From a virus (taxonomy: Duplodnaviria; Caudoviricetes): 64,000 nt of DNA. The position numbers and the translations under genes were made by a program. Shown one piece after another: positions 1-64,000 of the stretch (positions within the stretch are counted from its first letter, which is position 1; the number at the start of each line of letters is the position of its first letter). Below the pieces are notes generated by a model. That model was not told the DNA's origin. It saw only the letters and a list, made by a program, of their open reading frames with translations, and ran no database searches. The stretch covers positions 1-64,000 of IMG/VR virus record IMGVR_UViG_3300045580_000473; one strand, given 5' to 3'.

Positions 1-142
1 CCGGTGCTGGGGCTGGGGCGGGAGTCGGCGTGGGTCGCGGCAGCTTAGGAGGCGTCGCCGGCGTGGCGAGCGTTTTCATCATGCTGCCGCTCCGTGGCGT
101 GACAGCCGCAAGTTGATTTCCAAATTGAAACGCAGACGGCAT
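1..142 (-). CDS. N-terminal part of a Pro-rich protein (continues off window), probable internal virion protein family
   Basis: ATG at 142 gives MPSAFQFGNQLAAVTPRSG...; SAFQFG matches the FG motif in ORFs 6438, 8884, 10760 and 11773. Confidence 0.55.
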   Translation of the reverse strand, partial: MPSAFQFGNQLAAVTPRSGSMMKTLATPATPPKLPRPTPTPAPAPAP

Positions 143-157
143 GGTTGAGTCCTTTAC

Positions 158-460
158 TTAAAAAGCTTCTGTGTCCGAGTCAGTGTATTTAAGTGAACGA
201 TTGGTAACTGAGAGTTCCGTTTTGTGACACCGCCCGCCCTCGCAGCAGGTTTCGTTAATCGTGCCGCAGCGGGTGCACACCAGCTTGCCTCGAATATCCA
301 TTAACTCACCGCGACAGATATGGCATTGCGTTGCTGTGGACATTATTGTAGCAAACTCCGTACTGCCCCGAACGTGCCGCGGTAAATAAGGGCAGTTTAC
401 ACATCCGTTGCCGCAGCATCGCCCGTGCTGGAGTAACGTCTCCCGGGACAGCGGTTTCAC
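158..460 (-). CDS. Small Cys-rich protein (DUF5522-like CCGNGCxNCPY plus a zinc ribbon)
   Basis: LLQHGRCCGNGCVNCPY followed by CHIC...CTRC; ATGA overlap with the upstream gene. Confidence 0.55.
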   Translation of the reverse strand: MKPLSRETLLQHGRCCGNGCVNCPYLPRHVRGSTEFATIMSTATQCHICRGELMDIRGKLVCTRCGTINETCCEGGRCHKTELSVTNRSLKYTDSDTEAF

Positions 461-804
461 ATGTGGGCGTGGGTGAACCGGGCTTCATATGCGGCGTAAA
501 TCTCCGCATAGGCCACGCCCCACGCGGCGTCATGGGCCAGTTTATTAAACGCCTCGTCGTCGATGGCGTTGTCGAGGCGGTGGTTCCACGCCCGGGCATG
601 GGCCCACTCGTGGATCAACACGTCCATCGAACGGCTTTCATCCAGACTCTTGTCGATCTGGATGTGGAACTTCTTACCCTGCTTCCAACAGCGGCCGTCG
701 AGTTTTGTCAGCTTAACCCGCCGCACGCTGACCGGAAATGCCGCGGGGCACTCCGTTTTCAGCATCTTGAGGAGAGACTGGTACTGTCGAAAGCGGGTCG
801 CCAT
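457..804 (-). CDS. SprT-like zincin metallopeptidase
   Basis: HEWAH motif plus distal H (AHDAAW); GGAGG Shine-Dalgarno before ATG at 804. Confidence 0.6.
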   Translation of the reverse strand: MATRFRQYQSLLKMLKTECPAAFPVSVRRVKLTKLDGRCWKQGKKFHIQIDKSLDESRSMDVLIHEWAHARAWNHRLDNAIDDEAFNKLAHDAAWGVAYAEIYAAYEARFTHAHM

Positions 805-1008
805 GGCCGTCCTCCGTGACATGAAGCAGGCCAGCATCCTGCCGACCAGTCACCGATTGTATCAGGCCCTGAAAGAACTGGCGAACGCTTCTGAGCGAAA
901 GCCGTGCCACTGCATCTGCCGCCGCTTTCAAGCCGCTTTCAAAGCTGCACAGGGCGGCCCACGGGCACCCAACCAACAGCGGCGGACACCCCAAAATTCA
1001 CGAGCAAA

Positions 1009-1077
1009 ACCCGGTTTCCACCCGGATTTCACGCCCAACCAACAGCCTCGACCCGGTTTCCACCCGGATTTCACGCC
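1009..1077. repeat. Two 27-bp direct repeats (ACCCGGTTTCCACCCGGATTTCACGCC), 42-bp period
   Basis: Identical copies at 1009-1035 and 1051-1077, each holding two ACCCGGWTT units; CCCAACCAACAGC also repeats at 968 and 1034. Confidence 0.85.
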
Positions 1078-1098
1078 GGCTCGCTTGACAGGCATTGG

Positions 1099-2979
1099 TC
1101 AGGCGGGTTGTTCCCGGTTTTCCGAGCCGATGTCGCGGAGCAGATTGCGAAAGGATTCGTTCAACTGTTCTTTCTCGGCCGTGAGGCGTTCGAGCACCTC
1201 ATCAGCCGTGCGGTGCCGCTGTTTGCCGAAGAGTTTCCGGCCGAGCACGCCCGGCTCTTCAGAAGCGTTTAAATATCTTTGCACGGCGACGTTCTTGAGT
1301 TCCTCGGGCAGGCCGGCATGACTGTCGAACCGCAGGCCACGACCGCGGGCCTGCTGGAGCCGAGCCTCGTTCCAGTGGGGGTCCAGAAGCTGGATCAAAC
1401 TCGTGCCCTTGGTCGAGATGCCCTCCGCGGCGGCCGGGCCTAAGAGCAACGCCCGGAGCTTGCCCTCGTTATAGTCTTTCAGGGCCTGCTGGCGTTGCTT
1501 TGTGGGAATGCTGCCGTGAAAAATCCCATAAGGAATCTGGTTCTTCTCCAGTGCCGCAGCATACGGGTTGATGCCGGAGTCGACGAAGTTGGAATAGATA
1601 ATCGCCTTCTTGCGAGGGTCTTCGTCGAGCACTTTCTTGAGGTTGGTGTACGCCGTCTGCAGCTTGCCCGACTGCTCGAAGGCCTTGAGCGGGTTCTTGT
1701 CGGCCCGGAACGTCTGCGTCGACAGCCCAGCCTGCCGCATGCCGTTCAAAAAGCTGTTTAAACGACTAAGCTCGTCCTTCGAGAGCGGGAACTCGCGGTC
1801 CAGTTTCCAGAGAAAGCCCGGCGGAATCTTCGTGCGGATCGCCTTGTGAATCTTCTCTTGTTCGGGCGTGAGCGGCGTACGGATGATCTCTTCGTTGACG
1901 TTCACGCCCTCGGGAGTCTTGCTGGGCTGATAATCGACTTTGCCCTTGAGCAGTTCCCGCAGTTCTGCCTCGTTCTTAATAAACGGCCGCACGCCGGGCT
2001 TCACGCCTCGCAGCCAGCCCATCCAGCCGGGCTTCACCTTCTTGTAGCCCACATAGCGTTCGGCAAAGCTCTCGGGGTCGATGCTCTTGCCCTGCAGCAT
2101 CGAGACCAACGGGGCCAAGTCTGTGGGCGAATTCGTGATCGGCGTGCCGGTTAAGAGCATTACGCGTTTGGCATTGCGGGCCGCCTGCATGGCCGCTTGG
2201 GTCATCGCCGAGTTGGGATTTCTAAGCCTCGCCGCCTCGTCCATGATCAGCGTGTCGGGCTGGGACTTGAACGGCTTGCCCATGCCGAGTCCTGTGTAGC
2301 TCATGACCTCGGGATTGGAGTTGCGGGTGAACTTCTTGATCTCTTTCTCGAAGTTCCCCCGCAGACTCGCCGGCACCACGGCCGCATAGCTCCCGCCATG
2401 GAGTTTCCGGGCCGCTTCCGCCGCGGCTATAGACGACAGAGATTTCCCCGAGCCCAAGCCGTGATAGACGAGTAATCGGGGATTCTCGCCCGTGATTTTG
2501 TCGGCAATACGCTGCTGGTGGTCTTGTAGCTGGACGTCAGGGCTTAATTCCGCCTGTTTCTGCCGGTCGGCCAGATGCTGCTGAATCGCCTTGTTTTTAT
2601 AGGCTTCCAGCATGTCTACGACACCATTTCGCGACTCGCTAGGGACCAAATTCGCAGGGTCGATGCCCCAGTTGCGTAACGCCCAGCCGCGTCTGGCTGT
2701 GGGGTTTTTCACAAACGGGCCGCCATGGCGAGCCTTGAAGCTCAGCCAGCGTTTCATCTGCCGCTCGTCCTCGTCGGGAATCCTGCGGCCCGATGCGTAA
2801 CGTTTGTACCACTGGGCCCAGCCCTTCGGGTCATGCTGGCTGATCCATTCGGGCTTCCACTCCCCCAGACTGGCTAAACGCGGACCTTGGCCGCGGTACA
2901 ACGAGTCGTACACGCCCAGACTTTCCATCTGTTCGGGCGTGTAGTCCGGCGTGAATTTCGCAGCAAGGTCGTCGGGCAT
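1099..2979 (-). CDS. SNF2-type superfamily 2 helicase with an unrelated N-terminal domain
   Basis: HGLGSGKS (Walker A), DEAA (motif II), LTGTP (motif III), HWNEARLQQARGRGLR (motif VI); N-terminal GWAQWYKRY..GRR domain ends at KQA. Confidence 0.85.
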   Translation of the reverse strand: MPDDLAAKFTPDYTPEQMESLGVYDSLYRGQGPRLASLGEWKPEWISQHDPKGWAQWYKRYASGRRIPDEDERQMKRWLSFKARHGGPFVKNPTARRGWALRNWGIDPANLVPSESRNGVVDMLEAYKNKAIQQHLADRQKQAELSPDVQLQDHQQRIADKITGENPRLLVYHGLGSGKSLSSIAAAEAARKLHGGSYAAVVPASLRGNFEKEIKKFTRNSNPEVMSYTGLGMGKPFKSQPDTLIMDEAARLRNPNSAMTQAAMQAARNAKRVMLLTGTPITNSPTDLAPLVSMLQGKSIDPESFAERYVGYKKVKPGWMGWLRGVKPGVRPFIKNEAELRELLKGKVDYQPSKTPEGVNVNEEIIRTPLTPEQEKIHKAIRTKIPPGFLWKLDREFPLSKDELSRLNSFLNGMRQAGLSTQTFRADKNPLKAFEQSGKLQTAYTNLKKVLDEDPRKKAIIYSNFVDSGINPYAAALEKNQIPYGIFHGSIPTKQRQQALKDYNEGKLRALLLGPAAAEGISTKGTSLIQLLDPHWNEARLQQARGRGLRFDSHAGLPEELKNVAVQRYLNASEEPGVLGRKLFGKQRHRTADEVLERLTAEKEQLNESFRNLLRDIGSENREQPA

Positions 2980-3132
2980 AGCGTCACTGCCGGATGAAAT
3001 ACACCAGTGCCACCGCCAGCCCTGCCGCCAGAGCCGTCACGGCGTAAATAAAAACAGCAATAGCGTCGGGAGCTTTTTTAGCCATAGTCTCGCCATTTTA
3101 CACGGTTTTTCCGGCCGGCCCAACTGCGGTCT

Positions 3133-3390
3133 TTACTGCCAGTCGCTGAGATACACCACAGCGATATAGGTGCCCACGAACGCCCCCAGACTCAAGGGGA
3201 CGATATACAGGACATTATGCGTGTAACTCATGACGCCCACGGCCCCGAGACTGTACAGAATCGAGCCGGTAAAACTGGCCGCCAGAGCCCGTTTCTGGCT
3301 CACGCAGAGGACGTACAGGGCGTAGAGAATGTCAAACAGGACATAGACGACAAAAACCATGAACGCCGTCAGCCAACTGAAATCCTGCAT
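3133..3390 (-). CDS. Small membrane protein
   Basis: Three hydrophobic segments; GGAGG Shine-Dalgarno. Confidence 0.6.
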   Translation of the reverse strand: MQDFSWLTAFMVFVVYVLFDILYALYVLCVSQKRALAASFTGSILYSLGAVGVMSYTHNVLYIVPLSLGAFVGTYIAVVYLSDWQ

Positions 3391-3873
3391 GCGATCCTCC
3401 TAGATTCTGTGGGCTGTTCGCCACACGACGTAGAGCCCACAGCCCGCCGAGACCAAGCCCAGATATCTCGCCCATGTATACACGTGGGCGAACCAGAAAA
3501 TCCCCAGCCAGATCGCGGCCAGTGCGGTGATCGCCGCCAGAATGGGCAGCTTGGCGTGATGAAACCAGAGCGACATGGGCCCGCAGAGAAACAGCAGGCA
3601 CCAGATCACAAACACCATGATCGCCAGACTTTCCATAAACATCAACTCCGTTTGATTTTCTTTTTCGGGCATTCGCGAAAGCCGCATACGGAGCACTTGC
3701 CCCATTGGCCGACTTTGTTGCAGTCGCAGCGGCTGCACCAAAACAGCCCGCGTTTTGCAATCTGGCTTCGTTGCCGATTCGTTAACACCGCGTCTTCCAT
3801 GCTCGTTTCCTTGCGAATGTACACACAAAAAGCACTCTACACTTGCTGCGTGTATATGCCAGTTTGTGTGTAG

Positions 3874-4488
3874 TTAGGATTTCCCGAAACAGACGCACCA
3901 GTACAGCCGGCCGCGGGAGTCTTTCCGTGCTCCGCAGCCGATCTTGTTAAAACCAGTGCTCATGATATTACGCCGATGCCCCGGCGACCAGAGCCAACTT
4001 TTCATGACACTCTCGGGCGTCTCTTGGCCCCATGCGATGTTCTCGCCGGCCCGAGAGAACCCTAGTTGCATGAGCTTTCGCATCGACGAGTGCACCATGC
4101 GGCGATTTTCCGCCATCCAATTGGCGTGCTCTTGAGCGTAGTTTGTTAATTTTTCATCGACCTGTAACGGCGGCAGATTCCACGCCCAACTGGCTTTCTC
4201 CCGGGCGGTGTTGTGCAGGGCGGCAAGCTGGTCGGTGTCGGCGTCAACGGTGTTGCGAAGCAGGGGTAGACTCTGAAGATTGAGCTTGCGGCGAAATTTA
4301 TCATTTTCGCGAGACTTGAGCAGGTACATCTGCTGGTATTCGCTGGCGAGCTTCCGCTGACCGTCCAGTTCGTCGTAAAGCTCCAGTAAGACCTCCGCGG
4401 CCCTGTCATGCGGTCCGCCGATCACAGCCTCGGAGAACCGGCGAAGCTCCGCGGCTAAGAGGGCGATGTCCTGCTGCTCGTACCTCAT
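3874..4488 (-). CDS. CAP/SCP domain protein
   Basis: HN..R, AQEHANWMA, GENIA and WLWSPGHRRNI motifs. Confidence 0.85.
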   Translation of the reverse strand: MRYEQQDIALLAAELRRFSEAVIGGPHDRAAEVLLELYDELDGQRKLASEYQQMYLLKSRENDKFRRKLNLQSLPLLRNTVDADTDQLAALHNTAREKASWAWNLPPLQVDEKLTNYAQEHANWMAENRRMVHSSMRKLMQLGFSRAGENIAWGQETPESVMKSWLWSPGHRRNIMSTGFNKIGCGARKDSRGRLYWCVCFGKS

Positions 4489-5333
4489 GGCTGCACCTCG
4501 GCGTCGGCCAAGGCGATCTCGGAGCCGGTCGTGCTCTGGGCCTTGAGAGCCAGTTCATAGTTCTCGATCTGCCGGTGCACCCAGTCGTGATACATGCTCA
4601 CACGGGTAAACGCGGCCTCGTCGCCATAGGTGCCGTCGGTCTTCTTGTCGGCGGCGAGTAAAAACGAATTAATCCCAGCGAGCTTGTCGCCAATAAACAT
4701 GCCGCCGCCTGAATCCCCCGGCGTAATCACAAACTCCAGCGGCATCCGACCTTTGCCGGCCGTGGGCGAGCAGAAGAGAACCGCGTCCGCACGACCGTCG
4801 ATCACGTTGTGCCCGGCACGCTTGCGTTGGTCCGATGTCTCGGCGTTCGCTCCGCTGGAAAACGTGCCCTGAATCCCGTAGCCGGCAATCGTGATCGCCT
4901 TTCCCATCTCGTCCTGCTGGTCGTAGAGCGGCGTGTAAAAATCGAGCTTGAAGTCCGTGCCGCTGTAGCCTAGAGCAAGGTCGTGCCAGCCGACTTTTTC
5001 TGACACATACTCGCGATGAATGATGACGGTGCTGAGCGGATATTCCGTGCCGTCGTCCTTGAGAATCTTTTGGCCGTACGTGCCCTCGACGACATGGGCC
5101 GCGGTGAGAATCCAGTTGGGCCGGATAATCACCGCCGAGCCGTGCTGCTCGTGTTCTTTCTTCGGGCAGTCGGGGTTCGTGCACTTGATCTTGGCGATGA
5201 TTTTCACCACGCCCGGAAACTGCTGGCCGAACTCGACGTACTTGCTGTCGGGGGTATTCGGGTCTCGCGTGCCGGCCTGTACCGCCTCAGCACCAATAGC
5301 TAAAAAAAACAGGAGTGATGTAAAGAGTTTCAT
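4485..5333 (-). CDS. Secreted trypsin-like serine protease
   Basis: Signal peptide; catalytic motifs LTAAH, DLAL, GDSGG. Confidence 0.9.
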   Translation of the reverse strand: MKLFTSLLFFLAIGAEAVQAGTRDPNTPDSKYVEFGQQFPGVVKIIAKIKCTNPDCPKKEHEQHGSAVIIRPNWILTAAHVVEGTYGQKILKDDGTEYPLSTVIIHREYVSEKVGWHDLALGYSGTDFKLDFYTPLYDQQDEMGKAITIAGYGIQGTFSSGANAETSDQRKRAGHNVIDGRADAVLFCSPTAGKGRMPLEFVITPGDSGGGMFIGDKLAGINSFLLAADKKTDGTYGDEAAFTRVSMYHDWVHRQIENYELALKAQSTTGSEIALADAEVQP

Positions 5334-5375
5334 GATCGGCCTCCTTGCTACCGGCAGATGCGGCAGTGAAATGAG

Positions 5376-5693
5376 TTAGTTGCGGTCACGCAGCCATGTT
5401 TGGAATTCCTTCTTGTTCATGAGGCCGGCACGACGGGCCACCTCACGGGTTTTGTCGTCTAAACGCACCACGGTCGGCACGGTGGACACAGCGAAAATCT
5501 CGGCGGTTTCGGGGGACTCGATGATGTCGATCCGCGAAACAACAAAACCCTGAGTTAACTCAGGGTTCTCTTTGAGCATCTGCTCAAACTTGGCACAGGG
5601 CCGGCACCCCGGCATGTGAAAAATGAGTAATTCGTCGGCAAATAGTGCCGAAGAAAAGAGGGCCACAAGCAGGCCCGCGAGAAAAGTTTTCAT
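5376..5693 (-). CDS. Exported thioredoxin-fold protein
   Basis: Signal peptide; CRPC active site; cis-Pro VPT motif. Confidence 0.8.
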   Translation of the reverse strand: MKTFLAGLLVALFSSALFADELLIFHMPGCRPCAKFEQMLKENPELTQGFVVSRIDIIESPETAEIFAVSTVPTVVRLDDKTREVARRAGLMNKKEFQTWLRDRN

Positions 5694-5774
5694 GGCTGTT
5701 CCCCCCGCAGACCCAAAGACCCACAGCCGCCAGAGGAATTAACTTACCACAGAAGTTAACACTTCGCCAAATAG

Positions 5775-6362
5775 TCACCCGCCGCCGGGCCAGAACGCCT
5801 GACAATGCCCGGAGGCGACGTGGACCAGATAGCCCAGTCCGGTCAGGCGGGCAATCAGGGCCTGACTCTCCTGTGCGGGCACTAACCCGTTGTGCTCAAA
5901 GAAGATAGACACGGGCCGGAGCGAGAGCGTGTCGAAGAAGTCGTTGAGAATAATCGCGTCATGGCCCTCCGTGTCGATCTTCAAAAAGTCGATGTGGGTA
6001 ATGTTGTATTTGGCGACGAGGTCCTTGATCCTGACGACGGGCACCGTGGTCTTGACCACGCACTCCGGTGGAATCACGCCCTGCCTGACGCCCGCCTCGA
6101 CGGTCGGATGCGGCTTGCCCACGGAGTTACAGCCCCGCAGCCAGTTGTTCAGCCCCCGCTGCTCGATGACGTCTGACGGGACGCGATACAGGTCGATCTG
6201 GCCCGTATAGTTGCTCACCGCGACGTTCTCTTTCCGACACGTGGCCGGAAGCCTGTCGAAGTATTCTTTCACGGGCTCGATGAACAAACCGTCGACGACG
6301 CCCGCCTGTGTATCGAAGTCACAGGTGCCGATCTCAATGATAAATGGCCGGGGTGGTGTCAT
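5775..6362 (-). CDS. FkbM-family methyltransferase
   Basis: IEIGTCD, IEPV, LKIDTEGHD, FFEH motifs. Confidence 0.85.
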   Translation of the reverse strand: MTPPRPFIIEIGTCDFDTQAGVVDGLFIEPVKEYFDRLPATCRKENVAVSNYTGQIDLYRVPSDVIEQRGLNNWLRGCNSVGKPHPTVEAGVRQGVIPPECVVKTTVPVVRIKDLVAKYNITHIDFLKIDTEGHDAIILNDFFDTLSLRPVSIFFEHNGLVPAQESQALIARLTGLGYLVHVASGHCQAFWPGGG

Positions 6363-6365
6363 ACG

Positions 6366-6400
6366 AAAAAACCCAGCCCGAGGAGAAGTTCGGGCTGGGC
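6366..6400 (-). terminator. Intrinsic terminator
   Basis: GCCCAGCCCGA-loop-TCGGGCTGGGT followed by a T tract on the minus strand. Confidence 0.75.
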
Positions 6401-6437
6401 TCTAATGGTCCTGCGGTAGCGGGAAAGACGCAGTGTT

Positions 6438-6956
6438 TTATTTTCGTCGCAGGCTGTGGGCTAACGTCGTACCGAACGCGAACGCACTGGCGATCTTGGG
6501 TTCTTCGGAGCCGTACGTGTGGTCGCCGTAGGCTTTGCCGGCCATGCCGCCGAGCACCGTGCCTGCCGCGAGGCCGCCGGCACCGCCAGCCGCTGCACCA
6601 CGCAGAGCCCCCATCAGTCGGCTGCGACGCCTGAGCCGCACGCCGCCCTCCTCGTCGATTTCACCCACGGCACCCGGATCATACGCCCCGTGCAAACCGC
6701 CGCCGATCACGCCGGCGAGGCCACCGCCCATGCCGCCTAAACTCGCTCCCGCCAGCGGAGCGACCGCCTGCGAAATGGCTTGGCTTAAACTTTGCTCGGC
6801 GGCCTTCGTTTCACCGCTCGTGTGCTCGCGGCTGAACTCGTCGGGGGTCATCTTCTTGTGCTCTTCATACTGCATCTTAGGCTTCATGCCCTCGACCGGC
6901 TCGCTGCAGTCGTATACTTTCGCGGCCTTGGTCAGCAGTTCAATGTTTACGCTCAT
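6438..6956 (-). CDS. Glycine-zipper protein, putative internal virion protein
   Basis: GxxxG helices around a PG..D.EG..RRRSR loop; KAA/KIA motifs; C-terminal SAFAFG. Confidence 0.55.
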   Translation of the reverse strand: MSVNIELLTKAAKVYDCSEPVEGMKPKMQYEEHKKMTPDEFSREHTSGETKAAEQSLSQAISQAVAPLAGASLGGMGGGLAGVIGGGLHGAYDPGAVGEIDEEGGVRLRRRSRLMGALRGAAAGGAGGLAAGTVLGGMAGKAYGDHTYGSEEPKIASAFAFGTTLAHSLRRK

Positions 6957-6983
6957 GTCGGGGTTCCTGTTTTAAAAGTAGTA

Positions 6984-8876
6984 TTAGCGGCCCAGCGTCG
7001 GTGAGCCGGGCAGTTGCATGTTGCTCATGTCAATGCCGGAGGCGTCAAAGCCACGACTCGGTGCTGTTCTGATATTCTCTTCGACCTGCTTGTCTCGAAC
7101 CTGTTGCAGCATGCGGGCGAACTCGGCGGGATTCTTCTGCTTCATCGCCAAGACTTCGGGCGAGACGTTTTCAATTCCAGCCTGCTGGTCCATGCTGGCC
7201 TGCTGGGCCTTGGCCGCGGCCTGAGCCTTCGACTTGGCATACGCCGACGGGCCCATCAGCGACTCGTTCTGGCGGTCAAACTTGGCCTGCTCGTTGGCAG
7301 CAGCACGGGCTCTTAACGCGGCTACGCCAGCGGTATCCGTCGGCGTATACGTCGGCGATTTAGGAGCCTGCATGTTCGCCATGTTCGGGCCCTTGTAGAG
7401 CGGATTCGAGACCTGCCCGCCGGTGTTCCCGCTGGCAATACTTGCTCCCATCGTGCCCGGAGCACTCGCAGTCTGGGCGTCACGGAACCGCTTGGCCTCG
7501 CCCTTCTGCAGGCTCGGGCTGAAATAATCTTTGTCAGAACCGCGGTACGACTTGGCATAGTTTCCGCCGCGGCCCTGTTCTGTGGCCAGAGCGACTTCCT
7601 GCGGCGACTTCGGGTTGGCGGTGCTCGTCGGTGCCTTGGGTCCGAAGCCCAGTCGCTTCGCCAGATCGCTGCCAAAGCCCGTCGCCGCACCGTAGGCACT
7701 GTTCACGGCATCAGGGGCAAAGTGGCCAGCCAGTCCGCCAGCACCAGCACCCATCACGCCGCCGCCGATCAGGCCACGCAGAGCCGCACCAAATCGGCTG
7801 CGTTGCTTGCGGCCCACGAGATTGCCCTCGTCGTCATAGACGTCTTCTTCGCCCGGAGCGACAAGGCCGGCTAAGCCGCCGGCCAAGCCACCGCCCAAGC
7901 CACCCATGCCAGCACCCTGCAGGACGCCGGCCGGAATATTGCTGGTTAAATTCTTGGCGTAGCTGCCGAGGTCCTGCAGCGACGGCATAGCCTGCTTTTC
8001 ACTCGCCGTCTTGCCGCCCATGAGCCCGCCCAGACCGATCCCGGCCAGCATCGAATTTAAATTGCCGCCGTTGGCCAGATGCGAGCCGATGTACGTGCCC
8101 GCACCACCTGCCGCCGCACCGAGCAACGCATTGCGAAATCGGTTCTTGCGACTGAGCAAGGCACCGGCTGCACCGCCGGCCAGAGCACCACCGGCCGCGT
8201 TTGTCAGATTGCCCGAGATACCCAGTCGGCCGGCAAGCGTCGTGTCTTTCTCACGCTGCTGTAATTCAGGAGCCACCGGATTCCCCGAGGGACGAGCCTC
8301 ACGCACATGCATCGGCCGACCGTCGAACACAGGCTCAGGCTGACCAGACGAAAACGGCCAGATGGCCTCTTTGCTCAGGGCCTGAATCCGCTCTGCCTTC
8401 TCGTTCAGCGACAGCGACGTGTTGTTCACAATCGCGGCGAGCTTTTCATGAGCCGCCTTGGACGACTCGCCTTCGCTGTCGTCTTCTCTCTTCGGAGCTT
8501 TTTTCTTCTGCGGAGCCGGAGCTTTCTGCTGCCACGGAGCTTTCTTGCCCGTGATGCCCTTGGCGATGCCGGCACCAGCGTGATAGCCGCCGTAGCCGCC
8601 AAAGCCCGCACCGCCCACCAGCCCAGCCAGTGTCGGAAGACCCATCGCCACGCCGCGGTACTCGTCGGGCACAAGCTGAGAAATGCCGGCTCCGATGCCA
8701 CCACCGGCCAGAGCACCGGCCAGTCCGCCGGCACCAGCACCAACGCCGAGCCCGATCCCACGGCCGGCACCGTGCACGGCACCCTCACCACGGCTGCCTG
8801 CGGGCGACGACATCGCACCAATACCGGCACCGATTAATCCGGGCAGAACAATCTCAGCTTTTTTTTCGTTGGGCAT
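6984..8876 (-). CDS. Multi-module glycine-zipper protein, putative internal virion protein
   Basis: Three Gly-zipper hairpins separated by KKA, KAA, KLA, KEA, KTA and KQA motifs. Confidence 0.55.
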   Translation of the reverse strand: MPNEKKAEIVLPGLIGAGIGAMSSPAGSRGEGAVHGAGRGIGLGVGAGAGGLAGALAGGGIGAGISQLVPDEYRGVAMGLPTLAGLVGGAGFGGYGGYHAGAGIAKGITGKKAPWQQKAPAPQKKKAPKREDDSEGESSKAAHEKLAAIVNNTSLSLNEKAERIQALSKEAIWPFSSGQPEPVFDGRPMHVREARPSGNPVAPELQQREKDTTLAGRLGISGNLTNAAGGALAGGAAGALLSRKNRFRNALLGAAAGGAGTYIGSHLANGGNLNSMLAGIGLGGLMGGKTASEKQAMPSLQDLGSYAKNLTSNIPAGVLQGAGMGGLGGGLAGGLAGLVAPGEEDVYDDEGNLVGRKQRSRFGAALRGLIGGGVMGAGAGGLAGHFAPDAVNSAYGAATGFGSDLAKRLGFGPKAPTSTANPKSPQEVALATEQGRGGNYAKSYRGSDKDYFSPSLQKGEAKRFRDAQTASAPGTMGASIASGNTGGQVSNPLYKGPNMANMQAPKSPTYTPTDTAGVAALRARAAANEQAKFDRQNESLMGPSAYAKSKAQAAAKAQQASMDQQAGIENVSPEVLAMKQKNPAEFARMLQQVRDKQVEENIRTAPSRGFDASGIDMSNMQLPGSPTLGR

Positions 8877-8883
8877 AGTTAAC

Positions 8884-9348
8884 TCACGCGGTTGTGGTGA
8901 TCTGGTCTAAAAGAGGTTTGTTGACGTCAACAGCGTCATACTTCTTGGTGACGGACAGCGGCAGAAACCCCAGAGCAGTCTGTTTCACGCCGGATAAAAT
9001 TTTGTCGATTTCAGGATTATACTGCGAAAGCGTTTGGCTTGCATAGTTGGATAACGCACTCGTGCCGGCCCCGATGGCCGCTCCTTGTAACGCCCCCATC
9101 CACGGATTTCGCTTCTTTTTCGCGATCACATTGCCGTGGGCGTCGAGCTTTTCATGATAGCCCGGCCAGAGTAATCCCCGGCCGAAACCCAAGCCGCCGC
9201 CGACCGTGGCCGCGATTAACAACTGCCGCAGAGCCTTGTAGTCATGGGGCAGCCGCGGATCGACGCCATACATGTGCTCAAACTGGGTTTTATATCCGTC
9301 CCAGAAGGACTCGGCGATCTTTTCACCGAACTCGCGTGGCGTACTCAT
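8884..9348 (-). CDS. Glycine-zipper protein, putative internal virion protein
   Basis: N-terminal PREFGEKIA; paralogous PG..D.HG..KKR.....GALQG module. Confidence 0.55.
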   Translation of the reverse strand: MSTPREFGEKIAESFWDGYKTQFEHMYGVDPRLPHDYKALRQLLIAATVGGGLGFGRGLLWPGYHEKLDAHGNVIAKKKRNPWMGALQGAAIGAGTSALSNYASQTLSQYNPEIDKILSGVKQTALGFLPLSVTKKYDAVDVNKPLLDQITTTA

Positions 9349-10751
9349 TTGTTTTTATCCCATGCATCAAGAGCGGCGTAGCCCATGGCGGGTGTGGCGG
9401 GCGAGTTGTCTGCCTTTAAAAACTGCAGGGCGAATGGAGCCCGATTGCCCCCCATGTTTTCCTTCCATGTGTAGTTGTCCTGCCGCGGAGCCACCTCGAA
9501 CTTTTGCCCCACCCACGGAAGCTCGTCCGACAGGATATTATCCCACACCCACCGGCCGCCAATCGTCTTCATCGTGCTGGAGTTCGTGTGGCCTGTGTCC
9601 TTCGTGGTGTACCAGCCCAGACTCTCGCTCAAGGGAGCTTCACGCCACTTGGAGTCGGTCAGGAACTTGCCCAGATTCTTCTTGAAGTACTCGCTCTCCA
9701 GCTTGCTCGGCGTCACGTCCCAGCGGTCGAGCACCATGCCCTGATACTTCCCGTCGGGCGTCTTCACGTACGGCACCTGCATGCCGCCCATCAACTGGTT
9801 GACGCCGAAGAAGTCGTACACGTTGGGCTGGTAGCTGGGATATTTGTTAAACGTCCTGAGAGCCGTCTCGGGGTCCTTGAGCAGTTGCTCCGGCCCTGAC
9901 GAGGAAAGACTATCGCGTTTCAGCCCGACGTGCGTCTTGCTGCTAAACAGCGTCTTGAGCCGGTCGGCGTACTCGGGGCTTTTCTCGTTGAGCGAGTAGT
10001 AGCCTTCGGGGTTCTTCTGCCACCACGGATTCGCCTTGTCGACCGGCAGGCCAAACTGCCGCCGCACGAGTTCCATGCGGGCCGGAAGCTGCTTGAGCGG
10101 GTCGGTCTCGCCCGTGGCTTTGTTCGTGCCCCAGTACTTCATCGCGTCTTCGTCAAAGTCCTGCTTGTCAAGAATAGCCGCGTTCCAGATACGCTTGAGC
10201 GACGGCGTGATCTCCTTCGTGGCCGTGGGGCGATAGCCCATCGGTATCTTCGTGTTGGCAATGTACCGGCGGAACCGGTCGCCCACGATGTTGCTCAAGC
10301 CCGCCCCGGTCAACGCACCTGTTAACACACGCTTGAGCGTCTGGCGTTTGCCCTTCTTGTCCTTGCCGCGGATGAGGTCGTACAGGCCGCCGACACCAGC
10401 CCCGGCCAAACCGCCGGCCACGGTATCGGGCACACGGAGCTTGGGCAGATGCCAGCGGATGTTCTCCAGCACCTCTTTCAGGTCGGCGGTCTTCTCGGCC
10501 GGGACAGGAGCCAGTCGCTTTTTCTTAGCTATCGCCTTGGCTTTCACACTGGGCCGCTGCTGGTTTAAATACCATAACGCGGCCCCCAAGCCGCCCACCG
10601 TCGCGAGCGGGGCGTAGTTCCAGAGCTTTTCTTTCACCGCGTTGTAGTCGTACGTGGCGGCGAAGCCCGGCTCATTGATGTCGGGCAGGTCGGGGTACTG
10701 CTGGCGAAGCGTGTCCCGGAAGTCAGTCGGTGAAGGGAAGGGAGCGGGCAT
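9345..10751 (-). CDS. Hypothetical protein with a Gly-zipper module
   Basis: 468-aa ORF; EKTA followed by GGLAGAGVGG...GALTGAG. Confidence 0.6.
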   Translation of the reverse strand: MPAPFPSPTDFRDTLRQQYPDLPDINEPGFAATYDYNAVKEKLWNYAPLATVGGLGAALWYLNQQRPSVKAKAIAKKKRLAPVPAEKTADLKEVLENIRWHLPKLRVPDTVAGGLAGAGVGGLYDLIRGKDKKGKRQTLKRVLTGALTGAGLSNIVGDRFRRYIANTKIPMGYRPTATKEITPSLKRIWNAAILDKQDFDEDAMKYWGTNKATGETDPLKQLPARMELVRRQFGLPVDKANPWWQKNPEGYYSLNEKSPEYADRLKTLFSSKTHVGLKRDSLSSSGPEQLLKDPETALRTFNKYPSYQPNVYDFFGVNQLMGGMQVPYVKTPDGKYQGMVLDRWDVTPSKLESEYFKKNLGKFLTDSKWREAPLSESLGWYTTKDTGHTNSSTMKTIGGRWVWDNILSDELPWVGQKFEVAPRQDNYTWKENMGGNRAPFALQFLKADNSPATPAMGYAALDAWDKNK

Positions 10752-10759
10752 TGGCGACG

Positions 10760-11734
10760 TTACTCCTCTGCTGTAGCCGTGCGGGCCGGAGCCTTCTCGT
10801 CGTCTTTTTCAGCAGACTCGTCGTCGTCCTGCCGGGCCTTGGCCGCGGGCTTCTTTTTCTTCTTGGGGGCTCGCTCGGAGACGTACTTGCCACCAGCCCC
10901 GGCGGATTCAGCAAGGCCATATAGCTTGCCAGCAGCCAGACCAGCCAGCGGACCCATGGGCCCAGCGAGACTGCCCAGATAACTGCCCATGCCCGCCGGA
11001 AGTACCCGCTGCCGTTCATCGAGAATCTGATTGAGCTTCTTGGGGTCATTGCGATAGGCCTTTCGCAGAGAATCCTCGCTGTTAAAGTTCGCGGCGGCTT
11101 CTTGATACAGCATGATCGGCGTCAGGGCCCGCGAGAGCATGTACGCGTCCCGGGTCAGGCCGCCACCCTGCCGCTTGAGCCAGCCGGTCACGCCCTTGCC
11201 CTTGGGCACCGGGCGGGAATTAAAGTCGATGGCGTGGCCGAGTTCGTGCGTGAGCGTGGCGGGCGAATTGCCATATAAATGCGTCGTGTCGCTGAACGGA
11301 TTGTAGTGCGAGCCCCGCATGGAATTCATCGTCAACGCCGTGAGCGGATACGACGCCAAGCCTAAGCCTTTGCCCAGAATGCTCGTTCTGGGGTTGCTCA
11401 TGATCCGGGGAATATCCCGGGTGAGTCGCGTGCCGCCCAAGACCACGGTATGGTTCTTCAGTTCCTGCGGATTGGCCCGCTCCATGTCTTGGGCAAGCTG
11501 CTGGAGAGCCATCGCCCGGCGGTCCTTCTTGCTGATCTCCGCCTCGTTCCAGCCGCCCGTGGCACCCTCCCAGTCCGTCGGGTTCACGTGGCTCTTGAGT
11601 GTTAAGAGCGGCAGGCCCGAGAGCACGCCGCCCGCTTGGCCGACCGTCGAGGCCAACGCCCGGCTGGGCAGCCCCGCTCGTTCAACGTTGATAGCCTGCT
11701 TGACCAGCTTTCCAAACGCGACAGCGTGCGACAT
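10760..11734 (-). CDS. Putative zinc metallopeptidase with Gly-zipper segments
   Basis: THELGH plus downstream YQEAAA; N-terminal AVAFGKLVKQA. Confidence 0.6.
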   Translation of the reverse strand: MSHAVAFGKLVKQAINVERAGLPSRALASTVGQAGGVLSGLPLLTLKSHVNPTDWEGATGGWNEAEISKKDRRAMALQQLAQDMERANPQELKNHTVVLGGTRLTRDIPRIMSNPRTSILGKGLGLASYPLTALTMNSMRGSHYNPFSDTTHLYGNSPATLTHELGHAIDFNSRPVPKGKGVTGWLKRQGGGLTRDAYMLSRALTPIMLYQEAAANFNSEDSLRKAYRNDPKKLNQILDERQRVLPAGMGSYLGSLAGPMGPLAGLAAGKLYGLAESAGAGGKYVSERAPKKKKKPAAKARQDDDESAEKDDEKAPARTATAEE

Positions 11735-11772
11735 GACAATGATCCTTGCTGGAGAAAAAGACAGTTATTTAT

Positions 11773-13623
11773 TTATTCAGTGGGCAGCCGCAGCGGGCCC
11801 ATCTTGTGCATCCGTTCGGCGAGCCGTTTGAGTTCCTTGGAGCTATAGCCGACGCCCGAGCTTCGCATGGCGGCCTCGTAGTCGTCCGCGGTGCCCTCTT
11901 CGGGCACGCTGGCCAACGCGTGAGCCGCCGCCGTGGGCCGGTCCTTGAACCCGTCGCCGATCCACTTGTACAGGCTGCGGGTCTCTTTATTCGCTTGGCG
12001 GCCACTGGGCCGGCCCCAGTCAGTCTCGATGTACGGGAACGGGGCCAGACCAATAGCCGTGCCACCGATCGGGCCGCCGAGGCGTAACGCGATATCAGGC
12101 GTCGGAACCACGCCGCCTAAATATCTGTATCCCACTTGGGGATTGAGGCCCCATTCGCCGAGTTGCCACTTCTGGCCGCCCCAGCTTGGCGAGAGATTTA
12201 ACACCCGCTTGGCAGCTTCTTTGCCGAAGCTTTCCGCGGCACTGCACTTGCAGTTCCACTTGCGTAACGCCTTGTTAATCCGGGAGTCGGGGTCCTTCTT
12301 GGTCTTGCTGCCCGTGTTCACCCGCTTCATGCCGCACATCCGTGAGCAGAACGAATTCTGGCGTTTATCGCGTTCGCCCGTGGGGTTCTTTTCGGTCACC
12401 GGAGCCTTGAGATTGCCGCCGGTTTCGCGGTTGTAGCTCGCCCGGCCTTTGGCGTTTAAGCCGCCCTCGTCGTTCTTGCCGGCAGCCCGTTGCCATGCTG
12501 GCGTGCTGGCCCATTTCACCACGGCACTTTTCACGCGTTCTTCGGCCAGAATATCGAGCATAGTATCGGGCTCAACGTGGTCCATGCCCATGAGCCAACC
12601 CTGAATGGGATCACCGCTGCTGCTGGACTTGAAATGCGTATTTAAACGGTCATAATCCGGCTGAAAATCCTGCACGGGATACTCGCTGTCGTCGTAGTCG
12701 CCCTGTGTATAGTTGCGGTAGCCCGCCCGCAGAGCTTTCGACAAGAGCGAGCCGGCCAACATACCGCCAGCCAGCGGACCAAACGGCAAATGCACAGTAT
12801 TCGCCGGCGGCTTTTTCTTCTTGGCCGTGGTTTTCGCCGCCGAAATCTTGGTGTTCACGGTATTGGGTGCCGACAGGCTGGCATTGCCGTTGATAATTCC
12901 GCTCATAGATAACCCCGAATGAAATTTAATTGGGTCCGTGGTCGCCGAGGACTGGCCGGCACCTACGGGTGTCGGATTCGCTGGCTGGGATTGTTGTTTT
13001 TGCTGCGATTGTGCTGGCTGGGCAGGGGCTTGAGCCTGCTGCATCCCCATTGGGAGTGGTATCTGCGGCGTGGCGACGGGGTACTGTTTTAAACCTTGGT
13101 TTTTTCCCACGCGGACGGGAACGCGGCCCTCCCGTTCAGCATTCATGTTCTCCATGGTCTGTTCAATCGCTGGAGATAACACCACGGAAAGCTTCTGTAG
13201 CAGCGTGTTTATGGCATTTTCGCCCTGACCTTCGTCGATATTCTTGCCCGTATCTATGCTGCTGGAAATCAGCCCCTTTTCTCGCTCTTCTCCGGCATAC
13301 ACTGGCTTTTCACTCTGCGGCATGTCGACTTTTTCCTGTTTGGAGTCGGCTGTTTTCGCGTTTTGGGCCGGATCGGGGTCTAAAATAGAAGGCACGGTAA
13401 AGTTAACACTGTCCGTAAATCGACGAATTAAACCCGAAATGTTAATTTGGGCTGTTTTCTCCGCGGGCTGGGTTGTATCGTTTTTATCACTGGCGTACAT
13501 GGGCAAATCCTTATTGGACTTGGGATATTTATGGGCCCAGCGTTTGGCGATATCAGGGTGTTCGGCCCAGAGAAAGCGGCGTTGTTTCTCAGATTTAAAC
13601 GGCATAGCGGATTTGGTTCCCAA
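11773..13623 (-). CDS. Mosaic protein containing a DUF6321-like module
   Basis: PFKSEKQRRFLW..HPDIAKRW module and TPAWQR..GK...GGLN.KGR...SFCSRM...DSRINKALRKWNC module, bounded by KxA motifs; alternative ATG at 13605. Confidence 0.6.
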   Translation of the reverse strand: MGTKSAMPFKSEKQRRFLWAEHPDIAKRWAHKYPKSNKDLPMYASDKNDTTQPAEKTAQINISGLIRRFTDSVNFTVPSILDPDPAQNAKTADSKQEKVDMPQSEKPVYAGEEREKGLISSSIDTGKNIDEGQGENAINTLLQKLSVVLSPAIEQTMENMNAEREGRVPVRVGKNQGLKQYPVATPQIPLPMGMQQAQAPAQPAQSQQKQQSQPANPTPVGAGQSSATTDPIKFHSGLSMSGIINGNASLSAPNTVNTKISAAKTTAKKKKPPANTVHLPFGPLAGGMLAGSLLSKALRAGYRNYTQGDYDDSEYPVQDFQPDYDRLNTHFKSSSSGDPIQGWLMGMDHVEPDTMLDILAEERVKSAVVKWASTPAWQRAAGKNDEGGLNAKGRASYNRETGGNLKAPVTEKNPTGERDKRQNSFCSRMCGMKRVNTGSKTKKDPDSRINKALRKWNCKCSAAESFGKEAAKRVLNLSPSWGGQKWQLGEWGLNPQVGYRYLGGVVPTPDIALRLGGPIGGTAIGLAPFPYIETDWGRPSGRQANKETRSLYKWIGDGFKDRPTAAAHALASVPEEGTADDYEAAMRSSGVGYSSKELKRLAERMHKMGPLRLPTE

Positions 13624-13675
13624 GCTGAATGTGCCTTATATCTTCGCAAATGAGGTGCCGGGGGTAAAGGGCTCT

Positions 13676-13714
13676 GATAGCTAAAAAAAGCCGCCTAGGT
13701 GTTAAGTAGGCGGC
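13676..13714 (-). terminator. Terminator with conserved TTTTTTTAGCTATC tail (copy 1)
   Basis: GCCGCCTA/TAGGCGGC hairpin, T7, AGCTATC. Confidence 0.8.
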
Positions 13715-13736
13715 GAGAAACTAGCAGATGTTACAT

Positions 13737-13949
13737 TCAAACGGAACAAAGCCGTTGAACCCGGTGAGCGTCATACCAGCCGGCGTTCGGGAGTGGGGTA
13801 AGTGTCGGTCCTGTGATGCTTTCCGGTTTGAACATGACCAAATAAGATGGGGCGGCCCAGCGGCTCCCGGGATAAATATCAATAACCGTACCCCGCATCT
13901 TTTCATCGTCATCGAACGTAACAACAACACGATCGTTTTTCTTAATCAT
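13737..13949 (-). CDS. Small hypothetical protein (SH3/KOW-like beta pattern)
   Basis: MIKKNDRVVV...GTVIDI; GGAG Shine-Dalgarno. Confidence 0.5.
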   Translation of the reverse strand: MIKKNDRVVVTFDDDEKMRGTVIDIYPGSRWAAPSYLVMFKPESITGPTLTPLPNAGWYDAHRVQRLCSV

Positions 13950-13976
13950 GACGTGTAGCTCCAGAGGGTGAAAAAA

Positions 13977-14294
13977 TCAGCAGATGCCGGGGATGTGAAT
14001 TCCGGCCTTGGACGCGGCGTCACGGTGCTGGCGGAAAACACGCTGCCAGTACCGGTAGTCGTCAACCGCCCTTTTTTGACTGGCCGGCGAGTAGTCTTCC
14101 CCGAGTTCAGGCGTCCACTCGTACGACAAGGCAAGTTCCATTCTGGCCTCGGCGAGGTCATACTGCTTCTTCAGGTCGATGACGTTCTGCTTGAGAATCT
14201 GGTTGTGCTCCATTTTGTTGGCAATGAACTTGAGCACGACCAAGGCGATCACGAACACCAGCATGACGATCAGGAAAAACTGTTCGGCGGTCAT
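13977..14294 (-). CDS. Hypothetical protein with an N-terminal membrane anchor
   Basis: AGGAG Shine-Dalgarno; first gene after promoter motif copy 1. Confidence 0.65.
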   Translation of the reverse strand: MTAEQFFLIVMLVFVIALVVLKFIANKMEHNQILKQNVIDLKKQYDLAEARMELALSYEWTPELGEDYSPASQKRAVDDYRYWQRVFRQHRDAASKAGIHIPGIC

Positions 14295-14336
14295 GTATAT
14301 GACTCCTAGAGTGAATGGTTACAGGTCCCTTATTTG

Positions 14337-14365
14337 ATATGCCCGGATTATGTTGGTTATTTAGC
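14337..14365 (-). promoter_or_regulatory. Putative phage-specific promoter GCTAAA-N16-GGCATAT (copy 1)
   Basis: Five copies with an identical 16-nt spacer, each upstream of a gene start. Confidence 0.75.
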
Positions 14366-14373
14366 CGGACGCC

Positions 14374-14447
14374 GATAGCTAAAAAAAGGGGCGAGTTGTT
14401 GAGTTAGGCAGGCACTACAGCCTGTTTCTCCTCTCACTCACTCCCCT
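14374..14447 (-). terminator. Terminator with TTTTTTTAGCTATC tail (copy 2)
   Basis: Irregular GGGG...CCCC hairpin, T7, AGCTATC. Confidence 0.7.
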
Positions 14448-14637
14448 TTACTGCGGTTGACGTACGCAGCTTTACGGGCAATACCCTATGGCTTTCGCCC
14501 AAGGGTTCGGGACCACCTTGCTTTTTTGGCCGTCTTACGGGCTGTCCATCGGATATTACGTCCGGGGACCAACTGAGGGATAAGCAGAACCTCGCCAGAA
14601 ACCAAGAAACATTAAACCAACATTATCGGGTACAGCA

Positions 14638-15081
14638 TCAGAGGCTGTACCACTTACCGGCACCGGGCAGACCAATAAAGGTCTTCTGCTCGCCGTCACG
14701 GGTCGTCCACGTGGCAGTGGAATACACAACGCCCGGACGGACTTTCACGTCAGCCAGCCCCGTCTCGATCGCGATGTAGACGGCGTTCCGCTGGAAGAAC
14801 GTCGCCTCTGGATTCACGTCGATGTTCGCGTACTCGAACGTCTGCGGCGGAGGGACCACTGCAGCCGTTCCGCACGCCACCAGCACGAAGGCCACCAGCG
14901 GGGCCGCGATTCCGCAGGTGATCCGGGTCGCGAGGTAGGCCCAGTAGGATTCCGGGGCCACCTTGTCGACAATCCGGTAGAGCACCGTGGCGAACACGAA
15001 GTCGCAGGCAATCATCAGCAGGAACATGATCAGGGCAGCGGTCAGGATTGCAAACGTCGTCATTGGTTTTGTCCTCTTCAT
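14638..15081 (-). CDS. Hypothetical membrane protein
   Basis: Two hydrophobic helices followed by a soluble domain. Confidence 0.6.
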   Translation of the reverse strand: MKRTKPMTTFAILTAALIMFLLMIACDFVFATVLYRIVDKVAPESYWAYLATRITCGIAAPLVAFVLVACGTAAVVPPPQTFEYANIDVNPEATFFQRNAVYIAIETGLADVKVRPGVVYSTATWTTRDGEQKTFIGLPGAGKWYSL

Positions 15082-15130
15082 AAAAGTATCGAAACCATCA
15101 ACACCCAGCCGAACACACGTCGGCGGGGAA

Positions 15131-15191
15131 AGTCCGTGTGCAGGATTCGAACCTGCTCGGCACCTTGGGCAAGTGCTTTCCTTTCACGGAC
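15131..15191 (-). ncRNA. D-armless tRNA-like element
   Basis: Acceptor GTCCGTG/CACGGAC; perfect T arm GCAGG-TTCGAAT-CCTGC; anticodon-like arm GCAC-TTGCCCAAG-GTGC; D arm replaced by AAAGGAAA. Confidence 0.6.
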
Positions 15192-15199
15192 GGCTTTGG

Positions 15200-15445
15200 T
15201 CAGCCGGAGACGGGCTCCGCGATGACCGTGCCGTTGGACAGCGTGGCGTGCTGGTAGCGGCGGCGGGTCACGCCGTGCTCCCAGTCGAACCACGCCAGAG
15301 CACCCGTGTCATTGCCGACAAACTCGGCGAACGACTCCCGGACCGCGGCGAGACCGCGACCGGTGCCCACGACCTTGACGGTCTCGGCCAGCAGGCTATC
15401 GAACTGGGCGGCCTGCTCACGGGTAAAGGTGGTGTTGTTCTGCAT
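15200..15445 (-). CDS. Hypothetical protein
   Basis: GGAG Shine-Dalgarno before ATG at 15445. Confidence 0.55.
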   Translation of the reverse strand: MQNNTTFTREQAAQFDSLLAETVKVVGTGRGLAAVRESFAEFVGNDTGALAWFDWEHGVTRRRYQHATLSNGTVIAEPVSG

Positions 15446-15547
15446 GATAGAATCACTCCACAGCGACACAATTGAGTTAAAGTTCAACAGCCCTGTCGAA
15501 CCCCGGGCAGGGCACTACGTCGCGAATAGTATTCCCCTGCTTATTAG

Positions 15548-15577
15548 ATATGCCGTGGTTTTGCTGTTTATTTAGCT
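15548..15577 (-). promoter_or_regulatory. Putative promoter AGCTAAA-N16-GGCATAT (copy 2)
   Basis: AGCTAAATAAACAGCAAAACCACGGCATAT. Confidence 0.75.
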
Positions 15578-15596
15578 ATTGGCGGGCAGGGGTTTT

Positions 15597-15626
15597 GATA
15601 GCTAAAAAAAAAGCCCCGAAGGGCTT
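15597..15626 (-). terminator. Terminator with TTTTTTTAGCTATC tail (copy 3)
   Basis: AAGCCC-TTCG-GGGCTT hairpin, T tract, AGCTATC. Confidence 0.85.
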
Positions 15627-15636
15627 CGGCTGGGGA

Positions 15637-15957
15637 CTAGCCGCGGGACAACCCACGGCAGCCGACGACGTTGCCAGCGTCGTCGCGGACGAGTTCCCCG
15701 GGGGCGAACACATCGTCCCGGTCGCTGCAACGAGCGGCGACCATCCCCGACACAACATAAACTGTTCCCCGCTTCGGGGCCGGAAGCCCCTCGACCTCGC
15801 CAAAGGAGGTCATCGACGTGGGAATGCCGTCGACCTCGGGCCCGGCGGCCCGAGTGGTGGCGACGCGAGCCACCGTCCCCGACTTTGCAATGACGCGAAC
15901 GTCACCAGCGGGGAGCACGATCTTGATGTCGTGCGGCGTCAAATTCGTAATCGTCAT
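15637..15957 (-). CDS. Conserved phage hypothetical protein (NLTPH family)
   Basis: NLTPH at the N-terminus, VVSGMV and RD..G.V.GC motifs; GGAGG Shine-Dalgarno. Confidence 0.7.
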   Translation of the reverse strand: MTITNLTPHDIKIVLPAGDVRVIAKSGTVARVATTRAAGPEVDGIPTSMTSFGEVEGLPAPKRGTVYVVSGMVAARCSDRDDVFAPGELVRDDAGNVVGCRGLSRG

Positions 15958-16335
15958 ATAAACCTCCAAAAAGAAACACGCAACGTAAACACGGACGTTG
16001 CACCCGTTTGCTCCCTGATGAGTGACGTGCTTGAGAGCACCAGCCCGGAAGTAAGCTTTCGCCTAAATCACATCCCAGCCGTTGAGCCGGATGTGCACCG
16101 TATCCAGCTTCTTGGCCAGCCGGCGGTTCAGCCGGTGGTTCAGCCGCTTGAGGAACTTGCGGCTCTTGGCCACACGGCGGGTCTGGCAGCGAAGGCTCCA
16201 ACCGCGATTCCAATCGGTCATACATACCTCCGTTAAAACAACAAAAGAACGCAACCAATCACCGCTGGTTGCATACGGGTGCACACAGTGAGTCACGTGC
16301 TCGTGTGCTCCAAGCCCGGTGTAGGTTCGCAAGAC

Positions 16336-16701
16336 CTACGGGGAGTCGCTGAGGCACGGCTCGACAATCCCACCGTGTTTTTCAATCACGGCTTCGACGA
16401 CCTCGACCGGCACGTATCCGTAGACCGTACCAGTGGCGTCGTCAGGATTCTCGGCGTACTCCATGAACTCTCCGACCCGTCGCGAGGGAAAGCCGATTTC
16501 GACGGCGATCCATGGCCCGACGCTATCCCGCGGCGTGCAGTAGTGCGTGACGCTCGCCTGTACGGAGAGCGTCAGCCCGTCGGCACACTCGATGGGAAGC
16601 ACCTGCCGAAAACGGTTCTTGGGCTCATCCAACTGGAAAGCCTTGAACTCTTCTCGGAGGTTTGCGGGGTCAAGCAGGTAGGCGTTGAGGTTAAACGCTA
16701 T
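16336..16701 (-). CDS. Conserved phage hypothetical protein (CADG..SVQAS..HYC.PR family); possible ATA start
   Basis: Family-like motif; frame stays open upstream of TTG 16632 to an ATA at 16701 preceded by AAGGA. Confidence 0.6.
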   Translation of the reverse strand: MAFNLNAYLLDPANLREEFKAFQLDEPKNRFRQVLPIECADGLTLSVQASVTHYCTPRDSVGPWIAVEIGFPSRRVGEFMEYAENPDDATGTVYGYVPVEVVEAVIEKHGGIVEPCLSDSP

Positions 16702-16770
16702 GGCCTGATCCTTCGAAGATGGCAGTCATACAACACAGGTGCCCGATGACTGCAAACCGGGGCACAGAGA

Positions 16771-16800
16771 ATATGCCACGGTATTGTTGTTTATTTAGCT
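16771..16800 (-). promoter_or_regulatory. Putative promoter AGCTAAA-N16-GGCATAT (copy 3)
   Basis: AGCTAAATAAACAACAATACCGTGGCATAT. Confidence 0.75.
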
Positions 16801-16814
16801 GGCGACCGACGGGC

Positions 16815-19424
16815 TTAGGGCACCGTGAGTGACACCAGATTCCCCGACGGTTCCGGCCCGCTGGATAAGCTAGACCATACAGATGCGGGCGGTTGTTCCG
16901 GCGGCGTGGCGGCGGTGGTGGCAAACTGGTTTGTCCAGAAATGAATTTGGGCGTCAGGCGTGTACGTGGGCAGAGCCCCGAGATTTTTTCCGATATACCA
17001 CGCGTCCGACAACAATATGCCGGCGTCAACCGCGGGCTGCGAATCGGCCCAATAGAGGTATGCAAACACGCCGCCTTGTGATTGGGTGGCAGGGCTTCGA
17101 ACATAGTACGGCTTGTCTTGGTACGTGCCCGCGTACGTGTAGATGCCGGCAACGTCCGAACTCGTTTGTGTGACAAGCACAAATCCGGGGTCCGGCGGCG
17201 GCAAGCCCGGCGTCGTCAATGTGGCCGCGTTGCTATACGCGAGGACTTGAACCTGCTCGCCGCCGCAGAAAATATAAGAATACACCAGACACCGCCATTT
17301 ACTCCAGTTATCGGCGTACGTTAAGCCTGAAAGTTGCAGCGTCGGTTGGGAGTACGTGGGCCCCTCCATCCAATCGGTCCACGTAACGCCGTTATCGTTG
17401 GATCGCTGCCATTGATAACTGAAACCATTTTGCCCCCCGAATCCGACAAAATTCTTTGTGGCCTGCACGGAAAAAGCCGCCGCGGACCCGATGTTTGTTG
17501 AATAGTTTGTCGGATGCTGGGTAATCGTCATCGTAGGCACCGGCACAGTCAGCGTCACGGCGTTGCTGGCGACACTGACCGAGGGGTCGAGCGTAGACGT
17601 GGCAACCACGCGGTAGAGGGCACCATTTGAAAGATTCGCCATTCCGGTGGGCGTCGCGTAACTGTATATCCACAGGGCGGCCGAGATGCCGCCGGCCCAG
17701 TAAGCGTCAGTCGTGGTTTGATACAGCCGGCCGTTGCTGATATTTGTCCAACTGACGCCATTGTCGCTTGACGTCTGCCATTGAAACGTTTGCGAGCCGA
17801 TGGAGACCGTGCTGATAGCCGAAAAAAGAGCCGCGTGTTCAGAAGAGTACGGAACTGGATTGTTGGGGGCGGTGGGGCCGTAGCAGGCGTCGAGATCAGC
17901 CGTGTCATTTTGCGGCTGGCTCGTGAATGTGATGACAGGCACTACCGGCGTACCACTGGCAGTTAAGGCGTACGGGCCAGTCCCCTGACTGTTCACAGCG
18001 GCCACTCTAAATAGATAACTCACGCCGTTTGTCAGACCAGTCACAACAGCAGAAGTTGTTGTTGAAACGCCGTCGTTAAATGTTGTCCACGTCGAGCCGT
18101 TGTTCGACGAGTATTGCACGACGTAATTAGTAATGCTGTATCCTCCCGTGTTCGTCGGAGCAGCCCACGACAAAATAACTTGTGCATCGCCAAACGTCGC
18201 ACTGAGGCTTGTCGGGGCGGCGGGTGTCGTTAATACCGTATCAATCTTTGTGCCATCCCACAGAGCCACATACGTGCTGTCGCCGAGCATGACAAACCTG
18301 TCATTGCCGTATGCGATAGCGTTGTGTTTGACGCTTGCGGCTGAAGTTGTCTGCGACGCCCACGTATTCCCATCCCGCGAACAAAAAATATTTGAACTAA
18401 CACCAGTTTTGTTGCCGACCGCGACAAAAAGGCCGCCACCGAACGCAAGTCCAGTCACGGTGGTCGCAAGTTGCACGGCGTTTTGGCCCCACTCCCACGT
18501 ATTGCCGTTCGTTGTGGTGGCCAAAACCCGCGACGTGGAGAGCGTGCCAGTTTCTACCGCGACCGTTTTGTTATTGCCGACCCGGTGGAGAAGCGTGTTG
18601 AAAGACATGCCGGTGGGTGCCGCAGTCGTTTTTCGCCAATCCATATTCGTAGCCGCAAAATACCATTGCCCGTCGTGATCCTGTACGAGCCATCCGTCTG
18701 GCGTAGATATCAGCGTGCCCCACGCCGGATAGAAGGGCGTGACGGTTTGAGTTGCGGGGTCGTAGAACGTGTTCTCACACATGCCGATAAGGCTGCCGCC
18801 AAAAGCCTGAGCAATTGGGGTATTTGTGGCGTTGGCCGGCGGAACAGCAAACAATTCCCCGGGCCATGTGGGCTGGTTCACGCTACTCGGTCTGTGCCGG
18901 GAAACTAACTTGTACGGGATGTGTGAGGCCGAACCCCAATTGGCTATAGAGCACCCGTTGGCGGAAAAATTAGTTTCAATCCATGTGATCCCGTCATATG
19001 AATAAGCCAGCACAAGCGTTGCGGACGAGTAAGCATACTGGTCGCCAATTACAGCAAATACGGGGGCGGCTCCGCTGCCGGCCATCATGCCGTAAGCCAG
19101 TGAGTAGCCGGTAGTTATACGCTTGTTAAACGTGTATCGGAGCGTCCACGTTATACCGTCAAAAGACGTATATAACTTTGTTTTTAAATTCGCCTCGTTC
19201 ATGCCGCCATAAAACGGCTCCAAGCCCATACCCACGAACTGGCCGTCGCCGAACACAACCCCGTACCACGCCACGTTGGGTTTTTGACCGACCGTCCAAT
19301 TCAATATTTTGTTAGACGACAGCCGCTCTTCGTACACGATATTTGTGCCGAGGTAGCCACTGGCTACTGTTTGCGTGCCCAGTTTTAAAGCGGCGGGTGC
19401 GGCAGTGCCGAAAAATGTGGGCAT
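16815..19424 (-). CDS. Virion adhesin/fibre-associated protein with propeller-like repeats, fibronectin III and Ig-like domains
   Basis: S.DG.TW repeats; FN3 signature (W.AP...GG..IT.Y.VQY...GL.NG..Y.FRV.AVN..G.G); Ig-like QP...YQWQ.S.DNG..W domains. Confidence 0.75.
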   Translation of the reverse strand: MPTFFGTAAPAALKLGTQTVASGYLGTNIVYEERLSSNKILNWTVGQKPNVAWYGVVFGDGQFVGMGLEPFYGGMNEANLKTKLYTSFDGITWTLRYTFNKRITTGYSLAYGMMAGSGAAPVFAVIGDQYAYSSATLVLAYSYDGITWIETNFSANGCSIANWGSASHIPYKLVSRHRPSSVNQPTWPGELFAVPPANATNTPIAQAFGGSLIGMCENTFYDPATQTVTPFYPAWGTLISTPDGWLVQDHDGQWYFAATNMDWRKTTAAPTGMSFNTLLHRVGNNKTVAVETGTLSTSRVLATTTNGNTWEWGQNAVQLATTVTGLAFGGGLFVAVGNKTGVSSNIFCSRDGNTWASQTTSAASVKHNAIAYGNDRFVMLGDSTYVALWDGTKIDTVLTTPAAPTSLSATFGDAQVILSWAAPTNTGGYSITNYVVQYSSNNGSTWTTFNDGVSTTTSAVVTGLTNGVSYLFRVAAVNSQGTGPYALTASGTPVVPVITFTSQPQNDTADLDACYGPTAPNNPVPYSSEHAALFSAISTVSIGSQTFQWQTSSDNGVSWTNISNGRLYQTTTDAYWAGGISAALWIYSYATPTGMANLSNGALYRVVATSTLDPSVSVASNAVTLTVPVPTMTITQHPTNYSTNIGSAAAFSVQATKNFVGFGGQNGFSYQWQRSNDNGVTWTDWMEGPTYSQPTLQLSGLTYADNWSKWRCLVYSYIFCGGEQVQVLAYSNAATLTTPGLPPPDPGFVLVTQTSSDVAGIYTYAGTYQDKPYYVRSPATQSQGGVFAYLYWADSQPAVDAGILLSDAWYIGKNLGALPTYTPDAQIHFWTNQFATTAATPPEQPPASVWSSLSSGPEPSGNLVSLTVP

Positions 19425-19431
19425 GATTGTT

Positions 19432-19471
19432 GATAGCTAAAAAAAAGGGGCGAACGAATTTTCGTTGCCCC
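19432..19471 (-). terminator. Terminator with TTTTTTTAGCTATC tail (copy 4)
   Basis: GGGGCAACGAA/TTCGTTCGCCCC hairpin, T8, AGCTATC. Confidence 0.85.
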
Positions 19472-19481
19472 GATTCTACCA

Positions 19482-20105
19482 TCAGTCCCACAGTCCGCGA
19501 AGGTACTTTCCAAAGAGGCACAGGCCGTTTTGGATGCGGTTTTCGTGGGCTTTCATGGCCTCGAAGTCGTAGGTCGTCCGGGCCATCATTTCGGTAAACG
19601 AGATGCCCGGCTCGTCACTGGGCTTGGCCGGGTCTTTGTCTTTACTGAACTGCCCAGCTTCGTCGCCCTTCTCGATCTGTTCCCACGCCCAGATCATTTC
19701 GTCGATGACCCAGTCCCACCGTTTAAAGTGATTATCATCGACGCCGCCGTAATTCTCCTGCTCTGGAGTGAGCGGCGGGGCAGATGTCGATCGCAGATGC
19801 TCGGGCACGTCGGCGTCGTCCACATATGGGGCTCCCTGCTTTGTCTTCTGGAGCATTTTGAGCATCGGCACGACGATGACGCTGAGCGTGGCATCCATGC
19901 TCCAGACGTCGTAATAATCAATGCGGACCTTGATCCGCCGCTTTCGGCGTTCGTCGATCCATTCGCAGACGGCCTTGAGCCACGTCTTGTTCAGCCACTC
20001 ACCGATCTTGTGGCAGCGGTCTTCGGAGACGCCGACGTACTGAAGCAAATCGGCAATTTGATAGGGGCCGATCCAACTTACGTAGGGGCCGAGATATACC
20101 TTCAC
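19482..20105 (-). CDS. Conserved phage hypothetical protein
   Basis: GTG start after AAGGAG; D.WSMD.TL...P.L and GL.LFGKY...LWD motifs typical of large-phage ORFs. Confidence 0.65.
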   Translation of the reverse strand: MKVYLGPYVSWIGPYQIADLLQYVGVSEDRCHKIGEWLNKTWLKAVCEWIDERRKRRIKVRIDYYDVWSMDATLSVIVVPMLKMLQKTKQGAPYVDDADVPEHLRSTSAPPLTPEQENYGGVDDNHFKRWDWVIDEMIWAWEQIEKGDEAGQFSKDKDPAKPSDEPGISFTEMMARTTYDFEAMKAHENRIQNGLCLFGKYLRGLWD

Positions 20106-20395
20106 GGTGCACTCCTTGCAGGTTTTTGAAACCGGGGGAACTGGTGCTTGCAGTCGGGGCACATCCAGTACGACACGCCGTCATAGTGATCAATGTGGTC
20201 GTACGGGAGTTCTACGCCGATGATCCGGCTGAACTTGTACGGCGGGGAATAGCACTGTTGGATATACGCCCGCAGTTCCTCGTCCGTCTTGTCTTTGGTC
20301 CAGTCTTGCGGGCGGAGCACGTCGAAGATGTCGCCGCCGTCCCAGCTAGCACTGCATTCGGGGCAGTTGCCGTGATGGTCGAGTTTAGTGGTCAT
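20102..20395 (-). CDS. Zinc-ribbon hypothetical protein
   Basis: CPEC...CPDC. Confidence 0.55.
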   Translation of the reverse strand: MTTKLDHHGNCPECSASWDGGDIFDVLRPQDWTKDKTDEELRAYIQQCYSPPYKFSRIIGVELPYDHIDHYDGVSYWMCPDCKHQFPRFQKPARSAP

Positions 20396-20754
20396 TGTGC
20401 GAAAGCTCCACAGCGAGGGCGTGAATGACAAGCTCGGCGACGTAGAGCCGATACTCGTCGTAAGGCCAGTTGATGAGTTGTTTTTGGTCTTCGTGCGGCT
20501 CGATGTCAAACATCGCCACGCCGTCGATCACGGACAGGGTGCACGAGAACTTGTTCTGGTCCAGCCAATAGCCGACTTCTTTAAGCCGGTCAAGCTGGGC
20601 ATCGTTTCGCACCCGACCGAGCAGGATATTAACAGAAAAACAGTCTTTGTCGTCGGCCATTGTGAGCGGCACCTCTGGGGGTAAAGACAACAATACCGAC
20701 CGGGTCGGGCTAGGTGGCGGTCCCTAGCCCGAGCCCGGAGTATAGCACGTGAGA

Positions 20755-21540
20755 TCAGACGTTACCGGCTGCGATTTGGCACACAGTCGGAGCAATCCGC
20801 TTGAAGCCGTCGACGATAACGGCATATTCGCTCGGCTTGCGGCCGGCTTGCGGCTTCTTCCGTTTGTCGTGCCGGCTCTCACGGCGGTTCAGAGGAAACG
20901 GCAAAAACCGAACCTCTTCATTCACGTCGAGCGGCCAATTCCCATAACGGTCAAACTGCCGCACAGCGTCGCGTAGCTTGGCCGGGGTCTCGTATTCTAC
21001 GATCCGATTTCCATTGTCGGAGTAGATTTTGCTGACGTATTTGCCCACGACAAAACCGTCAAGCAACCCGAAAAAGGAGCGGCGTAAAGCCATGGCCAAT
21101 ACACATTTGCGGCCGTCGCGAGTGGTGGCTTTAACGATATCAGACGCCTCCACCTTAAACTTCATCGGCTCGTTCGCCCAACCTACCCATTTCCCATTTT
21201 TCTGCTGCCGCCACGTAATAGGTTCGGGCGGATATTTAGAACGATCAATCTCGCGGAATTTCCGCGGTTTTGAACCGGTAGATTCTGGGCTCTTCTTGGA
21301 GCCCTTCACAACCGGGCTCGCGGGCTTGGCACCCTTGCCAAGCTTCTTGCGAGCCTTCTTCTTTTCCGCCCGTTCAGCAGGCGAAGGCACGTCCACCTTG
21401 GAATATTGTCCGGCCTTCCGGGACTTATCAGTCGACTTCTTTGCCGCCGATGACGGCTTCTTGTTCGTCGGCTTACGAGCGGACGACTTGCGGGAGTTAA
21501 CCCGCTTTGGCCCTTGCGGACCTTTGGCCTTCTTGGCCAT
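20755..21540 (-). CDS. Lys-rich (histone H1-like N-terminus) putative nucleic-acid-binding protein
   Basis: About 90 aa of K/S/A/R-rich sequence; C-terminal domain paralogous to ORF 21616-21996. Confidence 0.6.
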   Translation of the reverse strand: MAKKAKGPQGPKRVNSRKSSARKPTNKKPSSAAKKSTDKSRKAGQYSKVDVPSPAERAEKKKARKKLGKGAKPASPVVKGSKKSPESTGSKPRKFREIDRSKYPPEPITWRQQKNGKWVGWANEPMKFKVEASDIVKATTRDGRKCVLAMALRRSFFGLLDGFVVGKYVSKIYSDNGNRIVEYETPAKLRDAVRQFDRYGNWPLDVNEEVRFLPFPLNRRESRHDKRKKPQAGRKPSEYAVIVDGFKRIAPTVCQIAAGNV

Positions 21541-21615
21541 GTTGTTCTTCTCCGAAGTAGAACAGCCGGGTTAGGTTTTGACGCTAACCCGGCTGCGTGA
21601 ATTGGTGATTGACGT

Positions 21616-21996
21616 TTACCGACTACTCCGCTTTCTGTAGCGAAGCGAGTAGGGTTTAAACACAACAGGGCCCGCGACACCTACACGCCCGCTTTTGTCG
21701 TAGTCGACGATGGCGTCGCGTACAAAATTGGGCGTGCGGAACGCCACGGTCCGCGAACCGGGTGAACGACTTTTTGGCGAATGCACATAGAATTTCGTAG
21801 TGCAACGCCCGATTTCAACGCCATTAATCCATAAACCAAACTGATCGCGGAACGCCGCAAGCAGTTCGATTTTGTCGAAGACAACACCGGTTTCTTTCTC
21901 CGCGTCTATCTCCGTTAGTGAGCCGTTGAACTTGAACGCCTTGTTCGCAAAACCGGTTTTACGGTTTCGCCAAGTAATTGCCTTTGCGGTGGCCAT
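21616..21996 (-). CDS. Hypothetical protein, paralogue of the C-terminal domain of 20755-21540
   Basis: Shared ITWR..K.G and TP...RDA...[YF]D..G motifs. Confidence 0.6.
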   Translation of the reverse strand: MATAKAITWRNRKTGFANKAFKFNGSLTEIDAEKETGVVFDKIELLAAFRDQFGLWINGVEIGRCTTKFYVHSPKSRSPGSRTVAFRTPNFVRDAIVDYDKSGRVGVAGPVVFKPYSLRYRKRSSR

Positions 21997-22065
21997 GCCT
22001 ATGAACTCCTGTATTCGCGTGAGGAACCCGCGGCGACGTTGCCCGGGCTTAAAACTGACATAAAA

Positions 22066-22353
22066 CTAAGCCGCGGCGGGTTCGGGTTCGTCCTTACCCT
22101 GCAACGTATTCAACACGGTGTCGGCGTCGCCCAAGCAGGCAGCCGTCAGCAGAATGATCAGATGCGTGATCGAGAACTCGGTGGGCTCGGCCAGCGTCAC
22201 GCCGGGCATAGTGCCCTGCAGTTTGGCCGCCGAGCATTCAGACAATCGGAGCAGATGCGTGAGACTGATTGCCGTTCTCAGATCGTGGGCTGTCCCCACG
22301 AAATCGTCGGGTGCGTTGAGCTTGCCGCCGATGCAATAGAAGTTCAGTTCCAT
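22066..22353 (-). CDS. Hypothetical protein
   Basis: ATG at 22353, downstream of the tmRNA terminator. Confidence 0.5.
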   Translation of the reverse strand: MELNFYCIGGKLNAPDDFVGTAHDLRTAISLTHLLRLSECSAAKLQGTMPGVTLAEPTEFSITHLIILLTAACLGDADTVLNTLQGKDEPEPAAA

Positions 22354-22376
22354 AAACTCTGCTTTCGTTAGGGGAC

Positions 22377-22410
22377 AAAAAAAGCCCGGACAGCGAAGTT
22401 GCTGCCGGGC
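22377..22410 (-). terminator. Intrinsic terminator of tmRNA
   Basis: GCCCGGCAGC-loop-GCTGTCCGGGC followed by T7. Confidence 0.8.
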
Positions 22411-22419
22411 TATGAGAAG

Positions 22420-22766
22420 TGGAGCCGGCCGGATTTGCACCGGCGTCCGGCGATATATCCAACTAAAACGTCTACATGCGTAGCCTGTTGTGCTTGTCAG
22501 CAGGCAAACCAGTCGGACTCACCCGACAGCAGGTGGGCTACCACCATCTGTGCCTGTCTTTGCAGGCCGTCAGGCGTCTTTCCGCCGGTCCGCACGGTGG
22601 GCGATGATGCCGTGCCATCACCCGATCACTGCGTACTAGGCAGCGAGAGCGGGAGCACTGTTGAAAGTGCCAATTAACAATTTAATCGAGTTTTAACGTG
22701 GCCACCCGATCAACCACGGCATGCAGTCTTAATCTTCCTTATCCCGTCGAATCTAGAATCGGCCCC
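22420..22766 (-). ncRNA. ssrA: tmRNA, tag peptide GTFNSAPALAA (22671-22636)
   Basis: 5' GGGGCCGATTCTAGATTCGACGG; 3' T arm and CGGCTCCA giving an acceptor stem with G3:U70; internal tag ORF ending ALAA-stop. Confidence 0.93.
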
Positions 22767-22821
22767 TTGTTGCCACCCATTTTACGGCGATCCGAAGGCT
22801 GGGTAGCCCCACCAAAACTAA

Positions 22822-22895
22822 CGAGCACAATGGGACTTGAACCCACAACCTCCAGCGTGACAGGCTGGCGATCTAACCAATTGATCTATGTGCCC
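22822..22895 (-). tRNA. tRNA-Asp(GTC)
   Basis: Cloverleaf; anticodon arm CCAGC-CTGTCAC-GCTGG. Confidence 0.93.
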
Positions 22896-23279
22896 AAAAC
22901 ACAGTACGTCAGGTTTAGTGCTGCTTCTTTATCCTGACACGGCCGAGTATGAAGTTATCTCTGGCACTATACCGCTGTGTTTTTGTTTTGCAACCGTCGC
23001 CCCCGCTCTGGCCTAGGGCATGGAGCCCGCTGGTCACGTGGCACGTGACCGTTCAGCCAGAGCAGGGACGACGGAAGATCACATCCTACACATGGCAGGC
23101 GTGGCTGCCCAGATTATATGCGTAAAGTCACGCTTTGCGTTGCTTTTTGCATATGAAAAGCGTGGTTTATTCCGGTTGCACCACCACGAGGTTGTTTAAA
23201 CACCGGACCTTCTGCTGCTTGGTAGCGTTGTGGGGCAAAGCAGCCTGCACGCATCCCACGAACGTGCCCAATCGGGCAT

Positions 23280-23352
23280 TGACCCCACGGAGATTCGAAC
23301 TCCGGTTCCCGCCGTGAAAGGGCGGTGTCCTAGGCCACTAGACGATGGGGCC
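23280..23352 (-). tRNA. tRNA-Glu(TTC)
   Basis: Cloverleaf; anticodon arm CCGCC-CTTTCAC-GGCGG. Confidence 0.95.
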
Positions 23353-23356
23353 GCGA

Positions 23357-23656
23357 TCACCAGTCCTGCCAGTACATGTTCGCCCGCTTGATAGCGACGT
23401 CCATGTTCTTACGCCCGACTGGATTCGCGGAGTGTATCAGAACTTCCATCGGCGGGAGCAGCTTTTTATACGCCGCCTCTTCGATGAACTTGGCCACGTC
23501 ATAACCGGTTTTCTCTGACTCTTCGCCCAGATCGTGATCCAGCGAGATGCACGTCACAAGCCCTGTGCGAAGCGTGCGAATGGCCACGTCGGCGTCTTTG
23601 AGCCAGACGTCAAAATCATCCGGCTTTTCTCGGACATCATCGAGCCAGAGTCTCAT
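23357..23656 (-). CDS. Cyclic-phosphate-processing receiver (cREC)-like domain protein
   Basis: LWLDDVR, ISLDHDLG, GYDV and HSANPVG motifs. Confidence 0.8.
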   Translation of the reverse strand: MRLWLDDVREKPDDFDVWLKDADVAIRTLRTGLVTCISLDHDLGEESEKTGYDVAKFIEEAAYKKLLPPMEVLIHSANPVGRKNMDVAIKRANMYWQDW

Positions 23657-23990
23657 CGTAGTACGCCTTGTCCTTTTCTTTTAGTGATTCGAGGTGACGA
23701 TCTACAGCCGCAAACATCCATTCTCGAAGAGCAGTGCTGCCCTCTGATAGTTCCATGTCGTCAGGAATCGGCTCAAGGGCTTCAATCGGAACAGCGGTGC
23801 CATACGGAGCCCCGGTGTCCCAGTGATACTCTGTGGACAGGAACACGCTGCCGAACTTTTCACGCAGGCCGATAAAACCTTTTTCTTCTTCGTGAAAAAC
23901 GCCGAGACTGAAGTTTCGGCACGGGACGTAATACAACCATCGCGGCTTACAGTCGGCCAGCGGGATCATTCTAGGCGTTGGACGCGGCAT
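23637..23990 (-). CDS. Hypothetical protein
   Basis: RNF..GVF...GFIGLREKFG...EYHWD motif; tightly packed in the operon. Confidence 0.55.
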   Translation of the reverse strand: MPRPTPRMIPLADCKPRWLYYVPCRNFSLGVFHEEEKGFIGLREKFGSVFLSTEYHWDTGAPYGTAVPIEALEPIPDDMELSEGSTALREWMFAAVDRHLESLKEKDKAYYDETLAR

Positions 23991-24402
23991 CGGGATTCTC
24001 CTTGGCGTGAGAGATTTGCGGGAAACCAGTCGCCGCGAGCCATGCCGCGACCTTTTCAGGATTCAGTTCAAACAACACGCGAACTTTGAACCGCGGCTCT
24101 CCGACGCTGAGAATCATTACTGGCGGCGGATCAAACTGCTGGTTAGCAATCGTAAGCATCTCGCCGTGCTCGACCAGATTGGGCCAGTACTCTGAGCGTT
24201 CATAATTCCACAGGCTCGCCTCGTCAAACGCGACCGCGGCAACGAGGTCGGTGAGAGCGTTAAAGCCGAGTTTGTCTAACCCGTCCTGCGGATTGATAAA
24301 AGCACGCAGGTCGACCTCGTCTTCCAGCGTGACCTTTTTATCGGGGTGCACGGTCAGGAGCTTGGCGAACTTCTTGACCGTATATTTGTATTTCTTGTCC
24401 AT
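23971..24402 (-). CDS. Hypothetical protein
   Basis: GGAGG Shine-Dalgarno before ATG at 24402. Confidence 0.6.
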   Translation of the reverse strand: MDKKYKYTVKKFAKLLTVHPDKKVTLEDEVDLRAFINPQDGLDKLGFNALTDLVAAVAFDEASLWNYERSEYWPNLVEHGEMLTIANQQFDPPPVMILSVGEPRFKVRVLFELNPEKVAAWLAATGFPQISHAKENPDAASNA

Positions 24403-24545
24403 GTCGCCTCCGTGTAGAAAAAGGGCGGGCACAGCAGCCTTGGGCAAACTGCCATGCCCGCCCCAAAAAGACCCGCGGAAGTGAGCGTCGCACCGAGTTC
24501 CCCAGTTCGACGCCCCGCGGGTTTGCTACCGGGCCATGATGCACG

Positions 24546-25046
24546 TCAGCCGAGACTGGCGAGCGGTGCACCCGGTGTGTTTGACGGCATTTTAACGGTT
24601 GGTACATGTGCGGCATACAGAGCTTCAAATTCCATCAAAATTTCTTTGACTTCTTGGTATTTGTTTGCTGCTGCTTCTGCCGTGGCGTAACAACCAATGT
24701 AATGCGTTTTACCGTGTCTACAAACGGCAACGTGATACGGCCGAGACTTATACTCAGGCCGATATCGTACGCCGGGCGGCAAATCTAATTTTCTCCGCCT
24801 ACGTGTATTTCTCGTGTTAAGTGACACGGTAGCTGGTCGCAGATTTTCAAGCCTATTGTCGAGTCGGTCACCGTTGACGTGATCGAGCATTGGTGGCACC
24901 GTGCCATGCGTGAGTTCCCATACATAACGATGTAAACGAACTAAAGGATTTTTGCGACCATTTGGTCGGCCAACGGCGTATCCTTTTTGCACATACCACT
25001 TGCAACGCTCAAGCACCCACGAATATTCCGAATCGACTTTGATCAT
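24546..25046 (-). CDS. Free-standing HNH homing endonuclease with an AP2-like domain
   Basis: LHR...DHVNGDRLDNRLENLR, then PGV...YIG.Y.T.E.AA; ATGA overlap with the upstream gene. Confidence 0.9.
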   Translation of the reverse strand: MIKVDSEYSWVLERCKWYVQKGYAVGRPNGRKNPLVRLHRYVWELTHGTVPPMLDHVNGDRLDNRLENLRPATVSLNTRNTRRRRKLDLPPGVRYRPEYKSRPYHVAVCRHGKTHYIGCYATAEAAANKYQEVKEILMEFEALYAAHVPTVKMPSNTPGAPLASLG

Positions 25047-25420
25047 CTGCCGTACCTTTTGCACGCATAATAGCGTCCGTTACGACCTAGTGCAACGCCC
25101 TGATCAACCACGGCCCAGCCATTGCGGCTGTAGCAGCAGTTGTTCAGAGCCTCTTCGGGGCTGGACCCCATGCCGACGCCTTCGTAGCCCGAGTTGCCGC
25201 CAAAGTGCTGCATCACGCAGCGACTGGCCATCATCTCCGCCACGCCCTGTGCCGAGCCCGTGGAGCCGGCAGAACAACCCGTTGAACCAGCCGTGTAATT
25301 CGTTACACGCGGCGTCGAGGTAGTCGGGGTCGTCGTGTAGTTCGAGCGACGCCACCGCGGAGCGGCCTCCGCCGTCGCGGCCACGCACAGAACCAGAAGG
25401 GCCATCAGAATGCGAATCAT
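25043..25420 (-). CDS. Secreted Cys-containing protein (minimal CAP-like)
   Basis: Signal peptide; AE.MA...M.H.GG...YEGVG...CC...YACKRY. Confidence 0.55.
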   Translation of the reverse strand: MIRILMALLVLCVAATAEAAPRWRRSNYTTTPTTSTPRVTNYTAGSTGCSAGSTGSAQGVAEMMASRCVMQHFGGNSGYEGVGMGSSPEEALNNCCYSRNGWAVVDQGVALGRNGRYYACKRYGR

Positions 25421-25491
25421 GCAATCCTCCGTGAAAGCCTGCCGGTGGTGTGCCCGGCAAAGATGTTTTTACGCCCCACACCGGGCGAGAA

Positions 25492-25776
25492 TCACTTGTT
25501 GAACCGCGTGAGCGTCTTTACCTTGCCCGCGTCTTCGACCAGAATCCACGTCTTCGGCCGGTCGTCTTCCTTGCTGGTAAACCCGCGAAACTCGTCGAGG
25601 TTGTAGCAGTAAGCTGCCGCCTCGAACGGGCCGTTGTCGACCACGCAGACAATCGCCCCCATCTGCTCCTTGATAAAGAACTCGGCCTCGTCCTGCGTGA
25701 TCTCGATGCCGTCCAGTTCCTTGCAGATGGTTTCGGCCTTGCCCTTGGGCTCGGCCGTCTGGATGTAATAACCCAT
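25492..25776 (-). CDS. Hypothetical protein
   Basis: MGYYI start after AAAGGA; VCVVDNGPFEAA motif. Confidence 0.55.
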   Translation of the reverse strand: MGYYIQTAEPKGKAETICKELDGIEITQDEAEFFIKEQMGAIVCVVDNGPFEAAAYCYNLDEFRGFTSKEDDRPKTWILVEDAGKVKTLTRFNK

Positions 25777-26033
25777 CACGTGTCCTTTCTGTAAAGAGAG
25801 AAACATCAGGCCGCGAGGTCAGCGATCTTTTCCTCGCGATACTTGTTGACGCTGTTCGCCTTCCCTGCCCACGACAGCATCGTCTCGACCGAACTTTGCG
25901 GATAGAACCGCGTGTACTCGCCCTTCACGGTGAGTACGCCTTCCCGATTAATCCCGACAATCTTGCCACCGTCAAACTCACCGCCAATGCGAAGAATGTT
26001 CATGGAAAGTCCTTTGGGGGAAAAAGGCCCTAG

Positions 26034-26104
26034 TAGCCCGCCGAGGAGTCGAACCTCGCGTCGTTTGTTAATAAGACAAACTTGCCAACCGGTTTCCGCG
26101 GGCC
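26034..26104 (-). tRNA. Atypical tRNA-like gene, apparent anticodon TAT (Ile), degenerate D arm
   Basis: Acceptor GGCCCGC/GCGGGCT; T arm CGAGG-TTCGACT-CCTCG; anticodon arm TTTGT-CTTATTA-ACAAA. Confidence 0.6.
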
Positions 26105-26108
26105 ATAG

Positions 26109-26182
26109 TAGCCGCAGAGGGATTCGAACCCCCGACCTTCGGTATGTAAAACCGACGCACTAACCAACTGTGCTATGCGGCT
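26109..26182 (-). tRNA. tRNA-Val(TAC)
   Basis: Cloverleaf; anticodon arm TCGGT-TTTACAT-ACCGA. Confidence 0.92.
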
Positions 26183-26457
26183 ACGGTCGTCAGATGCCGA
26201 CCTCGACTTCTACGTCGTCGGGCACGAAATCTTCTTCGGCCCGGTAGTAGCTGACGAGGTCCATCATCTTGTCTTCGATGTCCGCGACAAGATTGGCAAG
26301 ATCGTCGGGCATCGAGGTGCCGTCGATAATCTCACCAGTTTCGGGGTCGATGTTCAACCCCTCGCCGTCCCACGCGTTCTTCTTGGCGTTGTCCCACGCC
26401 GTAATCAGCAGTTCGACCTCAAGCGGCATTGTCATGTTTAGGCTCCTGTTGGGTTGA

Positions 26458-26793
26458 TCAGTCAGCAGGGAACACATAGTCGGGCGGAAGCGGGCACCAG
26501 CTTTTGGCCCGCTCCGCGTCATACGGCATCCACCACGGGGCGTCATCGGCATCGCACACGCCCCAGTCGTTGTTGAGAAACTTATTGTGGTTGATCGAGT
26601 TAATAACGCGTTCAGGCATGTCTTCCAACACCGACTCGCCGTTCTCGTTCTCGACCCAGCATTTGGTCTCCACCGTCGGATCAAACGTTCCGATGTGCAG
26701 ACCGATGTTGGGCCCGAAGTAGTAGACCATCTGCCCTTCTGCGGGCAGCCGATCGCGACAGCGAACCCAGCCCCGTTCTTCAGCAGATCGCAT
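26458..26793 (-). CDS. DUF551-like hypothetical protein
   Basis: GWVRCRDRLP...WMP pattern. Confidence 0.45.
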   Translation of the reverse strand: MRSAEERGWVRCRDRLPAEGQMVYYFGPNIGLHIGTFDPTVETKCWVENENGESVLEDMPERVINSINHNKFLNNDWGVCDADDAPWWMPYDAERAKSWCPLPPDYVFPAD

Positions 26794-26812
26794 GGGCACC
26801 TCGTTATGTTGT

Positions 26813-27097
26813 TTATTCGTCTTCTTCGTGGCCGCCGAACATCTCGTCCCAGCACTTTCCACAAATGCCCGAGATCAGAAACTCCCGTTGCTCGGCTGGC
26901 AGGGTCGGGAAGCAGTCTTGGGCGAACTCGCCGGCACGGAACTTTCGCAACGCCGCGTCTTCGACAATAACTTCTTGCTGCTCGCCGCAGTGGTAGCACG
27001 GTCCGTGAACGGCGACCTTGAATTCGGGGGCAAGGCTCGCGACATCCAGCGTGCAACAGCCCTGACGAAACGCGTATTTTTCGATCAAAAAGCTCAT
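26813..27097 (-). CDS. Zinc-binding phage hypothetical protein
   Basis: CYHC...QDCFP.L..EQREFLISGIC..CWD.MF. Confidence 0.6.
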   Translation of the reverse strand: MSFLIEKYAFRQGCCTLDVASLAPEFKVAVHGPCYHCGEQQEVIVEDAALRKFRAGEFAQDCFPTLPAEQREFLISGICGKCWDEMFGGHEEDE

Positions 27098-27114
27098 GGC
27101 TTCCTCGGGGTGAA

Positions 27115-27188
27115 TAGGAGCGGCGGGACTCGAACCCGCAACACAGGGATTTTAAGTCCCTTGACTCTGCCAGTTGGTCTACGCTCCC
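27115..27188 (-). tRNA. tRNA-Leu(TAA) with a short variable loop
   Basis: Cloverleaf; anticodon arm AGGGA-CTTAAAA-TCCCT; variable region GTGTT. Confidence 0.9.
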
Positions 27189-27292
27189 AAAGACAAATCG
27201 ACGTAACTCCTTTGCCAGCAAGCACATATAGCGAGAAGGTTTTACCTGCTTGCTTTAAGTGCAATACTGACAAAGGGTTACGTCGATTTGCT

Positions 27293-27607
27293 TCAAGAAC
27301 GATTTTCTTGCTGCCGGGTTTTAATCCAGTTGAGCATGTTTTCCAGACTCCCCGTGCAGGGAGCCGGAGCGTGGTTGTAGAACCAGCCCACGTACAACCG
27401 AATCAGCGGAAGATTTGTTTCGTCCGCATGGTTGACCGCCATACGCAGGTCGTTAGAAATCACGCCCTGCAGGAAATGGCCGGGGGCAATACCCTGTACG
27501 ACATACCGCCGGATCGCCTCCTGCATGTGCGGAGGAATCTGGGCGTACTCGTTCGGAAACTCACACGCGAACTCAATGGGTGGGAGGACCGTTTCCGTTC
27601 CAAACAT
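27293..27607 (-). CDS. Conserved phage hypothetical protein
   Basis: IP.HM..AI.RY...G..PG.FL..V..NDL..A...AD..N pattern. Confidence 0.6.
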   Translation of the reverse strand: MFGTETVLPPIEFACEFPNEYAQIPPHMQEAIRRYVVQGIAPGHFLQGVISNDLRMAVNHADETNLPLIRLYVGWFYNHAPAPCTGSLENMLNWIKTRQQENRS

Positions 27608-27889
27608 AAACCTGTCCGTTCTCGTATTTGTACCACTTCACGCCGTCGAAGTGATACCGGGGTGGCTGGGGCTGCATTGCCGGCGTGGGCCCCTGCATCA
27701 TAGGCTGCATAGCCACCTGTTGCGACTGCTGCTGCGGAACGCCCAGTTTTTCGTGTACCTTGGTGGCACCGAGTTGGGCGATCGGCTGGAGCAGCGGCAT
27801 GAGCAACGTGAAAATCAAAATGAACAACTGCATCGAACACCTCCTTGCGTAAGAAAACATCGACGCCCCGGCAATCCGTTTACCGGGAA

Positions 27890-27962
27890 TGGGGCCCGTG
27901 GGAATCGAACCCACAACCTAGAGGTTAAAAGCCCCTTGCTCTGCCAATTGAGCTAGAGCCCC
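27890..27962 (-). tRNA. tRNA-Lys(TTT)
   Basis: Cloverleaf; anticodon arm AGGGG-CTTTTAA-CCTCT. Confidence 0.95.
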
Positions 27963-27979
27963 ATGACTGCCGAAGCAGC

Positions 27980-28597
27980 CTACCTGACCCGAGGGAAACT
28001 GCAGTTTCCGTTGGGGCAGTGTGATTTCATGGTAATGCCGTTTTTAGCATTGACCGCTTTGGCGTTCGGGCCATTATAGACGCCGTCGTCGGTGTAGCCC
28101 ACGTAAGGCTTCCGCGGCTGCGTCATCACCAGCCACAAACGCCACTTGCCGCCTTCTTTCTTGAAGGCCTGCACATACTCCACCTCCTCCTCGCTCGGCA
28201 AGAGCTTGGAGTTTTCGCGGTAGTACGCTTCGTCCGCTGTTGGCTCGGGCGTGTCTTGTGCCGGCAGCGTGACCTGCACAACACGAGCCGTCGCGAACGG
28301 CTGCCGAACCTCCAGAAGCTCGAAGTCTTTGACGCTGATATACGCATCGGTGTCCGCGAACAGCTTGCCGGCCTGCTGAGCAAACTCGGCACGGTCGGGC
28401 AGCGTCGGTGACAGAGACTTCATCATCCGGGGCACGTCCTCCGCGTTGTAGGCAGCGAAGTTCTCGTCGAGAGCCGCCCTGATATTGTCGGTCTCGTCGG
28501 CCCGCAACATCCGCATGCCGCCGAACAGGACCGCCGCCAGCAGGAGCCATCGCCAAGTCGAGAAAAACACCGCGAACAGGATACGCATCATGGTCAC
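27980..28597 (-). CDS. Exported NTF2/SnoaL-like fold protein
   Basis: Signal/anchor sequence; A.N.ED...M helix; FKKEGGKWRL; C-terminal CPNGNC. Confidence 0.5.
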   Translation of the reverse strand: MTMMRILFAVFFSTWRWLLLAAVLFGGMRMLRADETDNIRAALDENFAAYNAEDVPRMMKSLSPTLPDRAEFAQQAGKLFADTDAYISVKDFELLEVRQPFATARVVQVTLPAQDTPEPTADEAYYRENSKLLPSEEEVEYVQAFKKEGGKWRLWLVMTQPRKPYVGYTDDGVYNGPNAKAVNAKNGITMKSHCPNGNCSFPRVR

Positions 28598-28834
28598 TTT
28601 CCTCCTCGTATGCAGATATCGGTAAAAGCCCCGAACAGGGCCATGCCGAGAAATGCACAGGACATGTTTACCACAGGCTCCAGATGAGTCGTTGCGGCAA
28701 ACCCGATCGCTGCTCCACCAACCGTGGCTAAGAGCATGACCGCTTCACGAAAGAATCTGATCGGGGACATTGGTTCCCTCCTCGCCGTCAGATAATGCAC
28801 AAAGTCCGCAATACAATATTGCGGGGTGCAGAGA

Positions 28835-28864
28835 ATATGCCCGGATATTGCCAAAAATTTAGCT
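28835..28864 (-). promoter_or_regulatory. Putative promoter AGCTAAA-N16-GGCATAT (copy 4)
   Basis: AGCTAAATTTTTGGCAATATCCGGGCATAT; overlaps the TGA stop of the glycosyltransferase gene. Confidence 0.75.
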
Positions 28865-29988
28865 CAGGCCGAAGCCTTGGGGGCTTCAATTTTTCGCTGT
28901 TTATATTTCTCGGGCAGCGTGTACCAGCCGTCGTCGTAAAGCTGGTGAATCTGCGTAAACGCCTTGTCGTACCGTTTACCGCACGCCTGCAGGCTGTACG
29001 TAGCCCGGGCCTTGTCAGCGATAGCCTTGCGGTCTAGCTGGCCCACGACCTCAATTGCCTCCAACCAGTCAAGCAGCGTCTTGCAGCGATAGCCGTTAAA
29101 GCCCTCCTGTACCGTCTCTGTAAACGCTCCGTAGTCGGTGGAGATTAGCGGTGTGCCGCAGAGCAGGCCCTCGACGCCCGAACCGCCGAAGGGCTCAATG
29201 AAGTTCGTGGGCATGATCGAGCAGATCGCGTTTCGCATGAACTCACTGCGGGCCGTGCCCATCAGCGGGCCGCGGTATTCGATATTGGGGTGTTTCCACG
29301 GAGTCGGATCGCCTTGGCCGTGGAGCACGATTTTCTTGTCAATATATTTGGCAATTTCCAGAATCGTGTCGAGTCCCTTGCAGGAGTTAATCCGACCCAG
29401 AAACGCGATATAGCTCCCCGGCTCATAACGCGGCTCCCAGTCGTCAATCTCGAAATAGTTCGGGATCACCCATTCGTAGTTCGTGCCCTGCCGGTCTTCT
29501 TTGGCACAGTGGTAATGCCGCCACGCGTAACTTTCAAAGATACGCATGGTGCCCTTCACGAGCGTCGGATACCCGATGCCGGTTTCGACATGGATATTGC
29601 CCGGGAAGTCGTGCAGCAGTCGAGAGTGAGCGTGTCCGAACGGGTGGCAGATAATGTCCTTGGGCTTCACCCGCTTTTTCATCTCGGGTACGAGCTTGGC
29701 CTCAAACGCTGTATGATGCGGCGAGCCGACGGTCGCCAGATCACCGTGGAAGTTCTTTTTATCTCGGTCGCCGATAAGTTCCTTGTACTGGGCCGTCGTG
29801 AGCATCGGAACCTTCTCAACAGCCTCGCTTTCACTGCCTTCGTTGGCGTACTCGATGACGTCGTAGCCGTACATCTGCAGCATCTTTGCAAACCGTAAGG
29901 CCTTGCCCGTGAAGGCACAATGCGAGAACGCCTGATTGTGGACGGTATGGAAAATACCAACTAAATGAAGTGTGGGCTTGTCGGCCAT
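28864..29988 (-). CDS. Glycosyltransferase family 4 (GT-B)
   Basis: FLGRI...KG and EPFG...VEGL.CGTP.I.TD.GAF.E motifs. Confidence 0.88.
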   Translation of the reverse strand: MADKPTLHLVGIFHTVHNQAFSHCAFTGKALRFAKMLQMYGYDVIEYANEGSESEAVEKVPMLTTAQYKELIGDRDKKNFHGDLATVGSPHHTAFEAKLVPEMKKRVKPKDIICHPFGHAHSRLLHDFPGNIHVETGIGYPTLVKGTMRIFESYAWRHYHCAKEDRQGTNYEWVIPNYFEIDDWEPRYEPGSYIAFLGRINSCKGLDTILEIAKYIDKKIVLHGQGDPTPWKHPNIEYRGPLMGTARSEFMRNAICSIMPTNFIEPFGGSGVEGLLCGTPLISTDYGAFTETVQEGFNGYRCKTLLDWLEAIEVVGQLDRKAIADKARATYSLQACGKRYDKAFTQIHQLYDDGWYTLPEKYKQRKIEAPKASA

Positions 29989-30011
29989 TGTCAGTCCTTT
30001 GACAACAAAAA

Positions 30012-30542
30012 CTATTCGGCAGAAATAAACGAAAACACCTGCTGGGCGGAATTCACAGTTTGTTTAGGTTTGGCTAATTCGGCCTCTAGCTTATCCGCGG
30101 CGTCGCGAAGCTGCCGAATAATTTCGCGGCGGCTGTTGTGGCTAGTCACGGGCAGGGTGAGTTGGTACTGACGGTGCGGCCCGAAGTTGATTTCCAGTGT
30201 GCTGTCTTTTACTGCGAGGTCTGCCGGCGTAAACAAGTTTAAGACGCTTTTGAAATACGCGTTCTCGATCGCGAGGTCGGCAACGCGTTTGGCCAGTTGC
30301 GTTAGCGTGTCGTTTTGCAGGTCGAGCCTGCGGAATATTTTGCCCGCATGCAGACCCGCCGTAGTTAACTCTTGCAATCCGTTGATAAACATATTCAGCG
30401 TGTACAGCCCGCCAAACCAAAGCTCTGTAGGTAACGTGGTAAGTTTTTCCGGCTCGGCAGTCTTTTTGCAGCCCGCCTTACTTCCGCAGCAGCCCATAAC
30501 GCCTCCGTGCGTAAAATCACTTTGAGATATTTGGACAATCAC
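30012..30542 (-). CDS. Hypothetical protein
   Basis: ORF in a tightly packed minus-strand operon. Confidence 0.5.
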   Translation of the reverse strand: MIVQISQSDFTHGGVMGCCGSKAGCKKTAEPEKLTTLPTELWFGGLYTLNMFINGLQELTTAGLHAGKIFRRLDLQNDTLTQLAKRVADLAIENAYFKSVLNLFTPADLAVKDSTLEINFGPHRQYQLTLPVTSHNSRREIIRQLRDAADKLEAELAKPKQTVNSAQQVFSFISAE

Positions 30543-31106
30543 AGCCGGCGGTTAACCGTTTGATGGCCTCGTTTAACTTTTGCATGTCTATGTCGCCCTC
30601 AAGGATTGACGGCGACCGAGACGGCGGAGCCAACGATACCGGTGCGACACTTGGCTCACCGCCGTCTTCTTTTATCGTGTCGTACAGTGCCTGCTCTTGC
30701 TGAGCTAATGTCTTTTTGGCCGCGGCGAGATTCTGATGCATCGCCGCAACTTTTGCAAGCGTAGCACCCAGACATTTTTGCACCAGAGCCTGATCAGCGG
30801 GCTGCATTAGAACTGTCCTCCAGCGGCAAGAATCTCCGACGACGTTCGCGGCGTTCGCAATGCGTGACGGGCACGGAAACAGGAGATTGGTTGGCGGCCT
30901 GAGCCGCCACGATTCGCTCCAACTGCTCCCGGCGGATAGCTTCGTGTTGCCACATCTGTAGAAACATCTCAGCCCGGTCTTGTGTGCGTTGTTCGTGCTG
31001 CTGTTTCATCCGCATGCGACGCCGTTTTGTTTCAGCCATTTCAAACAGAATCAACGGAAGACTGATACACGCCATCACGCTGACAACCAGCAAAACAAAA
31101 ACAGCT

Positions 31107-31694
31107 TCATTTGGCGAATTGGGCGTCATAGCAATTAGCACATACGGGCAGGTACTTTTCTTCACAACCTAGTTCAACAGATGGGCCGGCAAGGGTTGGT
31201 TTGCCGTCGAGCAGTTTAAGGTTGAAGATCGCCTTCCGCAAGCAATAGTGACAGATTGTTTTGATTTCTTCAAGACTGTCGGCAAGCTCTAGCAGCCGCT
31301 GCGAAGCTGGGAAAAGCTGGCGGCGGAAATCCGTACGCAGCCCGTAGCAAATCACGGGTATCCCGGGCATTGGTTTGGGATCGACCGCGGCGTGCGTAAT
31401 AAAACGCAACTGATCTATCGCGTCGGGGTGCAGAAACTGTGCCTCGTCCACGAGAATGCACGTTATGTCGTCCAAAGCCGGCAGAAGAATCTTGCCGTCA
31501 GCGGGGGCCAATACGTCAGCCGGCATCTCAAGCCCAGCCCGCGTTTTGATAGCATCTAAACCAAATCGCGTGTCGAGGGCTGGTTTGACTAGCAAGACCT
31601 CTTTACCCTGCTGCCGATAGTTGTGGGCGACCGCAAGAAGATTCAGCGTTTTCGCACTGCTGACCGTGCCGTATCGGAAATAGAGTTTGGTCAT
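31107..31694 (-). CDS. tdk: Thymidine kinase
   Basis: GTVSSAKT P-loop; VDEAQF; GLRTDF; CxxC...CxxC lasso domain. Confidence 0.95.
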   Translation of the reverse strand: MTKLYFRYGTVSSAKTLNLLAVAHNYRQQGKEVLLVKPALDTRFGLDAIKTRAGLEMPADVLAPADGKILLPALDDITCILVDEAQFLHPDAIDQLRFITHAAVDPKPMPGIPVICYGLRTDFRRQLFPASQRLLELADSLEEIKTICHYCLRKAIFNLKLLDGKPTLAGPSVELGCEEKYLPVCANCYDAQFAK

Positions 31695-31696
31695 TT

Positions 31697-32236
31697 TTAA
31701 CAAAGTTTATACGTGTATTTCAGCGTGTAAATGATGCCCGCAGGATTATCGAGCCGCGGGTCTGGCCCGCCGCCGAGGTTTGTTACCGTTCCTGAAATTA
31801 AATTAGCTCCGCCGGGGACAAGGGTGTTAAGCGGCACGGCTACGGGAACGCCGTCTACACGATTAAACGAGGCGGGTATATTTGCCGTAACACCGTTCAC
31901 TGAAATCGTGGCAAAGTTATCGGCCGCAACGCGAAAAACAACTGAAGTGATTGCGGCATTTGCCGGCACAGAAAATGAGTGATTAAGTGAAAACGTCTCT
32001 GTTTGTGTTGGATTCGCTACAAGATATGAAGACCAAATCCAAATACTACCGGACAGCGTAGGGCCGTTATCCGCCGTCCAAAAAGGGCTGCCGTCAAACG
32101 TCGGTACGCCGTTGCTACCAAACCCGCTGCGAACATATGCCGTGTATTCCGGGCAATCACAGCAGCAACTTTGAGCCGCGGCTAAACCGCCTGACCGAAC
32201 AAGCAGTTTTCCGTTGTACAGATAAAGCGGGCTCAT
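31697..32236 (-). CDS. Putative virion accessory protein with a CCC N-terminal motif and a lectin-like jelly-roll domain
   Basis: LY...GKLL...GGLA....CCC; ADN.....VNG; NPAGI. Confidence 0.5.
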   Translation of the reverse strand: MSPLYLYNGKLLVRSGGLAAAQSCCCDCPEYTAYVRSGFGSNGVPTFDGSPFWTADNGPTLSGSIWIWSSYLVANPTQTETFSLNHSFSVPANAAITSVVFRVAADNFATISVNGVTANIPASFNRVDGVPVAVPLNTLVPGGANLISGTVTNLGGGPDPRLDNPAGIIYTLKYTYKLC

Positions 32237-32242
32237 ATTCGC

Positions 32243-34516
<2,274 letters not shown>

Positions 34517-34561
34517 AGACTGTTCTCGCGGCAGGGGCGTGCATCATAAAAATAGCATAAT

Positions 34562-34984
34562 TTAGCCGCTAACACTACTGACCGCCGAAGCGGTAAGCGA
34601 GAACGGGGCGGGCATAAAATCGCGTAATTTAAAAACGCCTATACCGTCCAGCAAAATCACAGTACTGTCGTTAGCAAATTCGGCGATAACTTGTAAACAC
34701 GCTCCGCAAGGCCGGAAACAACGAATAATTTTGTCGTCTTTATCGCAACAGGCAATAGCGATCACGTTCAATTTTCTTTGCCCCGCGGAGACGCCAGAAA
34801 AAATAGCCGCCCGTTCGGCACAGATAGTGAGCCCGTATGACGCGTTCTCAACATTGGTGCCGCAATATGGCGTTAAAAACCCTCCGTCGAAAATAACCGC
34901 ACACCCGATTTTGTAACCGGAGTAAGGGGCGTAGGCATTTCTAGCCGCCGCACGGGCCGTTAAAACAAGGCCGTCAGTTGTCAT
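34562..34984 (-). CDS. cdd: Cytidine deaminase (homotetrameric type)
   Basis: AYAPYS; NVENASYGLTICAER; PCGAC. Confidence 0.95.
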   Translation of the reverse strand: MTTDGLVLTARAAARNAYAPYSGYKIGCAVIFDGGFLTPYCGTNVENASYGLTICAERAAIFSGVSAGQRKLNVIAIACCDKDDKIIRCFRPCGACLQVIAEFANDSTVILLDGIGVFKLRDFMPAPFSLTASAVSSVSG

Positions 34985-35131
34985 GTTGATTTGATAAACA
35001 TTCCAAGATTGCTAACGGCGTAACCAAAAAAGGCGATACCCAAGCCGGTATCGCCTTTTCTGTACTGCTCAAAAGCGACGCAAAGATACATCGCCGAAAC
35101 CAACAGTATCATTCCTCCACTCATGCTATCC

Positions 35132-35626
35132 TCAGAGTGTAGCGGCTGTAATAAATCCAGCGTCAACCTGTTCTTCTGTCAGCCACAGTGCCGCGGCAAA
35201 CGTAGCAATCATAGGATGTGACCGCTCGACATACGGAGCGTAATCCCACTCTACCCGCGTGTACTCGCGTTGCATTTGGTCGGGAAGGTTGTCGATTAAA
35301 GCGTCAATTTGAGCCAATGACACGCCGTTCGAGATAAGCCACAGTCTGATCTGGCGGGCGGACACAGAAGCCGGCACAACAGGCGTCGGCAGTGGGCCGC
35401 ACTCGACTACAGACCAATCTGTGTCATCGCGGCAGACTTTTGTCCAACCGCTAAAAAATTGCTCGGCGGCGATATAGTTGTTCACGCCGTTGAAAACATG
35501 CGTCGCGACGGGTTCAACGCTATTTAAAAAATCAGCCCACGAGCCATAAAGAGCAAAAACAGTGCTTGCGTCGTTTATCATCACCGGCACCGCGACAGAC
35601 TCATCGCTATTTACAAAAGTGATCAT
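35132..35626 (-). CDS. Tail-fibre-associated protein
   Basis: VP.SVS.RQ.RL.L...EW.YA...ER..P...LT.EQVD..F..AA.L pattern. Confidence 0.6.
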   Translation of the reverse strand: MITFVNSDESVAVPVMINDASTVFALYGSWADFLNSVEPVATHVFNGVNNYIAAEQFFSGWTKVCRDDTDWSVVECGPLPTPVVPASVSARQIRLWLISNGVSLAQIDALIDNLPDQMQREYTRVEWDYAPYVERSHPMIATFAAALWLTEEQVDAGFITAATL

Positions 35627-35638
35627 TTAATTATACTC

Positions 35639-36471
35639 CTACAATTTGTTGAAATACGCGGATAAAGAAACATTGATATTAAACCCTCCGCCGCCACCGT
35701 AAATTCGGGCCGTGGTGCTGTTCGCCGGAACACAAAATACACGCCCATCCGGGAGTAGCACTCCGCCGTAAAAAGCCCCGGTCCCCGGATACGTTCCAGA
35801 GGGTGTAGTCAGGGTGTCGGTAGCTGGGTTATAGATTCGGGCCGTGGTGCTGTTCGCCGGAACACAAAATACACGCCCATCCGGGAGTAGCACTCCGCCG
35901 ATAAAAGCACTGCCCCCCGGATACGTTCCAGAAGGTGTAGTCACGGTGTCGGTAGCTGGGTTATAGATTCGGGCCGTGGTGGAGTTATACGGAACACAAA
36001 ATACACGACCATCCGGGAGTAGCACACCGCCGACAAACGGAACACCGCCCCCCGGATAAGTTCCAGCGGGTGTAGTCAAGGTGTCGGTAGCTGGGTTATA
36101 GATTCGGGCCGTGGTGCTGTTCGCCGGAACACAAAATACACGACCATCATGTAGTAGTACACCCCCGTAAAACTGAATCGTGCTCCCCGGATAAGTTCCA
36201 GAAGGTGTAGTCACGGTGTCGGTAGCTGGGTTATAGATTCGGGCCGTAGTGCCGCTCGCCGGAACACAAAATACACGACCATCCGGGAGTAGCACTCCGG
36301 TACGGAGAACACTGCCCCCCGGATACGTTCCAGAGGGTGTAGTCACGGTGTCGGCAACACTGCGTGAAACAATTGTCTGCTGAATACTGGCTTGATAATC
36401 GGGCCAGTAGTCTGAGCCGACGAGCCGCCAGTCAGGTTCGGGGGGTAAGGCCCGCGTGCGAACGATCCACA

Positions 36472-36472
<1 letters not shown>
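35639..36472 (-). CDS. Five-repeat kelch/propeller-like protein, putative receptor binding
   Basis: Five 44-45-aa repeats of T.TTP.GTYPG....GVLL.DGRVFCVP...TTARIYNPATD (last one partial). Confidence 0.75.
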
Positions 36473-38544
<2,072 letters not shown>

Positions 38545-38864
38545 TCACCGTTTATAGTCGTTAATGTCATCATCTTCTTCTTCGTAGTGATGACGCGTTT
38601 TATGTTTTTTGTCTGAGTGTTTTACACCCTCTACAATGTCGGCCGCTCGCTGAAGCCACTTCGCCAATTTACGGGCGTCAAGGGCTGTTAGCATTGGAGC
38701 CTGATCGCCAAATGTGTCGAAAACTATACCGCTTTCTACGTGGTCTCCTGCGTCCCAGTCGCCGGCCTGTATGCTCAGAGTTGGTGCGTCTTTGGTGCCG
38801 TTTTCAGCGTTTACAAAACGAATCGAAATCGGCGTATTTTCTACAAGCGTCGCCACGGGACGTT

Positions 38865-39128
38865 TTACTCCTTTAAATCGTCAAGAATGACGGGGGTGTG
38901 TTCGGCGGCCCACGTGCCGACGAATTTGCTCAAAAAATATTCTTCAACGTCTTCTGCGGACAAACCATCGGCCAGAAGCTTTTCATAGATTTTTGTCTTG
39001 CTATAAACAGCCACCGGGTCTTTGTGACCAATATAGCCGACGCCAACCAAAGCCGAGGTCATATTGTCGAATAAATAAGCGTCTGGGTTCAGATCACCTA
39101 ATTGATCAAGCACGCTTTGTGTGTCCAT
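38865..39128 (-). CDS. Conserved phage hypothetical protein
   Basis: A.VG......AVY...KI...L...G...E...EY......G...GE.TP-like pattern. Confidence 0.55.
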   Translation of the reverse strand: MDTQSVLDQLGDLNPDAYLFDNMTSALVGVGYIGHKDPVAVYSKTKIYEKLLADGLSAEDVEEYFLSKFVGTWAAEHTPVILDDLKE

Positions 39129-39586
39129 GTTACGCCTCGCTGTCCATGTCTTCGAGGAACATTACGGCGACCTCACTCGCTCGCCGATAGCCCTCTCGTA
39201 CACCGCGTTGATAATCAACCGACCCGGGCGACGCTGGTCGCTCGGTTAAGTCCGCGATTACCGAAAGCCCAGCCATCATTTTATTGCGAAGCTGACGGTA
39301 TTCAAAAGAGCTACGAATAACCTCCACCCCGATTCCTGCCACCGCGTTATCCATCTGCGGCGAGATTTCAGGCTTGAGGCCCAGTTCCTGCAGCAATTTA
39401 GTGCAGTGAACAAGCGTCGCGTGGTCTTCGAAAGTCGTCGTCGCGTTAGGGACGTATTTCTGCCCCAACGCGTGCAGCATGAAGCAGATTTTACGGAGAG
39501 CCTTATTTGCCGTCAGATTATCGGGGCTGACGAGGAGTTGCTGCTCTCGCTTTTTTGCCTCTGATTTAGAGACAAAAATAACGTGC

Positions 39587-40279
39587 TCACGCTCTTGTTT
39601 TTGCGTGGCGTATTCTGGGGCGACCATGACTGCCATTTTTTGAATCCCTTCGTTTTGGCATATAAGAATCGGACCGATCCAACGCCGCAGTGACAATATC
39701 CATTATCTGCTGGTGTGTGGTTTGAGCCGCCGCGGTCGCGGAGACTATGTGCGTGGTCGCGGCGTACCCAAATTCGCCGGGGGCGGCAAAAAACTTATAC
39801 GCGTCACGCATCTTTTTTCGATCCGCCATGCATCGCCGCTCGTACCGATCGCGAGGCGTCCCCATTCTCTTTTTGGCCTCGGTCGGGGGGATGTCCAGCA
39901 AAAAACAAATGTCGGGCTCGATGGCCGCGGTCTCGTCAAAAATTCTGACGATTAAATCCGGGTCGATCTTGTTCAGGACGCCTTGGTACACGAGTGTGGA
40001 AAGCAACCACCGATCGCAGATGATGACGTGCGTCTTCATCTTTTTGCTCATGTAGGCGGCAAGTTCGGCTCTGGCGGCAGAGAACAAGAGCATCTGAGCC
40101 ATCGGCGTAATCGGCCCATCGTTATTGAGCAAAATCTGCCGAATAGCCGTGCCTATCTGCGTTGTGCCGGGGTCTGCTACCAGTTCTGCTTTGACGCCCT
40201 TTTCTTTAAGCGACTGAAAAAGCATTCGGGCCTGTGTTGTCTTACCCGCTCCGTCGATCCCCTCAAAACAGATAAACAC
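39587..40279 (-). CDS. tmk: Thymidylate kinase
   Basis: FEGIDGAGKTTQ; LLFSAAR; DRW..ST.VYQG; PD..FLLD. Confidence 0.95.
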   Translation of the reverse strand: MFICFEGIDGAGKTTQARMLFQSLKEKGVKAELVADPGTTQIGTAIRQILLNNDGPITPMAQMLLFSAARAELAAYMSKKMKTHVIICDRWLLSTLVYQGVLNKIDPDLIVRIFDETAAIEPDICFLLDIPPTEAKKRMGTPRDRYERRCMADRKKMRDAYKFFAAPGEFGYAATTHIVSATAAAQTTHQQIMDIVTAALDRSDSYMPKRRDSKNGSHGRPRIRHAKTRA

Positions 40280-40583
40280 AATTACCCTTTCTTAAGAATT
40301 GCCCACGATCCGAATAGACGAATCTTGAATTGCCCCGGCTGACCGTACGCTACCGCCATTATTCCCTGTGATAGAAAATGCCGGCATGTTCGCGACCGTT
40401 ACTTCAGATGACGGAGCCTCGGTTAAAAGATATTCGCTGCCGTCTGCAAATCGTAACGACACGCCATTTGTTGTATGCCCCACGCCAACAAGACAGGCGT
40501 CGTCGAGCCATTTCGTAGCATATTCGCAAAATACCTGCAAGACCTCGGCGGCACACGAGTCGTGCGAGTTGGCGTTCTGGTAG

Positions 40584-41372
40584 TCACTCAGAATCTTTGC
40601 GAACATTTCGTTTACCGGCATACCGCACCTCCTGTTTTGGCTCTTTGGCTTTTTTCTTTTGCTTATTAGCTGCCGCCACAGATTCTCGCAGCGTTTTGGT
40701 GCTCTGCAAGACCAGCTTGTCCATTTTGACTTTTTGTTTGCAGGCTTTGATTTTCTGACTCACCTCAGAAAGAAGGTTCCGTGCCGCGTGGGTAAACATT
40801 CTGAGCACGTAATACTTGTTCGCGGCGTGTACGGCAAGCAGATCGCCGTCGAGTTGGGCGAGTATCTTTTTTGACTTCGGAACGACACCTATGCCCACGA
40901 CTTCGATCGCCTGCATCAACGCGTGGGCGGTGCAAATAATATCGGCGACCGCGACGATCTGAGCCCCAACCGGACTTTGGCTTAACCGGCCGCGGAACTC
41001 CATATCCCGCTTTGTTTCGACCAGCCGGTAATCGCGGCTAATCGCGGCTACCATGGCGGCGATCTGGACGTTCGTGACCTCGGCAATGTTTTCAAACGCA
41101 CACGAACTGACGTTTAAGACATCGTGCAAGATGCTGCAATGCACAATAGCAATGACGCCGTCTTTCGTCTCGTCAGGCATGTAGTCCGCCCGCATATCCT
41201 GATACAGACGCGTGGCAATCTTTTCAGCCTGCCGGGCCACTTGCTTCGCGTGAGCGAGCAGGTTATCGCCAGCGTTGGTGGTCTTGGCCGCGTAGCACTG
41301 CGTAGCAAACTGCAGGGTTTTTTCCAGCGATAACTCGTCCAGTTTTTTCATGGGTGCCTCCGTGCACCACAA
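40584..41372 (-). CDS. HD-domain protein, degenerate RelA/SpoT-hydrolase (Mesh1/SAH)-like
   Basis: H..QVA...ILHDVL...V..AD layout is present, but the catalytic ED and N are missing. Confidence 0.55.
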   Translation of the reverse strand: MWCTEAPMKKLDELSLEKTLQFATQCYAAKTTNAGDNLLAHAKQVARQAEKIATRLYQDMRADYMPDETKDGVIAIVHCSILHDVLNVSSCAFENIAEVTNVQIAAMVAAISRDYRLVETKRDMEFRGRLSQSPVGAQIVAVADIICTAHALMQAIEVVGIGVVPKSKKILAQLDGDLLAVHAANKYYVLRMFTHAARNLLSEVSQKIKACKQKVKMDKLVLQSTKTLRESVAAANKQKKKAKEPKQEVRYAGKRNVRKDSE

Positions 41373-41375
41373 CTT

Positions 41376-42416
41376 TCAAACCAGCCGCAGAATCGACTGC
41401 CATCCTAGCTCGAATGACTTGCGGCGGGAGTTCAGGTTGTAGTTGATTTTTTTGTTCATATTGTCGATATGCCATGGCTCAGCAAGCAGCGTCTGTAACG
41501 CGTCCGCAAATCGCTCGTAGTCTGGGGCTGCGTGCGGAACGCCGTTTTCGTCAAAGTCTATTTTTGTCTTGACCAGCACGCCGTTCGCGTCAGGATATAC
41601 GAAGTCGGTCTGGGGCGATACAGCAAAAGTGATCACCGGCGTGCCACAGTTAATCGACATTAAGTTGCACGCCCCGAAATTGTCGCACTCGGCTGGAAAT
41701 ACCGTGAGGTCGTGGGCGGCGAATAAGGCCGGCCGGTCTGGCGGCTTGACGCCACGGATGAGTTGAACCCGCCCCGTCCGATCCCCGAGCCGCTGAAAAA
41801 ACTTGGCAATTGCCGGGGAAAACTTGCTCGACGAGATACAAACAGTTAAATAAGCCTCGGGGATATGCGTGAGCAAATACGCAAGATGGTCAAGAAAAAT
41901 GCTCTGCGTGCAGCGGGCGTTTCTGTCAAACCACGGTAAAAGCAATTTAATCTTGCGGTGGTTAATGCTGCCGTCTTTTTTCATAACGGGCAGCCCGGTA
42001 TCGAACGGAACCAGTGTCACGTTTCGAAACTTGTATACACCGTGAAAAAGCTCGCGGCACTCGGTCGACAGGGCGACGATGTGGTCGGCGTGCTTCGCGG
42101 CTTTGCGAAACGGCGGGTTAAGCTCCTGCCACATGGGCACAAGCACGGTCAGAATATTGTGCCGCTTGGCGTAGTTTAGCTGTTCGATTCGCGGAATGTG
42201 GGTCCACACAATCGCTGTTTTATCTTTAATCCAGCTTGTGAATTTTGACCGATTTTTGTAGATAACGCGATTGTCGTACCGCGATTTCAGCTTTGCCGGC
42301 TGATTATCGGCGTAAATAGAGAAGTCCACGCCGCGGTTCTGCAGGAAATCAGCCAGACGCAGGGCAAAGTATGTTTGGTCGCACTGGGCGTAGTGCGTGT
42401 AAATGCCGATACTCAT
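41376..42416 (-). CDS. Glycosyltransferase (GT-B, GT4-like)
   Basis: D..VFP...DNFG......CGTPVI.......FV....NG.LV motif. Confidence 0.7.
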   Translation of the reverse strand: MSIGIYTHYAQCDQTYFALRLADFLQNRGVDFSIYADNQPAKLKSRYDNRVIYKNRSKFTSWIKDKTAIVWTHIPRIEQLNYAKRHNILTVLVPMWQELNPPFRKAAKHADHIVALSTECRELFHGVYKFRNVTLVPFDTGLPVMKKDGSINHRKIKLLLPWFDRNARCTQSIFLDHLAYLLTHIPEAYLTVCISSSKFSPAIAKFFQRLGDRTGRVQLIRGVKPPDRPALFAAHDLTVFPAECDNFGACNLMSINCGTPVITFAVSPQTDFVYPDANGVLVKTKIDFDENGVPHAAPDYERFADALQTLLAEPWHIDNMNKKINYNLNSRRKSFELGWQSILRLV

Positions 42417-42418
42417 TA

Positions 42419-44350
42419 CTACATACCAGCGGGTGCGGGTTGTCCGTATTGCTGGGCCATAACCATGGCCCCGCCTTGCGAGCGAGCCTGCTGCCGAATG
42501 TCGTCAATGATGCTTGTAACCAACGCGTGCATCGTCGCGTCGCCGCGTTTGAGCTTGATAAGCTCCGAGTCTTTCTGCGTCTCAGGCAGCGACAGAAGCT
42601 GATTGGCGATAAGCTGAGCCTGCTGCTGGAGGTCTTCCGGCGTGCGGGGAATACTGCCAGAGTTGTGCCGCTGCATAAGGAACTGGTCGACAGCGGTCGG
42701 TTGGCCCGGCCCAGCGGGTGCTCCCGGAGCCGCGGGTGCTGGAGCCCCGCCCGGAGCCGGCATACCAGTCGCTCCAGCACCGGCTTGCCCCATGCCGCCC
42801 ATCATGTCGACAGACTGCGACAGGTCTTTCATCTGCTGAGCCTGCTCCATCTCCTTCTGCATCCGCTCTTGCTCTTCGGCGTAAATACGCTCCTCTTCGA
42901 GCATTCGCTTTGTCTCGTCCTCGTAATCAAGGCCGACGCTGCCGAGACCCGTGGTTTTGCTGATCATCTGACCCTGCATCAATTGCAGCTTGGCCATCTG
43001 GCGGTTGAGATCGTCGGCGTGTGTGACGCGTACAAGCTTGGCACCGACAGGTTCCCAAGACATGACCTTGGCGACATGACCAGCGAGGTCAGTCAAAAAC
43101 CGATTCATGTTGTGCGGTAAGTGACTCCAGTTGGCCTCAAACAACCGGAGGGCTGCCGGGGCCGCTTGGAACGACAGGGTGCCGTTAAACAGTTCGACCG
43201 GCATGCCGATGCACTTGAGCAGTGTTTCAAGACCTTGGTCGAGCAGGTCTCTTGGGGCAAGCTGGGACGCGTCGCCGCCAAGAGACTGATAGTTCACAGG
43301 GAACGGCAGCACGTTCCAGCGGGCCGGATCGGTGCGGCGGGCTCGGAGCATCGCCTGCACCCGGGCAGTGAAATTAGACAAATTAATCGTGTGCACGGGG
43401 TCGGCAGACTGGGCGTCGCCGCCGCGGGGTGCCGGCGTAATCACCCGGAACGGAATCACGTAGTCCAGAGCAATCGCTTCGTTGTAGCGATGCATAATCT
43501 GGTAGTACCACGCCTGACGGAAGTTGGTCAGGACGCGAGAGATGCCCCAGCCGCGGTTTCGCATGCCTGCAAGAGCGTCTTCCTTCAAGTGATAAATCAC
43601 GCCCTTGTCGAACATCAGGTTCTGTTCGTTCTTGATGGCCTGAATGACTTCCCAACTGGCACGCTCAAGATGGTGCAGGTGGCCCTGCTTGATCAGAGCC
43701 CGGTAGTCCTGCGGAATCTTCCAGACGTACGAGCACTCGTCGGTATACGGGTCCCAGAGAATGTCGATCTCGTGCGGGCTCCACCGCTTTACGTGCATGC
43801 TGTCGGTGTCACCTGATCGCCGGTCGATGTGTCGCCACTCGCCGGTTGTCTTGCACTTCGGGCACGTGGCGTGAAACTGAAAATCCTGCCACTTAAACGC
43901 ACACTGCTCTGAGTTGTAGACCTTGTCGAGCGGCATTTCGAGGCCGCAGGTCTTGCACGACAGATAGCGGCGGAACGGGACGAGCAGGCTGGTAAATGAG
44001 TTACCGTAGGACATGTAGTCCAACCCGATCGTGTGCAGAACGTTCTTAATACTGAGCGTGTCTTCGAGAAAGACCTGAAACTTTTCTTTCTCTTCTCGCC
44101 CAGTCGTGTTCTCGCCGATGTCGTAGACTTCGACGTCGGTAATGAAGTACGACACCACGCGGTCGATCGCCTGCCGGTACGGACCGTTGGCGTTCATAAC
44201 GTACTCAGTCCAGCGTAAAGCTGTCTGAATACTCTCGGGCATCGACAGGCTGGCAATGTCGCAGAACGGGTCTGGGAAACGTTCGTCAGACTGAACGCCC
44301 TTACCCAGCGAGTTGTAGCCCAGTTGTGAAGAAGGAGTAAGGGACACCAC
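42419..44350 (-). CDS. Probable portal protein with a zinc-ribbon insertion
   Basis: 643 aa; FPDPF.D N-terminus; DY..YGNSF; IYHLK.......WG clip-like region; Gln/Pro-rich tail; recalled similarity to large-phage portals. Confidence 0.55.
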   Translation of the reverse strand: MVSLTPSSQLGYNSLGKGVQSDERFPDPFCDIASLSMPESIQTALRWTEYVMNANGPYRQAIDRVVSYFITDVEVYDIGENTTGREEKEKFQVFLEDTLSIKNVLHTIGLDYMSYGNSFTSLLVPFRRYLSCKTCGLEMPLDKVYNSEQCAFKWQDFQFHATCPKCKTTGEWRHIDRRSGDTDSMHVKRWSPHEIDILWDPYTDECSYVWKIPQDYRALIKQGHLHHLERASWEVIQAIKNEQNLMFDKGVIYHLKEDALAGMRNRGWGISRVLTNFRQAWYYQIMHRYNEAIALDYVIPFRVITPAPRGGDAQSADPVHTINLSNFTARVQAMLRARRTDPARWNVLPFPVNYQSLGGDASQLAPRDLLDQGLETLLKCIGMPVELFNGTLSFQAAPAALRLFEANWSHLPHNMNRFLTDLAGHVAKVMSWEPVGAKLVRVTHADDLNRQMAKLQLMQGQMISKTTGLGSVGLDYEDETKRMLEEERIYAEEQERMQKEMEQAQQMKDLSQSVDMMGGMGQAGAGATGMPAPGGAPAPAAPGAPAGPGQPTAVDQFLMQRHNSGSIPRTPEDLQQQAQLIANQLLSLPETQKDSELIKLKRGDATMHALVTSIIDDIRQQARSQGGAMVMAQQYGQPAPAGM

Positions 44351-44521
44351 GCACCCCGTTAATTAGCGGCGTTTTGGGCTGTTTCGGCGGCACGCTTGCG
44401 GAAATCATTGTCCAACTCAGCGACCGTGGGCTTTTTGTCGTGATTATCGGCGGCTGTTTTTTCCGGCTCGTGCTCCGGGTTTGTTACATCCGACCTGATC
44501 ACACCTTGCTTTTCCATAAGC

Positions 44522-45451
44522 TCACATTCCGGTGGACATGACAGCCCGCTCGACCAGTAAAACGCAGTACTCGCGGTTATCATAAACATACTGAAAACCC
44601 GTCGTATGCACAAGATACAGTTTAGAGTCCTCGTTGATCTGGGCCGCCCACGGACGCTGATACGGGTCGTTTGCCGGCGGGAACCAACGAGCCGCATTTT
44701 GCTCAAAACGGAGATCGTAAATTAACACCATGAAACCGCTCTCTTCGAGCGAGTCATCGTTAATGGGCGAGGTTGACACGATAATGTCATGAAAAAACGC
44801 GGGAACGGTGCCGATGCCCTCTTTTTCAAAATAGACAAGCTTTTGTGGCGGACCACAGCGGACATTACTCGTCGCGGCTGTGCCAGCCACCTGCGTAGCA
44901 GGCGACTTCTTTTTTAAGCCAAACGCGGCCATGGGGCTGTAGCTTCGGTCGATCTTTTCTAGAGGTAACGCCGCAGGCACAGGAGGCGGCGTGATACGCC
45001 GGTTCATTTCCTCCTCCAGTTCCTCGACGATTTCTACTTCATCGTACTCTTCTTCCACGGCCTTTGGGGCCGGATTTGACCGGCGAACAGGAGTTTTCTG
45101 CACGCCAGACTTATTCATTTTTGCCAGTTCCTCAAATACCATGGCGGCTCGCTCCCTGATTGTGTCGATGTCGTCCCCGGGCAGTTGCTGCTCCGCAGCA
45201 GAGATTGCCGCGTTGACCCGGTCCTGTGTCATCTGGTCAAACCCAAGCGAATTAACGTTTTTACCTTCTGGGTCAATAATGTTAATTCGCACTTTCGACA
45301 TATCGTGCGGGTCGTAGTTGACCGGAGTGCCGCCGGCGGTCGCCTTTCCGACGACAACACCGCGGAGCCCGTATGGCCCGCGGCGAATGGCGTCGGCCAT
45401 TGTGCGGCCACTCTCCAGTTGCACCTGTGCCGGGTCCTGATATGTCGGCAT
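44522..45451 (-). CDS. Hypothetical protein
   Basis: 309-aa ORF; GAGG Shine-Dalgarno directly after terminator motif copy 5. Confidence 0.65.
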   Translation of the reverse strand: MPTYQDPAQVQLESGRTMADAIRRGPYGLRGVVVGKATAGGTPVNYDPHDMSKVRINIIDPEGKNVNSLGFDQMTQDRVNAAISAAEQQLPGDDIDTIRERAAMVFEELAKMNKSGVQKTPVRRSNPAPKAVEEEYDEVEIVEELEEEMNRRITPPPVPAALPLEKIDRSYSPMAAFGLKKKSPATQVAGTAATSNVRCGPPQKLVYFEKEGIGTVPAFFHDIIVSTSPINDDSLEESGFMVLIYDLRFEQNAARWFPPANDPYQRPWAAQINEDSKLYLVHTTGFQYVYDNREYCVLLVERAVMSTGM

Positions 45452-45461
45452 AAAAACCTCT

Positions 45462-45503
45462 GATAGCTAAAAAAAGGGGGGAGTGCTACATAGCACTTCC
45501 CCC
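45462..45503 (-). terminator. Terminator with TTTTTTTAGCTATC tail (copy 5)
   Basis: GGGGGAAGTGCT/AGCACTCCCCCC hairpin, T7, AGCTATC. Confidence 0.85.
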
Positions 45504-45779
45504 CAGAAAATCCTTCGGGCCGAGGGCGTCGCAAACGCTGTATAACAGATTCCGGGGAATCTGGAAATACAACCTGCCGAGTGGAATGCCGCTACCGCAA
45601 GCCGTCACGACGTGCTCTGCGGTCGGTATCACTTCAGCGACGACCCCGCCGGAAAGAAGGTGGGCCACCACCAAACCTGATGTTTCGTCTTCTGGGAAGA
45701 CGGGGAGTATGTGCGGCTCGACGTCGTGGTCGAGCAGCCAATTTAACACTGGTTTATCAGGTTTGAGGAAGAATCGCAT
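45486..45779 (-). CDS. Hypothetical protein
   Basis: Last ORF of the 47091-45462 unit. Confidence 0.55.
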   Translation of the reverse strand: MRFFLKPDKPVLNWLLDHDVEPHILPVFPEDETSGLVVAHLLSGGVVAEVIPTAEHVVTACGSGIPLGRLYFQIPRNLLYSVCDALGPKDFLGGSAM

Positions 45780-45784
45780 CGTGT

Positions 45785-46813
45785 CTATGCGTTTTCTTGC
45801 ACCACGGCCGGTCGGGTGCTGGACGGGGCCCAGTTATTCGGTGTTAACACCGTGCCGCTGTAATCGTCCGGCAGGTCATAGGCAGTTTCCATTGGGAACA
45901 ACTGCACTGCTGAAAGCCGGCTGATTCGCAGCGGGTTCGTCGGATTCTTGGCGGCAAGCAACAGGTCGTTGAATGACGCCTCCCAGCGGTACTTTGCCGG
46001 AAGCTCAGACCGCATGGCCAGCACGACAGCCTCGGGGGCGTACAACGTGGCTTCGTCACGCGGCAGCTTTACCGAGAAATAAGGCTTGCGAAACAGCAAC
46101 GCCTCTACCGCCGTCGCCCACTCCACGTCGAAATCCGGCACAGCCGCCTTAAACTCGACAACCATGTCTTCGAGTTCTGGCTGGCTGACGCCGAGCGGAT
46201 ACTCAATTCCGCGACGGGACAGAACCTTATCCGCAGGATTGGGCAATCGCACATCCACAGCCTCGATGAACTTGGCGGGATTGTCGACTTCAAAACCCAG
46301 CACCGAAGAATAGTCTTCGGCTACGATCCGACCGTTCTCGCGAATTGCGGTCGGGAAGCGGATCGGCTGCAGTTCTTCGTGCATACCGAAAGAAGCCCGA
46401 CGACCGTAGGCAGCGACTGCAGCAAGCAGTTCGTTTGCACGGCGAGCGAGCACGATGTTGTTCGCGGGAAGCGTCTTGCCGCCACCGCGAGGAGCGTATA
46501 CCAGCGAGATGTCGTAACTGAAGATGACCGAGTAGGCCAGCTTTCCGTTACGCGGGCGGCTGATGGCACCCGTGAAAGTCAGACTGTCTTCCTTCACTTC
46601 GAGCGTCAGCAGGGGCGGGCGTCGAAGCTTTCCAAGGGGCTTGATCGGGTTGTCAAACGTCTGGTCGATACCGGGGAGATAGAGACCGGCGGAAACACCA
46701 GTCAGATAGTGCGAAACATCATCGAACCGCTTTAGCAGTCGACGCTGTTGAGCGATAATAGAAGCGACTTTTTCGCTTACCTGCGAGTCAAGTTGTTCTG
46801 CTGCTATGGTCAT
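45785..46813 (-). CDS. Hypothetical protein
   Basis: 342-aa ORF with AAGGA Shine-Dalgarno. Confidence 0.65.
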   Translation of the reverse strand: MTIAAEQLDSQVSEKVASIIAQQRRLLKRFDDVSHYLTGVSAGLYLPGIDQTFDNPIKPLGKLRRPPLLTLEVKEDSLTFTGAISRPRNGKLAYSVIFSYDISLVYAPRGGGKTLPANNIVLARRANELLAAVAAYGRRASFGMHEELQPIRFPTAIRENGRIVAEDYSSVLGFEVDNPAKFIEAVDVRLPNPADKVLSRRGIEYPLGVSQPELEDMVVEFKAAVPDFDVEWATAVEALLFRKPYFSVKLPRDEATLYAPEAVVLAMRSELPAKYRWEASFNDLLLAAKNPTNPLRISRLSAVQLFPMETAYDLPDDYSGTVLTPNNWAPSSTRPAVVQENA

Positions 46814-46830
46814 TTGAATTGTGTCCTTAG

Positions 46831-47016
46831 TTACAGGCTACGAACGATGTCTTTACGCTTTACGTTCGCGTCGTAATACAGATTCGACTTTCCTGTTTCC
46901 CACTCTGTAGCTGTGACCACAAGTGGCGGTTTTGAATAGAACACCAAAAGAATCTTGTCATCGCCAATCTTTCGCTGCCGCTTGACCGCGGACCCACGAA
47001 ATGTAACAACACGCAT
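46831..47016 (-). CDS. Small basic hypothetical protein
   Basis: First ORF after promoter copy 5; purine-rich Shine-Dalgarno. Confidence 0.55.
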   Translation of the reverse strand: MRVVTFRGSAVKRQRKIGDDKILLVFYSKPPLVVTATEWETGKSNLYYDANVKRKDIVRSL

Positions 47017-47061
47017 ATGATCCCTTTCTTTACCCGCGAGAGAACACAGCGGGCGTACTAA

Positions 47062-47091
47062 ATATGCCGCGTTATTGCGAATAGTTTAGCT
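47062..47091 (-). promoter_or_regulatory. Putative promoter AGCTAAA-N16-GGCATAT (copy 5)
   Basis: AGCTAAACTATTCGCAATAACGCGGCATAT; the TAA stop of ORF 47086-47502 lies within it. Confidence 0.75.
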
Positions 47092-47502
47092 GTCGGGATC
47101 AGGCAGGGCGTTGTCGAATATGTTGATGGCGGCACCCTCGTCGTCATCAGAAAAGAACTCGTCTGACGCCGGCGTCGGGCGGCCAACGCTTGGCACGGCA
47201 AGCTGGGGCGGGTCTTCAAGGTGCGTGGGATCAAGACCCAGATATCCTGTGTCGTCCGGCTCAATAACCGGGTCGGTGTCGAACAGCGGGATGTTTCCGG
47301 CGGCTGTAATCAGATACCGCATCGGCGGTTTTGAGACGTGCAGCCGCGTGCCGTTGAAACACGCCACGGATACGTCGTGGTTGATGAGTTCTTTCAAACG
47401 GTCGGCAAGCTGCTGGGCCGTCTCGAACGCCTCGGTGACGAGGCTACCGTCAGACTGAAGAATGACAGCATAAAACGCATTTGCGGCTTTTTCTTCGCTC
47501 AT
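47086..47502 (-). CDS. Acidic hypothetical protein
   Basis: ORF abutting both neighbours. Confidence 0.6.
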   Translation of the reverse strand: MSEEKAANAFYAVILQSDGSLVTEAFETAQQLADRLKELINHDVSVACFNGTRLHVSKPPMRYLITAAGNIPLFDTDPVIEPDDTGYLGLDPTHLEDPPQLAVPSVGRPTPASDEFFSDDDEGAAINIFDNALPDPDS

Positions 47503-47503
47503 G

Positions 47504-48148
47504 TTAATCCCGCATGTCGAGAGGATCGTTTTCTGTGAACGGGCTCAGAATACCGTTTTGCTGTAAAAACCCAAGAGCGGCTGCGGGAGACGGTACGGGT
47601 ATTTGTCGAACACCGGGCGGGCCTTTCAGTCGCCTCTCTAACATCGTAATGAATTTGTTGGAGATCACGCCAAATACTTTTACGGCCAACAATTCATTAA
47701 ACCACGATGTGGGATCAGGTATTGCCAAGTCGTAGGCAAATACGCTGGCAAAGAAACCGGTCTTGGGCTCCGAAAAAGCGATGCCCGACAAAAACGCGAA
47801 ACACTCTTCTTCGCGGTCTTTATCAATTCCGTATATGCGTTTATCCCAATTGACGGGGAGCGGGTATCCCGGAAGCTTGTGCACGCCAAGGCCGGCAAAG
47901 AAAAATTCATCTGTATCCGCCTTAAGGTCGATACAGAACGGCCGGCTGTCGGACGACTCGGCTGGGAACCGGGCGTCAAACTCCGTTACCGGGTCGCGGT
48001 CAAAGCCGCCGTGCGTTAAAAGCAACGCCGGCGTAAACAGAGAGATTTTCTTTTCAAAGCCCCGCAGTACGTCAGCACAGGACCGGGTCGTAATCCGATC
48101 CGCGTTCGTTACGGCGTCTAATTCCCTGAACGAGCCCGGCGTGCTCAT
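47504..48148 (-). CDS. Hypothetical protein
   Basis: ORF abutting both neighbours. Confidence 0.6.
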   Translation of the reverse strand: MSTPGSFRELDAVTNADRITTRSCADVLRGFEKKISLFTPALLLTHGGFDRDPVTEFDARFPAESSDSRPFCIDLKADTDEFFFAGLGVHKLPGYPLPVNWDKRIYGIDKDREEECFAFLSGIAFSEPKTGFFASVFAYDLAIPDPTSWFNELLAVKVFGVISNKFITMLERRLKGPPGVRQIPVPSPAAALGFLQQNGILSPFTENDPLDMRD

Positions 48149-48151
48149 ACG

Positions 48152-48790
48152 TCACTTCTTCTGTTGGGGCATCCCGGCGTGAATACGTTGGATCAGCATC
48201 AGCAGCACGAACGCCGCGTCGACCACGTTGTCGATACCAGTCGACTTGTACTTCGCGGAATCGAACGCGGCTCCCAACGACTTGTTGGCGGCAATAATCA
48301 TGTCTTCTTTGCTGGCCTTCCCGTTCCCCGTCGCGAACTTTTTAATTGTAGCGATCGCGTAGCCGTTGGAGACAATGTTGTTCTCTTCAGCCCACGTTGC
48401 CGCGGTGACCTTCATGCCGCCGAGAACTTCTGAGGCCGTAGCGACGCGGGAAAGAACTGCCGGGATACCGAACTTCTTGTTCATGAAGAATTCTTTGGGC
48501 GGGGAGTACTTGACGTCCTCCCAGCCGATCACGTGCGGAGCCGTGACATTTAAAAACGCCCGCAGCCGCACAAAGCGGGCGGCACCAGACTCCAACCCCT
48601 GCGTCGACAGGTCCCACTGAAAAAGCTGCAGCCGGTCTTGCAACAGCTTTTTACCCGGAAGCAGGTCGTAGATTGCGACTCCGCAATTGCTACCTAAATC
48701 GAGACCCAAGAATCGCGTCGCCTCGGGCGGGCAGGCACCCACCTTGGATTCAAACGCGTCCGGGTCTTTGTACATCCTATACTTGGGCAT
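48152..48790 (-). CDS. RuvC-like Holliday junction resolvase
   Basis: LGLDLG; WED; IKKFATGNGKASKEDM; DNVVDA. Confidence 0.8.
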   Translation of the reverse strand: MPKYRMYKDPDAFESKVGACPPEATRFLGLDLGSNCGVAIYDLLPGKKLLQDRLQLFQWDLSTQGLESGAARFVRLRAFLNVTAPHVIGWEDVKYSPPKEFFMNKKFGIPAVLSRVATASEVLGGMKVTAATWAEENNIVSNGYAIATIKKFATGNGKASKEDMIIAANKSLGAAFDSAKYKSTGIDNVVDAAFVLLMLIQRIHAGMPQQKK

Positions 48791-49434
48791 TACTTGTTCC
48801 TTCCAAAAAGACGAGCGAAGAAACCACGCGGTTTAGATTTCAGTTGGTCTAACTCCATCTGCAAACGAAGCACTTCGCTCGTCTTTCGTTTATATGCGTC
48901 TAGCAGGTCACGCTCGCGGCCACGGAGTGTGTCGTTCTCCATGCGGAGATGCTCTGCCATAAAATTGGCGTCGTAGGTTGAGGACTTATTCTTATTCGCA
49001 AAATCCCGTACGGTCGCCACGAAGCGAGCCATATCGGTCTGGGCGGGCGACTCTTGTCCGACGACAGAGACTTCCCGCACAGCAGAAAACCACGCGGCAC
49101 AGAACACCTCGCCTATTGCCGCCCAGAGGTATTGCCGCACGCAGTAGCGAACGTCAAAGAAATTATGGCGGTTTAACGCGGCGTCCAAACTGTTCACCGG
49201 GTCGGCCGCGTTTACGAAATCGCGTTGGGCCGCGGCCAGAGCCTCGGCAACGCCGACGATCTCCTGCTCCGTGATGTTCTGCTCCGCCCGCCAGCGAGAG
49301 CGGTCGATGTCGTCATTGGCGTCGAGCTTTTCGATCGCCTGCCGCATCAACGTCGGCGTGATATAGGCGTAGTCACGCTCAGGGTTATACAGAGGGCCGG
49401 AGTCTCCTTTCCGGCGATAACCGATATCAGCCAT
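48790..49434 (-). CDS. Hypothetical protein with a C-terminal coiled coil and amphipathic GFFARLFG tail
   Basis: AAGGAG Shine-Dalgarno; KPRGFFARLFG resembles membrane-targeting helices. Confidence 0.6.
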   Translation of the reverse strand: MADIGYRRKGDSGPLYNPERDYAYITPTLMRQAIEKLDANDDIDRSRWRAEQNITEQEIVGVAEALAAAQRDFVNAADPVNSLDAALNRHNFFDVRYCVRQYLWAAIGEVFCAAWFSAVREVSVVGQESPAQTDMARFVATVRDFANKNKSSTYDANFMAEHLRMENDTLRGRERDLLDAYKRKTSEVLRLQMELDQLKSKPRGFFARLFGRNK

Positions 49435-49451
49435 AGTTTCCTCCTTGAAAC

Positions 49452-50297
49452 TCAGTTAATTGTATAGCGATTCACCCTGCAGCAGTTAACGCACATGACC
49501 CCGGGACTTTCGGGATCGAAGAAAGCCACCGTGTCACAGTTGTGGCAGTGAGACTCGACGTACGTCTTGGCGTGCACCGCAAACGGACATTCGTTGTACC
49601 CGACAAAGCAATTTGTGCAAGCGTGCTGGAACCCCTCGGGGCACGGTGCCGTACGACACCGGACAGCCAGCAGGCCTTTGTTGTGCTTGAGCATGCTGCT
49701 CGTCACGCTAACCTGCCTAAAGTACGGCTTCTCGCGGCTGCGTTCGGCCTCAATATGAGCGAAGAACATCAGATTTACAAAATGCATCCCGATGCCCGCG
49801 TACTGGTACGGACCCCACGAATTTGTCGAAAACCCGACCAACCGAGAAATAGCCCGGCAACTGTTTGTTGAAAAGAACTGCGGGAAAAGCTCCGTGCACG
49901 GGCTTCCAGCCAACGCACGGCAGGAGAAAATAAAACCAGATTTATCCCGCCGCTTGGCCGGAATCACACGCTCTACGCAGACTGGCACTATCTCGTCATA
50001 TAACTGACGCGTCCAAGGCAACACAGGCTCGCCGTCAACGAGCTTGTCCAGATTGCCGGCTAAACGCCACGCCAGCATCGCCGCAGCCTTGTGAGACAGC
50101 GTCGTGCCGGCCAGCACACGAATCGACTCGAACACGGCGTTACGGGAGACTACGGGCGGCAGAGCCGACAGCAGCCTGTCCGCAACTTCATAAATAATGT
50201 TACCAGTGACGGGCTGGTCTCTAAATGCGTCGAGCACAGTCATCAACTGTGCTCGGCGACGAAGAATCTGAGTTCGGCTAAATTTCTTTGCCGTCAT
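49452..50297 (-). CDS. Hypothetical protein with a Cys-rich C-terminus
   Basis: Multiple CxxC motifs. Confidence 0.6.
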   Translation of the reverse strand: MTAKKFSRTQILRRRAQLMTVLDAFRDQPVTGNIIYEVADRLLSALPPVVSRNAVFESIRVLAGTTLSHKAAAMLAWRLAGNLDKLVDGEPVLPWTRQLYDEIVPVCVERVIPAKRRDKSGFIFSCRALAGSPCTELFPQFFSTNSCRAISRLVGFSTNSWGPYQYAGIGMHFVNLMFFAHIEAERSREKPYFRQVSVTSSMLKHNKGLLAVRCRTAPCPEGFQHACTNCFVGYNECPFAVHAKTYVESHCHNCDTVAFFDPESPGVMCVNCCRVNRYTIN

Positions 50298-50992
50298 GAC
50301 GCCTCTAGTGTCACAGGTTTATCGTCGTTTTGATTTTCGGCGGAGCCGACAGTGACGTCGGCCGCCGCGTTGGCCCGGACAATCTTCTTGTCCTTGTTGT
50401 TGTTCTCCCACTCTTTCAGAGCCGAAGAACACCGCTCGCCGGTCTTGTGAGCCAAGTCCTCAAGCTGCTTCGACTGCTCAGAGAGGGCCAGAATGATGCT
50501 GCCGAACTCCGTGGACATGAGCCCAGTCAGGTCGCCCACAGAGGACACCGAGAAAATCTCGGCGGTATTTTCTTCCTCTTTGCCGTCCTTCAACAGCGAA
50601 AAGTTAATCACAATGTTTTTGAGGCGAACATGGTCGGGCAGCGGTGTGTCCAACTGCCGGCCGTGAAGCTCAACGGCAAGCTTCTTCAGCTTATCGAAGC
50701 GGGCGTACAGCTTCTCCATCTCTTCTGAAATAGCCCGCATGTACACAGACGGGTTGATCCGTTCAACGGGAGCGTCCGTCTGCACGCCGGCTGCGGCAGC
50801 GGCGTTTGTAGCACCCGAGACGCCGGGCAAAAATTGCTGCTGCTTTCCTACCAGCCCCTGCAACACCTTCTGCATCTGCGAGGCGTCGATTTTAACTGGC
50901 ACGCTCTGCATGCCGTTCGCCGCGGGGGCGGTTTGCGATCCACTTGTCACGGGCTCAGAAACAGCATCCACAATTTGCGTTACGCTCGCCAT
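50294..50992 (-). CDS. Hypothetical coiled-coil protein
   Basis: AAGGAG Shine-Dalgarno before MASV. Confidence 0.6.
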   Translation of the reverse strand: MASVTQIVDAVSEPVTSGSQTAPAANGMQSVPVKIDASQMQKVLQGLVGKQQQFLPGVSGATNAAAAAGVQTDAPVERINPSVYMRAISEEMEKLYARFDKLKKLAVELHGRQLDTPLPDHVRLKNIVINFSLLKDGKEEENTAEIFSVSSVGDLTGLMSTEFGSIILALSEQSKQLEDLAHKTGERCSSALKEWENNNKDKKIVRANAAADVTVGSAENQNDDKPVTLEAS

Positions 50993-50993
50993 G

Positions 50994-51407
50994 CTACACT
51001 CCTTTGTCGATAACGGCTGCCATGCCAACCCAGTACCGCAGGCCGATGCTAGTATTTATATCGTCGTCGTAAAGGAGGTCAACAGGACTTCCCGTTACAA
51101 CGTGAAACTTTTTAACACGCCCCGGTAAATATCCGGCACAGGATAAACCCAGTTGCAGCATGTACGCAAGGGCTAGGTCTGCCTCCGGGCTCAAGTCGTA
51201 TCGGAACAGCGGTATTCTGACATACTGATCCTGTTTGGCTGAAAACCACACGGGCGGGCGGCCGGGCACGATCGGCTCGTCAACGATCCACCAGTCTTCG
51301 GGGTGCACAGAGGGTTGTTTCAGCACCAATGCCGGTTTAAACGGCATACCGGTCGGCCAGTTTTCTGCCGTTTTACCGACGTCAAGCTGAGAGACTTTAA
51401 GTTCCAT
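50994..51407 (-). CDS. Hypothetical protein
   Basis: ORF in operon. Confidence 0.55.
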   Translation of the reverse strand: MELKVSQLDVGKTAENWPTGMPFKPALVLKQPSVHPEDWWIVDEPIVPGRPPVWFSAKQDQYVRIPLFRYDLSPEADLALAYMLQLGLSCAGYLPGRVKKFHVVTGSPVDLLYDDDINTSIGLRYWVGMAAVIDKGV

Positions 51408-51434
51408 ACGTGCTCACGTAATTAACGGTCTTGT

Positions 51435-51983
51435 TTAAAGCTTAACGCTCTTCAGCGTGCTCTTGGCCACAGCTACCGGCATGACGACCGGACTGACCCG
51501 TGACCGCGACAGAATCGTAAACGCTGCCTCGACGTCAGCCATGTTGGGCTTCTGGTCCTGCTGCATTTGCGATATGACGTTATCTACGAGTTCCATAAAC
51601 TTGTCCCGCAGCTTGGACGAGTGAAACGAGAACCGGACCGAGAACTGCGTCACGGTCTTACCCGCGTGCTCCGCGGCAACCTCTCGCTTTTCCCACGACT
51701 TCTTCTTGTCGTCGCGGGTATACACAAACGTGATCCGCCCGAGATTGTCGTACACCAGCAACGCTACCGATTCTTCTGGGTTTGTGGTCAACGAAAACAC
51801 GTGGGGCAGCTTTGTGGACGGAATAAACGGCAGCTTCTCTGCTACGTCTGAATCCAACGCCACACGAAATAACTGCACAGGAAACGATCGCTGCTTTTTT
51901 GGCGGCTCGGAAATAGCGAACTCCGCCTCAATTGCCCCGACACCGGGTTCCACTACCACAGGCACATTACGCACCAAAAACAT
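51435..51983 (-). CDS. Hypothetical protein
   Basis: GAGG Shine-Dalgarno; ORF in operon. Confidence 0.6.
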   Translation of the reverse strand: MFLVRNVPVVVEPGVGAIEAEFAISEPPKKQRSFPVQLFRVALDSDVAEKLPFIPSTKLPHVFSLTTNPEESVALLVYDNLGRITFVYTRDDKKKSWEKREVAAEHAGKTVTQFSVRFSFHSSKLRDKFMELVDNVISQMQQDQKPNMADVEAAFTILSRSRVSPVVMPVAVAKSTLKSVKL

Positions 51984-51992
51984 AAAAACCTC

Positions 51993-52877
51993 TTATCGAG
52001 TGATGTCGGACTTTTTCTTTGTTACAGCCGGCTGCTCGTCTTCTTCCTCTTCGTCTCCAGCCTCGTCGATCTTTTCCAGCATCTCGTTGATCTTGCGGCA
52101 CATCGCTACATGATCGGCAACAAGGTCGCCCAGCTTGTCGAAGTTCTCGGTCACCTCCGCCAGAAAACTGCGGGTGGTAGCGTCAAACCGCTCAGGAGCC
52201 GCGTTAGCAATGTCGTCATAAATGTTGTCAGAATCTTCGCTGAGCCAGAGCTTTTCTGACCGGGCAATAAACCGCCGCTGGTGTGTCAGCAGGTCCATAA
52301 TCTGCTGCTTAAGGCCCTTGGGAGCCCTGTGCGTCCGGCCGCTGTTCTTCTGCTTGCCCCGCAGTTCCTGCAGTTCAAGAGCCAGATTGCGGGCGGTATA
52401 AGCCTCCTCAGCACACTTGGTCTCCAGCGTAGCCCGCTGCTCGTCGTCAGCCACCTGAGACAGAAGCTGCACGTGCGACACGGTCAGCCGCCACCGCGGG
52501 CGGTCGGGGTGCGGGCAGCGGAGCGAGAGCAGGCGGGTGATCTCTGCCTCGCTGGGATACCGCTCAAAGAAGTTCACAGCCCCGCGAAGCTGATCGGCCG
52601 TGTAAATTGGGGCGAAGATCGCGAAGATCAACGAGGCCCCGTCTACGTGCGACGAAATCTGCTCCGGCGTCAGATACGTCGCCGGGTTGTTCTTTACGTC
52701 CACGATCAACTGCCCAACCTGCCAGAACGCCGTCAGGCTGGACGTCTGGACGTCAGAGAAAATCTGATCAATTTGCGAGACAACGCCCTGCATTTCTTCA
52801 GTCAGGGCGTGCTCGTTCAGGCCGGCCGCCAGAGCGTCGGCGTTGGCTGTCATAGCCTGTGTCGATTCCTTAGCCAT
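51993..52877 (-). CDS. Putative DNA-binding protein, DUF1016/YhcG N-terminal-like
   Basis: FWQVGQLI, LTVSH..LL and YTARNL resemble the YW.IG..I, LSWSH and WS.R.L motifs. Confidence 0.4.
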   Translation of the reverse strand: MAKESTQAMTANADALAAGLNEHALTEEMQGVVSQIDQIFSDVQTSSLTAFWQVGQLIVDVKNNPATYLTPEQISSHVDGASLIFAIFAPIYTADQLRGAVNFFERYPSEAEITRLLSLRCPHPDRPRWRLTVSHVQLLSQVADDEQRATLETKCAEEAYTARNLALELQELRGKQKNSGRTHRAPKGLKQQIMDLLTHQRRFIARSEKLWLSEDSDNIYDDIANAAPERFDATTRSFLAEVTENFDKLGDLVADHVAMCRKINEMLEKIDEAGDEEEEDEQPAVTKKKSDITR

Positions 52878-52998
52878 AAATTCCTCCGTAAATCAGACAG
52901 GGACCGCCTGCCAGTAAAGTAAAAACCAAGTCAAAATTGCGGGCAGTATCACGCCCAACACAGACAACACGAATAACACCTTCTCCAGCGTGCTCATG

Positions 52999-54144
52999 TC
53001 ACCGCTCCTTCTTGGGCAGCAAAATCTCCATTGCTGCACTCTGCAATAGGTCACGTGTCGTGTGATACTGATTCCTCGAATACCGAAGCATGGAACAAAA
53101 CAGGTCGTATACCGTGCGGGAGTCCAGCACCTCGCGACTGTAGAGGTCCATCGGATTTCGGGGGTCTAAATCAGCCCCAGCAGAAATCGCGTTTTTACAA
53201 ATATGCCGAGCGTCTTCCCGGGAAATTTTGAACCGCCCAAGAGATTCCACCCATTTATCAATTGCTGCGTCGCGAGCTTTGGCCCCTTCAGGGATATTCA
53301 GCTTTGTAGTCGTAATACGACTGACGTTGTGAGCGATCGCGTCCATGTCGATAGTTTTTTCAGCGAGCTTGCCGATCATGATTGCGGCCCGGCCCATCAA
53401 ATCGGCTCCGGTATGCCGCACAGACGACCCGCGGTGCTTGGGCTCGATGGCCGCCCCGAACTTCGTCATAACGCACAACGAAGCCCGCAAGGCAAGGCCG
53501 GCGTCTTCCCGGTTTGAGAAATACCAGCCGCCGGCAAACGTGTGTCTCGGGTCGTGGTACAGATTGTTGCGACGCGATTTCGTGTCGATGAAATACAGCC
53601 GCAGTTCTCGACCAATAAGCTCACCGCGGTAAAACGACGAGTCCGGCTGGCTGGATTCAAGCTCTTCTGCCGCAAGGTTAAAAAACACGGAGTTATCGAG
53701 CATCCTGTGCTCTAACCCGAGAAAGCCCTCAATCGTCTTTTCGCGGTGGTTGACCAGTAGCGTCCGCTCCCGCAGATTCTCAAACCGGGCTTTGAGCAGC
53801 ACGTTATAGACGCTGACAGCAATTGCCAGATCGCCTGTGGAGAGACTGGTCTTGAACGAATGCCGGGACTCGCCGGTCAATTCGTTGAACACCGGATTAA
53901 GCCCGCTGATCAACGCGTTTGACACGGCGGAAAACCCGATCGCATTAAACCGGTAACCGGTCTCGGCGATGCGGCCGTCCGCGGCCATGAAAAGCTGGGC
54001 CTCGTCAACAACCGGGATGCACTCGGTATCGGCGTTTCGCTGGGCCAAGAATTGCTTGCAGTCGTCACGCTGGTTTGAGTTGAACGATAACGCCACCACG
54101 GGGGCGAATACGCTCCTCAGTCGTGAGGCGGTCGGACGGGCCAC
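52999..54144 (-). CDS. DUF932-like phage protein
   Basis: Pattern GFL....MLDN...G.YFSN.E...L; weak resemblance. Confidence 0.4.
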   Translation of the reverse strand: MARPTASRLRSVFAPVVALSFNSNQRDDCKQFLAQRNADTECIPVVDEAQLFMAADGRIAETGYRFNAIGFSAVSNALISGLNPVFNELTGESRHSFKTSLSTGDLAIAVSVYNVLLKARFENLRERTLLVNHREKTIEGFLGLEHRMLDNSVFFNLAAEELESSQPDSSFYRGELIGRELRLYFIDTKSRRNNLYHDPRHTFAGGWYFSNREDAGLALRASLCVMTKFGAAIEPKHRGSSVRHTGADLMGRAAIMIGKLAEKTIDMDAIAHNVSRITTTKLNIPEGAKARDAAIDKWVESLGRFKISREDARHICKNAISAGADLDPRNPMDLYSREVLDSRTVYDLFCSMLRYSRNQYHTTRDLLQSAAMEILLPKKER

Positions 54145-54153
54145 GACGTTCTC

Positions 54154-54732
54154 CTACCCCTCGAACCACTCGTTGCCAACGGCCCGCAGCAGCATCGTGG
54201 ACGGTTCGACGATTAACGGCGATGAGCCGTTTTCGAACCGCCACTGGACCCGCGGAGAATCCTCGGATACCGGTGCCGGCAGGTCGAGATTATGTGCACA
54301 AAACCGTTTTCGCACAATAGTGAAAACGAAAATAAACGGTTTGTCGTCATCAACCTCAGTTTCATGCAAGGCTTTCGAAATCGCCCGCACCAGCCGGTTG
54401 TGCTTCGTCGCCATCAGTTCCGAGATCAGTAGCTGATACAAAAACTTCTTGTGTTTTCCGCCGGCCTCGTCGCGGTCATAGCCGCAGAACGATATCGACT
54501 TGCCGCAGAGAACCGCCGGGAATCGCGGGAACGTGGAATTAAACCACGAGAAACTAAACTCCGGCTGCCCGGTTTCTGCTTTGCAAAGGTTCACCAGCTT
54601 TCCCATGCTGGGTACGCGGACGCCGCATTCAGAAATCACCCGCTTTACAACCCGGTCTTCGTACGACAACTGCCGGTGGAAATTGTCGTCATTAAATATC
54701 TCGCCAAAGAACTTGTCGCGAAAGTCGCTCAT
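54154..54732 (-). CDS. Hypothetical protein
   Basis: ATGA-coupled ORF. Confidence 0.55.
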   Translation of the reverse strand: MSDFRDKFFGEIFNDDNFHRQLSYEDRVVKRVISECGVRVPSMGKLVNLCKAETGQPEFSFSWFNSTFPRFPAVLCGKSISFCGYDRDEAGGKHKKFLYQLLISELMATKHNRLVRAISKALHETEVDDDKPFIFVFTIVRKRFCAHNLDLPAPVSEDSPRVQWRFENGSSPLIVEPSTMLLRAVGNEWFEG

Positions 54733-55052
54733 CGGTCGCTGGTGCCTCGCTCGCGGGCAACAATGGCGTTCTCCAAAGCGTTGATAGCCGCCGTGAGTTC
54801 GGGCATACGCTCGTCTTCGTCGAATATGCCGTCACCGCGGGTATCAGACTCGTACACAGTCTCGCCGCCGCAGTTGTCGATGTCGGCACGGAAATAGCCG
54901 TGGCGGAGCCGGAGATATCCCACCTGTTTCTTCGTGACCTCGTCGAATACGTCGTACTGCTCGGGGCAGGCCATGCTCGTGAGAACAAGCCGATACCGCC
55001 CGATGACGATGTCGCTGTCGGACGGGCTGTAACCGCCGTAATCTGTTTCCAT
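54729..55052 (-). CDS. Conserved phage hypothetical protein
   Basis: ACPEQYDVF.....GYLRLRHG.F pattern. Confidence 0.6.
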   Translation of the reverse strand: METDYGGYSPSDSDIVIGRYRLVLTSMACPEQYDVFDEVTKKQVGYLRLRHGYFRADIDNCGGETVYESDTRGDGIFDEDERMPELTAAINALENAIVARERGTSDR

Positions 55053-55058
55053 TGCTGT

Positions 55059-55691
55059 CTATCTCTCGTCTTTTCTTTTTGATCGAAATAATTCGTGGGT
55101 CATCGCGTCGACCATCTCCTTCGCACGCGGAGACCAGTCGTGCCGTTCGGCAAGACCCTTTGCCACAAATTCGTTGGCGATGTGCCACGATCCGCGGCAC
55201 GACGGCTTTTTGTCGCAAAAGCTTTTGTGGATTTGAGGCTTAAATCTCGTCACCCACTCTTTCATGGCATCTACGGTAAACACGTAATACTCGGCGTACC
55301 GGTAGGCCAGCAGGAAAGAATTGTGCTCGATGCAACTGTTGATCTTCGACAGCTTGAACGTGCACACGTTCCACGTCTGAAGATTGCCGGCCGGCGTTTT
55401 CACGCTGCCGGTGTCACGAAGTACGTCGCCACCGTGCACGATGTCCACAAGCTCCTCAACACCGCTGTCGTTAAAAACAACTTTGATGTCTGGGTTATCG
55501 TTGGGCAGCTTGCCGACGATTAGCTCGCCGGTGTTGTCCACTCCGTAGTTCTCAATGCGACACGGAAAACCGCGGGATTCAAATTCAGCCTGTATGATCG
55601 GCTGCATAATGACCTCGCGTTTCGTGTAGTCCTTGATGTTGTGGGCGGTTGTTTCAACGCTGCGTGAGTCGCAACGATACGATAAACTCAT
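55059..55691 (-). CDS. Hypothetical protein, possible divergent PD-(D/E)xK nuclease
   Basis: G.DN.G...NPD.......D motif layout; AAGGAG Shine-Dalgarno. Confidence 0.4.
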   Translation of the reverse strand: MSLSYRCDSRSVETTAHNIKDYTKREVIMQPIIQAEFESRGFPCRIENYGVDNTGELIVGKLPNDNPDIKVVFNDSGVEELVDIVHGGDVLRDTGSVKTPAGNLQTWNVCTFKLSKINSCIEHNSFLLAYRYAEYYVFTVDAMKEWVTRFKPQIHKSFCDKKPSCRGSWHIANEFVAKGLAERHDWSPRAKEMVDAMTHELFRSKRKDER

Positions 55692-55741
55692 GGCGGCACT
55701 CCTTGCCGAGGCCCTGTTCATCCTTTAAACAGGTTCGCCAC

Positions 55742-55772
55742 AATATACCAGCGGTATATCGGCGTGTGTCAA
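55742..55772 (-). promoter_or_regulatory. Sigma70-like promoter with an overlapping palindrome
   Basis: TTGACA, 19-nt spacer, extended -10 TGGTATATT; ATATACC-N3-GGTATAT inverted repeat. Confidence 0.5.
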
Positions 55773-56056
55773 ATTAAAGTCTGCTTAGACCTCTTCTTTG
55801 TCATAGGGCGGAGCCACGATGGGGTAGTCCCAGATTCTCGACCGGTCGGTGCCGCGGTACGAAAAGAACATCACGCCATCCGGGTGATTCGTATCACTTC
55901 GGGTGAGCAACGCGTACCAGTGTTTCACATGCTCGCCGGACGAGAGCTTTTCAGTTTTACTGAAAACGCCGTCTTCGGCGGCAGAGAGCCCAATCCGCTT
56001 ACCATCAAGCGGACCACCGACACATTCGTAGGCCTCCGTGCCCATGACGCCTCCTG

Positions 56057-57433
56057 TTAATCAACCTGTCCTAGGGGATCGAAATCAGACGGGATGATGC
56101 TGTCGCCGGTCATGCTGGAGGCTGCCATAAGCTCCGGCACGTCGGTGATCGACTGCTTCTTCAGTTCTTCCATAACCTGCTTGCGATACTGCTTAGCCGG
56201 GTCGCACACGGCGTACTCGTTGACGCCAAGGAGGCCGTGGAGCACGCCGAGAACCTTCTTGTTGTTTTCGAGCATGATCGAGGCTTCCACTTCGGAGACG
56301 GCGTCCGACTTCGAGATGCCGAGAGCCGAAGAATATACAAGCGGTGTTTCCGCATTCTTGGTCCCGTGCTTGTATTCGAGGTCACAGACCTGTCGAACGA
56401 GAGCAGGGAGCTTAGGGTCAATTCCGGGGGCTGGCTTCTTGTCGGCTGCCTGCAGGTCCATAAGTAAGCGAATAGTCGCCGTATGCCAGTCCCAGTAATG
56501 ATACTGCTGGTTTCGGTAGGTGTCATTGCCTTCTGCATCCTTGCTGGCCACGATGTCGTTGTACCACATGAGGTTCACGACGAGTTTACGGCCCGGGGCT
56601 CCAAGGTTATTCTTGGTTGCCACCAGCCGCACCGCCTGACCCTCTGCCCGACCTGCCGTCAGCGTGTTACGAGATACACGCTGCATGTCAATAATCAGTG
56701 TCGGGTAATAATCCAGACTGGCTCCACCCGGTGCATACTTCTTGGGCGGACCGAAGCCCATGCTGTTAATCTCCTCCTTGAGGTGATTCGTCGCAATCAG
56801 GGCGATCGGGTAATGTCGCAGCGTGGGCACGAGAGCCGTCCGCATAAAGTCCGACAGGTTTCGGGCAAGATACGGGTGGCCGGCTGCGGCATGTCCCTCG
56901 TCCGCGACCTTCTCGACACGGCGGTCAACTTCGACTGCCGAGATCGAGTCCACGCCAATGCAAATCGGCACCACACGGTCCGGGGCGTTAGCGGCGTCGA
57001 TCTGGGCATGAATGGCCTTGCAAAAGCCCATGTACTTGCCCTGCCACTCCTCCACGCTGGCCGCGGTGCACACCTTGGTCCGGGCGATGTGCTGCGGGTT
57101 ATGGCCGAGCATGCCGCGAAGCATCGTCTCGGAGCCCTTGTTCTCGGTGTCGATCATAATCGCACCGCCGCCATACACGTGAAACCACCGCATGATCTCC
57201 AGCAGCAACGCCGACTTGCCGGCACTGAACTCGCCGCGAAGCTGCGTGAACCGCGACAGCGGAAAGATGTTGGCCTGCAGGAGATACCGGGCTGCTAGAG
57301 TGGGCAGCGGCAAGCCGATAAGCGGGTCCTGATCTTCCGCGGATGCCTTTAGCACCTCCGTGATAACGGGGTGCTCGCCGTCTGGGCTAAACACATCAAT
57401 ATCTGCGTCCTGATTTTTCTTCTTCCTGCCCAT
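56057..57433 (-). CDS. RecA/UvsX-like recombinase ATPase
   Basis: GEFSAGKS; IDTE; VDSI; TNHL; PGG.SLDYY; TKN. Confidence 0.8.
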   Translation of the reverse strand: MGRKKKNQDADIDVFSPDGEHPVITEVLKASAEDQDPLIGLPLPTLAARYLLQANIFPLSRFTQLRGEFSAGKSALLLEIMRWFHVYGGGAIMIDTENKGSETMLRGMLGHNPQHIARTKVCTAASVEEWQGKYMGFCKAIHAQIDAANAPDRVVPICIGVDSISAVEVDRRVEKVADEGHAAAGHPYLARNLSDFMRTALVPTLRHYPIALIATNHLKEEINSMGFGPPKKYAPGGASLDYYPTLIIDMQRVSRNTLTAGRAEGQAVRLVATKNNLGAPGRKLVVNLMWYNDIVASKDAEGNDTYRNQQYHYWDWHTATIRLLMDLQAADKKPAPGIDPKLPALVRQVCDLEYKHGTKNAETPLVYSSALGISKSDAVSEVEASIMLENNKKVLGVLHGLLGVNEYAVCDPAKQYRKQVMEELKKQSITDVPELMAASSMTGDSIIPSDFDPLGQVD

Positions 57434-57549
57434 AAAGGCTCCTATAGTAAAAATGTATTAAAAGACCCAGTCACCCCGGGGTACAGAGGCTGCACCGGAA
57501 CGGGGGACCGGCTGACGAGGCAGCGTGATCCCGGGGGCTGGGCAAAAGA

Positions 57550-58914
57550 CTACTTCTTGGCGAGCTTCGCCTTAGCGGCACGAGCCCGAGCCATGATGTC
57601 AGACGGGCTGATCGCGTCGCTATGGGCTGGCTGGGCCGCAGGAGCCGGGGCAGCCTCAGCAGGAGCCGAGAAGATGTCGGCAACGCCGGCAGCCTCTTCA
57701 GCCGTGATCTCGCCCTCTACCGGAGCGTCGCCCCACGGGGCACCGACCGGGTCAGCCGGTTTGGGCTTAGCCGGAGCGGTCGCCTTTTGCACCGGACGAG
57801 AGAACGCCTGCACGGCCTCGTCATTGTCGTCTTCAAGCTCGGTCTCGGTCACCGTGGCAGCCGGACGACGCGACAGAGCCCGCAGATACTGCGGATACTC
57901 ACGCCACGCGAACTCCAGAGCCTCGCGAGGAAACGCCGGAGCCAGAAGCTCCGCCTGCTCCTCGTAGGACAGCACGTTCAGAGCCTGATCCCACGAGACG
58001 GCCTCTTCGTTAATACGATCGGCCAGCGGTTCGAGGGAGATAGCCTGACCATTGAACTTGTCGTGCAGCACGGCGAAGTGCGTGAACGCACTGCGACGAT
58101 CCGGCGGCGGATAGCCGACGATGTACTGATCGCCGCCACGGGCATACTTCGGGCAGAAGAACGTCTCGGGGCCGTCGGCACCGATCGCCATCACCTTCTG
58201 CTCCTTGCTCTGGAACGACTCAGGCATAATCGTCAGCAGCTTGGCCGGTCCCATCGACAGCATGTCCCCAGAGAGGAATTCATGCGTGTCCGGGTCCTGC
58301 ACCTTCAGGGCAGAAAACAGCGACTGCAGGGCACTGAACTTGAGCCCGATGATACGGGCGTTCTTCTTCGGGTCGTCGAGGAAGCAACTCAGGGTAACCT
58401 GCCCGCGATCATCCACGCCCACGATCGACGCCGAAATAAACAGCATCTTCTCGGGCTTGGTGAGCGAGCCGATCGAGGAGTTCATCTGCTTCGGCTTGGT
58501 CAGCAGTTCACTGAACAGCCGGCCGATGCCCGGGGTCTCCTTGTTCTTCCACGCGACGTTGTACAACAGGTTGTACGGGTTCTCGCGGATATCAAGGTCG
58601 GGGTTGCCGTCGTGCACGATGAAGCACACGCCGGGATTACCTACCCAGTGGGCCACGGTCATCAGACGACACCAGTCGCCCATAGCCACGCCACCAGCAC
58701 CCTCACGGAACCGGACAAAGTCAGGCCCGCCTTCCTCACGCATCGGCATGAGGCGGAGGCAGAGGCCGTTCTGCATCAGTTCGTTGCCGGCCGCGATCAG
58801 AACATTCTTGCCGTAGGTGTAACGGCTGTTCTTCTTGGCACCGGAGTCAAGATTATGCTCCCGCCGGAACTCCGGGTCGATGGCGGCGAGATTCTGCGAA
58901 TTGTAACGAGGCAT
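57550..58914 (-). CDS. Hypothetical replication protein, possibly single-stranded DNA-binding
   Basis: Lies between polymerase and recombinase; LRLMP early motif; acidic low-complexity tail; has its own promoter. Confidence 0.4.
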   Translation of the reverse strand: MPRYNSQNLAAIDPEFRREHNLDSGAKKNSRYTYGKNVLIAAGNELMQNGLCLRLMPMREEGGPDFVRFREGAGGVAMGDWCRLMTVAHWVGNPGVCFIVHDGNPDLDIRENPYNLLYNVAWKNKETPGIGRLFSELLTKPKQMNSSIGSLTKPEKMLFISASIVGVDDRGQVTLSCFLDDPKKNARIIGLKFSALQSLFSALKVQDPDTHEFLSGDMLSMGPAKLLTIMPESFQSKEQKVMAIGADGPETFFCPKYARGGDQYIVGYPPPDRRSAFTHFAVLHDKFNGQAISLEPLADRINEEAVSWDQALNVLSYEEQAELLAPAFPREALEFAWREYPQYLRALSRRPAATVTETELEDDNDEAVQAFSRPVQKATAPAKPKPADPVGAPWGDAPVEGEITAEEAAGVADIFSAPAEAAPAPAAQPAHSDAISPSDIMARARAAKAKLAKK

Positions 58915-59002
58915 AAATCGTACCTTTCTTATTTGTGTGAGGATTGGCTACCTCACGTTGTTGTTGAGTACTGGGAGTTGGTTCCCCAGCGTTGATGCTC
59001 AG

Positions 59003-59030
59003 AGTCTAGCACACGCTGCGGAAGAATCAA
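59003..59030 (-). promoter_or_regulatory. Sigma70-like promoter
   Basis: TTGATT-N16-TAGACT with TGn extension. Confidence 0.45.
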
Positions 59031-59035
59031 GCCCC

Positions 59036-62000
59036 TCAATCCTCGGCTAAAAAGTGCAATCCAAGAGCCTTGGCTTCGTCGCCCGACAAGGTCTCGCCCC
59101 AGTGGACGAAGACTTCTCGGGACGAGCCAAAGTGATACGGACCGGCGTCAATCAACGAGCCGTCTAACCGACGCGGATAAAACGGCACATCATCAATCAT
59201 GCATTTCGGCACAACTTCTTTGTACACACGTTCAGCGTGCTCAATCGGGACGAGCAGCACGATGGCGTCATGAATCTGCAGCCCGATCTTGTAGTCGATA
59301 TCGGGGTGCTCTTCGCGGTACTTGTAGAAGTTGTACAGGGCGATAGACACGGCATCTGCCACGCCACCTTGAATCGGGAAGTTCTGAGCCTGTCGCTCCT
59401 GTTCGCCGCGGATCGCCCTGTCGTTAGACGGGACGAACCGACGGAAGCGGCCATAAGGCCCGACAATAAAGCCGGGGTCCTGCGACCGTTCACGGCACTC
59501 GGCTAAGAATGATTTGGTGCGAGGATACGAAGCGAAGTAAGCCTCGATCATCGCCTGACATTCTTCGGCCGAGACCTCTACACCTTCTTCTTTGCATTGC
59601 CGAGCCAGAGCTTCAGCACCGCGGCCGTACGGGATACCGAAGTTCACGTTTTTGGCCGCGATTCGTAAGCCCTTCTTGCCGGCTTTCTCCAGCCCCTTCT
59701 TGGTGGGCTCGACGTCCGTGATATTAAACGTCTTAATCGCCTGCTGGCTGTGGATGTCGTAATGATCCGGGTGACTCTCTGGTAAGAGGTTTCGCCGGAT
59801 GTGTTCGATCATCGCCTTGTCTTGGCTCAACCACGCGAGGACCGCCAGTTCCGCACCAGTGAGGTCTGTTTCGATACCGACATGCCCCTCCGGTACACGT
59901 AAGATAGATCGGACGGGGTGCGTGTACTGATCTTGGAGGATTCTGGCGTAATCGTTTTCTCGTCTGGACGAGAGGTTCTGCAAAGGCGGGCGTGACGAAG
60001 AAGCCCGCCCTGTTTCCTTCGTTTGGAAAAAGTGCGTACGTACTCGACCGTCGGCGTGAACACAACCGACAATGCCCTTTTCATAAACGAAATTGTCGTT
60101 TTCATCCGTGGCAAAATCTCCCTCTTCCGTGACGTTGGGCTTGCGGAGCACGGACTGCAAAACCTGACTGATGAACTTGTAGTCTCTGATTTTTGCCGCA
60201 GTGCTATTAATATGCCCGAGAATGCCAAGACTTTCTTTGTCGGTGCTCGGGACGGCTGTGTCGGGGTTCACGCCCCGCCAGCTTAACTCATTCCAGAGTA
60301 CCGGCCGCTTACCCGTAGTCTTCACAGGCCGCAGGTTGAGCAGCATCGCCCCTTCTGGCACAGTTGGCGAGTTGGTGTACCGGCCCGAGAAGCGTGTCCC
60401 GAACAGAGCCACCGACAACTGCGGCTGGCTTTTGGGATTAAAATCCGGCCAGTTCAGTTCTTCACGAATCTCCGCCAGCAGACGGTCCTGCGTGTTCATG
60501 AACAGCGTCGTCAGTTCATCGGCCCGGGTGCGGTCAACCACGAGCCCGGTCAGTTCCATTTCCAGAAATGCCAGCGACGCATTGTGGGCTGTCCAGTACG
60601 GCAGCCAGCAATCAAGGCCACGCTGATCTTTAGCCAGCAGGCCGTCACGCCCATTGGTGCCGTAGAACCGCATCATGATCCGCCGGGTGACGTCAACGTC
60701 GTAATTGCCGTACGGGTGCAGGATGTAGGCAGGGCACTCCCCGTAGCCGCCCACCTCGCCGGCCTTGAGCTTGTTGTCAGCCCGGTGCCGCTTAATCCAC
60801 GCGTTCAGTTCGTCCCAATACGTGGGAGCGGCCGTGAACCGGAGTGAACAGGCGTCGAGACCGAAACGGGCACACTCGTTAACGGCGTGATACATGAGAC
60901 TTGTATCCCAACCGCCGCGGGTACGATCGTCGGGGTCGGCGGACGGAGCGTACTCCGGGCGTACATCCACCCCAAAATCAATAAGCCATGGCAAGTCAGC
61001 ACGGAAAAAGTGGCCGCCCACACGGACGTGCCGTTCGGGCGTGCTTTTAAGAAGCCGCGTGAGGTGCTTCTTTGCGGCTTCAAGATTCGGCTTGAACGCC
61101 TCTGCCCCTCCTTGGTGACGTAAAACAACGGTACGAGCCCACCTGTCTTTGTTGGAGATTTGGATCGTCCGTAAATACGCCTCGGGCTCGGTCGGGTAGT
61201 CCCCGTGCCACTCGCAGTCGATAGCGATTATGTTGGCATTAGGGTCCGGGTCCGCCAGCATTTCATCGACAACAGCCGCAAGAGCGTCTTCGGTGTAGAT
61301 GTCGGCGTGATCGACTTCTTCCTCAGCCTGCTCGCGGTTATTGATGAGGTCCTTGAAGCGGGCCATCTGGCCGCTGAAGTCCTCGTACATCTCGGGCTTA
61401 CGGGCTACGTAGGCCGGATGCATGATGGACATGACCTTGACGTCACGCTCGTTGCCCTCGGCGTCATACACCTTGAGCGTCGTGGAGCGGCCGGCCAAAT
61501 CAGACACGCTCTTGGTAGTGTTGAGCACGGCCTTGGTGGCCTCGTTGCCCAGACACAGGATGTAGTCGGGCTGCACGAGCCTGATTTCCTGCTGCAAGAG
61601 CACGGCACAGTTTTTAATCCACGCCGCGGGGACAGCAGGAGTATCAGGCGTCGGCGTGCCGAACTTGCACGCAAACGTGACGTACCACTCCATGTACTCT
61701 TCGCGGTCGATGTCGTTGTCCCGCAGGGCCCGGAAGAACGGAATCATGCCCTGCCCCACAACGGCACTCTGCTCGCTGATTTCCTTGGGGCCGGGAATCT
61801 TGCCGACAACCATGATGCGAGCCCGCTTAGGCCCAAAGACAGGGTTATCGCCCTCGCCGTACTTCATCACGTGCCCGGGCAAGAAATACACGATCTCCGG
61901 GCCATGCTTGAGCAAAATCGGCATGCTGAACGTCGGGTCATACAACGCCCGCCGATACAGATGCTCAAGCTTCTCACCAACCGGTATAGTCTTTTTCTTC

Positions 62001-62185
62001 ACAGCAGTCGCTAACTCGGCGTCGTCGCCAAGGTCGATTGCGTGAGCAATAAAGTCGGCTCCCGCGGGGGGCATGCCGACAGCATCTAGCGGAACCATCG
62101 GGTAGAGGTCCGCGGTTAACTCTGCACCAGAGTTGTCATAGATTACTTGGGCATGCCTGTGCAGCAGGGATACCGAAGACGACAT
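59036..62185 (-). CDS. Family A DNA polymerase with N-terminal uracil-DNA-glycosylase-like and 3'-5' exonuclease domains
   Basis: IMVVG..PG..E...LGNEA...HPAY (UDG fold); DCE, ADL, YDVD (exonuclease); TGR.SS..P.LQN, D....EL, AKNVNFGIPYG, NFPIQ, IHD (polymerase). Confidence 0.93.
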   Translation of the reverse strand: MSSSVSLLHRHAQVIYDNSGAELTADLYPMVPLDAVGMPPAGADFIAHAIDLGDDAELATAVKKKTIPVGEKLEHLYRRALYDPTFSMPILLKHGPEIVYFLPGHVMKYGEGDNPVFGPKRARIMVVGKIPGPKEISEQSAVVGQGMIPFFRALRDNDIDREEYMEWYVTFACKFGTPTPDTPAVPAAWIKNCAVLLQQEIRLVQPDYILCLGNEATKAVLNTTKSVSDLAGRSTTLKVYDAEGNERDVKVMSIMHPAYVARKPEMYEDFSGQMARFKDLINNREQAEEEVDHADIYTEDALAAVVDEMLADPDPNANIIAIDCEWHGDYPTEPEAYLRTIQISNKDRWARTVVLRHQGGAEAFKPNLEAAKKHLTRLLKSTPERHVRVGGHFFRADLPWLIDFGVDVRPEYAPSADPDDRTRGGWDTSLMYHAVNECARFGLDACSLRFTAAPTYWDELNAWIKRHRADNKLKAGEVGGYGECPAYILHPYGNYDVDVTRRIMMRFYGTNGRDGLLAKDQRGLDCWLPYWTAHNASLAFLEMELTGLVVDRTRADELTTLFMNTQDRLLAEIREELNWPDFNPKSQPQLSVALFGTRFSGRYTNSPTVPEGAMLLNLRPVKTTGKRPVLWNELSWRGVNPDTAVPSTDKESLGILGHINSTAAKIRDYKFISQVLQSVLRKPNVTEEGDFATDENDNFVYEKGIVGCVHADGRVRTHFFQTKETGRASSSRPPLQNLSSRRENDYARILQDQYTHPVRSILRVPEGHVGIETDLTGAELAVLAWLSQDKAMIEHIRRNLLPESHPDHYDIHSQQAIKTFNITDVEPTKKGLEKAGKKGLRIAAKNVNFGIPYGRGAEALARQCKEEGVEVSAEECQAMIEAYFASYPRTKSFLAECRERSQDPGFIVGPYGRFRRFVPSNDRAIRGEQERQAQNFPIQGGVADAVSIALYNFYKYREEHPDIDYKIGLQIHDAIVLLVPIEHAERVYKEVVPKCMIDDVPFYPRRLDGSLIDAGPYHFGSSREVFVHWGETLSGDEAKALGLHFLAED

Positions 62186-62188
62186 GGT

Positions 62189-63262
62189 TCACCGTAAAAA
62201 TGATAGATCAGCCGTCACGCCAACAGCGGCGGCGGCTTCCGACAAGATGTCGAACAGGTCGGCCCGAGAGTAGTCCGCGGGATCGCGGGCGTCGGGCAGA
62301 ATCACAGGCACTACCTTGAGGTTATGCTGGCAGAGTTGCATAACGACCTGTTCCAACTCCTTTTGGGCGTCGCAGTCTAGCATGACGAACACAGGCTTTC
62401 CAGCCCACGTTGTCGCGATTGTGTTTTCCTGCCAATGCGACAACGTCTTGCCGAACAAGCACACCCCAGCTTTCCCAATTCGCCAGACACTCGGGGCACC
62501 TTCGACAAGCACAACCAGTTCTTCTTTCGCCGCGACGTCGTAGTTGTACAACGCACGGCTTTTATGGCCCTGCGTGTAGTACTTGATTTCGCCCTTATTC
62601 GCCTCCCGGGGAAGCCGACCCTGCCACGTCATCAATTTGTTGTTGAAATACGCCGGAATAAATATCCGACCATTCATGATGCGATAACGGGGCACAGCGT
62701 CTACGCAGACGCCAACACGAAAAACTTCCGAAAGCTCCCGCACATCAAATCCACGACCAGTCAAATACTCAATCGCGGGATGGTGATCGGGAAGTGTTTC
62801 CAGCGGCAAGATCGTACCGGGAAAGTCCAGCGTCTCATTCAAGTCTGGAAGCACGCCCTGTCGAATCACCACATTGCGGCGAATCGGCGTTCCCGGGCCG
62901 AAAATCAGGTCCTCAAGCTGCGACGCCCGACCCTCAACTTCAAGGCAATGGTTGCGATAGCAGTGGGCGAGATACGTGTCGTTTCGCCTACCGGTTTTCG
63001 GATTACAGGTCGCCCCGTAAAGATGATTAATCCAGAGCTTGAAGTTTGTCTCTCGGCAGAACGGGCAACAAACGCAGTAATATTCGCCCCAGCAGTGCGA
63101 CCGTGTCACAATCTTGCCGGTGCGGGGGTCTTCAAAACGCTGAATGCGAGCAGACGTGCCGGCATTTGCAATTCTGACTTCCCCGAATTTGTGCTCCAGC
63201 AAAGCATAGAGCGTCGGGTTCAACGGATTGACACTCGGCCCCAATGGCTGAGTCATCGTCAT
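62189..63262 (-). CDS. DNA primase (zinc finger plus TOPRIM)
   Basis: CPFC..HCY..HC; YL..RG; LYNYD; VEG; DCDA; DPAD. Confidence 0.85.
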   Translation of the reverse strand: MTMTQPLGPSVNPLNPTLYALLEHKFGEVRIANAGTSARIQRFEDPRTGKIVTRSHCWGEYYCVCCPFCRETNFKLWINHLYGATCNPKTGRRNDTYLAHCYRNHCLEVEGRASQLEDLIFGPGTPIRRNVVIRQGVLPDLNETLDFPGTILPLETLPDHHPAIEYLTGRGFDVRELSEVFRVGVCVDAVPRYRIMNGRIFIPAYFNNKLMTWQGRLPREANKGEIKYYTQGHKSRALYNYDVAAKEELVVLVEGAPSVWRIGKAGVCLFGKTLSHWQENTIATTWAGKPVFVMLDCDAQKELEQVVMQLCQHNLKVVPVILPDARDPADYSRADLFDILSEAAAAVGVTADLSFLR

Positions 63263-63270
63263 AAATACTC

Positions 63271-64000
63271 CTATGACAGCAGGTCCTGACCAAACGTATC
63301 AACCGCCGGCATGACGCGGCGGCGGGGACCAGCGGCGGACGGGGCAACCACAGCATTGTTATGCGACGTGGGCCCCATTTCGCCCTTGAGCATGATCTTC
63401 TTGGCCAACTCATTGATGTAGTACGTGTCGTCGACAGACTGCACGTCTACCACATGGTTATTAATCTGCACCAGCCCGAACGGCGAAGCCGGCCGGCCGA
63501 AGCGAATCTTGGACCAGTAGATTGTCGACACGAAACATTCTGGGTCGGGCTTGTTCAAGCACATGCAGGCGTGCAGGTTCTCGGCAAACGCCTTGGACCC
63601 TTGAGCATCAGCGTGACTCACATGTCGATAGGACGGAATACTCTTGATATCGCCCTGTGCCAACTGATGGGCGATGATAATCGTGCATCCCAGCGGAATC
63701 GCCACCTTGGTTTTAAGCTCGTCAGGCAGATTCTGGAGTTGCCGCCAAATTTGCTCCTGATACTTCGCGGCGGCATTCTGAGCCATTTCACGGTTAACCA
63801 TCGGGCCGGCGTAATCGAGGCACACCAGACCGATTTTCTTGCCCGTCTGCTCGGTCAGGTTGGTGAGCGTCATAGCCACTTCGTCTACGCCGCCGTTTCC
63901 TCGCCCGCCCGTTTCAGGGTTAGCCGAAAAATCGAGAAACGCGAAGTTGTTGTTGTACCACGCCTGCACCGCCGCCCAGCGTTCACGCTCGCCCAGCATC
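63271..64000 (-). CDS. DnaB-like replicative helicase, C-terminal part (start lies beyond the window)
   Basis: LDY Walker B; AHQL; GSK.......D-like; KIR; adjacent to primase. Confidence 0.7.
   Translation of the reverse strand, partial: MLGERERWAAVQAWYNNNFAFLDFSANPETGGRGNGGVDEVAMTLTNLTEQTGKKIGLVCLDYAGPMVNREMAQNAAAKYQEQIWRQLQNLPDELKTKVAIPLGCTIIIAHQLAQGDIKSIPSYRHVSHADAQGSKAFAENLHACMCLNKPDPECFVSTIYWSKIRFGRPASPFGLVQINNHVVDVQSVDDTYYINELAKKIMLKGEMGPTSHNNAVVAPSAAGPRRRVMPAVDTFGQDLLS

Follow-up and report, generated by a model that had tools for sequence, protein, structure and literature searches.

Putative start and stop signals bounding short transcription units in an uncultured phage of about 200 kb

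Two recurrent sequence elements, here called P and T, are probably the start and stop signals that bound short transcription units, each self-contained, in an uncultured phage of about 200 kb, and the joints between these units would double as recombination sites. The stretch analysed, referred to as the window, is 64,000 nucleotides long and belongs to a 123-kb fragment, from which some 40% of the genome is missing. The lineage is without close cultured kin (DNA polymerase at most ~27% identical to that of any cultured phage), nearly all genes lie on one strand and the G+C content is 55.8% (sd 2.9%, 1.2-kb windows). The system matches a variant of the PeSL-type (promoter-early stem-loop) cassettes and morons, and not transposon-like inverted repeats. 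A preliminary description of the window had listed five copies of each element alternating one to one. Pattern counts, shuffled sequences and folds bore out both sets of five, an independent repeat finder also returned the two motifs (repeats D1 and D2), and the alternation was confirmed. When the whole 123-kb record was scanned it extended, still perfect, to six P and six T, the sixth pair lying outside the window (P at 120672).

Table 1. Coordinates of the putative promoters (P), the putative terminators (T), the units that they bound and one intervening gene
Feature	Coordinates	Strand	Description
P opening unit A	16771..16799	-	exact pattern match; fits 98-site consensus
Unit A	15597..16800	-	ORFs 16336-16632 (98 aa, phrog_24554), 16063-16221 (52 aa, basic), 15637-15957 (106 aa)
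T closing unit A	15597..15626	-	hairpin, U9, AGCTATC
P opening unit B	15548..15576	-	pattern match; 20 nt beyond tail of T at 15597
Unit B	14374..15577	-	ORFs 15200-15445 (81 aa), 14638-15081 (147 aa)
T closing unit B	14374..14449	-	long imperfect hairpin, U7, AGCTATC; -28.3 kcal/mol, z -4.1
P opening unit C	14337..14365	-	8 nt beyond tail of T at 14374, the canonical T-N8-P joint
Unit C	13676..14365	-	ORFs 13977-14294 (105 aa), 13737-13949 (70 aa), both ORFans
T closing unit C	13676..13714	-	hairpin, U7, AGCTATC tail
P opening tRNA/tmRNA island	28835..28863	-	abuts TGA stop 28864-28866 of glycosyltransferase gene
Large unit (tRNA/tmRNA island)	19432..28864	-	tRNA-Lys, Leu, Val, Glu, Asp; tmRNA 22417-22766
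T closing tRNA/tmRNA island	19432..19471	-	hairpin, U8, AGCTATC; ATG of 869-aa gene 7 nt on
869-aa fibronectin-III gene	16815..19424	-	between tail of T at 19432 and P at 16799
P opening conserved three-gene unit	47062..47090	-	overlaps TAA stop (47086) of 138-aa gene
Conserved three-gene unit	45462..47091	-	genes of 61, 342 and 97 aa
T of three-gene unit	45462..45504	-	hairpin, U7, AGCTATC

The promoter-like motif and its candidate reader

In the window P reads GCTAAAY-N6-CAWWANC-N2-GGCATAT in five copies, all on the minus strand, and the looser pattern GCTAAA-N14-18-GGCATAT gave exactly five matches, again all minus, and 0 in shuffled sequence. The pattern was carried by 58 IMG/VR stretches. 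Related phage contigs yielded 98 distinct sites, and their 36-nt logo shows a conserved TG and two boxes separated by 16 nt (consensus gCTAAATa....gcAAAA.c..GGCATATt.a.TG). The bases 5′ of CTAAAT carried almost no information in this logo; the initial A of AGCTAAA lies outside the conserved motif and was found at 41% of the 98 sites, and position 14365 itself reads GGCTAAA. Five complete relatives had 3-6 P per genome (up to 2 mismatches); the gene strand carried every copy and the other strand 0, and the P at 28863 keeps its position in 17 of 18 relatives.

As part of the overall explanation, and with the same fair degree of confidence, we read P as a putative promoter of sigma-70-family geometry whose upstream box does not fit the housekeeping −35 box. 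Its boxes, CTAAAT and GGCATAT, are separated by a 16-nt spacer that includes the conserved CAAAA.C, and the conserved T-purine step 5-6 nt beyond GGCATAT would be the likely transcription start. A simple sigma-70 scan recovered none of the P sites, and the CTAAAT box is not TTGACA-like. Since housekeeping-type sequences (TTGAC-N16-17-TAnnnT, judged by eye) are present in other intergenic gaps, P appears to be a class apart.

The reader of P would most likely be the host core RNA polymerase with an alternative sigma factor. Of the two proteins that the preliminary description had proposed to look for, a sigma factor or a recombinase, a divergent sigma protein of ~270-280 aa was found in 10/10 near-complete relatives, its gene being absent from this 123-kb fragment. 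A tyrosine or serine recombinase was not found in the 123-kb record or in 8 complete relatives, in a search that covered the Phage_integrase and Resolvase families. The relatives' sigma protein matched Pfam Sigma70_r3 with 38.3 bits (cut-off 25.3) and phrog_351, "RNA polymerase sigma factor", and its residues 88-267 align to SigA chains; it is not assignable to the FliA or SigB families, for which the best NCBIfam matches fell far under the cut-offs. The promoter consensus is CTAAA-N16-CCGATAT for sigma-28/SigD and GTTTAA-N12-15-GGGTAT for SigB/SigF. With such group-3 alternative sigma promoters P shares a TAAA-type upstream box, a spacer of ~16 nt and a G/C-led downstream box ending in ATAT/TAT (some relatives' P sites read GGGTATAT), but its GGCATAT box fits neither consensus. 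A sigma homologue (39-44% identity) is present in two distant phages, G045 and G053, in which the P motif is absent. The clade-encoded sigma factor is the best candidate for the reader of P and may play this role, a weak link that we infer.

The terminator-like element and its tail

Within the window there were exactly 5 occurrences of the T motif TTTTTTTAGCTATC, each on the minus strand (13676, 14374, 15597, 19432, 45462); with up to 2 mismatches there were 9 matches against 0.25 expected. One near-match, at 5295-5308, was rejected as a terminator; it lies inside a signal-peptide coding region. All five window T fold into a G+C-rich hairpin abutting a tract of U7-9, with energies of −14 to −28 kcal/mol and z values of −3.1 to −4.1, the exception being −1.4 for 15604-15650. 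This arrangement, a G+C-rich hairpin and a direct U tract, is the one expected of intrinsic terminators and was found at 5 of the 6 T elements of the record; the sixth, at ~120113-120127, is degenerate, with a long hairpin and then TTTTCCTTAGCTATT. At 14 sites orthologous to the T at 45462 the stem sequences differ and are all self-complementary, while the U tract and the tail are unchanged.

That the sequence conserved beyond the U tract is unusual, as first noticed in the window, holds in relatives and in more distant phages. Among 132 strong hairpin-plus-T6 sites in relatives, 39 carry AG[CA]TAT[CT], and every other 7-mer occurs at most 2 times. In this record the tails are confined to P-unit ends, and the other terminators of the genome are without them. 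The tail AG(C/A)TATYAG is also found in more distant phages without P, the same 9-mer being kept across phages whose proteins are only ~30-50% identical. We therefore regard T, again as part of the whole explanation and with comparable confidence, as a putative intrinsic terminator with the conserved tail AG(C/A)TATYAG, a downstream box that would be kept by selection for some function. This conserved word is the most unusual part of the system, and textbook intrinsic termination does not explain it. Telesnitsky and Chamberlin are said to have reported in 1989 that the sequence just downstream of the U tract matters in the early terminators of T3 and T7. The likeness is that sequence 3′ of the U tract would play a part in a hairpin terminator; the difference is that the T3/T7 effects are tied to no single conserved word, whereas here one 9-mer is kept.

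The units

Units A, B and C are stacked as first described. The two stop codons said to be overlapped by an opening motif are the TGA at 28864 and the TAA at 47086, and the two genes said to start close behind AGCTATC do so after 7 and 10 nt; in the second case, after the T at 45462, a Shine-Dalgarno sequence and the ATG of a conserved 309-aa gene both fall within 10 nt. Unit B also holds a tRNA-like piece (15132-15191) and a 250-nt non-coding tail, and the large unit a DUF3800-VIII RNA match and ~20 small ORFs. The 98-aa protein of unit A has homologues in P units at other genome positions in the relatives G001 and G005. The 869-aa gene sits inside a stretch that in most relatives is just one T-N8-P joint, and its own promoter is absent; the conserved three-gene unit is flanked by the 138-aa gene and by genes of 309 aa and 643 aa. 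Genes that start right after T, such as the 869-aa and 309-aa genes, would be expressed by read-through, and those terminators would therefore be leaky or conditional.

The notion of accessory islands was sustained in part. Units A-C and the 869-aa gene are extra DNA without counterparts in G001, G003 and G005, but two units, at 47091-45462 and at 120 kb, keep their place throughout the clade, and an accessory character is not obvious for them. The G+C content of the units (51-59%) does not depart from that of the genome, and a compositional sign of foreign origin is absent.

Exchange of units among relatives

The arrangement hairpin-Un-AGCTATC-N8-P, seen in the window at 14374/14365, is the rule in relatives; of the 21 P sites preceded by a tail, 13 stand exactly 8 nt from it. 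Eighteen relatives have in common the layout [P, tRNA island, T][P..T]n, running from the glycosyltransferase gene to a DUF6321 gene; in them this interval spans 7.7-15.2 kb and contains 2-5 small units, mostly ORFan, most of whose proteins are unique to one genome. Alignment of relatives, the check proposed at the outset, gave whole-unit differences with breakpoints at the motifs: unit-sized indels of 3.1 kb, 510 bp and 550 bp are each bounded by T motifs at both ends. Homology ended within 15 nt of a motif in 109 of 308 cases against 21.9 expected, a five-fold excess over the prediction from position alone, to be read with the caveats that the ends are not independent and that clustering at gene borders is expected anyway. 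It is thus supported by these comparisons that relatives apparently gained or lost whole units with breakpoints at the motifs.

In the mechanism we propose, T and P in the variable region behind the tRNA/tmRNA island would be fused into a joint of ~55 bp, tandemly repeated, which would insulate each unit. The repeats would also supply homology through which the phage recombination system (the gene of a UvsX-like recombinase lies at 56057-57433) could add, delete and swap units; PeSL cassettes of T4-type phages are believed to operate in this way. As for the cassette or moron system first suggested, the self-contained moron-like units and the breakpoints at motifs stand, and recombination at AGCTAAA inverted ends does not.

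Alternative explanations

A possible but unlikely alternative is that P is the late or middle promoter of the clade and the T elements are attenuators setting protein ratios in long one-directional operons, so that the units would be strongly expressed promoter-proximal operon parts and not accessory, with shuffling as a side effect. Every P lies in the structural half of the genome, with none in the replication module, and just 3-10 P per 200 kb suits few long operons. Essential conserved genes, namely the 309-aa gene (with the 643-aa portal-like protein) and a 157-aa gene, begin 5-11 nt after T; no other promoter is visible for them, and read-through is therefore required. A core phage sigma factor, moreover, usually drives a late class, as with T4 gp55 and SPO1 gp33/34. 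These points are offset by ~80 kb of G003 (17-95 kb, sigma gene included) without any P, by a promoter-proximal content made mostly of tRNAs and fast-evolving ORFans and not of recognisable major structural proteins, and by the 342-aa unit protein, which is among the least conserved in its neighbourhood.

It is improbable that the T run and the AGCTATY box form a start or restart signal (an UP-like element for P, or a promoter of the downstream gene) instead of part of a terminator. A hairpin and a U tract precede every examined box except the degenerate 120-kb site, where the hairpin is 25 nt off, the U tract is broken and four genomes keep TTTYCCTTAG(C/A)TATY immediately 5′ of a conserved gene. 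The 8-nt spacing to P in 13/21 joints would place the T run at about −60 to −50, the zone of UP elements, and TATAAT-like hexamers follow the box in distant phages; however, the interval that separates the box from the following promoter-like hexamer or ATG ranges from 5 to >50 nt. In the orthologues of the T at 45462, a well-spaced Shine-Dalgarno sequence stands between the box and the ATG, and the transcript therefore begins at or before the box.

Two further proposals relied on a sequence common to P and T in opposite orientations. Across the clade this sequence shrinks to CTAAA/TTTAG, and its T's are just the U tract of the terminator. A longer inverted repeat was found at 9 of the 98 P sites, mostly owing to TGA/TAG stop codons, and the complete relative G001 has 0 AGCT in 198 kb (~511 expected) and keeps the whole system with AGATATC tails and ACTAAAT boxes. 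It is accordingly very improbable that one phage factor binds AGCTAAA in both orientations, starting transcription at P and stopping it at T. CTAAA(T/A) is indeed present in opposite orientation at both elements in every examined genome, G001 included (TCTAAAA on the opposite strand of its tails), and the restriction of tails to P-unit ends in this record agrees with such a factor; yet the match beyond the U tract adds 2 nt (AG/CT), a 1-in-16 coincidence, the remaining TATYAG is without counterpart at P, and the tail is present in distant phages that are without P. Mobile cassettes ending in the terminal inverted repeats (A)GCTAAA...TTTAGCT, with a recombinase or transposase dedicated to moving them, are largely refuted: the inverted 6-7-mer at the ends of all five window units, the unit-sized indels and the 98-aa homologues at different genome positions speak for them, but the clade-wide repeat is no longer than stated above, no integrase or resolvase was found in the genomes searched, the indels end on direct repeats of T and not on inverted ends, and two units have a fixed position throughout the clade.

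Comparison with known systems

The preferred reading, putative start and stop signals with recombining joints, was compared with the PeSL cassettes of T4-type phages (Arbiol et al. 2010, PMC2839356; Comeau et al. 2014, PMC4122927). Both systems have a composite of terminator stem-loop and promoter, repeated in direct orientation and clustered in a hyperplastic ORFan-rich region adjoining tRNA genes; in both, whole gene blocks differ between relatives with breakpoints in the motif, a dedicated recombinase is absent and a UvsX-type recombination system is phage-encoded. They differ in that the PeSL promoter is a host sigma-70 early consensus and here it is the clade-specific CTAAAT-N16-GGCATAT, in the conserved downstream box of 9-13 nt, not described for PeSLs, and in the two units that belong, fixed and conserved, to the structural region. 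The phage is also of an unrelated lineage.

The morons of lambdoid phages, additional genes that bring a promoter and a terminator with them (Cumby, Davidson & Maxwell 2012, PMC3594210), resemble the units in lying between genes of a conserved operon, with signals of their own (here putative), and in abutting or overlapping the ends of neighbouring genes. Unlike them, the units have the same G+C content as their surroundings, all use one promoter/terminator family and belong to a virulent-type huge phage without integrase; expression from a repressed prophage is therefore not the rationale for them.

Implications

For a widespread clade of ~200-kb phages that are uncultured and without a cultured relative, these results name candidates for a promoter class, a terminator class and a sigma factor, three testable handles on gene timing in these phages. 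The PeSL principle, in which repeated regulatory joints are recombination sites for swaps of small genes, would be extended to an unrelated lineage and to a promoter that is not of host type. Considering the tail, we tentatively suggest, as a doubtful possibility, that AG(C/A)TATYAG is the recognition site of a conserved phage or host factor that makes the terminators conditional. If this is true, each terminator would be a switchable insulator, closed to read-through into the structural genes downstream during one stage of infection and open to it during another, and the box would be a control element common to a broad group of uncultured huge phages, many of them without P. The word after the U tract could in this way point to a new layer of termination control.

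The Phage Record and Its Relatives

The record has a length of 123,273 bp, its first 64 kb being the window, and its completeness was estimated at 60% (CheckV, whole record). Nearly all genes are carried by the minus strand. No close cultured phage was detected by megablast and tblastn against cultured phages, and the best identity of the DNA polymerase to any of them was about 27% at most. Its relatives are represented by uncultured contigs of about 200 kb, direct terminal repeats being present in several; the closest complete one, G001, is collinear with the record, with protein identities of about 60–90%.

Features of the window, the record, and a related phage
Feature	Position	Strand	Remarks
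tRNA-like piece, unit B	15132-15191	-	7-bp acceptor-like stem, GGTTCGAATCC T-loop
869-aa fibronectin-III gene	16815-19424	-	flanked by the tail of T19432 and by P16799
tmRNA	22417-22766	-	Rfam 111.9 bits; not called by ARAGORN in the window
tRNAs Asp, Glu, Val, Leu, Lys	22821-27963	-	same P-to-T unit as the tmRNA
DUF3800-VIII RNA, borderline	22997-23071	-	Rfam 40.5 bits versus a gathering score of 40.2; within the tRNA island
Group-1 glycosyltransferases (two)	28864-29988; 41376-42416		amid structural genes
Tail-fibre proteins, collagen-triple-helix repeats	32243-34516; 36472-38541	-	757 and 689 aa
Replication genes	record		family-A DNA polymerase, primase, helicases
Recombination/nuclease genes	record		UvsX-like recombinase, SbcCD-like nucleases
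Terminase and tail-fibre genes	record		large terminase, the two collagen-repeat tail-fibre proteins listed above
RNA genes	record		the five tRNAs and the tmRNA listed above
Divergent sigma-70-family protein	L225:1459-2298	-	locus in relative G003; core gene of the clade

Paired Motifs and a Candidate Sigma Factor

The promoter-like motif P (GCTAAAY-N6-CAWWANC-N2-GGCATAT) had 5 matches in the window versus 0 in shuffles, and the element T (hairpin, T7-9, and an AGCTATC tail) had 5 exact matches and, with up to two mismatches, 9 versus 0.25 expected. Both were found where the preliminary description had placed them, far beyond chance, and the one-to-one pairing described there extends to the whole record, which reads P T P T P T P T P T P T along the transcribed strand; the sixth unit is opened by a P at 120672 and closed by a degenerate T near 120113-120127. 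A near-match to T at 5295 was discarded, as it falls within a coding region.

Scanning IMG/VR with the P pattern gave 58 stretches, nearly all of which have an extended consensus in common. The logo obtained from 98 distinct sites, gCTAAATa....gcAAAA.c..GGCATATt.a.TG, has two boxes separated by 16 nt, and its T-purine step, also conserved, would be -1/+1. Judged by its sequence, this geometry is that of a sigma-70-family promoter, though the upstream box differs from TTGACA. Five complete relatives carry 3–6 copies each, on the gene strand in every case. Considering that housekeeping-like sequences (TTGAC-N16-17-TAnnnT, read by eye) are present in other intergenic gaps of the record, P forms a separate class. 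Among bacterial genomes there was one match to P, in a Clostridia MAG, which gives no host lead, and a literature search for the motif words returned chance matches only.

A candidate phage sigma factor was found in the relatives but not in this fragment. The candidate, of about 270–280 aa, is encoded in 10/10 near-complete relatives examined; it scores above the Pfam cut-off for Sigma70_r3, has a weak region-4 helix-turn-helix, and can be aligned to SigA structures; a PHROG sigma family is matched as well. Homologues occur in G001, G002, G004, G005, G018, G019, G022, G024, G028, G045, and G053, while in the 60%-complete record the gene was not found and neither Sigma70_r2 nor Sigma70_r4_2 had a match. 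We infer that P may be read by the sigma factor of the clade. In more distant phages it is kept at 39–44% identity and the P motif is absent, so that co-occurrence leaves the link between the two unsettled.

The Predicted Terminator and Its Tail

By hairpin folding, the five T elements of the window are textbook intrinsic terminators. In 14 orthologues of T45462 the inner stems differ (GTGCTA/TAGCAC, GCGCTA/TAGCGC, GCGAT/ATCGC, CGGCC/GGCCG, and others) and are self-complementary in all, with U tract and tail unchanged. These compensatory changes, read directly from the sequences, point to hairpins that are selected as structures.

The logo of the tail is AGCTATCAGcgcT, the box being also written AGCTATCAG. 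That sequence is conserved beyond the U tract, as first noticed in the window, was borne out in the relatives, where AG[CA]TAT[CT] follows 39 of 132 strong hairpin+T6 sites and every other 7-mer occurs at most twice. Clean terminators elsewhere in the genome, such as 6363-6437 and 97485-97567, are devoid of it, and therefore in this record the tail accompanies the P units. It was also possible to see TTTTTAGCTATC(AG) after canonical hairpins in distant phage records without P, in several strand-consistent copies (five in G042, four in G045, three in G051, three in G052, and five in G053); the reversed-motif control found none in distant phage records. Taking into account its presence in these P-less phages, the tail is older and more widespread than P, and its distribution points to selection for a role connected with the terminator. 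Three functions were discarded: a -10 box or leaderless-mRNA promoter, by the well-spaced Shine-Dalgarno sequence downstream of the tail; pairing with a trans-acting RNA, by the transcribed strand, which shows no conserved complement; and an IHF site (TATCAR), by the conserved T spacing, which on inspection of the logo does not fit WATCAANNNNTTR.

The Variable Region and Its Units

One layout was found in 18 relatives for an interval of 7.7 to 15.2 kb bounded by a glycosyltransferase gene and a DUF6321 gene. The glycosyltransferase gene is directly followed by P, then tRNA-Lys, Leu, Val, and Glu, usually a tmRNA, small ORFs, and T; the next P lies 8 nt past this island-closing T (rarely 9 or 16), and 2–5 short P..T units come after it. 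The window has the same layout with one peculiarity, the joint between T and P being split by the 869-aa fibronectin-III gene. This gene has neither its own promoter nor a clear Shine-Dalgarno sequence and has no counterpart in the relatives: a related-locus search with the protein returned nothing, and only its FN3 domain recurs there. ARAGORN called a tmRNA in 11 stretches from the relatives, and ALAA ends 8 of the tags (for example, GTFNSVPALAA and GAHAPALAA).

The unit proteins are mostly confined to a single genome; PHROGs and Pfam gave almost no matches for them, and the AlphaFold model of a 342-aa unit protein had a pLDDT of 51, too low to use. Units A (15597-16800) and B (14374-15577), both of 1204 nt, were considered as duplicates and rejected in view of their lack of protein similarity; the equal length is probably a coincidence. 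The tRNA-like piece in unit B, with no ARAGORN call and only tRNA-Sec in Rfam (21 bits, E 0.72), is perhaps a tRNA that has decayed or been truncated. In unit A (15970-16340, minus strand) AGCACGT(G/C)ACTCA(C/T) is common to two intergenic stretches, and after it come a hairpin (GCAAC..GTTGCG), a run rich in T, and a ribosome-binding site; these stretches may serve for internal attenuation or for processing.

The accessory character attributed to all units does not hold for two of them, one at 47091-45462 and the other close to 120 kb, which occupy the same place in G001, G003, and G005 and in many contigs whose proteins are only about 50% identical. In these conserved units P overlaps or closely trails the end of the upstream gene and T abuts the start of the next one. 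The genes past their T's are conserved (309-aa, 643-aa, and 157-aa, with an atlas lead, no more than that, to a portal for the 643-aa gene) and have no other visible promoter; therefore, transcription has to pass the terminators of the conserved units at one stage or another. The alternative in which a late or middle class would be driven by P, with T as an attenuator, is thereby kept alive.

Unit Exchange and Comparison with Known Systems

Comparison of relatives showed gain and loss of units with breakpoints at the motifs. G036 lacks 3.1 kb (two P units) present in G004, and homology ends at one T and restarts at the start of the next. A 510-bp unit of G019 is missing from G003, whose single T aligns with both flanking T's, and a 550-bp unit of G002 is missing from G004, the break being again at a T. 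Within the array, seven genomes compared as 21 pairs gave 308 homology ends, which are not independent of each other; 109 of them lay at most 15 nt from a P or T motif, versus 21.9 expected from position alone. Gene borders attract homology breaks anyway; what matters is the five-fold excess at the motifs, not a p-value.

The terminal inverted repeats (A)GCTAAA...TTTAGCT, at whose ends recombination had been postulated, did not hold up: the shared part shrinks to CTAAA/TTTAG, and the T's of this word are the U tract of the terminator. Of the P sites, 41% have the A of AGCTAAA, and further upstream the logo is uninformative; the longer inverted match ATA[GT]CTAAAT occurs in 9/98 sites, mostly created by TGA/TAG stop codons. 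Where about 511 AGCT would be expected in its 198 kb, G001 has none, and it keeps the whole P/T layout, with AGATATC as tails and ACTAAAT in its P sites where others have aGCTAAAT. No integrase or resolvase was found in this record or in 8 complete relatives; a UvsX-like recombinase is encoded by the phage.

A single 4-bp palindrome is wholly avoided per genome, AGCT in G001 and GCGC in this record (0 versus about 618 expected in 123 kb; in the window, 0 versus 601 in shuffles), probably as an escape from AluI-type and HhaI-type restriction, respectively. This avoidance accounts for local motif spellings, namely, AGAGCC for AGCGCT in this record and, in G001, AGATATC and ACTAAAT.

Homology breaks at motifs have been described for promoter-early stem-loop (PeSL) cassettes of T4-type phages (PMC2839356, PMC4122927), which the unit exchange at P and T resembles. 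The PeSL cassette is the closest known system, morons being a broader concept (PMC3594210). Specific to this system are a non-housekeeping, clade-specific candidate promoter, a core phage sigma factor as its possible reader, and a conserved word past the U tract that extends across a much wider phage group.
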